The position numbers and the translations under genes are program-made. 64,000 bases of DNA from Macrostomum hystrix. Its lineage: Eukaryota > Animalia > Platyhelminthes. The stretch lies in contig CATNEN010000007.1 in the NCBI GenBank assembly GCA_950097015.1, forward strand, positions 12,834,001 to 12,898,000. Reading direction: 5' to 3'. Positions 1-64,000 of the stretch are shown one piece after another; positions within the stretch are counted from its first letter, which is position 1; the number at the start of each line of letters is the position of its first letter. Below the pieces are notes generated by a model, which saw only the letters and a list, made by a program, of their open reading frames with translations, did no database searches and was not told where the DNA came from.

Positions 1-696
1 TTGGCCAGCAAGGTCACTCGCCAGTTTTTTAGAGACGCTTTCGGTGCCGCTTTGAGAGAGACGCTTTGAGTGATTAGCAATACCTTGGCCAGCAAGGTCA
101 CCTGATTTGAATCCGGTCGAATACTTTCTTTGGGGCTTTGCTCGTGAGCTCGTCTACGCCCAGGGAGGGCTTTTTGAATTTACATCATCTGAACGCATCC
201 ATTGTTCGAGCTTTGATTGGATTCGGCAGAACCGGATGGATGCTGTCCGCAATGCCGCCGATGGCTTCTTTGGTCGGCTCCGTGAGTGCATTGAAAATGA
301 TGGGTATCATTTGAGGCACAGATGAATGTTTATGAACACCAGAATGCTATGCTCACTGTACGTTGTTGTTTATCCTTTTTTGCGCTACATGTTTGCTTTA
401 TATTCCGTTTTTTTCAAATAAACTGGCATTTGACCACACAGCGTCTCAGAGTCTATGCTCCTTAAGATTTTTTAAAGCAAAAGATTGTCTGTGGCAGCTG
501 TTTAGGCAAAGCTTCAGAAAAACTAGCGTGCACTTCTGTGCTCAATAACTCGCCTCTGGAGCAATTTTTCGTAACCAAATTTTTGTGGGAAAAATTTACA
601 AATGTTTACTGTGGACCTGTTAAATTACTGGGCTATAGGCCTAACTGCTCACTCACAGTGAGCGCACAAAGTGTTACCCTTTTTGGGACACCCATA
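1..696 (+). mobile_element. Decayed Tc1/mariner-superfamily transposon, 3' end (transposase C-terminus plus probable right TIR)
   Basis: From ~83 to 325 it reads PWPARSPDLNPVEYFLWG...RLRECIENDGYHL, the SPDLNP catalytic-region motif and typical C-terminus of Tc1/mariner transposases. 671-696 GTGTTACCCTTTTTGGGACACCCATA resembles a right TIR ending in TA. The frame is disrupted upstream, and 1-17 is duplicated at 85-101. Confidence 0.8.
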
Positions 697-937
697 ACAA
701 ACTTAAGAAATTTAGTATAGTAGGATTCTGACAGCCTCGCACCCACCCTCCTTGTGCAATGTACATTGCCGGCCCAGCTGTACAGAGCGGCCACTATGAA
801 ATACAAAATAGACATAGCGCAACATAGTACCTTCTATAAGGAGAGTTCCTTATTCATGCATGCACAGCTGGAGCGATAAGTGTGAGGGTTTGTTGTGCAA
901 CCGAGCAGGCTTGTTGATGCTCGAAGCAATTGTGGCA

Positions 938-1642
938 ATGTCCGACACCAGGCGGCAGAAGGAAGCCGGCAGCAGGAGTTCCCGGCTAAGGCGGCTGTCG
1001 GATTCCACGGCCAAGATGATGCGACAGCTGCGGCTCATCCGAAGCGACTCCGGCTACGGCAGCGACGATCAGCGAGAGCGGCGCGACAGCACGGACGCTG
1101 GCGCCGATGCTGTGGCTGAAGGGACTCGCGAAAACTCGCAGCTGAGTCTGTCGAAGCTGGCGAGCCACGATGAGCTGGAGGAGGACTCGGCTGCCACAGA
1201 TGACGAGGAGCAGGAGGGCTTCGTTGATGAGAAGGCCGCCGGCGCGACTGAATCTCGGCAGCTGAACCACAGCGAGAGACACCTCATCAGCGTCAGGTTC
1301 GCGCTGCTCGAGGAGCAGAGCAAGACCTACTGTGCGCTGCGGCTGGCTGACATGCTGGAGGAGGAAGAGCTGGAGCGGAAGCAGATGGAGGAGGAGACTG
1401 CGAGGCTGAGAGAAGAGCTGGAGCTCCGGCAGAAAGACGTGGACCTGTTCAATGTGGGCAGGCGAAGGAGGAAGTCGAGCTCATCATCATTGGCTTGTAG
1501 CGCGGACACTGAATACTTTGAATATGAGCTCACGCGCAGGCAGCTGCGTCAGCAGAACAATGACTGGCGGAAGCAGTGGTCGCTGAGGACCTCCAACTGG
1601 ATGTACGGCGGTTACTGGAACCGCCTGAACTATTGGTACTGA
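938..1642 (+). CDS. Unknown acidic/coiled-coil protein (~234 aa from ATG 938)
   Basis: Long GC-rich ORF with coding-like codon usage, an E/K/R-rich helical segment and a Trp/Tyr-rich C-terminus, followed by AT-rich 3' sequence. No family recognised and the start is uncertain. Confidence 0.55.
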   Translation: MSDTRRQKEAGSRSSRLRRLSDSTAKMMRQLRLIRSDSGYGSDDQRERRDSTDAGADAVAEGTRENSQLSLSKLASHDELEEDSAATDDEEQEGFVDEKAAGATESRQLNHSERHLISVRFALLEEQSKTYCALRLADMLEEEELERKQMEEETARLREELELRQKDVDLFNVGRRRRKSSSSSLACSADTEYFEYELTRRQLRQQNNDWRKQWSLRTSNWMYGGYWNRLNYWY

Positions 1643-1994
1643 CTGTACCAGAAATAGCCAGTCAAATCGGAAGAGCGCACTTTCACCTTTTCACTTTCGC
1701 ACGTGCACTTGAAAACTTTTCAGTCGTATTAATTTTCATGACGAATGCAAGCATTGTTTGTACAGCCTATTATTTGCACTGACGCTGAATAATGTTGTCC
1801 ATTGTTCATTGTGCTTTAGTAGGCAGAAAAAATGAGCCTATTGAGCTCTATCAATTTGTATAAAATTTTCACTCCGTAGCCAAAGCTCACATTAGATGCA
1901 TTCGGACTAATTCATTCCTTTCAGGACAAGGATAGCACGATCTGCTAATAATTGTGCCATGGTAGGACTCGCGATCATTTTAAGAGACTGATGG

Positions 1995-2310
1995 CTAGAC
2001 TACTGTCAGAAGAGCACTAGACTACTGTCAGAAGAGCACTAGACTACTGTCAGTAGAGCACTAGACTACTGTCAGTAGAGCACTAGACTACTGTCGGTAG
2101 AGCACTAGACTACTGTCGGTAGAGCACAAGCCAACTGTCGGTAGAGCACTAGACTACTGTCAGTAGAGTGCAAGACTTCTGTCAGTAGAGCACTAGACTT
2201 CTGTCAGTAGAGCACTAGACTTCTGTCAGTAGAGCACTAGACTACTGTCAGTAGAGTGCAAGACTTCTGTCAGTAGAGCACTAGTTGACTACTGTCAGTA
2301 GAGCTCTAGA
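1995..2310. repeat. 22-bp minisatellite (AGCACTAGACTACTGTCAGTAG)
   Basis: ~14 tandem copies. Confidence 0.95.
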
Positions 2311-2514
2311 ATACTTAAAATGACTTCAGTAGTCCTTGCCTTCAACTACAACTTTAAATTTACAATTTTACTGTCAACTTTAACACCAGGGCCGCGAAAA
2401 GCGAAGGCAGAGACTCACGAGTCGCTTTCTAGTGCTAGTATCTGACCACCGAACCACCAGTTATATTTGAGTTAATTAAAACACAGAATAAAACATTGCA
2501 AGAAATAAAAGTTA

Positions 2515-3057
2515 CAGAGCAGGCAGAGGGCACCGGTGCTACAGTATTGAGGACCAGAGCAGGCAGAGGGCACCGGTGCTACAGTAGTGAGGACCAGAGC
2601 AGGCAGAGGGCACCGGTGCTACAGCAGTGAGGACCAGAGCAGGCAGAGGGCACCGGTGCTACAGCAGTGAGCACCAGAGCAGGCAGAGGGCACCGGTGCT
2701 GCAGTAGTGAGGACCAGAGCAGGCAGAGGGCACCGGTGCTACAGCAGTGAGGACCAGAGCAGGCAGAGGGCACCGGTGCTACAGCAGTGAGGACCAGAGC
2801 AGGCAGAGGGCACCGGTGCTACAGCAGTGAGCACCAGAGCAGGCAGAGGGCACCGGTGCTGCAGTAGTGAGGACCAGAGCAGGCAGAGGGCACCGGTGCT
2901 ACAGCAGTGAGGACCAGAGCAGGCAGAGGGCACCGGTGCTACAGCAGTGAGGACCAGAGCAGGCAGAGGGCACCGGTGCTACAGCAGTGAGGACCAGAGC
3001 AGGCAGAGGGCACCGGTGCTACAGCAGTGAGGACCAGAGCAGGCAGAGGGCACCGGT
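2515..3057. repeat. 40-bp minisatellite derived from the last codons and stop of the adjacent PAN gene
   Basis: Unit GACCAGAGCAGGCAGAGGGCACCGGTGCTACAGCAGTGAG; its minus strand encodes TGALCLLWSSLL*; ~13 copies. Confidence 0.95.
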
Positions 3058-3468
3058 CAGCAGGCAGATCAGGCCGCTGCGCACAGAGGCTGCCGCGCAG
3101 TCGTCGTAGTTCTGCGCAGCGGGACCGCGCGGCATAACGCCGGGCAGCACCCCGCAGATGGACCTGATGCTACTGGACTTGTAGCTGAACTGAGCTGAAC
3201 TGAAGGCGTCCGACTTGCTGACGTAGCCCTTCTTAAGGTGACAAATGCCAGTTTCGAACTTCCACACGAAGTGGGTGCAGCCCTCCGTCTGCTTGCAGAA
3301 CGGGCCGCAGCTTCCTGCTTTCGTTGTCTTCAAGCCAAAATCCATGGTCAAGAAGTCGCAGTCGTAGGCCCAGTCGCGGCCCTCCCAGTTGACGGCGCCG
3401 CGGACAGATGAGGGCACCAGAGCTGCCAGGCACAGCAGGGCGATGGCTGGTGAGGGCGAGAGTCGCAT
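3019..3468 (-). CDS. Secreted/GPI-type single PAN/Apple-domain protein (paralog 1)
   Basis: Signal peptide (MRLSPSPAIALLCLAALVP), PAN-type Cys pattern W..CDF...C...C....GCTHF.W....C.LK.G...CG, hydrophobic C-terminal tail; single exon. Confidence 0.85.
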   Translation of the reverse strand: MRLSPSPAIALLCLAALVPSSVRGAVNWEGRDWAYDCDFLTMDFGLKTTKAGSCGPFCKQTEGCTHFVWKFETGICHLKKGYVSKSDAFSSAQFSYKSSSIRSICGVLPGVMPRGPAAQNYDDCAAASVRSGLICLLTGALCLLWSSLL

Positions 3469-3469
3469 G

Positions 3470-3560
3470 ACTGTGTACTGCTGTGTACTGCTGTGTACTG
3501 CTGTGTACTGCTGTGTATTGCTGTGTACTGCTGTGTACTGCTGTGTAATGCTGTGTACTG
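3470..3560. repeat. 10-bp tandem repeat (CTGTGTACTG) abutting the start codon of PAN paralog 1
   Basis: ~9 copies directly 5' of the ATG at 3468. Confidence 0.95.
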
Positions 3561-4045
3561 CCCTATAATCTTTGCTGAGGTCTTATAGGGTTGCTTTGCT
3601 GTTTGCAGACTGCGCTTACGTGAGGGGGTCGAATAAACAAACAGTTTCTCCTTTTTATTTGGTACAGGGTCACCGAAGCGTGTACATTCCATTGCGGTTA
3701 GGCCAGCTATTACGATGAAAACAGGTTTAAGCAGGCTAGTTGAGGCTGCAGCACAGGCTAGCCTGGCTAGTTGCTTAAGCCGCTTACGTACTCGAATAAA
3801 CCACTCGCCAACCACTTGATCGCAAGATGCGTACACTGGCTATGCCCAATGTACACTTTAAAGCCTCCACCCTAGACCCTCTTGCGGGTGAAAGGATTGG
3901 AGCAGCCAATCAGCGCAACTCGCACCCGAGATGCCTTGACCCCCAATCTATAAAACCTGAGCCAACCTGCCCACAACACGCCAGAGACAAGTCAGACTTT
4001 CTGTAGTTTAGGAGACCAATAAACCTGAGCACACTCGCCACAGCC

Positions 4046-4498
4046 ATGCCACTCTCGCCTGTCGCCATCATCGCCCTGCTGTGCCTCGCAGCTCTGGTGC
4101 CCTCGTGTGTCCACGGCGCCATCAACTGGGAGGGCCGCGACTGGGCCCACGACTGCGACTTCAAAACCGACGTATTTGAAACCTTAAACATCACAGCCAG
4201 CGAATGCGGCACGGCCTGCGAGAAGGCGGCCGGCTGCACCCACTACACATGGAAGCTCGCGGCCAATGAGACTAGCGTCTGCCATCTGAGGAAGGGCTCT
4301 GTCAAAAAGTCTAACGCCATCTCAGCCGAGGCCGGCGTCATCAACGGTGCCCGGCCAGTCTGCGGAGTGTTAGCGCCGAGTGCCCTGCCGCTGGCATCCG
4401 ATGTACTGCGGAGTGAGGCGGCTGCGACTGCCCCTGTGCTCAACGGCCTGCTCAGCCTACTCGGTGCCCTCTGCCTGATTTTAACTTCTGAGCTGTAG
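4046..4498 (+). CDS. Secreted/GPI-type PAN/Apple-domain protein (paralog 2), head-to-head with paralog 1
   Basis: N-terminus nearly identical to paralog 1 (ALLCLAALVP..V.GA.NWEGRDWA.DCDF), same Cys pattern and hydrophobic tail; AGCCAATCAG and TATAAAA lie upstream (3904-3956). Confidence 0.85.
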   Translation: MPLSPVAIIALLCLAALVPSCVHGAINWEGRDWAHDCDFKTDVFETLNITASECGTACEKAAGCTHYTWKLAANETSVCHLRKGSVKKSNAISAEAGVINGARPVCGVLAPSALPLASDVLRSEAAATAPVLNGLLSLLGALCLILTSEL

Positions 4499-4740
4499 CA
4501 TTTGCTGCCTGCCTGCCTGCCTGCCTGCCTGCCCGTTTTATTTTTGACTGCCTTAACAAACAAATATAAAATACTAATAATATTCCGAGCTTTTCGATGT
4601 GGTTTTAATCGAACGCCGAAAGTAGCTTGTGATTCGACTTTGTTGTGGAAATTGATACCAGCCTTAGGGGGCAAACAAATCAGTTTGTTCGCAAAAATGG
4701 TTTACAGCGGAAAAGTTTGAGCAGTTTACAAAGATCCGGT

Positions 4741-5320
4741 TTGAGTAGTTTACAGCAGAGAGCTCATGTAGTTTACAGCTGCCATTTTGAGTAGTTTACA
4801 GCAGAGAGCTCATGTAGTTTACAGCTGCCATTTCGAGTAGTTTACAGCAGAGAGCTCATGTAGTTTACAGCAGCCATTTTGAGTAGTTTACAGCAGAGAG
4901 CTCATGTAGTTTACAGCTGCCATTTTGAGTAGTTTACAGCAGAGAGCTCATGTAGTTTACATCAGCCATTTTGAGTAGTTTACAGCAGAGAGCTCATGTA
5001 GTTTACTTCACACCCAGTAAAGTTCTACAAGTTTACACCCAGTAGTTCTACAAGTTTACACCCAGTAGTTCTACAAGTTTACACCCAGTAGTTCTACAAG
5101 TTTACACCCAGTAGTTCTACAAGTTTACACCCAGTAGTTCTACAAGTTTACACCCAGTAGTTCTACAAGTTTACACCCAGTAGTTCTACAAGTTTACACC
5201 CAGTAGTTCTACAAGTTTACACCCAGTAGTTCTACAAGTTTACACCCAGTAGTTCTACAAGTTTACACCCAGTAGTTCTACAAGTTTACACCCAGTAGTT
5301 CTACAAGTTTACACCCAGTA
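4741..5320. repeat. Adjacent 46-bp (4741-5005) and 23-bp (5028-5320) minisatellites
   Basis: Units TTGAGTAGTTTACAGCAGAGAGCTCATGTAGTTTACAGCTGCCATT and CAAGTTTACACCCAGTAGTTCTA. Confidence 0.95.
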
Positions 5321-5623
5321 CATAAAGTTTGTACATTAAAGTGTCTGCTGCAGCACGCATTCTCTGCCTCCATATGTCGCGCAACTATGTAATGTCACCT
5401 GTACGCGCAGGCGAACAATTCTCACTTGAGATTTGCTAGGGAAAGCCTGCCAGCCACGCGGCCCTCTCTGATTGGTCTGAAGCGTGCGCCCAGCGCCAAT
5501 CCAGCCCTAATTCTGCGCCCTCCAGCCAGCCAGTTCCGAACCGGTCAGCAGCAGCCGTAGCCTATAACTGCGTGAGTGCTCAATTCTACTCAGGTGATCT
5601 CAAATGAGCTCAGCTCGCCAGCC

Positions 5624-6052
5624 ATGCTCTTCCCGGCCATCTTTGCTCTGCTTTGCCTGAACGCCATTAGCGACTCGGCCGGCCAGGCCATCAGCTGGTC
5701 GGACAACATCGCCCGTGGCTGCGCATTCGCCACTGCCGACATCGACACGAAGCAGACAGCGTCAGCGGAGCTCTGCAGCGGGGAGTGCGCCAGTCGGCAA
5801 GGCTGCACCCACTTCAACTGGCTGCTGGACCATGCCAGGCCAGGCTTTGGCGACTGCCGCCTCAAGGCCGGCTGCGTGTCTAAGGCCAGCGCCATCCCGG
5901 AGGACAGGGCAAATGCTGCCTGCGGCATCGTGCCATCCGTGCGCTCGGAGGACGCGTGCGTGCTGCGACCAACCGGCGCTGGAGACCCGCTGCGCTTCGG
6001 ACTGCTGACCCACCTGGCCAGCCTCTGCGCTGTGCTTTTTAATATCCTCTAA
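5624..6052 (+). CDS. Secreted/GPI-type PAN/Apple-domain protein (paralog 3)
   Basis: ATG 5624 in GCCATG context, signal peptide, C.F...C...C....GCTHFNW...C.LKAG...CG pattern, hydrophobic tail. Confidence 0.85.
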   Translation: MLFPAIFALLCLNAISDSAGQAISWSDNIARGCAFATADIDTKQTASAELCSGECASRQGCTHFNWLLDHARPGFGDCRLKAGCVSKASAIPEDRANAACGIVPSVRSEDACVLRPTGAGDPLRFGLLTHLASLCAVLFNIL

Positions 6053-6271
6053 CAGCTTGCTGTGTTTTATTGTCTCTATTGTTTTATGCACAAATACAAT
6101 GCGCTATCGAAGCCAACTATTAGTCTAATTGTCCTGATCTCGGGTAACTTGTCTCATTTGCTTTGGAGTGGAGTGGCAAAGCAGGTACCATTGAGTCTGA
6201 GACAGCTGATGGGTGCGGATGTGGTTGGAATATTGAAGTAAAGTCAATGAACTCAAGAGAAGGATTCTTTG

Positions 6272-6697
6272 TTGGTGATGAGGCAGTTGAGTGGGTGATG
6301 AGGCAGTTAAGTGGGTGATGAGGGCAGTTAGAGTGGGTGATGCGGGCAGTTGAGTGGGTGATGAGACAGTTGAGTGGGTGATGAGGGCAGTGGGAGTGGG
6401 TGATGAGGCAGTTAAGTGGGTGATGAGGCAGTTAAGTGGGTGATGAGGCAGTTAAGTGGGTGATGAGGGCAGTTAGAGTGGGTGATGAGGCAGTTAAGTG
6501 GGTGATGAGGCAGTTGAGTGGGTGATGAGGCAGTTGAGTGGGTGATGAGGCAGTTAAGAGGGTGATGAGGGCATTTAAGTGGGTGATGAGGCAGTTGAGT
6601 GGGTGATGAGGCAGTTAAGTGGGTGATGAGGCAGTTGAGTGGGTGATGAGGCAGTTGAGTGGGTGATGAGGGCAGTTGGAGTGGGTGATGCGGGCAT
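6272..6697. repeat. 20-bp minisatellite (GTGGGTGATGAGGCAGTTRA)
   Basis: ~20 copies. Confidence 0.95.
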
Positions 6698-7080
6698 TTA
6701 ACGCTTTGGGCACTTGTCTTGCAGCAACAATCATTAGCTAAATAGATAAAAGCAAGATACGAATCACAGCTCTCCAATGAATCACTGGCTTGACTTTATG
6801 CTCAATTTGAACTCACTCATTGAAAGTATACTCTCATGATGGCTTCACTCACCGGAGCTCTGGTGTCTGACTATAGAAAATCAAACAACAAAAGTAAAAG
6901 TCTAAGTCTTGTGAAACAAATGGAAACAAATTTAAAGTGCCCGCATTCAAGCTGGGCTGTTCGCAGCTAAAACTGTTTGTACTTTCAACTCAGTCCAGCC
7001 GCTTTTCATTCTAGCCTCACTGGGCTGCTTCGCGGGGTCGCCTTGGCCGGCTGGCTGGTCCTTAGCACGAGTCGCATTGC

Positions 7081-7560
7081 CGTGAGCATGCTTCTGTGAG
7101 CAGCTGCATAGCCGTGAGCATGCTTCTGTGAGCAGCTGGATAGCCGTGAGCATGCTTCTGTGAGCAGCCGCATAGCCATGAGCATGCTTCTGTGAGATCT
7201 AATGCATTCAGGGAGTGCTGTACAATAACCCCCGGCATCAATGCATTCAGGGAGTGCTGTACAATAACCCCCGGCATCAATGCATTCAGGGAGTGCTGTA
7301 CAATAACCCCCGCGGCATCAATGCATTCAGGGAGTGCTGTACAATAACCCCCGGCATCAATGCATTCAGGGAGTGCTGTACAATAACCCCCGGCATCAAT
7401 GCATTCAGGGAGTGCTGTACAATAACCCCCGGCATCAATGCATTCAGGGAGTGCTGTACAATAACCCCCGGCATCAATGCATTCAGGGAGTGCTGTACAA
7501 TAACCCCCGGCATCAATGCATTCAGGGAGTGCTGTACAATAACCCCCGCATCAATGCATT
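7081..7560. repeat. 32-bp (7081-7196) and 39-bp (7200-7560) minisatellites
   Basis: Tandem units directly visible. Confidence 0.95.
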
Positions 7561-8077
7561 TAGGGAATGCCGTACAATATCCGCAGGAAAATGCACTCGA
7601 AAAGGCCAGAAACTCATACATAAAGCAAGTATAGAACTGTGTGTGAGTCGTGAATGCATGTGGAGTGAGTGGCTGCCAACAAACGAGGCCAGAAAGCAGG
7701 ATTGTACATTCTCTTTACTACCATTCATTTAAACATCACATAAATGCAACCAGAAAGTGCTCATTTGATCTATAATTGGTAGTATTATTCTTGACATAGT
7801 GAATGGGTTCTATAGAAATCAAAGGCCACTCAGTTAGGCCCTAGCTCTCTCTAATGTACATCATGTACATGCTGCAGTGCGGCACAGAATGGCCTTAAGC
7901 TCCCGACTCTTCGGACAGTTGCCTGTACTCAGCTAGCCAATCAGAAGCGAGCCGAGCCACCCCAATCCTTCCCGCCCTGCCGGTGGTATATTGTCCCCGG
8001 CGATTGTACCAATACCAACATGAAGTGCCGCTCCAGTCCACAGATTTGAGCCGAAAAATTCTGTCCAAACCGCACAG

Positions 8078-8857
8078 CCAAAGCTGGAGAAAGTCAGCTA
8101 CGCCAGCCGAGTGCCCGCCAGGGTGCTCAGGGCCCACGTGATCCTCGGCGCCTTGCAGCTGAGCGCTGGGCTGCTGGCCCTCATCGCGAGCATAGTCGGC
8201 ACGGTCTACGGAGCCTCGATGAGTGATCTCTATCTCGGTGTCTCGGGCAGCGGTATCTGGTCCGCGCCCTTCTTCGTTGCCGCCGGCATCTGCGGGCTGG
8301 TGGCCGGCAAAAGCGTGAAGCGCTGCACCCTGTGCTGCGTGGTCAGCTGCCTGGTGCTCAGCATCCTGGCCTCCGTGTTCAGCGGCTCCGCCCTTATCAT
8401 CGAAGCCATCCTGACGTCAGAGAACAGCTGGAGATTCTATTCTAGGCCTGGCCACTGCCGCCTGCTGCACAGTTTCAAGGTCGCCAGAGCGATGGGCATA
8501 GTCTGCTGCCTGCTGTTTGCCGCGGAGCTGGTGCTGGCCATTGTGCACGGCGCCTTCGCATGCAGGGCCTCCTGCTGCTGTGTGCCCGCTGCGGTCCCTG
8601 TCGGCCAGCAACCGCAAGCCGGTGACGTCATCACCATCTACATGCCGGACGGCCAGCAGCTGACAGCGGCTTCAAATGAAGTGGTGTTCGTGGCAGCCCC
8701 CGAATTCGAACATCAGCCCGCCTTCAACCCGAACTTCCCGCAGTTCTCCAGCTTCCAGCAGCAGATGGTCCAGCAGACCTATGGACCGCAGCCGCCGGCC
8801 TACGATGACCGGCCCGAGGACCACGTTGCCGCCGAAATGAAGTCGCACATGCCATGA
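8078..8857 (+). CDS. CD20/MS4A-like four-TM protein (only plus-strand member); no in-frame ATG before TM1
   Basis: YASRVP..VLRAHVILG..Q; GSGIW..PFF.AAGICG; CVV.CLVLSI; ELVLAIVH..FACRASCCC; PPAY tail. The frame is closed by TGA at 8021; candidate acceptor CGCACAG|8078 is in phase 0. Confidence 0.85.
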   Translation, partial: PKLEKVSYASRVPARVLRAHVILGALQLSAGLLALIASIVGTVYGASMSDLYLGVSGSGIWSAPFFVAAGICGLVAGKSVKRCTLCCVVSCLVLSILASVFSGSALIIEAILTSENSWRFYSRPGHCRLLHSFKVARAMGIVCCLLFAAELVLAIVHGAFACRASCCCVPAAVPVGQQPQAGDVITIYMPDGQQLTAASNEVVFVAAPEFEHQPAFNPNFPQFSSFQQQMVQQTYGPQPPAYDDRPEDHVAAEMKSHMP

Positions 8858-9239
8858 CTGAGAAATGTTGAGAAAATGCTCCAGGTGCTGTTTTACATGG
8901 GCATGAGTAGCCCAGCAATTCTCAGTGGCGACTACCGCATTTCCTTATTTATGTTTTACTAAGCTGCTCACTAAGCGTTCGTAACTAAGCAATTCTCTTA
9001 TTTATTTGTCAATTTACGCAGCTTTTATAGTGTTTTACAGAAAGCCATAGCATTGTACTTGAGCATCAGTGATTTAGCATCAACTTTTACTGCGATTTTA
9101 AAGATAATAAAGCGACATTAATTTAAATCGACTTGCCGCTTACATATTTTCGACTGCACAAACATCAGCCTCCTTTTGTAAACACCGCTTTTTTATATCC
9201 TAAAAAGTCATGGGCTCGAGTCAAGGCGAAAAAGAGTGA

Positions 9240-9590
9240 TAGTGAAAGGATTATAGGGACAGGCAGAGTGATAGGGACTGGAAATAGTGACAGGAACTGG
9301 TGATAGTGACAGGAACAGGTGATAGTGACAGGAACTGGTGATAGTGACAGGAACTGGTGATAGTGACAGGAACTGGTGATAGTGACAGGAACTGGTGATA
9401 GTGACAGAAACTGGTGATAGTGACAGGAACTGGTGATAGTGACAGAAACTGGTGATAGTGACAGAAGCTGGTGATAGTGACAGAAACTGGTGATAGTGAC
9501 AGAAACTGGTGATAGTTACAGGAACTGGTGATAGTGACAGGAACTGGTGATAGTGACAGGCAGAGTGACACGGACTGGTGATAGTGAGAG
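9240..9590. repeat. 19-bp minisatellite (GTGATAGTGACAGGAACTG)
   Basis: ~17 copies. Confidence 0.95.
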
Positions 9591-9762
9591 GCAGAACTTG
9601 CAAACAAGAAGCCCAGCTTCAGGGGTCAAAAACGGTAAGCCAAAAAAAGACGAGAAAAGTCGCGATGCAATGCCAGGTCCGTCAAACAAATGCTGGGCGC
9701 ACGCAAATAAGGCGGGTCAATGGCCTGTGTAATTGAGCTGTGATCACCTCCCAGCCCCCTAG

Positions 9763-11611
9763 TTAAATGCTGATAGTCTTGAAGATATTCAGGCCGTCCA
9801 GAGCGGTGCTGAGCACCAGGCCGGGCAGCTGCGGGTGCCAGTGGCCCTCCTTCATCTCCTGCTGACCCATGTGGATGAACAGCAGCTGTGGTGGCAGGCC
9901 GCCTGTTGAAGGGCCCTCGCAGGCTAGGTCCCACAGAGTCAGCTGGTTGTCCTCGGAGGTGGCGAGGAACACGGAGCTGTCTGTCGGGTGCCACTGCACG
10001 GAGGTGACCGGACCTTTGTGATAGCTGCGGCGGTTGGTGGCGGCAAATGATTAATCAACCAACCAAATCACTCAGCCTGAGGGACTGGGGTGGCTGCCCA
10101 ATCAGCCTGAGGGACTGGGGTGGCTGCTTAATCAGCCTGAGGGACTGGGGTGGCTGCCTAATCAGCCTGAGGGACTGGGGTGGCTGCCCAATCAGCCTGA
10201 GGGACTGGGGTGGCTGCCTAATCAGCCTGAGGGACTGGGGTGGCTGCCCAATCAGCCTGAGGGACTGGGGTGGCTGCCTAATCAGCCTGAGGGACTGGGG
10301 TGGCTGCCCAATCAGCCTGAGGGACTGGGGTGGCTGCCCAATCAGCCTGAGGGACTGGGGTGGCTGCCCAATCAGCCTGAGGGACTGGGGTGGCTGCCCA
10401 ATCAGCCTGAGGGACTGGGGTGGCTGCCCAATCAGCCTGAGGGACTGGGGTGGCTGCCCAATCAGCCTGAGGGACTGGGGTGGGTGCGGAACCAACCTGA
10501 GCTCGCAGGCGGGCGCGCCCCCGCTGGCGAAGCGGCGAAGGTCCCAGACGCGCAGGGCGCAGTCGTCGCCGCCGCTGACGAGGTACTGAGACTCCAAGCG
10601 GTTCCAGGCGATGACGTTGACATCGGATGCGTGGCAGTCCGGCCGCGCAAGCATGCAGGCCCGCTCCGGTCGGGCACGCACGTCGAACACTCGGAGGCTG
10701 CGGTCCACAGAGCAGCCAGCCAGCACGCTGGCCTCGGTGGGCGACCACTGCAGGTCCTCCACGGAGGCTGTGTGACCCGTCAGCGGCCGCTGGTCCACCC
10801 GCCAGCCGACGCCGCCTTCGGCCGGGTGCCAGATATGAACGGCGCCGGCGCAGTCACCGGTGGCCAGGCGGCCGGGCACGAGGCGGCTCCAGTCGAGGCT
10901 GAAGCCCTCGGAGGCGTGGCCGCGGAAGGCGAACAGCGGCGCAGGCGAATCGGGCCGCCGTACGAACTCCGTCAGCAGGTGGTGGTCGGTAACAGCCGCC
11001 AGGGCGTCGGTCAGGTCGAAGATGTAGACAACGCCGGCCTCCGACCAGGTGGCCGCAAGGGGTCGCCCGGTGACGTCTGAGGCTCGAATCCGGTTAACTG
11101 TCCGGTTGTGGCGGATCTGCGCCACCGACACATCGCCGCGTCGATCAACAGCTTCTTCGTCATCGTCCGAGTCGTCTGAGTCGGAGTCTGAGTCGGCATC
11201 GCCGCCACCCGGCTGGCGGCGTCGCATCGGGAAGAGGCCCCCGGCCCGCATGACGCAGACGGCGTTGCTGCCGGCCTCGGGCGCCTGCGTGCCGCATACC
11301 AGGAAGCAGCTCAAGGACTGCTCAGCGTTGTCGAAGTCAAAGGCGGCGCCGGCCGCAGCGTTTGCCGGATCGGACAACACGTCAATGCTAAGGCAGGGTG
11401 ATTCCACGCTCATCTGATAATACATCTTGTAAGCTGACCTGTCCATGACCAGCTCCTCGTCTGGGCCGGGCTGCGGGTCGCCGCTGTTCGGAAGGTATGG
11501 CCGAGGCGGCTCCGCGGCTTTGGCGGTAGCCTCCCCTTCCTCCTCTTGCATTTCTTCATCTTCGCTGCCGTCTCCTTCTGACCTCTGCTCCGCCCCCTCC
11601 TCGGTGGTCAT
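9763..11611 (-). CDS. GRWD1: Glutamate-rich WD repeat protein 1 (Rrb1 ortholog); exons 11611-10497 and 10024-9763
   Basis: Acidic N-terminus, ELVMDRSAYKMY, PCLSIDV, GHASEGFSLDWS, GHTASVEDLQWSPTE, DVNVIAWN, and C-terminal LPPQLLFIHMGQ..MKE.HWHPQLPG...N.FKTISI. Removing the GT-AG intron 10025-10496 joins ...CELS-YHKGPVTSVQWHP in frame. Confidence 0.95.
10069..10483. repeat. 30-bp minisatellite filling the GRWD1 intron
   Basis: Unit ATCAGCCTGAGGGACTGGGGTGGCTGCCCA, ~14 copies. Confidence 0.95.
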
Positions 11612-12519
11612 TAGCTGAAATAGTCAGGGAATCAGGTGGTCAGGGTAGGCTCAGGTGGTCAAGGTAGGCTCAGGGTACGTTCAGGTGGTCAAGGCTCACG
11701 TGGTCAGGGGAGGTTCAGGTGGTCAGGGGCACCCCAGGTAGTCAGGGCAGACTCAGGTGGTTAGTCACATGTGGTTAAGCAGGTGACTAAAAATAGAAAA
11801 CAGCCTGAGGACAGGGGTGCTGCACAGTGAATATCAAACATAACAAATAATCCTTTATTAAAGATAATTTGCCATCCAATTAAACTCGGTAACACGGTAT
11901 CTGAGCAGGCAGTTACAGCTGAGCTGTGTTAGTTTGCCGCTGGGCCATATCTCAGTACAAAATCTATAAATACATAAACAATATAAAAGTGCAGCACAGC
12001 AAGACTTGAATTTGAAATTGATTAAAACAAAGACATACAAATAGTGTAAAAGTGAGGAAAATGTCGATTCCGCTGAACTTTTAAAAGTACAGGAAAATAG
12101 GACGTTTCCAATACGAGTATCTTACAAAAAGGACGGAACCTTGATCTTGGAATGTAATTTGATCAGGTACAAAATGGAGGGCTAGGCAGAGATAGTGCTC
12201 AATTATGGTTACAGTGATGATGAGACTTAGCGGGTTACGAATTTAGATTGCTTGGCAGTTCGCAGTGTTGCAATGCCTGCATGGGTGTATCAGGGGACAC
12301 CCACAAAGTCTTGGAGATTTCATTGGAAAGCCATTGAAGCCACAAACTGAAGCACCAAGTGAGGGGTATCAGTGAAACGCGTGATTGGCTGGAGTGTACA
12401 CGGGATGAAGGGTGAAAACTGGCTGTAACAGGCGATACATTGCGGTACGGTAAAAACTTAAATAGCAACTTAAAATCGGAAATAAATACTGGGCCGTTAA
12501 GGACTGTGCTTTAGGGACG

Positions 12520-12900
12520 GTAACAGAGGCTGTAATAGGCACAGTAAAACAGGCTGTAATAGGGACTGTAAAACAGGCTACAATAGGGACTGTAAAACAG
12601 GCTGTAATAGGGACTGTAAAACAGGCTGTAACAGGGACTGTAAAACAGGCTGTAATAGGGACTGTAAAACAGGCAGTAATAGGCACAGTAAAACAGGCTG
12701 TAATAGGCACAGTAAAACTGGCTGTAATAGGCACAGTAAAACAGGCTGTAATAGGGACTGTAAAACAGGCTGTAATAGGCACAGTAAAACAGGCTGTAAT
12801 AGGGACTGTAAAACAGGCTGTAACAGGGACTGTAAAACAGGCTGTAATAGGGACTGTAAAACAGGCTGTAATAGGCACTGTAAGACAGGCTGTATCAAAG
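12520..12900. repeat. 24-bp minisatellite
   Basis: Unit AAACAGGCTGTAATAGGGACTGTA, ~15 copies. Confidence 0.95.
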
Positions 12901-13062
12901 ACAGTAAGAGGCTGTATCAGAATATCTACTCTGCTACTCTTGATTGTCCTTCAAGGGCACCTACCCGGGGGCAGAGCTCTCTGAACCGATAAAAAACGAG
13001 TTCGATGTAAGTTCGAGGCTGAAATTGACAGGCAGCTGTCACGCAGGCAGACGCAATACTGA

Positions 13063-14053
13063 TCACTTCTCAGAGGCGACCTCCTCATAGGGCGGCGGCA
13101 GAGGCTGCAATGGGCAGCCCGCGGCCTCATAGGGCGGCGGCTCAGGCTCCGCTGAGGCTCCCAGGACGGCCGCCGGGTTGTCGTCGACTTCAACGCCGTC
13201 GCTGCAGTGTTGCGCAGCCAGGAGGCGCCGGTAGAAGCCGAGAAGGCAGGCGAGCTGGGCCGTGGACAGCAGCAGTGCTAGGCATTCAACGACCGTCTTG
13301 GCAACGCCAATGTAGAATACAGCAAGGTAGGCCTGTGGGACAGAATGGAAAAAACTGGTTGCTGTCATGATAAATACCTGTTGCTGTCACGATAAATACC
13401 GGTGTTGCTGTCATGATAAATACCGGTTGCTGTCATGATAAATACCTGTTGCTGTCATGCTAAGTACCTGTGGCTGTCATGATAAATACCGGTTGATGTC
13501 ATTATAAATACCTGTTGCTGTCATGATAAATACATGTTGCCGTTGTGAAAAATACCGGTAGCTGTCATGATAAATACAGGTTGCTGTCAAGATAAATACC
13601 TGTTGATGTCATGATAAAACCGGTGTTGCTGTCGTGATAAAAAATGTTAGCGCCTCCCATCACCTGTTCGCGCATCCGCATCCGGGTCTGATCGTACAGG
13701 CGCCGGTTCTTGGCCAGGGTGGCCGCCTCAACGGTGGCGGCAGCAGCAGCCAGCAGGACAGCCCCCGCTGCCGCCAGTCCGCCGGCCAGGCAGCGCCGTC
13801 GCAGGTTGCGGCGGGCGGTGGCGGCGGAAATGGCGAGGCCACCGGACAGCAGCAGGACTGCGCCGCACCAGAAGCCAGTGCCGCGGACGGCGTAGTCGGA
13901 GCGCATGACGGTGGCGAGGACCTCCAGCAGCACCAGCGAGCAGCCGCAGAGCACCGCCAGGGTGCCGAAGTTCTTGTGCGCGCTGCGCTGCTTGGCCAAG
14001 AACTGCGGCTCCTGCGGCATTGAAGCAGTGGCGCGGGCAGTGAAGTTAGACAT
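13063..14053 (-). CDS. CD20/MS4A-like four-TM protein; exons 14053-13664 and 13332-13063
   Basis: TM1-3 with GTGFWCG in exon 1; phase-0 intron CAG|GTGATG...TCCCACAG|GCC filled by a 22-bp repeat; TM4 and two PPPY motifs in exon 2. Confidence 0.8.
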
Positions 14054-14069
14054 CTGTCTGACCTTCAGT

Positions 14070-14390
14070 CTGACTGCCTGACCTGTGACACTGCCTGACC
14101 TACTGTGAAACTGCCTGACCTACTGTGACACTGCCTGACCTACTGTGACACTGCCTGACCTACTGTGACACTGCCTGACCTACTGTGACACTGCCTGACC
14201 TACTGTGAAACTGCCTGACCTACTGTGAAACTACCTGACCTACTGTGACACTGCCTGACCTACTGTGACACTGCCTGACCTACTGTGAGACTACCTACCT
14301 CACTGGGGTGAGACTGCCTAACTCACTGGGGTGAGACTGCCTGACCTCACTGGGGTGAGACTACCTACCTCACTGGGGTGAGACTGCCCC
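14070..14390. repeat. 20-bp and ~24-bp minisatellites immediately 5' of the 14053 ATG
   Basis: CTGCCTGACCTACTGTGACA array followed by a CTCACTGGGGTGAGACT array. Confidence 0.9.
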
Positions 14391-15049
14391 ACCCCACTAT
14401 GGTACAAGATCAACACCACTGAAGCCATCAGGTTTTTAGGTAGTGAACTCTGCTGGTATCGACAGAATCATTGAAGCATACTGGCTCACTTCCGGCTTCA
14501 AACAGTCAGTGAAGTCAGTGAAATCAAAGCAGTGTCTAGCTGATAGTTTTATTATTGCAGAAAACTGTTGCTTTCATGAGATACAAACAAAACAAATGTA
14601 ACAAATGTACGATTACTTCAGCTGAACTTTTTTGGTTACTGATGACGGGCTCAGCTTCATCCACTTGATCGTTATTAGATGGGTTACAACATTAAGGATA
14701 AAAATTGGTTATGGCTAATCTCAGCGGCTGAGCAGTTAAGCACAGGCGATTGAGTAAACACAGGCAAAAATACCTGCTTACTAAAAGAATTGATAAAAAT
14801 CTTGGCAAAATTAACTAGGGCGCACCGGACCCAGTGACTGGGTGAGCACTTGGAGCTGCAAGAGCAAAAAATATTAAGCGAGGACTTAAATGCGGGCTAC
14901 AGTGAAAGCAGCTGCTGTGATGCTAGCGAGTAGCAAAATAATGCACATCCAAGCTGTCTAGCACCAATAGCGGCAAGGGTAAATATGAGAAATTAAAACT
15001 GAAAATACCAACTAAACCATCTGCTTCGCACATTCAGGCTAGCTGCAAG

Positions 15050-15235
15050 TTAGCTGTGTAGCCTAGTGGTTTCTGTCGGACTCATTCTAACCCCTTGAAG
15101 GTCGGGGGTTCGATTGCCGACCTTACTGGAACATGTGTCCTTTAGCAAGCATTAGATGATGTAATTTAGGTGTGTGGCGTCCCGCCTGTCAATGGACTGA
15201 ATAGCCAGCCGTACGCAGCCCTCAGATTATTATTT
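15050..15235 (+). mobile_element. tRNA-derived SINE family B, degenerate copy
   Basis: A-box TAGCCTAGTGG, B-box GGTTCGATTGCC, (ATT)n end; shares CTTGAAGGTCGGGGGTTCGATT with the minus-strand copy near 61950. Confidence 0.6.
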
Positions 15236-15300
15236 TCATTACTGGTTAGTTACACCAATCAGCCAATCGGAAATCAGTTAATAAGCCAATCAGTCACCAG

Positions 15301-16094
15301 TCACTTTTGTCCAGCAGGTCCAGCACTCCCGAATTCAGATTCGCACGCAGGGGGCGCACTGGGTTGCTGATACGGATTTCGCGGAGGCTGGGCGGCAAGG
15401 AGAACAGTCTGCTTATACGGATAGCCGAGTAGCTGGCCACGGAAGAGCGGCGGTGAGCCAGTCAGGAGCATTTGCTGCTGCTGCTGCTCATTGAACCCAG
15501 CAGATGCGTCGGGCACATAGCAGCAGGAGGCGCGGCAGGCGAAGGCGGAGTGTACGATGGCCAGCACGAACTCGATGGCACAGAGCAGCGAGCAGGCGAC
15601 GCCGAATCCGAAGACAGCGATGAAGGTGTTCTTCTGCGCTGGTGGCGACTGCGGGTTCATTTAGGAAAACTCCTGGAAAACGTAGGTGTTAAAAGCCACA
15701 GCAGTGGCCTCGCTGAGAAGGCTGAGAAGGCGAAGATCGAGGCAAGGACTGACAGCACCAGGTAGGTGATCACGCAGTCCAGGGTGCAGCAGCATGCGGG
15801 CCGGCCCGCCAGCAGGCCGGAAATGCCGGCGGCGATAAACAACGGGCCGGACAAGACACCACCACCAACAAGCAGGAATTTCCACATGATAAAACTCCTT
15901 TCACTTGAGACAACCAGCACCGTGCCACTGCCGGCGGCAAGCGTAACAACACTGACGGCGATGACCAGCACTCCGATCAGCAGCTGAAGGAGGCCCATGA
16001 TGCGGTGTCCACGAAGCACCCAGGCCGGGACATGGCTCGCGTAGCTCCCGAGAGATGCCGCCAGGATCTGCGGCGGCGGCCGTCTCTGTAGCTG
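15301..16094 (-). pseudogene. CD20/MS4A-like pseudogene, close paralog of 17478-18509
   Basis: Family motifs present, but a frameshift near 15715 (at a GCCTTCTCA duplication) and an in-frame TAA at 15661-15663. Confidence 0.8.
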
Positions 16095-17477
16095 CTGCAA
16101 GGGGTCAGTGCACACGTACCTCGTACTGGGTTAATTGAGATATTGTGAGCATGTGAATCCGCCCTGAGTTCCTGCAGACATTGTGAGCATTCAATTGCAC
16201 CCTGAGTTCCTGCAGACATTGTGAGCATGCAATCAGACCATTATTTCCTGCAGACATTGTGAGCATGCAATCAGACCATTATTTCCTGCAGACATTGTAA
16301 GCCTTTAATTCTGTTCTTGATTTCAATTAAGTAAATGAGAAAATGTGAGTATCTCAGCTGGAGCATTCCAGCAATGTTTTAGTGTATTTGTAGGGCTGTT
16401 GTTCTATGAAAATAGCGGCTGAACAGTAAATGTTTGCACAGGTAAAGTCACAGCCTGTCTGGAGTAACAAGCAGAGCAAAGACCGGAATAAGAAATGGAG
16501 ATTAGGCAGGTGGGTTGACTGAAAATATTATAGAGTAGGATGCGGTGCGCGATATCTGCCACACAGGGGCGTCTGAGATAGCTCGCAAAACAAATAAATA
16601 CTTGCTTAAAGCTGGGATGAGGGTGCAGTCGATAGGAAACAAAATCAGTACATTGGTAAACACTTTAGCAGTCTGCAGAATTAAATATCCTATTTATAGA
16701 GAAGGTGATTCATGTCAACAGTAGAACTACCAAGCCATCTTGCCTCCCGTTTTTATACAAAGGGGAGACTAGGCGAGGGTGTCCTGTGGTTGAGCTGCTA
16801 TTTAGGCTTGGTCAGTGAAATTTGTGAAATTCGCGTCTGGGTGTCCGCAGTGGCCAAGTTCCACCTGTTGTAGCCCTTGAAGATCCAGCAGTCCGTCTAG
16901 ATAGGTGTCACCGAACACGGAGATGATGAAGTCACATTCGGGTGACATGCTGATCAATTTTAAAGGCTTGGCGAGGCCGCACTGAGGCGCAGTGCTAATT
17001 CATGTATAGTGGTGTATGAAATACACAAGTGCATATGGGAAAAATCCGACCTTCGGACAGAACCATTGAATATCTCGACGGTCTGAATAGCTGCGACTTG
17101 ATTATTGTTTCAGAAGATGCGCAACAAAAATTAGGCCCAAGTTCTTGAGTTTCATGTGCTTGCTTTGCTCAGTTCAGGTGCAGCACAAAAAAACAGGTGG
17201 AAAAATTGGGGGAATTCCCCCTTGGTAGTTCTACTGTTAAAATGTGAGAATTGCAAGCCGGGCAAATACTTACAGATAGAGATAGAACAGGTAAAAATTT
17301 CTGTACGCAGGTATGTTCAGCTTCTTGTCATAAGACTCAGCCCTCTCTCTTGTCACTCTTGTCATATGACAAGAAGCTGAAAACAGTTGTAAAATATCAG
17401 TCAGCCGACAGTTTCCACCCATAGTGAGTGTCTCGCGTTCAGTCCGTTTTGGCAATTCCCGGATAGCGGGCGGCCCG

Positions 17478-18509
17478 TCAAAACTTCCGAATGGCACCGG
17501 CTCCGCCATGCAGGGAGGACTCGTAAGACGGTGGCAAATCTCCTGAACTTGTTCCGGCCTGAGGATCCGGGTATCCGGCCTGAGGACCCGGGTATCCGGC
17601 CTGAGGACCCGGGTATCCGGCCTGAGGACACGGGTATCCGGCCTGAGGACCCGGATAACCAGCCTGAGCACCCGGATAACCAGCCTGAGCACCCGGGTAT
17701 CCAACCTGAGCACCCGGATAACCAGCCTGGGACACAGGATATCCGGGTGGCGGCGGGTGTCCGGGCAGGGCCGTGAAGAAGGTGACTTGCTGGCCGGGAT
17801 AGGCCACCAGCTGGCCAGTGTAGGGCCCGGGCTGGCCGGCCAGGAACACCTGATGATGCTGTTGCTGGTGCTGGTAGCTGGTAGCAGCCGATGGCACGCA
17901 GCAGCAGGAGGCGCGGCAGGCATAGGCGGAGTGCACGATGGCCAACACGGACTCGAAGGCTAGGAGCAGCACGCAGACGATGCCGGTGCCATAGACGGCG
18001 CCGTAGGCGGCCTCGTTTTGCTTGCGAGAGTCGCTGTTGGAATCCTCAAACACTTGGCGATTTATGGAGGCCAAGATGGCCTCAGTGATCATGGCCGAGA
18101 AGGCGATTGTGGAGGAGAAGATGGAGAACACCAGACAGGTGACCACGCAGCCCAGGGTGCAGCCGCCACGCGGGCGGCCTGCCATGAGGCCGGCGATGCC
18201 GGCAGCAATAAAGAACGGACCGGACCAGAGGCCGCCACCGGCCTGGCTGAATTGTCGATAGACGGAGTAAGAGTAAGAGTACCTGATGTACATAGTCTTG
18301 CCGGAGCCAGCGGCCAGGCCGACAATGTTGATGACGATGACCAGCACTCCGATCAGCAGCTGCATGATGCCCATGATGCGGTGGCCGCGCAGCACCCAGG
18401 CCGGAACGCGGCTCGCGTAGCTCCCAGGAGCCGCTGTCGGGGTCGACGTCACTGCCACCACATGTGGTGTGGAAGTCACCACCTGGCTTGGCTGTACCTG
18501 TGGCTGCTG
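17478..18509 (-). CDS. CD20/MS4A-like four-TM protein with a (QAGYPG[AP])n tail; no in-frame ATG before TM1
   Basis: All family motifs; 21-bp coding repeat at ~17560-17735; LPPSY motif. In-frame TAA lies just upstream; acceptor TTTTATCTTGCAG|CAG is in phase 0. Confidence 0.9.
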   Translation of the reverse strand, partial: QQPQVQPSQVVTSTPHVVAVTSTPTAAPGSYASRVPAWVLRGHRIMGIMQLLIGVLVIVINIVGLAAGSGKTMYIRYSYSYSVYRQFSQAGGGLWSGPFFIAAGIAGLMAGRPRGGCTLGCVVTCLVFSIFSSTIAFSAMITEAILASINRQVFEDSNSDSRKQNEAAYGAVYGTGIVCVLLLAFESVLAIVHSAYACRASCCCVPSAATSYQHQQQHHQVFLAGQPGPYTGQLVAYPGQQVTFFTALPGHPPPPGYPVSQAGYPGAQVGYPGAQAGYPGAQAGYPGPQAGYPCPQAGYPGPQAGYPGPQAGYPDPQAGTSSGDLPPSYESSLHGGAGAIRKF

Positions 18510-18569
18510 CTGCAAGATAAAAGCAATTTACCTTGACTGCTAAAGAACCATGGAGTGGGTGGGTGCGAG

Positions 18570-19500
18570 TGTTGGGTAGCAGGCTGCTGTGGGTGAATGT
18601 GTGTTGGGTAGCAGGCTGCTGTGGGTGAATGTGTGTTGGGTAGCAGGCTGCTGTGGGTCAATGTGTGTTGGGTAGCAGGCTGCTGTGGGTGAATGTGTGT
18701 TGGGTAGCAGGCTGCTGTGGGTGAATGTGTGTTGGGTAGCAGGCTGCTGTGGGTGAATGTGTGCTGGGTAGCAGGCTGCTGAGGGTGAATGTGTGTTGGG
18801 TAGCAGGCTGTGTAGGTGAATGTGTGCTGGGTAGCAGGCTGGGTGGGTGAATGTGTGGTGGGTAGCAGGCTGCTGTGGGTGAATGTGTGCTGGGTAGCAG
18901 GCTGTGTGGGTGAATGTGTGGTGGGTAGCAAGCTGCTGTGGGTGAATGTGTGCTGGGTAGCAGGCTGCTGTGGGTGAATGTGTGTTGGGTAGCAGGCTGG
19001 AGTGGGTGAATGTGTGCTGGGTAGCAGGCTGGAGTGGGTGAATGTGTGTTGGGTAGCAGGCTGTGTGGGTGAATGTGTGTTGGGTAGCAGGCTGTGTAGG
19101 TGAATGTGTGCTGGGTAGCAGGCTGTGTGGGTGAATGTGTGCTGGGTAGCAGGCTGTGTGGGTGAATGTGTGCTGGGTAGCAGGCTGTGTGGGTGAATGT
19201 GTGCTGGGTAGCAGGCTGTGTGGGTGAATGTGTGCTGGGTAGCAGGCTGGGTGGGTGAATGTGTGTTGGGTAGCAGGCTGGGTGGGTGAATGTGTGTTGG
19301 GTAGCAGGCTGGGTGGGTGAATGTGTGCTGGGTAGCAGGCTGTGTGGGTGAATGTGTGTTGGGTAGTAGGCTGGAGTGGGTGAATGTATGTTGGGTAGCA
19401 GGCTGGGTGGGTGAATGTGTGTTGTGTAGCAGGCTGTGTGGGTGAATGTGTGTTGGGTAGCAGGCTGGGTGGGTGAATGTGTGTTGGGTAGCAGGCTGGT
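18570..19500. repeat. 31/32-bp minisatellite
   Basis: Unit TGGGTAGCAGGCTG(C)TGTGGGTGAATGTGTGY, ~29 copies. Confidence 0.95.
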
Positions 19501-21465
19501 ACTCATTTTACAGAATTGTTTAACCTATAATATAGCTAGGAGATACATAATTACAGCAACTAGAGGAAAAATTTTAAGTTTTCAGTAGTCTTGCTGAAGA
19601 GCAGAGCTACTCTAGGGTGAGATTTAAACTTAAGACCTCTTGAGTAAGAGTCAAAAACTTTAACCATTTTCCTTTTGTTAATATGAAAGTACTTAACAAG
19701 CAGAAAATAGGCCTAAGAGAAACTTAGCATAGTAAAGTTTATTTTATTTTTACAAAAATATGTACTCATGCATTTAATATTTGGTGGACAGTAGCCAGCT
19801 TAAATGGTAAACAAACACAAGCCTAAGAGAAGAGCAATAAATAAATGTTTAGAACAAAAAAATAAAAGGAAAAAAGTCATTAAATACAAAAATTGCAATG
19901 ACTAGAATACAATGAAGGCATTGTATTTTGATTTGCTATTTAGCCTATATATAGGCCGAAGGCAATAAAATAAAAAATTGAAAACTGTCAGAAGAGGATG
20001 ATAATAAATAATATGCTTTTTTACATAATCAATCCAGCATGAGAAAAAGGATAATTAATAATATTGATGATGGCTTATAATATTTAAGGTAAGCCAAATG
20101 TTTAAATAAAGGGTAGAATATTATGACAATCATGAGGAGATAGCTAGCAATGAAACAAAGGCATATTCAAGTAACTAAAGTAGAAAATAAGCATTAGTTA
20201 GGCATAATATTAAAAATAAGTATATACATTATAGCCATAGGCATATAACTATATAGTTTATAAAACCCATAACATTGTGACTGTCCATGGTGGCATGCCT
20301 TTCAATATATATAATTTGCTGGCTAAAATTTCTGAGATTTTGTTTTCAATTCCAATTTTTATTTGTCAATAGCAATAAATAGGGGTCTATGGTTGTCTTT
20401 GAAAGAAATAAGTCTATTGTGGTGGGGCCTATGTCAGTTTGTATAAATTTTTCAGAGTTGTAGCAGACAACAGTTGCGTTGCAGCGGTTTCTATTATAGG
20501 GATAATAGGGCTGTGCAAAAATATCTTAACTTGTATTTCTCACATCTTTTGTGGTATAGCCGTCGAGATGGGTTAACTATAGGTTGACCCTGGTTTACCA
20601 TAACCACCGAATTTTCTACCTTATTTGTTTCTTTGAGTTCGTACACTTTTTACTTCACATTGCGTGTCTAGCTCGAATAATGATATTTCACAATCAAAGT
20701 GGCTAATATTTATGAGCAATATTTGCTTGAAAAAAATTTTACAGTTGGTAATTAAGTTTTTTATAATTAATAATACGAAGACGATTATAGCACGTCGAGC
20801 AAAACTGATAAGAGAAACAAAGCGTAAAAAAGAAAAGTTTTGTAATTTCATGTTGTGCATTTGTTTACTTCCCTACGAAATATGATTTCGCAATTACTGC
20901 CTAAGTATAAAATACTTACTTATAACATATGTAACGTAGCTCGTTCAATACATAAAAGGGGTTAGAAAATGCTTTTCGAAGCGTCCAGTGTTACTGCGAA
21001 TGTACTACTCGTGGATTCCCAGAAAGAGTCGCACGCAGAGCTGCGAAAAATCGAAATTAGCTTAAACAGGTTATATGAAAGGCTTTAATTTAAGTTAGGC
21101 CCTATCTGTCTTAGTAGGAGCCCCTCATTAATTTATGACCCTCATTAAGTTACAAGGGGAGAAGTATTTCATGGTCAGAAATTATTTTTCTTGTTTAATT
21201 TTAATTTTAAATTTCAATGAACTTGATACTTTAAAATATGAAAATATTAATAGGCAAATACTTGGCTCATATTTAGCTAATGGCCTGTGCACCCTCATAT
21301 CTGCATAGCTGAAGGGTCTAGCTAAGTTAGTTAAATGAATATTTTGTAAACAAAGTATGCTCGAAGGCTCGAAAAACTCGAAGATCCGCCATGGCCACCA
21401 GCCTTAGAAGCTTTCAACAGCTTGAAATAACGAGACTATCAGTCACAACATTCTGAAAACGCAGC

Positions 21466-22350
21466 TCAGGCCTTCCCTGGCTGATAGAACTGAGCCTGCT
21501 GAAGAGGCTCGGCCTCTAGCTGCTGACCCGGGTAGGCGGGGGGCGCGGCGCCAGGAGCGGGCGAGAAGTAGGCCTGGATGGCCCGGTAGGAGCAAGCGGC
21601 CTGTGCCAGGGCGAGGATGAAAACTAGCCCATCGTGGGCACTGCTAACAATTCCCATAGGCAGAAAGAAAATTTCATAGTACTTGGACTCGCAGGGCAGG
21701 CTGGCGTTGACTGCCAGGCGGCTGGAGAGATGCTGGGCGGAGAAGGCCTCCTGGAGCATCGCACCCATCGACAGGGCGGCAGTCAGGGCGCCCATCACCA
21801 GGCTGGCACTCATGCTGCACTGGAGACGAGCGTTTGGGTGGAATGTCCGTGCATGAATGCAATCTATTTTTTTATCTGTAATCGGCTCCCCACGCAACAT
21901 AGTTATCACTATGACTGAACTATACAGTAGTTGGGTTCGTAACTTTATGAAACTAAATATATAAATATGAAGACCATATCAATATGCCCAGAGGTTGGGT
22001 CTCGCAATAGAACTAGCACGGTGAATGCCCCGGTTGCGCTATCGTCACAGGGCAACTGAATTACTCTTGCCTACTGCATGTCTGCCTGATAGAAGCCAGT
22101 CAACCATGACCCTGCTCACCTGTGTCCTGGTGCCCTTGCTGCCCGCCATCAAGCCCAGGTAGGCCAAAGCAAAGACGAGAGGAAACAGCAGGAAGTCAAC
22201 ACTAAAGCATGCCAGGGGGCCGCACAACACGGCGCTCACGAGGCTCAGGATCCCAAGCATCATCTGAAAGATGCCATTGAACATCAGCGTGAAGCCAAGG
22301 CCCCAGAGACCATGCGACACCGGCTTTGGCACTGACAGGCTGATCAGCAT
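21466..22350 (-). CDS. Divergent CD20/MS4A-like four-TM protein; exons 22350-22120 and 21819-21466
   Basis: Two TMs per exon joined by a phase-0 intron CAG|GTGAGC...CTCCAG|TGC; PPAY tail. Confidence 0.75.
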
Positions 22351-22429
22351 GGCGCTGCGGGTGGTGCTAAAGCTTGTATTTCACACCTGTACTCCCCACT
22401 CACTGCACGCACCCTCCAAACCTCAGTTC

Positions 22430-22908
22430 CTAACTCACTGCACTCCACCCACTCTCAGTCCTCCAATCACTGCACTCCACCCACCCTCAGTCCCCCAATC
22501 ACTGCACTCCACCCACCCTCAGTCCCCCAATCACTGCACTCCACCCACTCTCAGTCCTCCAATCACTGCACTCCACCCACCCTCAGTCCCCCAATCACTG
22601 CACTCCACCCACCCTCAGTCCCCCAATCACTGCACTCCACCCACCCTCAGTCCCCCAATCACTGCACTCCACCCACCCTCAGTCCCCCAATCACTGCACT
22701 CCACCCACCCTCAGTCCCCCAATCACTGCACTCCACCCACCCTCAGTCCCCCAATCACTGCACTCCACCCACCCTCAGTCCCCCAATCACTGCACTCCAC
22801 CCACCCTCAGTCCCCCAATCACTGCACTCCACCCACCCTCAGTCCCCCAATCACTGCACTCCACCCACCCTCAGTCCCCCAATCACTGCACTCCACCCAC
22901 CCTCAGTC
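22430..22908. repeat. 32-bp minisatellite
   Basis: Unit CACTGCACTCCACCCACCCTCAGTCCCCCAAT, ~15 copies. Confidence 0.95.
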
Positions 22909-23504
22909 GGGTGGATTTAGCGGACGTTTTGGTAAATGCTAATGCATAACTTCCAATGCAATAGGCTAAAAAAGAACATTAAAGCACTTTAGCACTTCTT
23001 AGACAAGCTCGATTGAATAAAAATATTTCTTTTTGTCTTGGGGAATTTCACAGTCGACTTTTGAAAACGGCTCACAAAAGCAAAACAAGACTAGAAAAAC
23101 TGCAGTTAAATGCAAACACAAGAGCGCAAATGATGCTGAGGTGCAGATTCATAAAGCTTTCCAACCAGGATGACAGATGAAAAAGACGCAAAGGCTTTGC
23201 TAAGTGCTAGCTAACTAGCTAAAGCTGCGAGTAAAATACTGCGATCAGATTTAACTGAAATCAAATAAACCATCCACAAACGCAGCTTAAAAACTCAACA
23301 ACTGGCTGATAAAAACACTCTTCCGATTGCAACAAGAGTAACAGGGAATGCGAGAACATGATTGATGTACATTCGTTCAACATTAACAACTGGATTGCAA
23401 CTGGCTGATAAAAACACTCTTCCGATTGCAACAAGAGCAACAGGGAATGCGAGAACATGATTGATGTACATTCGTTCAACATTAACAACTGGATTGCAAC
23501 TGGC

Positions 23505-23831
23505 TGAGGCCTTCTCCGCCTGTAGGAACTGAAGAGGCTCGGCCTCTAGCTGCTGACCCGGGTAGGCGGGGGGCGCGGCGCCAGGAGCGGGCGAGAAGTA
23601 GGCCTGGATGGCCAGGAAGGAGCAAGCGGCCAGTGACAGGGACAGGATGACCACCAGCGCATTGTTTGAGATGATGATTATGTTCATCTGCTAAAGCTGG
23701 CCGGTGGGCCGCACAGCACGAGGCTCAAGAAGCCGAGAGTTCGGCTGCAAGCAGGCACAGAAAATCATCGTGAAGCCCAGACCCCAGACGCTACTGGACA
23801 CAGGCTTAGGTATCGACTGGCTGATGAGCAT
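23505..23831 (-). pseudogene. Internally deleted duplicate of the 21466-22350 gene
   Basis: MLISQSIPKPVSSSVWGLGFT and AIQAYFSPAPGAAPPAYPGQQLEAEPLQ match the neighbour; the middle is deleted, a stop is present, and the 3' end runs into a 99-bp duplication (23298-23505). Confidence 0.8.
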
Positions 23832-23902
23832 GGCGCTGTGGGCCGATGGCGGCAGCAGGACAGCTTGCAGAATTGACTAGCCATGGGCTATCATCATGAT
23901 GA

Positions 23903-24430
23903 TCAGTGCTCAACTACACCGCTGCACACCTGACCCTTCAGTGCTCAACTACCACTGCACACCTGACCATTCAGTGCTCAACTACTGCTGCACACCTGAC
24001 CATTCAGTGCTCAACTACTGCTGCACACCTGACCATTCAGTGCTCAACTACTGCTGCACACCTGACCATTCAGTGCTCAACTACCTGACCATTCAGTGCT
24101 CAACTACTACTGCACACCTGACCATTCAGTGCTCAACTACTACTGCACACCTGACCATTCAGTGCTCAACTACCTGACCATTCAGTGCTCAACTACCGCT
24201 GCACACCTGACCATTCAGTGCTCAACTACCTGACCATTCAGTGCTCAACTACCTGACCATTCAGTGCTCAACTACCGCTGCACACCTGACCATTCAGTGC
24301 TCAACTACTGCTGCACACCTGACAATTCAGTGCTCAACTACTGCTGCACACCTGAGCATTCAGTGCTCAACTACCGCTGCACACCTGAGCATTCAGTGCT
24401 CAACTACCGCTGCACACCTGAGCATTCAGG
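23903..24430. repeat. 33-bp minisatellite with shortened variants
   Basis: Unit TCAGTGCTCAACTACTGCTGCACACCTGACCAT. Confidence 0.95.
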
Positions 24431-24809
24431 GATCCATTCTGAAAGAAGTAAACGCAACAATATAAAAGAGCTGCTTGTTTTACTAGTAAATAGTAATAGT
24501 AATAGTAAAATGGGACTAGAACGAGAAAGCAGGCGCAAAAGAAGACATCGAGCCGAGACTCGACATTCGCAGATTGTAAAACGGCGGAAGCATAGAGCGC
24601 TGACAAGACGGTTTTCTGGTGCTGCTTGGGAGGTACAAAAAGCAATAGGTGAGACAGCATTCTAATAAAACAACTGAACTGCTATGCGTGTGTGTTCGAT
24701 TCATAGCATACATAATAAAATTATGCAGTTCAGTTGCATATCTCATCGAATAAGATGCTGCTAAAAACTTTAAATGACTATCTTCGCATTTGTTTGCGTT
24801 CCGAGTGGA

Positions 24810-24995
24810 TGGCCAGCCTGCACCGTGGGTTCTGATTGGGTGGCCAGCCTGCCCCGTGGGTTCTGATTGGGTGGCCAGCCTGCCCCGTGGGTTCTGATTG
24901 GGTGGCCAGCCTGCCCCGTGGGTTCTGATTGGGTGGCCAGCCTGCCCCGTGGGTTCTGATTGGGTGGCCAGCCTGCCCCGTGGGTTCTGACTGGG
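24810..24995. repeat. 31-bp minisatellite containing CTGATTGG
   Basis: ~6 copies just past the 25014 stop codon. Confidence 0.95.
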
Positions 24996-25013
24996 TAGGC
25001 AGTCTGCCTGTCT

Positions 25014-25688
25014 TCAGGCATCGGGCTGCAGCTGCAAGGGCGGCAGAGTGGGCGGCAGGATCACATAGGTGGCCTCCAAAGCCATCGGCGCGTTCGGCTT
25101 ATCCATGGCGAAGGTGAAGTCCGTGGCCGTGGAAGGCGCGCAGCAGCAGGAGGCGCGGCAGGCGTAGCAGCTGTGGACAATGGACACAACCAGCTCGATG
25201 GCCGCCAGCAGGGAGCTGAAGAGACCACAGAGATAGACGCTGTAGAAAGTGCCGCTGCCGCCAGTGACGAAGCCGGTGAAGTTGTTCCGCCGTCCGAAGA
25301 AGAGTTCGGACATGTTGCGCTGGTAGCGCTCGAGGTTGGCGGAGGCCAGGATGGACTCGGCAATCAGCGTGATGAAGGCGGCAACAGCGGCCAGGCAGCT
25401 GAGCACTAGGCAGAGCACCACGCAGCCCTTGCTGCAGCCGTGGCAGCAGCCAGAGCTGCAGACGCCACTGATGCCAGCCGCGAGGAAGAAGGGCGTCACC
25501 CAGATGCCGCTGCTGGCGAGCTGGTAGCCGTGGTCTTCGCCGGAGCGCAGGCTCTGGAAGGTGAGGGCCGCAATCAGGGAGCCCAGCGCGATCTGCAGGG
25601 CGCCAAGGATCATGTGGGCGCGCCGGACAGTGCGCGGGACGCCTTCGCGGTAGCTGCTGAGCTCCGGCTGCGGAGGGTGGGGAGGCAT
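25014..25688 (-). CDS. CD20/MS4A-like four-TM protein, single exon
   Basis: YREGVP..VRRAHMILG..Q, SSGIWV.PFFLAAGISG, CVV.CLVLS, ELVVSIVHSCYACRASCCC. Confidence 0.9.
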   Translation of the reverse strand: MPPHPPQPELSSYREGVPRTVRRAHMILGALQIALGSLIAALTFQSLRSGEDHGYQLASSGIWVTPFFLAAGISGVCSSGCCHGCSKGCVVLCLVLSCLAAVAAFITLIAESILASANLERYQRNMSELFFGRRNNFTGFVTGGSGTFYSVYLCGLFSSLLAAIELVVSIVHSCYACRASCCCAPSTATDFTFAMDKPNAPMALEATYVILPPTLPPLQLQPDA

Positions 25689-26098
25689 GAAAGCAGAAGC
25701 AGCAAAATCTCGCCCCTGATCGCTAATTGGAGGGCCTAATCTGCAGACAGGTATGCAAAGAGAAAGTCAAACTAAATGTACTTGGATTAGCTCATGTAGG
25801 ACATCGCACTCTGTTAGAAAAATCTGCTGCCCTAAAAGCTTCCCTAAAAGAGGAACACGACCGCGACATAAGCAGGAAGCAGCCAGCGCTTCATCTCAGC
25901 CACTTTGTATTGCGACTGGAAAATGGCCCTTGTTATTTCAGTACTGGTAAAGTAAGGAGTCTAGACCAACCGGTCTGGGGCACAAAAAGCATAAAAAGCG
26001 GAAAACGAGAATGCAAAACTCAGTGCCCTATTAAGGCTACTAGACTGACTAGTAAACACTCTCGCATAAATTAACAGAATACTTTTCATACCGGAGCC

Positions 26099-26738
26099 TG
26101 TCACTCAGAGGGACTCACAGCAGTCCGCAGTGAGCACATCGTGTCACTCAGAGGGACTCACAGCAGTCCGCAGTGAGCACATCGTGTCACTCAGAGGGAC
26201 TCACAGCAGTCCGCAGTGAGCACATCGTGTCACTCAGAGGGACTCACAGCAGTCCGCAGTGAGCACATCGTGTCACTCAGAGGGACTCACAGCAGTCCGC
26301 AGTGAGCACATCGTGTCACTCAGAGGGACTCACAGCAGTCCGCAGTGAGCACATCGTGTCACTCAGAGGGACTCACAGCAGTCCGCAGTGAGCACATCGT
26401 GTCACTCAGAGGGACTCACAGCAGTCCGCAGTGAGCACATCGTGTCACTCAGAGGGACTCACAGCAGTCCACAGTGAGCACATCGTGTCACTCAGAGGGA
26501 CTCACAGCAGTCCACAGTGAGCACATCGTGTCACTCAGAGGGACTCACAGCAGTCCGCAGTGAGCACATCGTGTCACTCAGAGGGACTCACAGCAGTCCG
26601 CAGTGAGCACATCGTGTCACTCAGAGGGACTCACAGCAGTCCGCAGTGAGCACATCGTGTCACTCAGAGGGACTCACAGCAGTCCGCAGTGAGCACATCG
26701 TGTCACTCAGAGGGACTCGCAGCAGTCCACAGTGAGCA
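26099..26738. repeat. 43-bp minisatellite
   Basis: ~15 near-identical copies. Confidence 0.95.
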
Positions 26739-26811
26739 TACTCTATCAATAAAGTGTTCAGTAAGCAGAATGAGCCCACTAGCTCATCAATATCATAATG
26801 GCTGCTATTGA

Positions 26812-27543
26812 TCATCCGACTGTGGTTGTGTAGTCAGGCGGCTGGGCCGGCGGCAGCAGCTGCACCACCTGCTGCTGGCCAGGGAAGAATTTCACCTGCT
26901 GGCAGGGGTAGAAAGCGATCTGCCGCTCAGCAGGCGGGCCAGGCGACAGAGGCGGCTCGTCCGTCTCTTGCGCGGCGGGCGGCAGGCAGCAGCAAGTGGC
27001 GCGGCAGGAGAAGACTGCGTGCGCGGCAGCCAGGAGCAGCTCCAGCAGGAAGGCGACGCAGGTGACGACGCTGACGATCATGATGGTTCTGAAGGTCGCA
27101 GGGTCAGTGATGTAAACTTCATAGTGCGGCCCGAGGGCTTCGGCCAGGTCGGTGGAGTTGTGGCGCAGGCGGACGCTCCAGTAGGTCGCGAGCGCCACAG
27201 TATAGGCGCCGGTGAGGCCAAGGAAGCAGGCAAGGAGGCTCAGCAGCAGGCAGGTCACCACCAGGCAGCGGGTGTTGCCGCGGCCAAGGCCGACGGCCAT
27301 GCCGGTGACTCCGGCGGCAACAAAGACTGGGCCGAAGAAGATGCCGAGGACGCAGGCCAAGCCGGCCTGGCAGGCGGCCACGGAGCTCAGCATCACCAGG
27401 CAGCCGGCTGCGACCTGCAGGCAGCCGATGACAAGGTGGCCCTTCAGCAAGCTGGGCTGAATGCGGCTGGCATAACAGTTGCGGCGGATGGCCGCATTCC
27501 GCAGCTGCTTCAGCTGCCGCCGCTGCCGCCGCCGCTGCTGCTG
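26812..27543 (-). CDS. CD20/MS4A-like four-TM protein; no in-frame ATG before TM1
   Basis: The frame extends upstream as QQQRRRQ...CYASRIQPSLLKGHLVIG to a TGA; acceptor CTCTTCAG|CAG is in phase 0; FSCRATCCC and PPDY present. Confidence 0.85.
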   Translation of the reverse strand, partial: QQQRRRQRRQLKQLRNAAIRRNCYASRIQPSLLKGHLVIGCLQVAAGCLVMLSSVAACQAGLACVLGIFFGPVFVAAGVTGMAVGLGRGNTRCLVVTCLLLSLLACFLGLTGAYTVALATYWSVRLRHNSTDLAEALGPHYEVYITDPATFRTIMIVSVVTCVAFLLELLLAAAHAVFSCRATCCCLPPAAQETDEPPLSPGPPAERQIAFYPCQQVKFFPGQQQVVQLLPPAQPPDYTTTVG

Positions 27544-27871
27544 CTGAAGAGTTCAAAATGATATCGATATAAAAAGTCCCTTCGCAAGTCATTAGCGTCT
27601 CATGCCCCGAAACGAGTGGTCTGGGTAGAGCTGTCACAAGCAGCAGTGGGCAAAACAGCTGGCTAAAATGTGCCCAAAATATGTCATTTTATGTGGCATA
27701 GTACAGGAAATGCAGCAAACTGCACAGCTGTTGCAAGAAAAGTTGCAAGTTGCAAAAACTGAAAAAAATTATAAATAAATGTTTAGTGACAATTGCAAGC
27801 AAGTTTTAGCAAGTGGGCAGGACATGAGCAGGACATGGGCAACTCCAGGGTAGGACTAATTATCATAGTCT

Positions 27872-28410
27872 TTATAGGCCGGCTAGATGCACAGATGGCA
27901 GAGCCTGCTTGACACAGCCAAAGTGCGGATTCCTCTGCGCCAACTGCTGGAAGCCGCTGGTGGGCTCATGCTGCAACTGGTAGGCTGGTTGCTGGGGGCC
28001 GAGCGGCTGATCCTGCCGCACCAGCTGCAACTGGTAGGCTGGTTGCTGGGGGCCGAGCGGCTGATCCTGCCGCAGCAGCTGCAACTGGTAGGCTGGTTGC
28101 TGGGGGGCCGAGCGGCTGATCCTGCCGCACCAGCTGCAACTGGTAGGCTGGTTGCTGGGGGCCGAGCGGCTGATCCTGCCGCAGCAGCTGCAACTGGTAG
28201 GCTGGTTGCTGGGGGCCGAGCGGCTGATCCTGCCGCAGCAGCTGCAACTGGTAGGCCTAGGCTCTTGCCCGGGAACAGCTCGGACAGCCTGAAGAAGCCG
28301 GCGCCGCTCAGGACGAGGCTGGCGATGACGATGACGAGGCTCAGTTGCAGCGCATGCAGGATGGCCGCTGAACCGGCGAAGCTCAACAGCACAGCTCAAC
28401 CAGCCCTGCA
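27872..28410 (-). other. Possible orphan last exon or pseudogene fragment (one hydrophobic helix) interrupted by a 60-bp repeat
   Basis: GC-rich; encodes ILHALQLSLVIVIASLVLSGAGFF, then ~5 copies of a 60-bp unit (27965-28255) with a frame change; family assignment unsure. Confidence 0.3.
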
Positions 28411-29002
28411 TTCTATAGCCTGGTGGCAATGCTAGCAAACTGAGCACAGCTCAACCAGCCCTGCATTCTACCTGGTGTTTGCCTAAATGCCAAGTTTCAA
28501 AGAAGTAAAAGCACTTCAATCGCACGGCACACGGATATGTTATATTTTAATATTTAGTTTTAAACTGCAGTTCTCAACAACTGTCAGTAAACTTCTCTCC
28601 CAGCTGCCTCAGAGCGCAGGTCTCCGCGCCGCCAACGATCAAAGGGGCAAAAAAGGCAAAAACTTGGAGTGCATATAAAAATATTGGTAAGCAAACTGCT
28701 TGGGGAGATTTCGTGGCATTTTTAAAGCAGCAAAGTAAGACACAAACCTAAAGAAATGTAAAAAGTAAAATAAAATAATTTTTTAATGTTAATACCTTAG
28801 CACCAGCTCGGAGAGCTAAAAAGTTGAAGCACACAATAACTAATAAAGGTGATTGAGTTGTATTACCATGTTGAAAGAGTTCCAGGTCTCAAATCGAAGC
28901 CTAAAAGTGCAAACTCACAATACAGCTGCGAAGAGTAAGCGAATATATAGCTGAAATAAATATGAGAAGGAAGCACTGGCGGGTCTGAGCGATCGGCATT
29001 CG

Positions 29003-29200
29003 AGCGGCTGATCAAATTCTGAGAGCCAATCAGACCCCAGCGTGCGGCTGATCAAATCTGAGAGCCAATCAGACCCCAGCGAGCGGCTGATCAATTTCTG
29101 AGAGCCAATCAGACCCCAGCGAGCGGCTGATCAAATTCTGAGAGCCAATCAGACCCCAGCGTGCGGCTGATCAAATTATGAGAGCCAATCAAACCCCAGC
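29003..29200. repeat. 40-bp minisatellite carrying AGCCAATCA
   Basis: 5 copies of GCGGCTGATCAAATTCTGAGAGCCAATCAGACCCCAGC. Confidence 0.95.
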
Positions 29201-29400
29201 GTGAGCTGCGGGACAAACAGATGTGCGCTGCACTGACAGGAACTAAAAATATACTGAGAAACTGCCGGAAGGTAATGAGTGAAAATAGTTTGTGAGGTAG
29301 AGGGGAGAATAGGAGAATGTGGGGATTATTAATCCTCAAATCATCCGCGCGACATCCGCGGACCCGGCGACCGACTGCTGCGGAATCGCCCGCAGGAGCC

Positions 29401-29985
29401 TCACAGCTGGGACGGCGGCAACTTGTCGTGCGGCTGCGCCTCGTACGGCGACTTGACGCCGGCGCCAGCTTCGTAATCGGGCGGCAGCTGGTCGCTGGCA
29501 GCGTCGGCCACACAGCAGCAGGAGGCGCGGCAGGCGAAGACGGCCTGCACAATGGCCACCACCAGGCCGAGGAGGAAGGCGATGAACCAGAGCACATCGC
29601 CGATGGTGAACTGCTTGTAGTAGGCGTGCGGGCTGGGGCGGGCTGCCTCCACTGAGCCGACGATAATGGCGATAAGAGACACCGCGGCGGTCAGGATGCT
29701 GAGCACCAGGCAGCTGATGAGGCAGCAGTGGGTCCGCTTGCGGCCGAGGCCAGCCGCCAGCCCGGTGGCCCCGGCTGGGACGAGGAAGACGCTAGTCCAG
29801 AAGCCGGAGCCGATGTGCGTGTTCACCGCCCGGTCCCAGGCCAGCAGGCCGTAGATATTCAGAAAGATGAGCAGGCAGCCGAGTGTGAGCTGGATGGCGC
29901 CCATGATGAGGTGAGCTCTGAGCAGCTTGGCTGGCAGGAGTCTGGCGTACCTGCTGAGGCCGCTTTGCGATTGAGGCGACTCCAT
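29401..29985 (-). CDS. CD20/MS4A-like four-TM protein, single exon
   Basis: YARLLP..LLRAHLIMGAIQ, GSGFWT, CLISCLVLSI, FACRASCCC, LPPDY; acceptor-like TTTCAG 8 nt before the ATG. Confidence 0.9.
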   Translation of the reverse strand: MESPQSQSGLSRYARLLPAKLLRAHLIMGAIQLTLGCLLIFLNIYGLLAWDRAVNTHIGSGFWTSVFLVPAGATGLAAGLGRKRTHCCLISCLVLSILTAAVSLIAIIVGSVEAARPSPHAYYKQFTIGDVLWFIAFLLGLVVAIVQAVFACRASCCCVADAASDQLPPDYEAGAGVKSPYEAQPHDKLPPSQL

Positions 29986-31094
29986 GGCTGGGGCTGAAAT
30001 TCGGTGGCGAGGCTTGGCTGAACGAATTTGAGCTCTGGCTGAGTAGCAGCCAGCAAATTTATCTCGGCCTCTTAACTCAGAACAGCGAACTCTCAGTGCA
30101 CGCAGGGTTGATTACAATAGCGAATGAGTGACCTGACCTGGAGTTTGGGCCAAAAACTTGGCCTGGGCCAAAACTTTGACCTGGGCCAAACTCTGCACTC
30201 ATGGGTTACGTAAGTTGAGTTTAACTGTGAATCTTACCTATGGGAGAGGCAGAGGGCTCAGAAATGGGGGCAGCAGTGGGGCATGGAGTGAATTGAGGCC
30301 AATCTGCAAACTATTTTTCCTGCGAACAAAGCAGACTCGTGCATCTGAGCATCAGTGAGTTCAGCTGTGTGATATGGCCAGTAATGCAGCATGAATCCAT
30401 GCTTTTGAATGTTACTTGCATTTCACTCCTAGGCAACACCTTAACGTGCGGCTTCAAGCCACGGGATTTAAGGCAATGCTAGCTAAAGCAGACAGAAGGA
30501 CAAGAAGCAGCAGCTGCAGAGCTGAAGCAAGTGCCCATGCTGCAGCAGAGGCTCGGTGAGCTGTGCTCAGCGCCCATGGTGCAGCAGAGGCTGGGTGAGC
30601 TGTGCTCAGCGCCCGTGATGTTACTAAGTGGGCCTGAATAACTGGTCTGTAGAGAACAAGGAATCAATAATTAATACATTTAGCAATTTAATAAATTTAA
30701 CAGAAGTAAGAAATCGACGCGGAGAAAGTCTTCGCAAGCCGTTTGTTTGATTTAAAAATCTAAAAAATTTGGTGACGCGTGCACTTAGAGAAAACGGGAG
30801 GTCAGGCCAGAGATTTACAAGGCACAACGGCAATCGAAGGGTTCATAGCGAGTTGAAAGTGGCCGGGATTGCATCGTTATATTGAGATAGGAAAAGGCAC
30901 TAAAAAAGGAAAAACGACGGATTCAGCTGCTGTAGGCACAATTAGTCTGATAAAAATTCTGATGCATTAAACATATAGAAACAGATTCAGAGCGATGAAT
31001 AATGTTGCTTGCACACAACCAATCAGAGCAGATAGCGACTGCTCCGTGACAGCCAATCCTATCCTAACCCGAACCCTAACCCTAAGAGAGACTG

Positions 31095-31415
31095 CCCTGT
31101 ATGGCAGCCAATCAGAGCTGCAAGAGTGACTGCTCTGTGTGGCAGCCAATCAGAGCAGCTGGAGAGACTGCTCTGTGTGGCAGTCAATCAGAGCAGCTGG
31201 ACAGACTGCTCTGTGTGGCAGCCAATCAGAGCAGCTGGACAGACTGCTCTGTGTGGCAGTCAATCAGAGCAGCTGGACAGACTGCTCTGTGTGGCAGCCA
31301 ATCAGAGCAGCTAAAGAGAAAGCTGTGTGGCAGCCAATCAGAGCAGCCGGATAGACTGCTCTGTGACATCCAATCAGAACTAGCACTATGGAATGTACTG
31401 CCCGCAGCCAATCAA
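31095..31415. repeat. 39-bp minisatellite carrying AGCCAATCAG
   Basis: Unit TGGCAGCCAATCAGAGCAGCTGGACAGACTGCTCTGTG; the last degenerate copy overlaps the stop of the 31412 gene. Confidence 0.9.
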
Positions 31416-31924
31416 AGTCCGAGGATGTTGTCAGAATCAGGCTCAACTGGCTGTCCGACCCAGCCGCAGTCGCAGCAGCTCAGCCAGGCGGAGCCAGCCT
31501 GAATACCAGCGGCCGGCAAGTGCGTCAGGTGAAGCAGCAGCACGAGAATGTCAGCGCCGGTGGCGCAGCGGACACTGCATGCGGCCGTGCAGGCAGCGCC
31601 AGCAGCGACGGTCCAGACGCTGGCGCAGAACGCGGCGGTGCTGAGCGCGGCGCTGGCGAAGAGGCCGCAACGGCAGCGGGTCGAGCCTGCAAGGCCAGCA
31701 GCTCCAGCAGCCGCGGCGAGCTGGCCGGTCCCCAGCGCCCAGCAGACGCTCACGCAGCCGTCGCCGATGCCCGTCACCATACAGAAGGCACTCACGAAGA
31801 TAACCTGTAAGCCGATGCTGATTTGAATTGCCCCGAGGATCACGTGACCTCGAAGACCGTCGATTGAGCCGCTACTGATGCCGTTATTTCCGATGAGGTC
31901 ATCTTTGTGAAGAGCCGATTTCAT
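31412..31924 (-). CDS. Short divergent CD20/MS4A-like protein
   Basis: LRGHVILGAIQ, four hydrophobic segments, Cys cluster SCCDC after TM4. Confidence 0.75.
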   Translation of the reverse strand: MKSALHKDDLIGNNGISSGSIDGLRGHVILGAIQISIGLQVIFVSAFCMVTGIGDGCVSVCWALGTGQLAAAAGAAGLAGSTRCRCGLFASAALSTAAFCASVWTVAAGAACTAACSVRCATGADILVLLLHLTHLPAAGIQAGSAWLSCCDCGWVGQPVEPDSDNILGL

Positions 31925-32349
31925 AGCTGTGATTTGAAAGAATTACGTATGAGTGCAGTTTTTAAATAGAAGACTCCAATGCTAACAATGCTTGTGATTC
32001 CCTGCCTCCTAGGAAACCAATTGAATGCTAGGTGGTATTCTACTTGGAGCATGACTTATTATAAAAGAATATCTTCAACAAGTCAAAGACTAAATACTAA
32101 AAAATAGGGTTTGGCCAATAGGCTTAAAATGAAAACACGAACCAGTGCCATCTGCAGTGGGTCAAATATATCTGTGTACTTCTGCATCACACAGCAGAAA
32201 GAAAAAAAATGCTTGTGCTTGAATTGTGCTTGGTGCTAGCACCAAACAAGCAATCACAAGAGCCGAAAGGGGCTGAATATTGATTGAAAAATGGCAATGG
32301 AAAAAAATTAAAGCGACACGTTTGAAAATAATTTGACAGTTCCCATTCG

Positions 32350-33735
32350 TTCACATTCGATTCGGAAACTGTTCACATTCGGATTCGGAAACTGTTCACA
32401 TTCGGATTCGGAAACTGTTCACATTCAGATTCGGAAACTGTTCACATTCGGATTCGGAAACTGTTCACATTCAGATTCGGAAACTGTTCACATTCGGATT
32501 CGGAAACTGTTCACATTCCGATTCGGAAACTGTTCACATTCGGATTCGGAAACTGTTCACATTCGGATTCGGAAACCGTTCACAATTGGATTCGGAAACT
32601 GTTCACATTCGGATTCGGAAACTGTTCACATTCAGATTCGGAAACTGTTCACATTCATATTCGGAAACTGTTCACATTCAGATTCGGAAACTGTTCACAT
32701 TCGGATTCGGAAACTGTTCACATTCGGATTCGGAAACTGTTCACATTCGGATTCGGAAACTGTTCACATTCGGATTCGGAAACTGTTCACATTCGGATTC
32801 GGAAACTGTTCACATTCAGATTCGGAAACTGTTCACATTCGGATTCGGAAACTGTTCACATTCGGATTCGGAAACTGTTCACATTCGGATTCGGAAACTG
32901 TTCGCATTCGGATTCGGAAACTGTTCACATTCGGATTCGGAAACTGTTCACATTCAGATTCGGAAACTGTTCACATTCGGATTCGGAAACTGTTCACATT
33001 CGGATTCGGAAACTGTTCACATTCAGATTCGGAAACTGTTCACATTCGGATTCGGAAACTGTTCACATTCAGATTCGGAAACTGTTCACATTCAGATTCG
33101 GAAACTGTTCACATTCGGATTCGGAAACTGTTCACATTCGGATTCGGAAACTGTTCACATTCGGATTCGGAAACTGTTCACATTCGGATTCGGAAACTGT
33201 TCACATTCGGATTCGGAAACTGTTCACATTCGGATTCAGAAACTGTTCACATTCGGATTCGGAAACTGTTCACATTCAGATTCGGAAACTGTTCACATTC
33301 ATATTCGGAAACTGTTCACATTCGGATTCGGAAACTGTTCACATTCGGATTCGGAAACCGTTCACAATTGGATTCGGAAACTGTTCACATTCGGATTCGG
33401 AAACTGTTCACATTCAGATTCGGAAACTGTTCACATTCATATTCGGAAACTGTTCACATTCAGATTCGGAAACTGTTCACATTCGGATTCGGAAACTGTT
33501 CACATTCGGATTCGAAAACTGTTCGCATTCGGATTCGGAAACTGTTCACATTCGGATTCGGAAACTGTTCACATTCAGATTCGGAAACTGTTCACATTCG
33601 GATTCGGAAACTGTTCACATTCGGATTCGGAAACTGTTCACATTCAGATTCGGAAACTGTTCACATTCAGATTCGGAAACTGTTCACATTCAGATTCGGA
33701 AACTGTTCACATTCAGATTCGGAAACTGTTTACAT
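32350..33735. repeat. 23-bp minisatellite (TTCGGAAACTGTTCACATTCGGA), ~60 copies
   Basis: Directly visible; it generates the spurious 493-aa and 533-aa ORFs. Confidence 0.97.
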
Positions 33736-33789
33736 GTGGCGATTCTGCCTGGGCGAATCCAGGACGAATGAGAAAATCAAGAAGCAATG

Positions 33790-34100
33790 TCCATGCAATG
33801 TCACTCTGCACTGAACTGCCCCACAATGCCCATGCAATGTCACTCTGCACTGAACTGCCCCACAATGCCCATGCAATGTCACTCTGCACTGAACTGCCCC
33901 ACAATGCCCATGCAATGTCACTCTGCACTGAACTGCCCCACAATGCCCATGCAATGTCACTCTGCACTGAACTGCCCCACAATGCCCATGCAATGTCACT
34001 CTGCACTGAACTGCCCCACAATGCCCATGCAATGTCACTCGGCACTGAACTGCCCCACAATGCCCATGCAATGTCACTCTGCACTGAACTGCCCCACAAT
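33790..34100. repeat. 39-bp minisatellite
   Basis: 8 copies of CCATGCAATGTCACTCTGCACTGAACTGCCCCACAATGC. Confidence 0.95.
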
Positions 34101-34104
34101 GTCC

Positions 34105-34436
34105 TGCCCCACTGCGGCCAGGATGCTGAGCACCAGGCAGCTCACGGTCCAGCACTGCGTGTTCGCGCGGCCCCGGCCTCCGGCTAGCCCCGTCGCGCCC
34201 GCAGCGACAAAGAAGAAGCCGGTTCAGAAGCCGGAAAATGATCGCGTGCCGACGGACAGGTCGCCGCACAGGAGGCCGTAGAGGGCCAGGAAGAGCAGAA
34301 GGCAGCCCACGGTCAGCTGGATGGCGCCCATGATCACGTAACCTCTGAGCACCTGGGCGGGAACCCGCCTGGCATAGCTGGACAGCTCGGAGCTGGGGAT
34401 GGAGTTGGAGTCGGTAGAGTCGGATGCGAGCGCCAT
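34105..34436 (-). pseudogene. CD20/MS4A-like pseudogene, paralog of 29401-29985
   Basis: YARRVPAQVLRGYVIMGAIQ...SGF*TGFF: the conserved Trp codon is TGA (34224-34226). Reading continues to SCLVLSILAA and then enters minisatellites; TM4 was not found. Confidence 0.85.
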
Positions 34437-34629
34437 GACTGGAAATTGAAAAGTAGGCAAGGGACTTGTGAATGCTGGGTCCCATACAACTGGCCAACTC
34501 ATGGCTGACTCTGTGCTCATGGCTAACTTTATAGTCTGATGGACGATTCCTAACCAACTGATACCTCGTATAGTCGTGAATAACGAGATGCTCATGAACC
34601 TTGAAACATGCTCTTCAACACTGCGAGAT

Positions 34630-34930
34630 GCTCAGATATGCTCATGGTCACTTAGATATGCTCATGGTCACTCAGATATGCTCATGGTCACTCGATAGGC
34701 TCATGGTCACTCAGATATGCTCATGGTCACTCGATAGGCTCATGGTCACTCAGATATGCTCATGGTCACTCAGATATGCTCATGGTCACTCAGATATGCT
34801 CATGGTCACTCAGATATGCTTATGGTCACTCAGATATGCTCATGGTCCAGATATGCTCATGGTCACTCAGATATGCTCATGGTCACTCAGATATGCTCAT
34901 GGTCACTCAGATATGCTCATGGTCCCTCAG
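34630..34930. repeat. 20-bp minisatellite (CTCAGATATGCTCATGGTCA)
   Basis: ~15 copies. Confidence 0.95.
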
Positions 34931-35593
34931 AGATGGTGCTAAAGAGAGCTCAGGTAGCCCCCACTGTTAAAACTTGCTTCAGGCCGCAGGAAATGAGGAA
35001 GTCGTGAGTCGGGCCACGGCTGCAGAGCTTCGGCCCGATCCCAGTAGCCGAAAAGGCGAACGCGAATCACCACGCAAATATTTCTGGGCGGGACTGAAAG
35101 CTGGCGAATACAAAGTTGATGGAAAACAAATATGAAAGGACTTTGAAGCGCCGTACACTTATCTAACTCACGGACTCAAGCCGATAGGAAAAATTCACAA
35201 GAAAAACACAAAAAGGAAAAAATCACGGATCGCTTTAAACGTAGCTCGTAGTTTCAGAAAAGCAGAAAATAAGTGCTCATAAAAGCTTGTAATTTAGATA
35301 CAAGACGTTGAACAATATCAGCGACGACTCGTAAATGCCACGACACGGAAAAAACCAAAATTGCGTAAATGCTAAGAGCACAACAATGTGTTTTGTGACG
35401 ACATGCATACCAGCTGAACAGGCCCGCTGAAGTACAACTCAACAACTAGATGGGAAAATTTTAAACCACAGTGGTCTAAAATCTATTTAACAAAACAGAA
35501 TGTCAGCTGAGAAATTGGCTCCAAACAGACCAAACAGACCATCAGATGAGTCCAAACAGACAGGCAGAGTCCAAACAGACAGGCAGAGTCCAA

Positions 35594-35932
35594 ATAATAA
35601 TAATAATGATTTCAGGAAGGCTGCGGGCAGTGGCACATCATTTGGTGACACTAGACCCGCAGCCAGGGAAGAGGCAATTCTGCTCATTTCGCTGACTCCT
35701 GAGCACACACGCACACAGATGTGTACATCTGCCCTGACTTTCTCATCGTCAGGCAGTGTACACTTCACTGTGCCTTGGATGTTGGCCCTCAAGGGCGTAA
35801 ATTGCACGACAAGCCCTCAAGCCTTCTCTCCGCGGCTGCGCCCCAAATAAATGTGGCCTCGCCGTGGAATCGAACTTAGGGACCGTGGTGCGAGAGGCAA
35901 ACGCGATAACCACTCTGCCACCGACCCCCCTT
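35594..35932 (-). mobile_element. tRNA-derived SINE family A, full length with TSD
   Basis: Reverse complement of the 58728-59098 element; A/B boxes, (ATT)n tail, 12-bp TSD GGCAGAGTCCAA at 35582-35593 and 35933-35944. Confidence 0.9.
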
Positions 35933-36002
35933 GGCAGAGTCCAAGCAGATCGGCAGATTCCAAGCAGATAGGCAGATTCCAAGCAGATCGGCAGATTTGT
36001 CT

Positions 36003-36968
36003 TCAGATGCTCTGCTGACTTTTAACCACGGCGGCATTGTAGCTGAAGTCGGCGGAGGAGATCGAAGCCATGCCCGTTGCGGCGGAGCCAGAGGCGGCGG
36101 AGCTGCCGGCAGTGGAGCCGGAAAAGCGCAGTCGAGAAGCCCAGGTGGAGAAGGCCCGTGTCTGAGCCGAGCGCAGGTAGGCCTGGCGGAAGCGCGGGAT
36201 CTGGACCAGAGCCTCCCGGAACCGGCGGGACAGACGCATGGCCGAGCGTGCGCCGCGGGAATCGGCCGCCCAGGTGGCCGCGTCTTCGCGAGTGGCATTC
36301 CGGGAGGAGGTGTTGCGGCTGGCGCAGCGCCCGGCGGCCTCGGCGGAGAGGCTGGAGCTGCTGCCGCCGCTACCGCCGCTGCCTGGCTGGAAGCGGACCC
36401 GGCGGACGCGAACAGGCAAAGCGAAGCCGGCGGGCGGGACCTCCAGCAGCTCCAGGGACTCGGGCTGCGGAGCTGGCGCCTTGTAGCCCGTGCGGACGGC
36501 GCAGAGCACCCAGATGGTCAACTGGGCGAAGGAGCCGATGGTGGCCATCAGGTACAGCAGCACCCAGATCAGGTCGGTGGCAAGGAAGCGCATGCAGGGT
36601 TCGAGCTCCGCTTCGATCCAGTAGCCGGTCCCTAGGCAGTCGGGCTCGCTCTTGAAGAAGCTGGAGTTGAAGAGCAGCGTGAAGCAGGCCGCCAGAGCCA
36701 GCAGAGAGTGGAACACGAGGAGCACGATGTTCGGCACGAGGAAAAAACAGGTCTGCCAGAGGCCCTTGCCGAAGATGATGCCCAGCACGCCGAGCGCCAC
36801 GTCGCAGGGAGCGGTGTAGAAGCCGAACTTCAGGCGCACAGTCAGGTTCACGTTCTGCCGCGCCAGCCACTCGTAGACAAAGAGGATGATTAGGACGCCG
36901 CCAACGCCCACCTGCACGGAGCCAGCGATAAGGTGGGCCTCGCGCAGCCTCGGCGACACTCGGACCAT
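36003..36968 (-). CDS. CD20/MS4A-like four-TM protein with a long Ser/Arg/Ala-rich tail
   Basis: LREAHLIAGSVQ, FGFYTAP..VALGVLGIIFGKG, Cys pair in the second extracellular loop; sister gene of 38781-39443. Confidence 0.8.
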   Translation of the reverse strand: MVRVSPRLREAHLIAGSVQVGVGGVLIILFVYEWLARQNVNLTVRLKFGFYTAPCDVALGVLGIIFGKGLWQTCFFLVPNIVLLVFHSLLALAACFTLLFNSSFFKSEPDCLGTGYWIEAELEPCMRFLATDLIWVLLYLMATIGSFAQLTIWVLCAVRTGYKAPAPQPESLELLEVPPAGFALPVRVRRVRFQPGSGGSGGSSSSLSAEAAGRCASRNTSSRNATREDAATWAADSRGARSAMRLSRRFREALVQIPRFRQAYLRSAQTRAFSTWASRLRFSGSTAGSSAASGSAATGMASISSADFSYNAAVVKSQQSI

Positions 36969-37059
36969 GGCCTCTGAAGTCAGAAGGAATGAGGCCAGAG
37001 TGACCAAAGACCACCTGAGTACTTAAGCTCAGAGAAATGCACTTGTCTGCCCATCCTTC

Positions 37060-37432
37060 TCTCCCTGCTCTGCCAGCCCGCTCTGCCACCATGATCTGCC
37101 ACCCTGCTCTGCCACCCTGCTCTGCCACCCTGCTCTCCCCTGCTCTTCCCTGCTCTTCCCCCTGCTCTGCCACCCTGCTCCCCCTGCTCTCTCCCCTGCT
37201 CTGCCACCCTGCTCTCTCCCCTGCTCTTCCCCCTGCTCTGCCACCCTGCTCCCCCTGCTCTCTCCCCTGCTCTGCCACCCTGCTCTCTCCCCTGCTCTGC
37301 CACCCTGCTCTGCCACCCTGCTCTGCCACCCTGCTCTGCCACCCTGCTCTGCCACCCTGGTCTGCCACCCTGCTCTGCCAATATGCTCTGCCACCCTGCC
37401 CTCCCCCTGCCCCCCCTGCTCTGCCACCCTGC
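37060..37432. repeat. Pyrimidine-rich ~13-bp tandem repeat (CTCTGCCACCCTG)
   Basis: Directly visible. Confidence 0.9.
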
Positions 37433-37839
37433 TCTGTTGCGATAGAATTCGAGCAGTGATAAGAGAATTTAAGAAAAATTGAAGCGGTGACCTTAAGACC
37501 GCCGTCATTTGAATAATACTTATTCGTATACTTACATTTGTAATAATCATTAAGAAGTTCCAAAAACAGTCGGATCCTCTTCTAAAACAGCTGGCACAAA
37601 AACAACAAAAACTATGAGTAGAGCGGGATGAAACTTCAAAAGAACAACGGAAATGCCTTTGTCCAGGGACAAGAGAACAACTCGACTAGCGCTGCACATG
37701 AAAGCGAAAACTGCACTGGCAAGATTCAGCGTATGTGACAACATCCAAGGACAGCTTACTTACTACATTGATACTGCTTCAAAAGGGAGCTTTTGAAATG
37801 TCTGATAAAAAATAGGCCAAAACTGGCCAAAAAATATCA

Positions 37840-38765
37840 TTCAATCTGCCATCCAATATGCTATTGAATCTGCCATCCAATCGGCGATTCAAATCTGCCA
37901 TCCATTCCAATCTGCCATCCATTCCAATCTGCCATTCATTTCCAATCTGCCATCCATTTCCAATCTGCCATCCATTCCAATCTGCCATCCATTCCAATCT
38001 GCCATCCATTTCCAATCTGCCATCCATTCCAATCTGCCATCCATTCCAATCTGCCATCCATTCCAATCTGCCATCCATTTCCAATCTGCCATCCATTTCC
38101 AATCTGCCATCCATTTCCAATCTGCCATCCATTCCAATCTGCCATCCATTCCAATCTGCCATCCATTCCAATCTGCCATCCATTCCAATCTGCCATCCAT
38201 TCCAATCTGCCATCCATTCCAATCTGCCATCCATTTCCAATCTGCCATCCATTTCCAATCTGCCATCCATTCCAATCTGCCATCCATTTCCAATCTGCCA
38301 TCCATTCCAATCTGCCATCCATTTCCAATCTGCCATCCATTTCCAATCTGCCATCCATTTCCAATCTGCCATCCATTCCAATCTGCCATCCATTTCCAAT
38401 CCGCTATCCATTCCAATCTGCCATCCATTCCAATCTGCCATCCATTTCCAATCTGCCATCCATTCCAATCTGCCATCCATTCCAATCTGCCATCCATTCC
38501 AATCTGCCATCCATTTCCAATCTGCCATCCATTTCCAATCTGCCATCCATTTCCAATCTGCCATCCATTCCAATCTGCCATCCATTCCAATCTGCCATCC
38601 ATTTCCAATCTGCTATCCATTCCAATCTGCCATCCATTCCAATCTGCCATCCATTCCAATCTGCCATCCATTCCAATCTGCCATCCATTCCAATCTGCCA
38701 TCCATTTCCAATCTGCCATTCATTCTAATCTGCCATCCAGTCTGCCATTTAGTCTGCCATCCAAT
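37840..38765. repeat. 18/19-bp minisatellite (AATCTGCCATCCATT(T)CC)
   Basis: ~48 copies beginning right after the 38781 stop. Confidence 0.95.
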
Positions 38766-38780
38766 TGCACTCCACTGCTT

Positions 38781-39443
38781 TCACTCCGCCCACCAGCGCG
38801 GCCACAGCGCTGCCTGCAGCTGCCAGGAGCGATCGAGCTGATCCCCAGCGGCGGAGTCAGCCGGCAGAGCTGTTTGAGGCCCGGACTGGCCAGCTGCAGA
38901 AAAGTCGGCGGCTTCAACGAAGGGAGTGGCCGTCCCAGCCGCAGTCGCCGCAGCCGCTGGCTGTGTCTCGGTCCAGATGCAGTTGGCGGCCAGCATGTAG
39001 AACACCAGCTGTACGATGTTGACGGCCAGGGTGACGAGGAACAGCAGGATCCAGACGATGTCGGCCGGCTCGAAAAGCATGCAGGGCTCGCTCCAGAAAC
39101 AGTCGGAGCTGTTGAAGCGCTGGAGCAACGAGTCCGCTGGCAGCAGCACGCAGGGCGCCGTGCCCGACACAATCAGCATGACCAGGAATGCGGAGCTGGC
39201 GGCCACGAAAGCGCTCCGCTGGCAGCAGCCCTTGCCGAATAGGATGCCGAGAATGCCGGCTGTGAGCAGCAGCGGCGCGGTCCAGAAGCCGCTTCGCATG
39301 CGGGCGCGGAAGCTGAAGTCGCGGCGCAGGCCCTGCTCGTCAAGCAGTAGGATGATGAGCGCGCAGCCCAAGCCGAACTGGGCCGCGCCCGTTCCCAGCT
39401 GCACCTCCCTCACACGGGTTGGCACGATCCTGTGCGTCACCAT
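38781..39443 (-). CDS. CD20/MS4A-like four-TM protein
   Basis: RIVPTRVREVQLGTGAAQ, SGFWTAP...AGILGILFGKGCC, loop with DC...EPC; the frame is open further up to a candidate acceptor at 39494. Confidence 0.8.
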   Translation of the reverse strand: MVTHRIVPTRVREVQLGTGAAQFGLGCALIILLLDEQGLRRDFSFRARMRSGFWTAPLLLTAGILGILFGKGCCQRSAFVAASSAFLVMLIVSGTAPCVLLPADSLLQRFNSSDCFWSEPCMLFEPADIVWILLFLVTLAVNIVQLVFYMLAANCIWTETQPAAAATAAGTATPFVEAADFSAAGQSGPQTALPADSAAGDQLDRSWQLQAALWPRWWAE

Positions 39444-39934
39444 GGCAACGCGCTGGGCTGTGGAGTTGGCGAGCGGGAGTTCTATTCTTAGCACCTGCTT
39501 CTTATCTGCTAGTCTAGCTAAGTCTTATAGCCACACGCCTCAGCTAATGAGATGTAGATGAAAATAAAAAGAATAAATGATAATGATAATGACAATAAGC
39601 TTATAAATGATGTAAAAAAAATTAAAAAGTTCTGCACTGCAGCGGGTTCAGTATATATATATATTTGTATTGTCTAAATTTTGATGTGGAAATCAGTTTT
39701 CAGAGCAGAATGACAAAAGCGGTTCGTAACAAAGTACGAGTATTTTTCACAAAGATGGTAGAAATTTCACGTTAAAAATATAGTTTTGGAAGACAAACTA
39801 GCGGTAAAGAATAGATTTATTTGCAAAGCTGCTTACTTAACCTCTGAGCAAATTATGAGAAAACTTTTTAGTGAGATGCGAATAGAATTAGTACAGCGAA
39901 ATCTTGCTACCCACATCACAGATGTGATCTTGCT

Positions 39935-42172
39935 AACCATCACTCACTGACCATCACTCACTGACCATCACTCACTGAACATCACCCACTAACCATCACA
40001 CACTGACCATCACACACTGACCATCACAGACTGACCATCACACACTGACCATCACACACTGACCATCACTCACTGACCATCACACACTGACCATCACACA
40101 CTAACCATCACACACTAACCATCACACACTAACCATCACACACTGACCATCACTCACTGACCATCACTCACTGACCATCACTCACTGACCATCACACACT
40201 AACCATCACACACTGACCATCACTCACTGACCATCACACACTGACCATCACTCACTGACCATCACTCACTGACCATCACACACTAACCATCACACACTGA
40301 CCATCACTCACTGACCATCACACACTAACCATCACACACTGACCATCACTCACTGACCATCACACACTAACCATCACACACTGACCATCACTCACTGACC
40401 ATCACACACTAACCATCACACACTGACCATCACACACTAACCATCACACACTAACCATCACACACTAACCATCACACACTGACCATCACTCACTGACCAT
40501 CACAGACTGACCATCACACACTGACCATCACACACTGACCATCACTCACTGACCATCACACACTGACCATCACACACTAACCATCACACACTAACCATCA
40601 CACACTAACCATCACACACTGACCATCACTCACTGACCATCACTCACTGACCATCACTCACTGACCATCACACACTAACCATCACACACTGACCATCACT
40701 CACTGACCATCACACACTGACCATCACTCACTGACCATCACTCACTGACCATCACACACTAACCATCACACACTGACCATCACTCACTGACCATCACACA
40801 CTAACCATCACACACTGACCATCACTCACTGACCATCACACACTAACCATCACACACTGACCATCACTCACTGACCATCACACACTAACCATCACACACT
40901 GACCATCACACACTAACCATCACACACTAACCATCACACACTAACCATCACACACTGACCATCACTCACTGACCATCACTCACTGACCATCACTCACTGA
41001 CCATCACTCACTGACCATCACACACTAACCATCACACACTGACCATCACTCACTGACCATCACACACTAACCATCACACACTGACCATCACACACTAACC
41101 ATCACACACTAACCATCACACACTAACCATCACACACTGACCATCACTCACTGACCATCACTCACTGACCATCACTCACTGACCATCACTCACTGACCAT
41201 CACACACTAACCATCACACACTGACCATCACTCACTGACCATCACTCACTGACCATCACACACTGACCATCACACACTGACCATCACTCACTGACCATCA
41301 CACACTGACCATCACACACTAACCATCACACACTAACCATCACACACTGACCATCACTCACTGACCATCACTCACTGACCATCACACACTGACCATCACA
41401 CACTGACCATCACACACTGACCATCACTCACTGACCATCACACACTGACCATCACTCACTGACCATCACTCACTGACCATCACACACTGACCATCACAGA
41501 CTGACCATCACACACTGACCATCACACACTGACCATCACTCACTGACCATCACACACTGACCATCACACACTAACCATCACACACTAACCATCACACACT
41601 AACCATCACACACTGACCATCACTCACTGACCATCACTCACTGACCATCACTCACTGACCATCACACACTAACCATCACACACTGACCATCACTCACTGA
41701 CCATCACTCACTGACCATCACACACTGACCATCACTCACTGACCATCACTCACTGACCATCACACACTAACCATCACACACTGACCATCACTCACTGACC
41801 ATCACACACTAACCATCACACACTGACCATCACTCACTGACCATCACACACTAACCATCACACACTGACCATCACTCACTGACCATCACACACTAACCAT
41901 CACACACTGACCATCACACACTAACCATCACACACTAACCATCACACACTAACCATCACACACTGACCATCACTCACTGACCATCACTCACTGACCATCA
42001 CTCACTGACCATCACTCACTGACCATCACACACTAACCATCACACACTGACCATCACACACTGACCATCACTCACTGACCATCACTCACTGACCATCACA
42101 CACTAACCATCACACACTGACCATCACTCACTGACCATCACACACTGACCATCACACACTGACCATCACTCA
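39935..42172. repeat. 14-bp satellite (CTRACCATCACWCA), ~160 copies
   Basis: Directly visible, with three main variants. Confidence 0.97.
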
Positions 42173-42555
42173 GTGTGCTGGCTGGCGACGACCCGCAATG
42201 TCTGGTTGCCGTTGCTTTATGTTGCGGTCTTCATAGCACCTGTTGCCTGTGTAGGGCGTGACGGCCGAGACGGCGACAAGGCAGATGAAGGCGGCCACGC
42301 AGGTGAGAATGGCGAATACTAGGCAAGCCACGACGCTGCAAAGCACAACAGACCAAAGATGCCCGCCGCCAGCTGCGCGAACGGCGCCAACGAGGAGCCG
42401 ACGCCGGTTGAGGCAAAGCCCCCAGCGATGCCGAAGGCGGAGACCAGCAGCAGAAGGCAGAACAGGCTGATCTGGAGGCCGCCAATGATCACGTCACTCC
42501 ATCCTAAGGCCGCGGGGAGTCGCTCCGCGAAAGTGTTCGCTGGCTGCTGCGGCCG
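42170..42555 (-). pseudogene. CD20/MS4A-like pseudogene truncated by the 14-bp satellite
   Basis: TFAERLPAALGWSDVIIGGLQISLF...LAAGIFGL, frameshift near 42340, then CSVVACLVFAILTC; no TM4 and no ATG; phase-0 acceptor CTACTGCAG|CGG. Confidence 0.8.
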
Positions 42556-42984
42556 CTGCAGTAGAAGACGTCATTGTGTTCAGACTACTGCGCATAGTGA
42601 AATGAGTAGTATAGTTTGCACATTACGCGAGAAATTTATAAAAAAATAACAAAAGAAACGAACTAACTGCAGCAATTAAAAACGCGCTAGCTTTTCTATT
42701 TAGGAGAGCATTTAAAATATTTCTTTTGTATGGCAACAAGTACTTTAATCATGATACAGCGTCGACGTATAAAAAGGCGAGTGCTTGAGTAAAAATTGTT
42801 AAATATTAGGACAACGTTTGAACGTTTGCAATCAGCTGCGAAAAAGGAGCGGCTTTGGCGCTGTGAGAAACTGGAAGACTTCGCCATGAAACCAGATTTA
42901 AAAAGATTTCGCAATAAATCATTATCGAAACTAAGAAACACAAAACTAACTATAAAAAACGACAGGCAAAGCTTGGCACCGCAC

Positions 42985-43990
42985 TGACAGTGCCAGTCTG
43001 ACACACATTGGCTGACCAGTGCCAGTCTGACACACACTGGCTGACCAGTGCCAGCCTGACATACACTGGCTGACCAGTGCCAGCCTGACACACACTGGCT
43101 GACCAGTGCCAGTCTGACACACACTGGCTGACCAGTGCCAGTCTGACACACACTGGCTGACCAGTGCCAGTCTGACACACACTGGCTGACCAGTGCCAGC
43201 CTGACATACACTGGCTGACCAGTGCCAGCCTGACACACACTGGCTGACCAGTGCCAGTCTGACACACACTGGCTGACCAGTGCCAGCCTGACATACACTG
43301 GCTGACCAGTGCCAGCCTGACACACACTGGCTGACCAGTGCCAGCCTGACATACACTGGCTGACCAGTGCCAGCCTGACACACACTGGCTGACCAGTGCC
43401 AGTCTGACACACACTGGCTGACCAGTGCCAGCCTGACATACACTGGCTGACCAGTGCCAGTCTGACACACACTGACTGACCAGTGCCAGCCTGACACACA
43501 CTGGCTGACCAGTGCCAGCCTGACACACACTGACTGACCAGTGCCAGCCTGACACACACTGACTGACCAGTGCCATCCTGACACACACAGACCAGTGCCA
43601 GCCTGACACACACTGACTGACCAGTGCCAGCCTGACACACTGACTGACCAGTGCCAGCCTGACACACACAGACCAGTGCCAGCCTGACACACACTGACTG
43701 ACCAGTGCCAGCCTGACACACTGACTGACCAGTGCCAGCCTGACACACACAGACCAGTGCCAGCCTGACACACACTGACTGACCAGTGCCAGCCTGACAC
43801 ACTGACTGACCAGTGCCAGCCTGACACACACAGACCAGTGCCAGCCTGACACACACTGACTGACCAGTGCAAGCCTGACACACACTGACTGACCAGTGCC
43901 AGCCTGACACACACAGACCAGTGCCAGCCTGACACACACTAACTGACCAGTGCCAGCCTGACACACACTGACCAGTGCCAGTCTGTCACT
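42985..43990. repeat. ~29-bp minisatellite with 25/27-bp variants
   Basis: Unit GCCAGCCTGACACACACTGGCTGACCAGT. Confidence 0.95.
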
Positions 43991-44218
43991 CTGACACTGA
44001 CAAAAAACCCTGGACACAATGCGGTGCCAAGGAAAGTCACGGAGTAAACACTTAACGATACCAATGACACGTGCAAATAAAATGGAATGCCTGGTGCTGA
44101 AATCTGCGATACAAAAAAAGCTTTAAAGCTTGCTAAACCTGCTAAAGTACACGAGTCATGTGGCGCACTGCAGAAATTTCACACAAAGTTTTCGTCGCCG
44201 AAGCAGGTCGGCGGCTCA

Positions 44219-45028
44219 TCATTCTTTTGGCGGCGCGCTGGCCGCGGCCGGCCTAGCGGCGGTCTCCCGCATTATCTGGTCGTAGGACGGCGGCTGCTCC
44301 GGGGCGGAGTGCGGCGGCGGATAGCTCGGATTGAAGGCCGGCTGCTGCGCGGGGTACGGGTGGTACGGTGGCTGCGCCTGCGGCTGCTGCGCGGGGTACG
44401 GGTGGTACGGTGGCTGCGCCTGCGGCTGCTGCGTGGGGTACGGGTAGTAAGGCGGCTGCTGCTGCTGATGCTGCGGCGGCGAGCCCACGGTGATGACCTG
44501 CGTGACCAGGTAGGGAGAGCCCGGCTGCATAGGCGGGGCAGCGGGCACGCAGCAGCAGGAGGCGCGGCAGGCATAGACGGAGTGCACGATGGCCAGCACG
44601 AACTCGAAGGCGAACAGCAGGGCACTCAGGATGTTCGTGGCGTAGGTTGTGCGCAGCAGCGATTCACTGCCGCGGGCGCTGGAGCTCCTGTAGTTGAAGG
44701 CGTAAATATTGCTGGAAGCCATGATGGAGTCGAGCACGAGGCCGGGGAAAGCCAGGGCGCTGGCAATGATGGAGAACACCAGGCAGCTGACCACACAGCC
44801 GAGGGTGCCGCAGGAGCCGCGCCCGGCATGGAGGCCGCAGATGCCCGCAACGATGATGAAGGGGCCGGCCCAGAAGCCGCTGGCCACAGAGAAATAGTCC
44901 TGCTTGGTAGACAGGCCGATGATGGTGAGCAGGACGAGCAGGCAGCCCACCGTGATCTGCATGATGCCCAGGGTCACGTGACTCCGCAGGACCGCCGTCG
45001 GCACGCGGCTGGCGTAGTTGCTGGCCAT
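44219..45028 (-). CDS. CD20/MS4A-like four-TM protein with a Pro/Gln/Tyr-rich tail
   Basis: YASRVPTAVLRSHVTLGIMQ, SGFWAGPFIIVAGICG, CTLGCVVSCLVFSI-type segment, AIVHSVYACRASCCC, 42-bp coding repeat, PPSY. Confidence 0.92.
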   Translation of the reverse strand: MASNYASRVPTAVLRSHVTLGIMQITVGCLLVLLTIIGLSTKQDYFSVASGFWAGPFIIVAGICGLHAGRGSCGTLGCVVSCLVFSIIASALAFPGLVLDSIMASSNIYAFNYRSSSARGSESLLRTTYATNILSALLFAFEFVLAIVHSVYACRASCCCVPAAPPMQPGSPYLVTQVITVGSPPQHQQQQPPYYPYPTQQPQAQPPYHPYPAQQPQAQPPYHPYPAQQPAFNPSYPPPHSAPEQPPSYDQIMRETAARPAAASAPPKE

Positions 45029-45429
45029 TCGGAAGCTATGGCGCGCTGCGGGCGGGGGGGGGGCGCCAAGGGATTTCGAAAGCTCATATCAGCAATTCGG
45101 ATTGGCATTTCTGTGCTCCAGAATAACGGAATGAAAAACTAAGTCCACAGGCTGCACTCGCTTGTTGAAATATATTAGCCTGAACATTTTTTGATCATTT
45201 TTATTCTGAATAAGTAAAAAAGCTGACAGACCGGCGGAATGCAAATATTGCTGATGAAATCACGCGAGAAAGATAAAGCAGATTGGCCTGCACACAACAG
45301 GAAAAACTCCGTGTCAAAAGCCAATAGGCTAAAATAGCAACCACAGAACCGTTATGACAAAAATATTGTCAAATGCCAAATGAGCAAAAGGCACGGAAGC
45401 AGCCTGGATAGTACACAACTTTGTACTAA

Positions 45430-45672
45430 CCCCAGCTAAAGCATGAATGTGTACAGGTCAGCACAATGACCCCAGCTAGAGCATGAATGTGTACAAGTCA
45501 GCACAATGACCCCAGCTAGAGCATGAATGTGTACAAGTCAGCACAATGACCCCAGCTAGAGCATGAATGTGTACAAGTCAGCACAATGACCCCCAGATAG
45601 TGCATGAATGTGCGCAGGTCAGAACAATGACCCCAGATAGCATATGAATGTGTGCAGGTCAGCACAATGACG
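45430..45672. repeat. 39-bp minisatellite
   Basis: ~6 copies of CCCCAGCTAGAGCATGAATGTGTACAAGTCAGCACAATGA. Confidence 0.9.
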
Positions 45673-45728
45673 TAGGCAAGGATGAACAAGTCATCAAGAC
45701 AGCTAACAGCAAGAGGCCAGAATCTCCG

Positions 45729-46331
45729 TCAGTAGCGGCAGGGCTGCTCGCTGCTCACGAACTGAGACTGTGGCGACATCGCCCGGTTCTGCTGACCGCC
45801 TTCCGGCCAGCCTTCGGAAGCGCCGTCAAACGGTGCTTCCACGCGCCGTCTGGGACGGCAGGTGAAGCGGGCGGCGATGCAGGCGTGCAACAGCGAGGCG
45901 GCCATAGCGAGAACCAGCAGGCAGCAGATAATGATGTCCGCCACCACGACGCAGCGCGGCCCGAGCGTCCTGAAGCCGGGGCAGAAGCGGTTGATGCGCA
46001 CAGCAGCCGCAGCGAGGCAGCCGACTGCGGTACCGAAGGCGCCAGTGCTAAGGATCTGGCAGGCGAGGTTTAGCCGGACGGCCCGACGCGGCAGGTGGAC
46101 AGCCAGAAGGCCGAGGACGCCAGCCACAACGCAGGCAGGACTGGCCGATACGCCAAAGGGACTGCTGACGTTGTGACCGGTGGCCAGGCTGGCAATGCTC
46201 GAGACAAACAGTGACACGCCGACTGCGACTTGCAGCCAGCCGAGGGTCACGTGACTTCGGCGCAGCCAGTCCGGCAGCGGGAAGCTGCGGCTGCCACCGC
46301 TGCGAGCGGCTTGGGTTTTACAGCCCTTCAT
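45729..46331 (-). CDS. CD20/MS4A-like four-TM protein
   Basis: LPDWLRRSHVTLGWLQ, four TMs, LHACIAARFTC; acceptor CACTTTCAG|CAG CTG ATG in frame. The 5' extension in the ORF track is a microsatellite. Confidence 0.8.
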   Translation of the reverse strand: MKGCKTQAARSGGSRSFPLPDWLRRSHVTLGWLQVAVGVSLFVSSIASLATGHNVSSPFGVSASPACVVAGVLGLLAVHLPRRAVRLNLACQILSTGAFGTAVGCLAAAAVRINRFCPGFRTLGPRCVVVADIIICCLLVLAMAASLLHACIAARFTCRPRRRVEAPFDGASEGWPEGGQQNRAMSPQSQFVSSEQPCRY

Positions 46332-46371
46332 CAGCTGCTGAAAGTGAGAGCAGATGGACATGGATTTGATA

Positions 46372-46535
46372 ACCTGACCTGACCTGACCTGACCCGACCT
46401 GACCCGACCTGACCTGACCTGACCTGACCTGACCTGACCTGGCCTGACCTGACCTGGCCCGACCTGACCTGACCTGACCTGGCCCGACCTGACCTGACCT
46501 GACCTGACCTGACTTGACCTGACCTGACCTGACCT
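46372..46535. repeat. Pentanucleotide microsatellite (ACCTG)n
   Basis: ~32 copies. Confidence 0.95.
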
Positions 46536-47027
46536 AGCTGGAAAATAGAAAACACAGAAAGTGAGCGAATAACGGCTAAATATTAAGGTTAGAATGTTGC
46601 TCGATATCAAGGTGTGCGAGGTGCATCAGATTATGCTATAAATATTGGAATATGCGCTAAACGCACAATACTGCATTCGGGCTACTGCATGCCAGAACAG
46701 CATTAAAAGCTGCGAATGTATAGGTATAGGTATAAAGTGACGAAGAGAGAAGTGTGACGTTAGAAAAAGTCACATGATTTGCTGATAGGGGCGGTGCCAA
46801 CTGGGCAGAAGTCGCGAAGGAGTTAGAAGTAGAGAATATCTATAAAAAAGACTAGTTGAAGCAAGCATAGTCAACAAAATCTCTGCTCACGGGTAGCAGA
46901 TAGAAAATAACAAACATAAAAGCGCCTCACTCCTAGATAAAACGTGTGCAAAAAGCATCGGAAAATAATAAAGACTAGACAACCATTGCGAACCAAATGC
47001 ACAGCTAAGAGTAAAGCTAATTCAATA

Positions 47028-47700
47028 CTGCAGCAGGGTGCCAAACACACCGGTTTGATCTGGCGCCACTTCATGAATTGGTCTCAGAAGGACAAAGACT
47101 ACACTGCAGCAGCAGGGTGCCAATCACACCGGTTTGATCTGGCGCCACTTCATGAATTGGTCTCAGAAGGACAAAGACTACACTGCAGCAGCAGGGTGCC
47201 AATCACACCGGTTTGATCTGGCGCCACTTCATGAATTGGTCTCAGAAGGACAAAGACTACACTGCAGCAGCAGGGTGCCAATCACACCGGTTTGATCTGA
47301 CGCCACTTTATGAATTGGTCTCAGAAGGACAAAGACTACACTGCAGCAGCAGGGTGCCAATCACACCGGTTTGATCAGGCGCCACTTCATGAATTGGTCT
47401 CAGAAGGACAAAGACTACACTGCAGCAGCAGGGTGCCAATCACACCGGTTTGATCTGGCGCCACTTCATGAATTGGTCTCAGAAGGACAAAGACTACACT
47501 GCAGCAGATTGGTGCCAATCACACCGGTTTGATCAGGCGCCACTTCATGAATTGGTCTCAGAAGGACAAAGACTACACTGCAGCAGCTGGGTGCCACTCA
47601 CACCGGTTTGATCAGGCGCCACTTCATGAATTGGTCTCAGAAGGACAAAGACTACACTGCAGCAGCTGGGTGCCAATCACACCGGTTTGATCAGGCGCTA
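47028..47700. repeat. 79-bp minisatellite
   Basis: ~8.5 copies. Confidence 0.95.
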
Positions 47701-47830
47701 CCTTATGAAAGCGTCTCTAAGGAGGAATAGAATGAAGTGAATATTCTAATGAGGCAGCAGGCGTATAATAAGAAATATACATCCAAAACGGCCAATCAAG
47801 CCGGGTGAAAGTAGCGAATGATGCTCCTTG

Positions 47831-48827
47831 CTAATTGCCGGCCTTTGAAGCTCTCATCGCCACATCATAGGATGGCAGGCCGTCGTCCAGGCTGGCGGTG
47901 TCGCGCGGCTCCAGTGGCACGCGCTGATATTCTTGACAATAGCCATGCTGTTGCTGCTGCCGCAGCTGCCGCTCCTCCTGCCGCAGCTGCAGCTGCTGCT
48001 GCGCCTGCTCCAGGGCGAACTTGCTGGGCACGCAGCAGCAGGAGGCCCGGATGGCGTAGCCGGCTTGCGCCCCGGAAAACAGAATCTCCAGCAGGCACAG
48101 AAGCAGGGCGGTCTGCGTGGGGAGAAACTTAGCTGTCAGTGGACCGCTGTGGGGCTGGACACTGAGGGCTGGTCACTGAGGGCTGGACACTGAGGGCTGG
48201 TCACTGAGGGCTGGACACTGAGGGCTGGTCACTGAGGGCTGGTCACTGAGGGCTGGTCACTGAGGGCTGGTCACTGAGGGCTGGTCACTGAGGGCTGGTC
48301 ACTGAGGGCTGGTCACTGAGGGGCTGGTCACTGAGGGCTGGTCACTGAGGGCTGGACACTGAGGGCTGGTCACTGAGGGCTGGACACTGAGGGCTGGACA
48401 CTGAGGGCTGGACACTGAGGGCTGGACACTGAGGGCTGGACACTGAGGGCTGTGAGCACATTGTGTGAGCACATTGAGTAGACCAGCAAGCCAACCTGCT
48501 GACGGCTGATCTCCTGCTTTGACTGCGGAGCATCCGAGTGGTACATCACGAGGAGACTGACAAGGCCGGCCAGGCCGGACAGCATGGCGAACATCAGGCA
48601 GGCCAGGACGCTGCACAGGATTTGGCGCTTCAGGCAGCCGGCCAGCAAGCCGAAGATTCCAGCCAGCACGCCGCTCAGAGACATCAGGAAGCCGAAGCCC
48701 TTTGCTATGTTGATCAACTGCATCAGGTTCAGTATCAGCGACATCAGAGAGAAGGAGAGCTGCGCGATGCCAAGGCTCACGTGAGCTTTGCGCACAGCGA
48801 CCGGGACCCGCTCCAAGTACGTGCCCG

Positions 48828-48862
<35 letters not shown>

Positions 48863-48885
48863 AATACCGGTATTGAGGTGGCCAT
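47831..48885 (-). CDS. CD20/MS4A-like four-TM protein; exons 48885-48496 and 48112-47831
   Basis: PolyQ N-terminus, YLERVP..VRKAHVSLGIAQ; phase-0 intron CAG|GTTGGC...CCACGCAG|ACC containing a 14-bp repeat; exon 2 TALLLCLLEILFSGAQAGYAIRASCCC...LPSY. Confidence 0.85.
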
Positions 48886-48913
48886 TGACTTGCTATCTTC
48901 GCGCTCTCGCTGC

Positions 48914-49566
48914 CCGAATCTGACCTTACCCCACCCGAATCTGATCTTACCCCACCCGAATCTGATCTTACCCCACCCGAATCTGATCTTACCCCACCCG
49001 AATCTGATCTTACCCCACACGAATCTGACCTTACCCCACCCGAATCTGATCTTACCCCACCCGAATCTGATCTTACCCCACCGAATCTGATCTTACCCCA
49101 CACGAATCTGACCTTACCCCACACGAATCTGATCTTACCCCACCCGAATCTGATCTTACCCCACCCGAATCTGATCTTACCCCACCGAATCTGATCTTAC
49201 CCCACACGAATCTGACCTTACCCCACACGAATCTGATCTTACCCCACCCGAATCTGATCTTACCCCACCCGAATCTGACCTTACCACACACGAATCTGAT
49301 CTTACCCCACACGAATCTGATCTTACCCCACCCGAATCTGATCTTACCCCACCGAATCTGATCTTACCCCACACGAATCTGATCTTACCCCACACGAATC
49401 TGACCTTACCCCACACGAATCTGACCTTACCCCACCGAATCTGATCTTACCCCACCGAATCTGATCTTACCCCACCGAATCTGATCTTACCCCACCGAAT
49501 CTGATCTTACCCCACCGAATCTGATCTTACCCCACCGAATCTGATCTTACCCCACCCGAATCTGAT
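48914..49566. repeat. 20/21-bp minisatellite (GAATCTGATCTTACCCCACCC)
   Basis: ~31 copies just 5' of the 48885 ATG. Confidence 0.95.
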
Positions 49567-49905
49567 TATGTATGTATGTATGTATGTATACTCTACATAC
49601 TTGACTGCCAAATTTGAGAAGTGCAGAGACGGAATATTTAGTCTGTAGAATATTAAAATTGTACAATATAAGGTGTAGAGTATAGAATAGAAAGAAAGTT
49701 TAATAAAAATAGGAGGCCTCTCAGGGCGAGGAACCCGGCCGTGACGGACCACGGGGCTCGGGCGAGCTCGGACATTGTGGGTCGAAACTGATGGGCAGCT
49801 GCTGAAAGAGATTGGAGCAGTTTGACTTTCCAGAGATCCTCACTCTAGCTCCCATCTCTGAGCTTCACGCTCAAGGAATCCTGGTTGAAGCTCCTTCACT
49901 GAACG

Positions 49906-50800
49906 AATGACCCAACAAATCAGGACTGAATTCGAGAATGACCCAACAAATCTGGACTGAATTCGAGAATGACCCAGCAAATCTGGACTGAATTCGAGAA
50001 TGACCCAACAAATCTGGACTGAATTCGAGAATGACCCAACAAATCAGGACTGAATTCGAGAATGACCCAACAAATCTGGACTGAATTCGAGAATGACCCA
50101 ACAAATCTGGACTGAATTCGAGAATGACACAACAAATCTGGACTGAATTCGAGAATGACCCAACAAATCTGGACTGAATTCGAGAATGATACAACAAATC
50201 TGGACTGAATTCGAGAATGACACAACAAATCTGGACTGAATTCGAGAATGACCCAACAAATCTGGACTGAATTCGAGAATGACACAACAAATCTGGACTG
50301 AATTCGAGAATGACACAACAAATCTGGACTGAATTCGAGAATGACCCAACAAATCTGGACTGAATTCGAGAATGATACAACAAATCTGGACTGAATTCGA
50401 GAATGACACAACAAATCTGGACTGAATTCGAGAATGACCCAACAAATCTGGACTGAATTCGAGAATGACCCAACAAATCTGGACTGAATTCGAGAATGAC
50501 ACAACAAATCAGCACTGAATTCGAGAATGATACAACAAATCTGGACTGAATTCGAGAATGACCCAGCAAATCTGGACTGAATTCGAGAATGACCCAACAA
50601 ATCTGGACTGAATTCGAGAATGACACAACAAATCTGGACTGAATTCGAGAATGACCCAACAAATCTGCACTGAATTCGAGAATGACCCAACAAATCTGCA
50701 CTGGGAACATTGGGAGTGGAGCTACTGGCTGCACTGGGAACATTGGGAGTGGAGCTACTGGCTGCACTGGGAACATTGGGAGTGGAGCTACTGGCTGCAC
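49906..50800. repeat. 31-bp minisatellite (one EcoRI site per unit) followed by 33-bp x3
   Basis: Unit GAATGACCCAACAAATCTGGACTGAATTCGA, ~25 copies. Confidence 0.95.
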
Positions 50801-51277
50801 TAGACAGCCACTGCATTTACCATCCGCAGGCAGCAGCATGCTGTCACTGAAGCCACAAAAAGTGAGGCTATGGAACACGAACGCTTAACTCGCACAAACC
50901 GAAGCTTTAACCGTATAATTACATAAAACGCCAGAAAACACACCTGATTTCGAGTGGGGAAGCTGGGGCTCGCCGCACCCAGACAGAAACAGAGGCAGAG
51001 AAAATATAAGAGCGGGAGTTGTTCTGTTGTGGGCATTTGTGGGCTTCATGCAGGCTGGGTCAATAATCAGCCACCTGTTGACCGCAGGTGCTAACTGAAT
51101 TCGAATTTGTCAATGGAAGTGGAGCTGAGCAGTCTGAGCCCGACAACAAGTCAGAATGCGCGGGTGGTCCCGACACCATAAAGCGACAGCCTGAATGACT
51201 AGAGAAACGCAAACCGATTCTGCAAAAATGCTCGAAGCTCCTCAACATGGCATCCACAGCAAGCCAGAAAATGTGAG

Positions 51278-51886
51278 TCAACACACGGCTGCACCGGCCT
51301 CATCATCTGGGGGTAACTTCAGCGGCACCGCCTCCGCCTCAGTGTCGGATGGTGGCGGCAGTAGCTGGACGCTCGACGACGGCGGCGCGGAGCTGATCGG
51401 CGCGTGAAAGGCGACCTGCGGCTGGCCCGGCAGCGGCTTGAGGCGGAAGCAGACGGACAGGGCGATGAGCATCTGGGAGAAGCTGAGGATGAGGCCGAGA
51501 GCGGCAGTCATTATGTAGAACATGAAGCTGCCGAGGCCGTCGCAGGCGCGGTTGGCAAGGACGCCGTCGACTCCATCGGAGAAGTTGAGCCAGAACAAGG
51601 CGCTGCCGGCGATGGCCAGGCCGAGAGAGGCGGCGGACAGCACCAGGGTGGCGATGGCCAGGCGGCGGTAGTAGGGCAGGCTGCGGTAGTCCCGACGGCA
51701 CAGCGGCAGGCAGGCGGCGCCGGCAGCCGCGGTGCAGCCGCCCAGCAGCAGGCAGCAGTGCAGCAGGCCGGTCCAGCTGTGGCAGCCGCGGGCGAGGAAG
51801 GCCAGCCCGCCGAAGAAGGTGGCCACGCCGAAGGCGGCGAAGAAGCCGCCGGTGATGGCCAGCGGCGCGACCGGGCAGCGGGACAT
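51278..51886 (-). CDS. Divergent four-TM protein, probably CD20/MS4A-like
   Basis: Four hydrophobic segments with family-like spacing, TLVLSAA in TM3, SFSQMLIALSVC in TM4, Pro-rich tail. Confidence 0.7.
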   Translation of the reverse strand: MSRCPVAPLAITGGFFAAFGVATFFGGLAFLARGCHSWTGLLHCCLLLGGCTAAAGAACLPLCRRDYRSLPYYRRLAIATLVLSAASLGLAIAGSALFWLNFSDGVDGVLANRACDGLGSFMFYIMTAALGLILSFSQMLIALSVCFRLKPLPGQPQVAFHAPISSAPPSSSVQLLPPPSDTEAEAVPLKLPPDDEAGAAVC

Positions 51887-52527
51887 GGCGAGGCGACCGA
51901 CGGCCTCGTCGCTGCAGCTGCAAGGCGGTAGCGAAGCTGGGTATCAACGGAAAACTAAGTCCACGAACAGTCAAAGTGACAGCTGGGAAATTTCTGGATG
52001 TTTCTGCTGAAGTTCAGACACTCAGACTGAAGATTTAGATCCAAACAAAGACCTGGTCCCGGAACCTGCTCTGCATCATACAGGGAATGCACTGCATCTC
52101 ATTTAGCAAGTTTACTTAAGAAGCAAAGTCTTGATCCGATAGCTTACAAAATAGAGAAAGGGAAAAAATACCGATAGTCAATAAACCTTGAGCTGCTGCC
52201 TTGAGCTGCTGCCTTCAGCTGCTGCTTTGCACTGAATCAGTTTCTAATTCAGTTATAAAAATTGCGACAAAAATGTCTGAATGCTAAGTTATATCTTCTA
52301 GCGTAGTTTAACCACAAATATACTTAATAGTGCTTCGTCTGCAAATACAAGACTAATTATTGCAAACAATACTCGCTACATGGCTACTTATTAGTAGCAA
52401 TGAGTAGTGAGATGAGAATGAGCTGTCAGAGCTGCTAGTTGCAATTTGCAACTTGTAACTTCAAGGCGAGCCACACTTCAAAGCGGGACTTGAATGCTGA
52501 GTCCCAGCTTAGAGAGCAGCTGCTACA

Positions 52528-53632
52528 GACTCCGCCCACCTGCTGTAACTGCCCGCCGCTCATTGTGAGGGGGTTCTATGTCAGCTGAGCTCCGCCCACC
52601 TGCTGTAACTGCCCGCCGCTCATTGTGAGGGGGTTCTATGTCAGCTGAGCTCCGCCCACCTGCTGTAACTGCCCGCTGCTCATTGTGAGGGGGTTCTATG
52701 CAACACAAGCTCAAACACGGCCCACGATCGCTAATTAGCGCGAGCCACACCAGATCCGACAGGAGCGCGTGGCATGGGCGCGCAAATTTCATAGAAATTG
52801 CGGGACTCCGCGTGTTGGGCTCATTTCTGTCACTAACAATGGGCAGCTGCAAGCACAGGCCAGGGGCTCAGGGAGCCAGTTCTGTCACTAACAATGGGCA
52901 GCTGCAAGCACAGGCCAGGGGCTCAGGGAGCCAGTTCTGTCACTAACAATGGGCAGCTGCAAGCGCAGTCCAGGGGCTCAGGGAGCCAGTTCTGTCACTA
53001 ACAATGGGCAGCTGCAAGCACAGGCCAGGGGCTCAGGGAGCCAGTTCTGTCACTAACAATGGGCAGCTGCAAGCGCAGGCCAGGGGCTCAGGGAGCCAGT
53101 TCTGTCACTAACAATGGGCAGCTGCAAGCACAGGCCAGGGGCTCAGGGAGCCAGTTCTGTCACTAACAATGGGCAGCTGCAAGCACAGGCCAGGGGCTCA
53201 GGGAGCCAGTTCTGTCACTAACAATGGGCAGCTGCAAGCACAGGCCAGGGGCTCAGGGAGCCAGTTCTGTCACTAACAATGGGCAGCTGCAAGCGCAGTC
53301 CAGGGGCTCAGGGAGCCAGTTCTGTCACTAACAATGGGCAGCTGCAAGCACAGGCCAGGGGCTCAGGGAGCCAGTTCTGTCACTAACAATGGGCAGCTGC
53401 AAGCGCAGGCCAGGGGCTCAGGGAGCCAGTTCTGTCACTAACAATGGGCAGCTGCAAGCACAGGCCAGGGGCTCAGGGAGCCAGTTCTGTCACTAACAAT
53501 GGGCAGCTGCAAGCACAGGCCAGGGGCTCAGGGAGCCAGTTCTGTCACTAACAATGGGCAGCTGCAAGCACAGGCCAGGGGCTCAGGGAGCCAGTTCTGT
53601 CACTAACAATGGGCAGCTGCAAGCGCAGGCCA
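52528..53632. repeat. 60-bp x3 (52528-52700) and 55-bp x~15 (52824-53632) minisatellites
   Basis: Directly visible; a partial copy of the 60-bp unit recurs near 53778-53820. Confidence 0.95.
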
Positions 53633-54072
53633 TCAGGTGTTGTTTGACTCTGTTTGACAGGCTGCTAGCAGCAGGGTAGCGGGCCAATATCTACTTTTCG
53701 TAGCAAACAATATCGGAGAAGCTGGCGCGAGTGAGACCGCTACCCCATCAGCTGAGCCCAGCATGCTCGCAAAAGCAGAGCTCCGCCCACCTGCTGTAAC
53801 GCGCTGCTCGCTATGAGGGGCGGGCAGCTCTTGGGACGCGGATGTCCCAATGAAAAACTGATTCAAGCAACGCTAATAATGATTAATCGTGTCCGCATCG
53901 TATCGCTCACGTCATTCTTTCCTGCAGTTCCCCACAAGGACCACGCTTAGTTAGCAGGAGTCTTTTAGGAACTAGGAATATGATTTTCCCGGCCCTAAGT
54001 CCGAATTATTTCCTTGCTCACATTTTCTGCGTCAGTGTCAGTGTTTGTGAAGTAAAATGGAAGGCAGCTTAC

Positions 54073-54888
54073 AATAGCCCACATGCCTGGGATCACAGAC
54101 AGTCCTCACAAACCATAGCCCACATGCCTGGGATCACAGACAGTGCTCACAAACCATAGCCCACATGCCTGGGATTACAGACAATGCTCACAAACCATAG
54201 CCCACATGCCTGGGATCACAGACAGTGCTCACAAACCATAGCCCACATGCCTGGGATTACAGACAATGCTCACAAACCATAGCCCACATGCCTGGGATCA
54301 CAGACAGTGCTCACAAACCATAGCCCACATGCCAGGGATCACAGACAGTGCTCACAAACCATAGCCCACATGCCAGGGATCACAGACAGTGCTCACAAAC
54401 CATAGCCCACATGCCTGGGATCACAGACAGTGCTCACAAACCATAGCCCACATGCCAGGGATCACAGACAGTGCTCACAAACCATAGCCCACATGCCTGG
54501 GATCACAGACAGTGCTCACAAACCATAGCCCACATGCCAGGGATCACAGACAGTGCTCACAAACCATAGCCCACATGCCTGGGATCACAGACAGTGCTCA
54601 CAAACCATAGCACACATGCCTGGGATCACAGACAGTGCTCACAAACCATAGCCCACATGCCTGGGATCACAGACAGTGCTCACAAACCATAGCCGACATG
54701 CCAGGGATTACAGACAATGCTCACAAACCATAGCCCACATGCCTGGGATCACAGACAGTGCTCACAAACCATAGCCCACATGCTAGGGATCACAGACAGT
54801 GCTCACAAACCATAGCCCACATGCTAGGGATCACAGACAGTGCTCACAAACCATAGCCCACATGCTAGGGATCACAGACAGTGCTCAC
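54073..54888. repeat. 41-bp minisatellite
   Basis: ~20 copies of CATAGCCCACATGCCTGGGATCACAGACAGTGCTCACAAAC. Confidence 0.95.
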
Positions 54889-55104
54889 CAACAACAGCCT
54901 ACCGAACGCACATCCATTTGATCTACAAAAGACAGCAGGCAGATATAAAAGAAGCAAGTTAAGGCAGCGTACTGGAAACAGCATTAGCAATAAAAACATG
55001 GGCTGGGAATGGCAGACTTTATATTTAATTCACAGCATGGAGCGATGGGCGGCGATTGTCTTGATGGCGGGCGGAGCTCAGAGCGGCCGGCTGCTGGCAG
55101 CGAG

Positions 55105-56252
55105 TCACTCGGGCGAGGCCTTGATGCCTTCGTCTGAAAAGAACAAGCGGGGAGCACAAGAAGGAGCTTAGTGAGGTGGAGCAGCTCGGGCAACGCAGCC
55201 AGAAGTCCGGCAGACTCACCCCTTGCTACACGCGGCCTTGGCTTCACCAGCGGAGGCGGGCGCGGCGGCGGCAGCTTGTTCTTGTTCTCGCCGTTGCCTT
55301 CAGAATCCGAGCGCGGCAAGGACGACAACGAAGGCGGTGGCGGATCCGCGACCGGCTGCTGTGACTCTTGTGAATCCGCGACCGGCTGTGGCGATGGCGC
55401 CTTTCGCAACTGTTGCCGCAACGCCAGGAAGTCAGTGCCAACAACCGACATCGGTGGCGGCGCGCCTGGCCCCAAGCCAGCTGGTCGCAGCCTCGGCCTT
55501 GGCGGCGGCATCGAATCGCCTTTAACTTCCGGAGCAGGCGCTGCTGCTAAAGAAGACGGGGATGCGGCGCCGGGCTTGTCAATAGAGTCCATTGGAGGCG
55601 ATTCGGGTGCCTTCCGCAGCTGCTGGCGCAGCGCCAGGAGGTCGGACCCAATGACAGACACGGGCGATTGGCCGCCCGTACCTGTGGGCCGAAGCAGTCT
55701 GGGCTTCGGCGGCAATTCTTGCTCGGCCTCCGCGGCTGACATCTCGGATCTGGGCTTGGGGGCCGGGGTGGCTGGGCTGTCTGTGGTCTCTGATCCGGCT
55801 CCGGGCCGCTGTCGGGGCACTCGAGGCTTCAGCAGCAGGCCGGCGCCTCCGCTGCCGAATCCGGGCAGCATCGGCATCGCGCCAGGGGGCAGGTGCCGTG
55901 GCCGCACGGGCGCAGCAATGTCCTCATCCTGGACTTCAGCCACAGGGTCGCATTGTAGCTCATTGCTGCTCTGGTCAATGCTGGTGACTGCCTCCGCGGT
56001 GTCCGTCTGTGCTGTCTCCTCTTCTTCAACTTCCAGATGCGTCGACAGCGGCAGCGGCAGATCATCAGCGGAGGAGGTGGAGGAGGCGCGCTGATTCAAC
56101 AGCAGCTGCGTCGGTGGCCTACGCGACTTGGGGCCCACCGGTCGGCGCAGAACGGCCGCTGAGGCCACAGAAGGCGGAGTTGCTGGAGGCGACGTCGGGG
56201 TATCCGCTGTGCTGATGGAAGCTGGACTGTCCAGACTGTCTGATTCGGGCAT
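55105..56252 (-). CDS. Proline-rich disordered protein with CPI-like and duplicated WH2-like motifs; exons 56252-55220 and 55133-55105
   Basis: Long coding-like ORF; a strong G|GTGAGT donor and TTTTCAG| acceptor give ...VARDEGIKASPE*; the motif SV.G.D.LALRQQLRKAP occurs twice; 5' end uncertain. Confidence 0.7.
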
Positions 56253-57649
56253 GGCGTCGCCGTCGGGTAGGGAAAGCCGGCCTTCTGACTATCGTCTTCC
56301 AAGCGACCGGCTTCGTCAGCGGGGCGCGCTCTGCGGCTTAGAGGGGAGGCGGAAAATAAGAATTCAGAGGCGGCTTGGAAAACTGGCCGGACAAGCCTGT
56401 AGGTGACTGCGCGCGGACCAGAACCAGAGAGCGAGCGATATAAGCCTGCGAGAAAAACTACGAAACGATAATAAGCGAGCAGGCAAGGGGCTTCTCAGAT
56501 AGGCGACCTGAGCGGAGCAGGGTGGGAGTTGGTGGCGGCTCGGGCAGGCAGTTGACGCAGGCGGCCAAGTGAGAGAAGTAAAGGAGAGAGAAGGGGCAGC
56601 GTGCGGACCCGGCCTTATCGGACCCTGCGGGTCAGGCTGACCGCAGCTCTGGGCATTGTTGCTAGTGGCCCGCCCTGCCAAGGAAAGAAGCAAACGAGCT
56701 CTACCGACAATAATGAGCAAAGCCTAGGCGCAGAAAGGTGTGTGCTCAACGTGCGTGCGAGCACCGAGCTTGGGACGCGCGGGGCATAGCGAAGGTGCCT
56801 CCGCACGATGGGGACCGCCCTCCGCAGCTGTCTGTCCCTCCCCACAGCTGTAGGCAGAGAGCAAGACCGAACTTTCTGACCCCAACGCCAACTGGTTTTA
56901 TGAGCGTCTGGGCATAACTCGGTGCGCAATATGTGAGCAAAGCTTGGACTCTGGGTTCATTTGTGTCTAGGCCTCTCAATCAAGGGCTGACTGCACCAAT
57001 CAAGGGCTGACTGCACCAATCAAGGGCTGACTGCACCAATCAAGGGCTGACTTTTTAAGGGCCGTTTTTAGTCACTTATTGCTGATCCAATTCCAGCACC
57101 AACTTCTGACACGATTCCAGCAGCCACCTCTGATACAATTCCAGCAACAACTTCTTGCACGATTCCAGGATTAATTCTAGCTTCAATTCGTAATACTATA
57201 CCACCCCCTTGGCTTGTTATACACGTAGGAAAGTGTAGGCAAAGCACAATTACGAAATACGGCGGGAAAGCGACATAAATTGTGCTGGATTGTGAAGAAC
57301 CCTGAGGTCTTTGCGGACATTCGCCAGGACAAGACTGGAACCTCCACGCCCGGCACTCCTACTTCTCTCTCCCCGCTTGCCCGGGGGTGGGACATGGCTG
57401 TGGGAGCGTACAGCAGGGCAGACAGGCCACGCACTCAACGGCCCAGACAGACCCAGCTGCTTCTACAGATTGTACGCCTCCCCTCGCCTCCGATGCCTCC
57501 CAAAGCACTAAAAGTACTTTCCGGACTTGCCCGCAAACCAGGCTGAGGGTGAGCACTGAGCAAGGAGTCTCAGGGCGGAAGCTGAAAGCCAGCTGCAGTG
57601 CAGAACTAGGCTAAACTATGCACTTTGCCGACACCAAAGATTCCGTAAA

Positions 57650-58157
57650 GGGACCCAGAGCAGGGCTTCTTTGCCAGGAGCTGGGACAATTGGCACAATG
57701 GGACCCAGAGCAGGGCTTCTTTGCCAGGAGCTGGGACAATTGGCACAATGGGACCCAGAGCAGGGCTTCTTTGCCAGGAGCTGGGACAATTGGCACAAAG
57801 AAGTAGAAGAAATCAGAAGAAACGATTGACACAAACAGACCAGGTGTGAAAGCATGAGATGCTGAGAGGGCTCACCAGTCAGCATGGGTGGGGGCCATGA
57901 GATGCTGAGAGGGCTCACCAGTCAGCATGGGTGGGGCCATGAGATGCTGAGAGGGCTCACCAGTCAGCAGGGATGGGGCCATGAGATGCTGAGAGGGCTC
58001 ACCAGTCAGCATGGGTGGGGCCATGAGATGCTGAGAGGGCTCACCAGTCAGCATGGATGGGGCCATGAGATGCTGAGAGGACTCACCAGTCAGCAGGGAT
58101 GGGGCCATGAGATGCTGAGAGGACTCACCAGTCAGCATGGGTCGCCATGAGATGCTC
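57650..58157. repeat. 51-bp x3 (57650-57798) and 42-bp x7 (57850-58157) minisatellites
   Basis: Directly visible. Confidence 0.9.
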
Positions 58158-58727
58158 AGGTCACTGCAGACTGCTGCCAACTTGGCCAAGGTGTGAGACA
58201 GTGATGATGAAGCTTATCTCGGCAGGCATTTCGTATCTGATTCATGCCGCCCTGAAGCTGCAAATAAAGCAGAGCCAGGTGCAAAATTAACTCAGTTGCA
58301 CTTTTCAGAGGCACAAACCCAGTGGCACTAATCCACTCCACATTTCTTATACTATTGAAAGCTTTAGACATAATAAAGCATATAAGCAATAGCTTCATAT
58401 CTAATAGTACAGATTTACCCTTAAAGACAAATATAGGTATAATTCTGTGAAAACAGGCTATGAATAGTTGTATTTTATTTTTATTTGTTGGTCTACTTTA
58501 AATGGAAGGCATTTCTGACTGCTGATGGCTAATGCATATGAACTTATCAAATATTATATCGAATATACTCATTCAGGACTGGCGCTATTCTATTCCAAAA
58601 GTTGAAAATTAATAATAAAATAATTTTTCTGTGTCCTAAAGAATTTTGTCCATAAATATGCATTACACATATTTTTTTAAATGAAATAACTGAAATGTTC
58701 TTAATTACACAACTTAAAACCTAGGAT

Positions 58728-59098
58728 AGGGGGTGAGTGGCAGAGCGGTTAACGCGTTTGCCTCTCGCACCACGGTCCCTAAGTTCGATTCCACGGCGAG
58801 GCCACATTTATTTGGGGCGCAGCCACGGAGAGAAGGCTTGGGGGCTTGTCGTGCAATTGACACCCTTGAGGGCCAACCTCCAAGGCACAGTGAAGTGTAC
58901 ACTGCCTGACGATGAGAAAGTCAGGGCAGATGTACACACCTGTGTGAGCGTATGCCTGCGTACGGTATCTGTGTGCGTGTGTGCTCAGGAGTCAGCAAAA
59001 TGGGCAGAATTGCCTCCTCGCTGGCTGCAGGTCTAGTGTCACCAAACTATGTGTCATTGCCCGCAGCCCTCCTGCAATTATTATTATTATTATTTATT
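58728..59098 (+). mobile_element. tRNA-derived SINE family A, full length with TSD
   Basis: A-box TGGCAGAGCGG, B-box GTTCGATTCC, (ATT)n tail, TSD AAACCTAGGAT at 58717-58727 and 59099-59109; second copy at 35594-35932. Confidence 0.9.
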
Positions 59099-59621
59099 AA
59101 ACCTAGGATGCAAAAGCCTTCATTTTAATCTAATTGACCATTAAGGCAATTCCAAAGAGAACAACAAGCTATTTGGTAGTTATGTAGGCACTATGTAGCA
59201 ATGATTTAGTACTTAAATGTTCTATCTATGACAGCTATTCAGACTACAGACTGGGGGCTGCAACATCTTTCTAAATTTGTACCTAAAATAACTAATGCTG
59301 TTGCAATTTTTTATAAAATAAAGTGAAGAAATTTTGATTTGCTTCTGATCATACCATGATATATATATATATATATATATATATGCCTTTATAGCTAGAA
59401 ACAAAAACTCTTCAGAAACTCTTCAAAACTTTTTTGTTAACTTGTCTTGAAAAAAATTATTAAGCAAATGTTTGATTACCACTTTGTTCTAAATATTGTT
59501 ATCACTACATTTAAAGTGTCTTCTATCTTCATCTCTATCCATTTTATAAATATTCTCAATAGACCAATAATAATAAATACAATGGCCACCGGCCACAAGT
59601 GGTCAGGAAAGGGGGACATTG

Positions 59622-60040
59622 TCAAAAAGCACGCTTAGCTGCGCAGTCTCTGATGAAGGTAGCACCATTGATCTGATCAGCCGCCCTGGTGTCTTCTGTC
59701 AGACAGTCGACGAACCTCGGGGTCCGCGCCTGCCCCTGCCGGAATGGGCCCTGCTGCGTGTACAGCAAGACCTCCTGCAGTGGCTCCGGGCAGTAGGACT
59801 CGAAGTGAATGCCGTGGCCCGCCAGCTTCAGGCGGCGCTGTCGCAGGGTCACACTGGGAGGGCTCAGCTTGACCTGCTGGTAGAGAGCCTGGTTGGTGAC
59901 GTGTTTGGCGTGACAGTACATGCTGAAGGCAGCGCGCAGAAGGCTGGAGTGCACCGCGTCCAGCTGGTGCTCCAGCACATCCATCATGGTCCAGGTCTTG
60001 GCATTGTAGAAGAGCACCGTTTCCACCACCGCCTGGAACT
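59622..60040 (-). mobile_element. 5'-truncated non-LTR retrotransposon (RTE-like) ORF C-terminus
   Basis: VVETVLFYNAKTWT...LLR...HVTNQALY...LRQRRLKLAGH matches the post-RT region pattern of RTE-clade elements. Confidence 0.8.
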
Positions 60041-61114
60041 GTTATGTCAGTAGTCAGTAGACCATAACAGTCTAAAAGTACTGATATAAAAGATTATAGA
60101 AGTCTGAAGCTAAAAAATTGAAATAGCTAACTAAAATCACAGAGAAATCAAAGATTTAAAAGAAAAAGAAAAAACATGGAGTTCTAAGTAGCATTACGTA
60201 TTCCCAAATATACAAATGTGAAATAAGACAAGCTCTCTCTAGAAAATATTGAGTACTAAAGAAGCAAAAAGCATATCAACGTTAGGTCGAAGCTCAAAAA
60301 TAAGTAATTAAAAAAGCCGCTCTTTAGTATCAGTAAAGAATTGAAATAATTGAAGTAGGTTGAATAAATTTGAAACTACCTGATAACTATCTATAGCTAG
60401 ACCAAATCAGCTCATGGAAAATATTAAAATGATAAATATATCTAACATACTATGTAAACTTATATATAAATTAAAATTTCTTATTGAGCATTGAAGGGCT
60501 CATGACGTCTTCATCTAGTTAATATAGAACCAAACTGAAAAAAAACCTCTCTTTAGTCTAAAGTTCTTAAAGCAAATTTTCATGTTTAATTTGACAATTT
60601 TAGTTTACATTTTTATCTTACAATTTTTTTAAACAAGACTTAATACATAAAAGCAGAAAATAGCATCCAAAGCACAAAAGTTACATTTTAAGTTGTTCAG
60701 TGTGAGTGCATTTCAAAGTTGTTTTTGCTTTTTTCTTGCTCTGTTCTTGTAAAACCGCTAAATTGAATATTTTGTAATAATCAAAGGCTGCTAAGTAGCA
60801 TTTAAGTTTATTTAATAAACTTTTAAGTTTTTTTAATTAAAACCGTCTGCTGCTTTTAAAACTAACGAGAGAAATAAATTTAATGTAATCACACTTCTTT
60901 TTTTGTTACTTTAGGTAAATAAATTATTTTAACTTAGCATTTTTTGTACATTTTTGTTCATTGCAGTCTTAGTATTCTTAATTATGTACTGAAGTAAAAG
61001 ACAAAGTAACTGATAAGTTACTGATAATTAAGTTACTAGGAGGCGTAAAGTTGCTGATAATAGTCGAAACTGCCTTTCTAAATATCACACATTTATTTTG
61101 CAAGTATTATATAA

Positions 61115-63965
<2,851 letters not shown>

Positions 63966-64000
63966 TAAGATCACAAGAATCAAACCGACTACCCCAAATG

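What the first reader, a model, noticed from the sequence alone, without database searches (positions are those of the whole stretch)
8078..51886. Tandem array of 18 highly diverged CD20/MS4A-like four-TM loci: candidate invertebrate receptor repertoire
Seen: 14 apparently intact genes and 4 pseudogenes in 44 kb, 17 of them co-oriented. Most share YxxRVPxxVLRxHxxLGxxQ / SGxWxxxF..AGxxG / CxVxxCLVxSI / AIVHxxxACRASCCC. Known: vertebrate MS4A genes are clustered, fast-evolving tetraspans that act in immune signalling, and they have been reported as non-GPCR chemosensors in mouse necklace olfactory neurons. Inference: an independent birth-and-death expansion serving chemosensation, immunity or self-recognition in this animal.
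Basis: partly seen in the sequence, partly recalled or inferred. Interest (0 to 1): 0.85.

Follow-up and report, generated by a model that had tools for sequence, protein, structure and literature searches.

The report
Flatworm CD20-like four-helix gene array
A 44-kb stretch of the flatworm Macrostomum hystrix holds 18 tandem copies (14 apparently intact, 4 broken) of a small four-helix membrane protein related to the vertebrate CD20/MS4A family. The genes are real and at least three are transcribed, but nothing yet shows that they are sensory or immune receptors.

Summary
Between 8078 and 51886 there are 18 related loci, 17 on the minus strand. Fourteen look intact and four are broken or fragmentary (g15, g23, g34, g42).

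The genome is the published M. hystrix assembly: total size, contig count and N50 match exactly.

Single proteins fall just under Pfam's CD20 cut-off. A profile of six paralogs reaches solved FcεRIβ (MS4A2) at E=2e-5. 58 of 64 of its database relatives carry PF04103. An AlphaFold model matches FcεRIβ best (Z 16.3).

RNA contigs show g13 spliced at a GT..AG intron. Transcripts also cover g15 and g17, and g17 takes its AUG from the spliced leader.

The cluster, with an embedded GRWD1 gene, also exists in M. lignano. Several pairs look 1:1 orthologous at 49–80% identity, so most duplications are old. Four dead copies and one young duplicate 400 kb away show continuing turnover.

Outer loops are the most variable parts. 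A juxtamembrane Cys cluster and C-terminal PPxY motifs are conserved. This suggests palmitoylated adaptors that recruit WW-domain ligases. A chemoreceptor or immune role is untested.

Verdict: a new member of a known kind, of moderate interest.

The parts
8078..8857 (+). g08: intact single-exon paralog and the only one on the plus strand. It has no genomic in-frame ATG. An in-frame AG acceptor at 8076-8077 suggests that the spliced leader supplies the AUG (inferred).
   Evidence: ORF and HMM hit of 303 bits. 5' sequence and acceptor analysis. Closest M. lignano protein is P0003 at 49%. PPAY in the tail and a CRASCCC cluster.
13063..14053 (-). g13: intact two-exon paralog. Exon 1 is 13664-14053 and exon 2 is 13063-13332. 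The 331-nt GT..AG intron (13333-13663) holds a 22-bp minisatellite. The tail has two PPPY motifs and there is no Cys cluster.
   Evidence: RNA contigs of runs X3 and X4 join 13331/13663 with CT..AC on the plus strand. The unique frame-compatible junction reads ...MRMREQ|AYLAVFY, which matches the M. lignano protein P0158; identity is 80% over exon 1. Pfam CD20 scores 25.4 bits on exon 1.
15301..16115 (-). g15: transcribed pseudogene with a frameshift after TM3 and an in-frame TAA at 15661-15663.
   Evidence: Two-frame HMM hits and the sequence itself. The RNA contig over 15169-16095 shows no correcting indel and has a 23-nt overhang at 16095, where an in-frame AG acceptor lies.
17478..18509 (-). 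g17: intact paralog whose tail carries (GYPGPQA)n encoded by a 21-bp coding minisatellite, followed by PPSY. The mRNA is SL trans-spliced at 18510|18509, and the leader's AUG is in frame with the ORF.
   Evidence: ORF. RNA contigs cover 17106-18510. The loose end at 18510 is the reverse complement of CTCAATTTATTGCAT, which is nt 20-34 of the M. lignano spliced leader. Acceptor sequence. No genomic ATG lies before TM1. Closest M. lignano protein is P0001 at 65%.
21466..22350 (-). g21/22: diverged paralog, probably two exons (TM1-2 in 22045-22350, TM3-4 plus a PPAY tail in 21466-21909). The intron is inferred only.
   Evidence: HMM hit of 18.7 bits, E=1e-4, on exon 2. Frame reading. Several frame-compatible GT..AG pairs exist.
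23295..23687 (-). g23: fragment that duplicates only TM4 and the PPAY tail of g21. No upstream exons were found.
   Evidence: ORF translation compared with g21. No HMM hit for TM1-3 nearby.
25014..25688 (-). g25: intact single-exon paralog with a long ECL2, a CRASCCC cluster and no PY motif.
   Evidence: (280 bits).
26812..27543 (-). g26: intact paralog with a CRATCCC cluster and a PPDY tail. It has no genomic in-frame ATG before TM1. A pyrimidine-rich in-frame acceptor precedes 27543 (inferred SL site).
   Evidence: (241 bits).
29401..29985 (-). g29: intact single-exon paralog with a CRASCCC cluster and a PPDY tail.
   Evidence: (243 bits). Closest M. lignano proteins are P0005, P0152 and P0153 at about 59%.
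31412..31924 (-). g31: open but strongly diverged, alanine-rich paralog. Whether it is functional is uncertain.
   Evidence: hhalign against the family alignment gives probability 92.6%, E=5e-7. Very long branch in the tree.
34110..34397 (-). g34: pseudogene. TGA at 34224-34226 replaces the Trp of the SGFW motif, and the copy ends inside TM3 at a 39-bp minisatellite.
   Evidence: The intact M. lignano counterpart is P0004.
36003..37007 (-). g36: diverged intact paralog and sister of g38. It has neither a Cys cluster nor a PY motif.
   Evidence: HMM hit of 36 bits. g36+g38 pair has support 99/95. Four hydrophobic segments.
38781..39494 (-). g38: diverged intact paralog and sister of g36.
   Evidence: HMM hit of 46.9 bits..
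42248..42555 (-). g42: pseudogene with a frameshift between TM2 and TM3 and no TM4. It abuts a 2.2-kb (ACCATCACACACTG)n array.
44219..45028 (-). g44: intact single-exon paralog and the reference for the structure model. It has a CRASCCC cluster and a Q/P/Y-rich tail ending in PPSY.
   Evidence: 310 bits. AF2 model with four helices at 11-40, 45-70, 75-114 and 122-159 and a disordered tail..
45729..46610 (-). g45: diverged intact paralog. The upstream part of the ORF runs through an (ACCTG)n microsatellite and is probably not coding.
   Evidence: HMM hit of 32.4 bits.. Longest branch in the tree.
47831..48885 (-). g48: probably a two-exon paralog. TM1-3 lie in 48442-48885. TM4, an IRASCCC cluster and an LPSY tail lie in about 47834-48112. 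The intron holding a 14-bp minisatellite is inferred.
   Evidence: HMM hits in two frames. Frame reading. Frame-compatible GT..AG pairs include the same GTGATG donor hexamer as g13..
51278..51886 (-). g51: conserved four-TM gene at the end of the array. Family membership is unproven.
   Evidence: M. lignano ortholog P0159 at 74%, on the same contig as cluster members. hhalign probability 17-32% only. The nearest ESM-feature cluster carries PF04103 at score 0.91.

Best explanation
**What it is (shown).** This is an old tandem array of a macrostomid-specific branch of the CD20-like (Pfam PF04103; MS4A/FcεRIβ/sarcospan) superfamily in Macrostomum hystrix. Each gene encodes a protein of about 190-345 residues with four transmembrane helices. 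The six best-conserved intact paralogs (g08, g17, g25, g26, g29, g44) are called core paralogs here.

**Transcription (shown for three loci).** g13, g15 and g17 are transcribed. g13 is cis-spliced. g17 is SL trans-spliced, and the leader supplies its start codon.

**How it most likely works (inferred).** Both termini are taken to be cytoplasmic. The proteins sit in the plasma or endosomal membrane as small scaffold or accessory subunits, as vertebrate MS4A proteins do.
- The nearly invariant Cys cluster right after TM4 (C-R-A-S-C-C-C) is S-palmitoylated and holds the tail at the membrane.
- The C-terminal PPxY/LPxY motifs recruit WW-domain proteins, chiefly Nedd4-type ubiquitin ligases. This would control endocytosis and turnover of the protein and of whatever partner it carries.
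- The two short outer loops, the most variable parts, give each paralog a different partner or ligand specificity.

**History (shown).** Tandem duplication produced the array before M. hystrix and M. lignano split. Copies have since been lost (four pseudogenes) and gained (a young partial duplicate about 400 kb away).
For: **Identity of the genome.** G000 has 220,453,370 bp in 42 contigs, and contig C7 is 13,505,968 bp. These equal the published M. hystrix assembly totals and N50.

**Family.**
- The A2 profile against PDB finds FcεRIβ at 2.3e-5, aligned from TM1 into the start of TM4, including LGxxQ and the W-G..F..G motif.
- The A3 profile finds FcεRIβ at 5.3e-19, CD20 at 5.3e-12 and sarcospan at 1.5e-4.
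- The A2 profile has 939 relatives among 1.8 billion representatives, and 58 of 64 sampled carry PF04103.
- Named relatives are MS4A-like proteins of Ptychodera and Ciona.
- 27 of the 30 nearest ESM-feature clusters carry PF04103.
- The AF2 model has pLDDT 75.6 and four long helices. Its best matches are FcεRIβ by Foldseek (TM 0.77) and by VIA-align 2 (Z 16.3).

**Transcription and processing.** GT..AG junction in g13, transcripts over g15 and g17, and the SL tag at 18510.

**Conserved cytoplasmic features against variable loops.**
- Paralog identity is 86% in the Cys cluster, 53% in the N-terminal juxtamembrane segment, 35-46% in the TMs, 12% in ECL1 and 17% in ECL2.
- The closest M. hystrix-M. 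lignano pairs show the same ranking.
- A PY motif lies in the tail of 45 of 64 family members, against 10.1 in shuffled tails, mostly within 30 residues of the C-terminus.
- It is present in 8 of the 14 intact window genes.

**Age and turnover.**
- Closest M. lignano counterparts at 49-80% identity, against 81% for the embedded GRWD1, on the same M. lignano contigs.
- The macrostomid clade has support 96/84.
- Pseudogenes.
- A young duplicate with dS 0.158 and dN/dS 0.54.
Against: - No single window protein reaches Pfam's CD20 gathering score. The best are 25.4, 20.2 and 13.3 bits against 27.9.
- Four-helix bundles give high structural scores in general. Unrelated tetraspanins reach Z 14.
- Palmitoylation, WW-domain binding, membrane orientation and partner proteins are all inferred from motifs. 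None was tested.
- Six intact paralogs (g25, g31, g36, g38, g45, g51) lack a PY motif, and six (g13, g21/22, g31, g36, g38, g45) lack the Cys cluster. The mechanism cannot hold for the whole array.
- Transcription was examined only for 13000-18600. The introns of g48 and g21/22 and the SL sites of g08 and g26 are inferred.
- The careful tree resolves only g13-P0158 as a pair. g17 falls in a supported group with P0001 and P0002. g08-P0003, g29-P0005 and g34-P0004 rest on best similarity alone.
- The absence of M. lignano counterparts for g25, g26, g44, g36, g38, g45 and g48 may reflect incomplete annotation or retrieval. M. lignano DNA could not be fetched.
Confidence: 0.6

Rival explanations
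1. The array is a repertoire of ligand-binding receptors, either chemosensory like mouse necklace-neuron MS4As or for immune or self recognition. Each paralog would detect different cues through its variable outer loops.
For: - The genes are clustered, duplicated within the lineage and highly diverged, with pseudogenes.
- The outer loops are by far the most variable parts, with many indels.
- In Ciona, 29 clustered MS4A genes are reported, several enriched in larval palp cells, with positive selection on outer loops in one ascidian (preprint 10.1101/2022.08.15.492342).
Against: - No tissue or cell-type expression, ligand or selection test could be obtained here.
- The loops are short, about 7-25 and 20-45 residues, and have no conserved Cys pair.
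- Several members keep one closest counterpart in a congener whose housekeeping GRWD1 is only 81% identical. Turnover is therefore slow for a sensory repertoire.
- The one young pair that could be measured gives dN/dS 0.54, not above 1.
- Fourteen genes make a small repertoire.
Confidence: 0.15
2. The proteins form or regulate ion-conducting oligomers, as proposed for TMEM176A/B and earlier for CD20 and MS4A12. The conserved TM1 Gln and the small residues of TM2 would line a pore.
For: Q24, G28, G62 and G65 are nearly invariant across 64 family members. The family is homologous to CD20/MS4A. That MS4A and TMEM176 proteins have been proposed as channels is the author's own knowledge and was not checked here.
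Against: No oligomer or pore was modelled or tested here. Conserved Gly and Gln in TM helices are equally explained by helix packing. To the author's knowledge, not checked here, solved CD20 and FcεRIβ structures show no open pore.
Confidence: 0.1
3. The genes are MARVEL-domain proteins, the name UniRef gives to M. lignano relatives. They would then belong with occludin, synaptophysin and MAL-type vesicle and junction tetraspans rather than with CD20/MS4A.
For: UniRef labels P0003, P0004 and P0151 as 'MARVEL domain-containing protein'. Synaptogyrin and synaptophysin appear among the fold matches at Z 11.1 and 9.7. The Gly/Pro/Gln/Tyr-rich tail repeats recall the synaptophysin tail (author's own knowledge, not checked here).
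Against: No Pfam MARVEL match at E<=1 in any of 20 window sequences scanned (19 family ORFs or exons plus GRWD1), whereas CD20 is the only recurrent family. 58 of 64 relatives carry PF04103 and none MARVEL. Sequence-profile hits in PDB are MS4A2, CD20 and sarcospan only. FcεRIβ outranks MARVEL folds by 5 Z units.
Confidence: 0.03
4. Only a handful of copies are functional genes: g08, g13, g17, g29, g44 and g51. The strongly diverged open frames (g31, g45, and perhaps g36, g38, g21/22 and g48) are decaying relics that happen to remain open. The 'repertoire' would then be much smaller than 14.
For: g31 and g45 have extreme branch lengths (3.0 and 4.4 substitutions per site), odd composition and no conserved motifs. 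No M. lignano counterpart was found for them. g15 shows that dead copies are still transcribed and trans-spliced.
Against: Open frames of 170-330 codons with four hydrophobic segments in the right order are unlikely to persist by chance. g36 and g38 form a supported pair with long but comparable branches. g31 matches a domain of M. lignano P0006 at 46%.
Confidence: 0.12

Closest known systems
FcεRI β subunit (MS4A2) and CD20 (MS4A1), vertebrate MS4A family, Pfam PF04103
   Same: Four-TM bundle of the same size. The TM1 LGxxQ and TM2 W-x-G..F..(S/A)G motifs align. MS4A2 is the best sequence-profile hit (2.3e-5 and 5.3e-19) and the best fold hit (TM 0.77, Z 16.3). The genes are clustered in the genome, and the outer loops are variable.
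   Different: - Not orthologous: the macrostomid genes form their own clade.
- Single proteins fall below the Pfam gathering score.
- ECL2 is short and lacks a conserved disulfide.
- The tail has a poly-Cys cluster and PPxY motifs. To the author's knowledge, not checked here, the MS4A2 tail instead carries an ITAM-like motif.
- Mostly intronless, or with one intron placed after TM3.
Invertebrate CD20-like proteins (Ciona 'MS4A8', Ptychodera 'MS4A4D-like', annelid, nemertean, echinoderm and mollusc homologs)
   Same: They are found directly by the paralog profile at E 1e-13 to 1e-24. They share the post-TM4 Cys cluster (46 of 64) and the C-terminal PY motif (45 of 64). Ciona also has clustered, lineage-specific expansions.
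   Different: The macrostomid branch is separate (96/84) and more diverged: 21-34% identity to g44. No functional or expression study exists for any flatworm member.
PY-motif tetraspan and multi-span adaptors of Nedd4 ligases (LAPTM4/5, NDFIP1/2)
   Same: As far as the author knows (not checked here), these are small multi-TM proteins with cytoplasmic PPxY motifs that recruit Nedd4-family ligases and steer cargo sorting. That is the working model proposed here for the tails.
   Different: No sequence relationship was detected: no Pfam match to these families. The resemblance is functional analogy inferred from motifs only.
Sarcospan (CD20-like member of the dystrophin-glycoprotein complex)
   Same: It is hit by the family profile at E=1.5e-4 and by fold comparison at Z 14.0. 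It is an example of a CD20-like protein acting as a structural accessory subunit.
   Different: It is a single-copy conserved gene in vertebrates, not a diversified array, and the match is much weaker than to MS4A2.

Membership tests
CD20-like superfamily (Pfam PF04103: MS4A, FcεRIβ, sarcospan) | Four transmembrane helices in a protein of about 200-300 residues | tested here: met
   The AF2 model of g44 has helices at 11-40, 45-70, 75-114 and 122-159. A crude Kyte-Doolittle scan resolves three to five hydrophobic segments per intact paralog, TM2 often falling below its threshold.
CD20-like superfamily (Pfam PF04103: MS4A, FcεRIβ, sarcospan) | Significant match to the family's sequence model | tested here: inconclusive
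   Single window proteins score 25.4, 20.2 and 13.3 bits, below the gathering score of 27.9, and most score nothing. At profile level the six-paralog profile hits MS4A2 at 2.3e-5, 58 of 64 of its relatives match PF04103 at E<=1e-3, and the wider profile hits MS4A2 at 5e-19 and CD20 at 5e-12. Read as a diverged subfamily of the superfamily.
CD20-like superfamily (Pfam PF04103: MS4A, FcεRIβ, sarcospan) | Hallmark TM1 'LGxxQ(I/V)' and TM2 'W-x-G-x-x-F-x-x-(S/A)-G' motifs in register with solved members | tested here: met
   The HMMER alignment to FcεRIβ pairs lGalql with LGVTQV and GiwsgpffvaAGitG with YPFWGAVLFVLSGFL. Q24, G28, G62 and G65 are nearly invariant in 64 relatives.
CD20-like superfamily (Pfam PF04103: MS4A, FcεRIβ, sarcospan) | Fold closest to solved MS4A proteins | tested here: met
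   Foldseek ranks 1-3 are FcεRIβ, with target TM-scores 0.74-0.77 and rmsd 2.5-3.2 Å. VIA-align 2 against the wide PDB set puts FcεRIβ first and second at Z 16.3 and 14.8, sarcospan at 14.0 and CD20 at 11.9. An unrelated tetraspanin also reaches 14.2, so fold alone is not decisive.
CD20-like superfamily (Pfam PF04103: MS4A, FcεRIβ, sarcospan) | Both termini cytoplasmic | not testable with these tools
   Inferred from homology and from the tail motifs (Cys cluster, PPxY), which act only in the cytoplasm. No topology experiment or predictor was available.
Vertebrate MS4A genes in the strict sense (orthologs of MS4A1-15) | Orthology or nesting within the vertebrate MS4A clade | tested here: not met
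   Macrostomid sequences form their own clade against the sampled deuterostome and other invertebrate relatives (96/84). No vertebrate MS4A sequence was in that tree. The solved vertebrate members compared show only 13-19% identity to g44. These are not MS4A orthologs but a separate expansion of the superfamily.
MS4A-type chemoreceptors (mouse necklace olfactory system) | Expression in sensory neurons and ligand-evoked responses | not testable with these tools
   Only whole-run RNA contigs were available. No tissue or ligand data. No paper in the library links MS4A and flatworms.
MARVEL domain family (PF01284) | Match to the MARVEL model | tested here: not met
   No MARVEL hit at E<=1 in 20 window sequences or at E<=1e-3 in 64 relatives. 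MARVEL folds rank lower, at Z 11.1 and 9.7. The UniRef name is an automatic label.
Tetraspanins | Large second extracellular loop with CCG and further conserved cysteines | tested here: not met
   ECL2 is about 20-45 residues with no CCG and no conserved Cys. The tetraspanin sequence hit is only E=0.012.

The most novel reading that the evidence does not exclude
The macrostomid CD20-like array is a true protostome counterpart of the MS4A chemoreceptor system. Its paralogs would be expressed one or a few per sensory or immune cell and would bind different small molecules or microbial or partner cues through their hypervariable outer loops. That would mean non-GPCR, MS4A-type chemodetection arose, or was repeatedly recruited, far outside vertebrates.
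Probability: 0.1. Interest if true: 0.75.

Novelty: new member of a known kind. Interest (0 to 1): 0.4.

Why it matters
- A 2010 phylogenetic study concluded that invertebrates lack MS4A-like genes (PMC2826416). Current profiles show instead that the CD20-like superfamily is spread across Bilateria, and that a free-living flatworm carries its own 18-locus tandem expansion.
- No paper in the searchable library describes the family in flatworms.
- To the author's knowledge, Macrostomum is open to RNAi, transgenesis and in situ hybridisation. The array therefore offers a workable system for asking what ancestral CD20-like proteins do. Its conserved Cys cluster and PPxY tail give concrete biochemical hypotheses to test.
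- The locus is also a clean example of two annotation pitfalls in this genome. Start codons can be donated by the spliced leader, which explains why M. lignano models are marked 'partial'. Introns and spacers are filled with private minisatellites.
- None of this is a surprise in kind to a specialist. Lineage-specific arrays of small membrane proteins are common.

Tried and rejected
- M. lignano DNA, synteny maps and ortholog dN/dS could not be obtained. Synteny rests on shared contig lengths reported for the proteins.
- **Thin search result.** The search for homologous proteins with the 12-paralog alignment returned only two proteins, because low-complexity words filled the candidate list.
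- **Single-sequence Pfam scans.** Sub-threshold or empty.
- **MARVEL, tetraspanin and claudin readings.** Rejected.
- **g51.** hhalign, alone or together with its ortholog, does not place it in the family.
- **Shared promoter or motif.** No shared upstream motif among the 15 start regions examined.
- **dN/dS.** Not attempted among the old paralogs, whose synonymous sites are saturated at 20-45% protein identity. My g21C versus g23 codon comparison used wrong frames and is discarded.
- **Literature.** Searches for the M. lignano gene ids and for MS4A with flatworms found nothing. The supplements of the M. hystrix genome paper hold no CD20 or MS4A term.
- **Complex prediction.** Not requested, since no binding claim is made.
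- **Spliced models.** g13, g48 and g21/22 were searched exon by exon by reference. Only about 20 codons across candidate junctions were translated inside a local script to test reading frame.
- **Reads.** Read laying was used once, on 13000-18600.

Full report
**Source of the window**

The genome search places the window at G000:C7:12834001-12898000, in a genome of 220,453,370 bases and 42 contigs. Contig C7 is 13,505,968 bases long. These three numbers equal the total length, contig count and N50 of the Macrostomum hystrix assembly of Wiberg et al. 2023 (PMC10468722). The animal is therefore that free-living flatworm. The nearest named proteins all come from the congener M. lignano.

**The observation**

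ORF listing and an HMM of six intact ORFs run over the six-frame translation give 18 loci between 8078 and 51886, 17 of them on the minus strand. I name each locus after its position in kb.

- *Intact in one exon:* g08, g17, g25, g26, g29 and g44. These are the 'core' paralogs, 32-45% identical to g44.
- *Intact in one exon but much more diverged:* g31, g36, g38, g45 and g51.
- *Two exons:* g13, g48 and g21/22.
- *Broken:* four loci.
  - g15 has a frameshift after TM3 and an in-frame TAA.
  - g34 has TGA where its M. lignano counterpart P0004 has the Trp of SGFW, and it stops inside TM3 at a minisatellite.
  - g42 has a frameshift and no TM4.
  - g23 is only a copy of the TM4-plus-tail end of g21.

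A regex for the C[RK]A[ST]CC motif over all six frames finds eight loci and no orphan last exon for g34 or g42.

Two qualifications apply:
- The full motif set is shared by about eight loci rather than 'most'.
- g51 cannot be shown to belong. hhalign probability is 17-32%, although its nearest ESM-feature cluster is a PF04103 cluster at 0.91.

A GRWD1 gene (10055-11611, minus strand) sits inside the array between g08 and g13.

**Are they CD20/MS4A-like?**

Taken singly, the proteins do not pass Pfam. The best CD20 scores are 25.4, 20.2 and 13.3 bits against a cut-off of 27.9, and most score nothing.

Taken as a family, they do.
- A profile of the six core paralogs finds the solved FcεRI β chain (MS4A2) as the top PDB hit at E=2.3e-5. 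The alignment runs from TM1 into the start of TM4 and puts LGxxQ and the W-G..F..G motif in register.
- The same profile finds 939 proteins at E<=1e-3 among 1.8 billion representatives.
- Of 64 aligned proteins (63 sampled hits plus g44), 58 match PF04103 at E<=1e-3, with a best value of 1.4e-16.
- Named hits include 'MS4A4D-like' of Ptychodera and 'MS4A8' of Ciona, plus annelid, nemertean and fish proteins.
- The 64-sequence profile hits FcεRIβ at 5.3e-19, CD20 at 5.3e-12 and sarcospan at 1.5e-4.
- 27 of the 30 nearest ESM-feature clusters to g44 carry PF04103.
- An AlphaFold2 model of g44 (pLDDT 75.6) has four long helices and a disordered tail.
- Its three best Foldseek matches are FcεRIβ, with target TM-scores of 0.74-0.77.
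- An exhaustive VIA-align 2 comparison also puts FcεRIβ first and second, at Z 16.3 and 14.8. Sarcospan follows at 14.0, CD20 at 11.9 and the MARVEL protein synaptogyrin at 11.1. An unrelated tetraspanin reaches 14.2, so the fold alone would not decide the matter.

The UniRef label 'MARVEL domain-containing' for M. lignano relatives has no support from Pfam in 20 window sequences or 64 relatives.

I therefore file the array as a diverged, macrostomid-specific branch of the CD20-like superfamily. It is not a set of orthologs of vertebrate MS4A genes. In a careful ML tree the macrostomid sequences form one clade against ten outgroup relatives (96/84).

**Transcription and gene structure**

Four runs of one 2020 study hold about 60% of the sampled words of 13000-18600. 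Laid on that stretch, their contigs behave as RNA.

- *g13.* One contig per run joins 13331 to 13663, skipping 331 bases. The ends are CT..AC on the plus strand, which is GT..AG for the minus-strand gene. A frame search finds exactly one compatible junction...MRMREQ|AYLAVFY. This is the sequence of the annotated M. lignano protein P0158. g13 is therefore a spliced two-exon gene, and its intron carries a 22-bp minisatellite.
- *g48 and g21/22.* By analogy, g48 (intron around a 14-bp minisatellite) and g21/22 have frame-compatible GT..AG pairs. These introns are inferred, not shown.
- *g15 and g17.* Contigs also cover g15 with no indel that would mend it, and g17.
- *Spliced leader on g17.* At 18510 a contig of another Macrostomum sample continues with letters whose reverse complement is CTCAATTTATTGCAT. 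This is nt 20-34 of the 35-nt M. lignano spliced leader, which ends in ...TTGCATG (PMC8629364).
  - The genome there reads ttgcttttatcttgcAG|cag cag cca.
  - The leader's AUG falls in frame with the g17 ORF, which has no genomic ATG before TM1.
  - The same-species contigs overhang by 20-23 nt at 18510 (g17) and at 16095 (g15), where an in-frame acceptor lies.
- *g08 and g26.* These also lack a genomic start codon and have in-frame acceptors, at 8077|8078 and before 27543. This is inferred.
- *M. lignano models.* Leader-donated start codons explain why the M. lignano models P0001 and P0002 are 'partial' and begin without Met.

**Age and turnover**

The M. lignano relatives sit together on contigs of 183,586 and 642,878 bp. 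The GRWD1 ortholog, 81% identical, is on the second of these. Cluster and synteny therefore predate the split of the two species.

Closest pairs by similarity:

| M. hystrix locus | M. lignano protein | Identity |
|---|---|---|
| g13 | P0158 | 80% |
| g51 | P0159 | 74% |
| g17 | P0001 | 65% |
| g34 (N-terminal part) | P0004 | 65% |
| g29 | P0005 / P0152 / P0153 | 59% |
| g08 | P0003 | 49% |

- In the careful tree only g13-P0158 (100/99) is resolved as a pair. g17 falls in a supported group with g15, its young duplicate, P0001 and P0002 (97/97). The other pairs are unresolved.
- No comparably close M. lignano partner turned up for g25, g26, g44, g36, g38, g45 or g48. This may be real gain or loss, or incomplete retrieval.
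- g36 and g38 are sister duplicates (99/95).
- Elsewhere in the genome the profile finds one or two further members at each of C7:11.65 Mb, C11 and C1.
- At C7:12.43 Mb there is an inverted young copy of the g17-g15 pair.
  - The g17 copy has both outer loops shortened and has lost its PPSY (dS 0.158, dN/dS 0.54).
  - The g15 copy lacks g15's stop but has lost its 5' part.

Duplication and decay therefore continue, but most of the array is old.

**What the proteins look like and how they may work**

Identity by region, using the g44 model to define regions:

| Region | Six core paralogs | Closest M. hystrix-M. lignano pairs |
|---|---|---|
| Post-TM4 Cys cluster | 86% | 89-100% |
| N-terminal juxtamembrane segment (YASRVPxxVLRxH) | 53% | 78-79% |
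| Transmembrane helices | 35-46% | 52-83% |
| ECL1 | 12% | 29-57% |
| ECL2 (many indels) | 17% | 23-47% |

- *PY motifs in the window.* A [PL]PxY motif occurs in the tails of g08, g13 (twice), g17, g21, g26, g29, g44 and g48.
- *PY motifs in the wider family.* 45 of 64 proteins have one after TM4, against 10.1 in shuffled tails, usually within 30 residues of the C-terminus. 46 of 64 have the Cys cluster. These are ancestral features of the invertebrate CD20-like branch, not of this locus alone.
- *Repeat-built tails.* Several tails are built from coding minisatellites: (GYPGPQA)n in g17 and a 42-bp unit in g44.

From general knowledge, juxtamembrane poly-Cys clusters are palmitoylation sites, and PPxY motifs bind WW domains of Nedd4-type ligases. 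From that I infer small palmitoylated scaffold or accessory subunits whose surface level, and that of their partners, is set by ubiquitin-dependent sorting. The variable loops would set partner or ligand specificity.

This mechanism is inference throughout. It cannot apply to the six intact paralogs without a PY motif or the six without the Cys cluster.

The receptor-repertoire idea remains possible, at about 15% for the rival as stated. It has a precedent in a Ciona preprint. It gains nothing specific from my data, because variable loops are generic and the only measurable dN/dS is below 1.

**Comparison with what is known, and novelty**

- A 2010 study concluded that invertebrates lack MS4A-like genes (PMC2826416). 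Pfam-level data and the Ciona work have since overtaken that view.
- I found no paper on the family in any flatworm and nothing in the supplements of the M. hystrix genome paper.
- The finding is therefore a new, lineage-specific member of a known superfamily, with an interesting but untested biochemical signature.

**Limits**

- Only 13000-18600 was examined with RNA contigs.
- Contigs cannot give expression levels, strand or tissue.
Only short junction translations were made in a local script.

Noticed in passing
window 3019-3468(-), 4046-4498(+), 5576-6052(+): Three tandem paralogs of about 150 aa lie just upstream of the array. Each has an N-terminal signal-like segment, one PAN/Apple domain (PF00024, E 5e-5 to 2e-3) and a hydrophobic C-terminus that looks like a GPI-anchor signal.
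   Followed up: partly
window 10055-11611(-): A GRWD1 (glutamate-rich WD repeat 1) gene is embedded in the array. It is 81% identical to M. lignano P0160, which lies on the same contig as cluster members there. The mechanical ORF runs on through a 30-bp minisatellite (10072-10501), so the true 3' end probably involves an intron or an earlier stop.
   Followed up: partly
window 7000-53000 (47 TRF rows), e.g. 39936-42169, 32349-33735, 18569-19498: Nearly every spacer, and the introns of g13 and probably g48, carry their own high-copy minisatellite (periods 13-99 bp, up to 160 copies), often within 100 bp of a start site. The 2.2-kb (ACCATCACACACTG)n block gives a GC skew of -0.78.
   Followed up: no
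window 18509/18510 and 16094/16095: The spliced leader is added at in-frame acceptors, and for g17 its terminal AUG is the only available start codon. g08 and g26 also have no genomic ATG. Gene finders that require ATG will truncate these genes or mark them 'partial'.
   Followed up: yes
window 16766-17240: A short stretch between g15 and g17 has RNA-contig word depth up to about 1300, against 10-100 nearby. It has many loose ends and non-canonical joints, as expected of a dispersed repeat or transposon fragment that is transcribed elsewhere.
   Followed up: no
window 17960-18120: RNA contigs of both same-species runs join 17960 to 18120, skipping 159 nt in frame inside g17 with non-canonical ends and possibly other letters between. 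This may be a transcript of the paralog at C7:12.43 Mb or an allele rather than a splice form.
   Followed up: no
L015 (G000:C7:12428000-12437999) 5432-6340(+) and 8558-9241(+): An inverted young duplicate of the g17-g15 pair lies about 400 kb from the array and includes the flanking 31-bp minisatellite. The g17 copy has deletions in both outer loops. The g15 copy keeps Lys where g15 has its stop but lacks TM1.
   Followed up: partly
L013 2474-2944(-) and L014 1941-2579(-) (G000:C1 about 19.00 and 19.02 Mb): Two distant family members 20 kb apart differ mostly by replacement changes (dS 0.10, dN 0.14, dN/dS 1.39 over 157 codons). Here they match the CD20-like profile at E about 1e-10.
   Followed up: partly
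window 63540-63968(+): An exon of a kinesin-associated protein (KAP/KIFAP3, PF05804, E=2e-43) lies at the right edge of the window.
   Followed up: no
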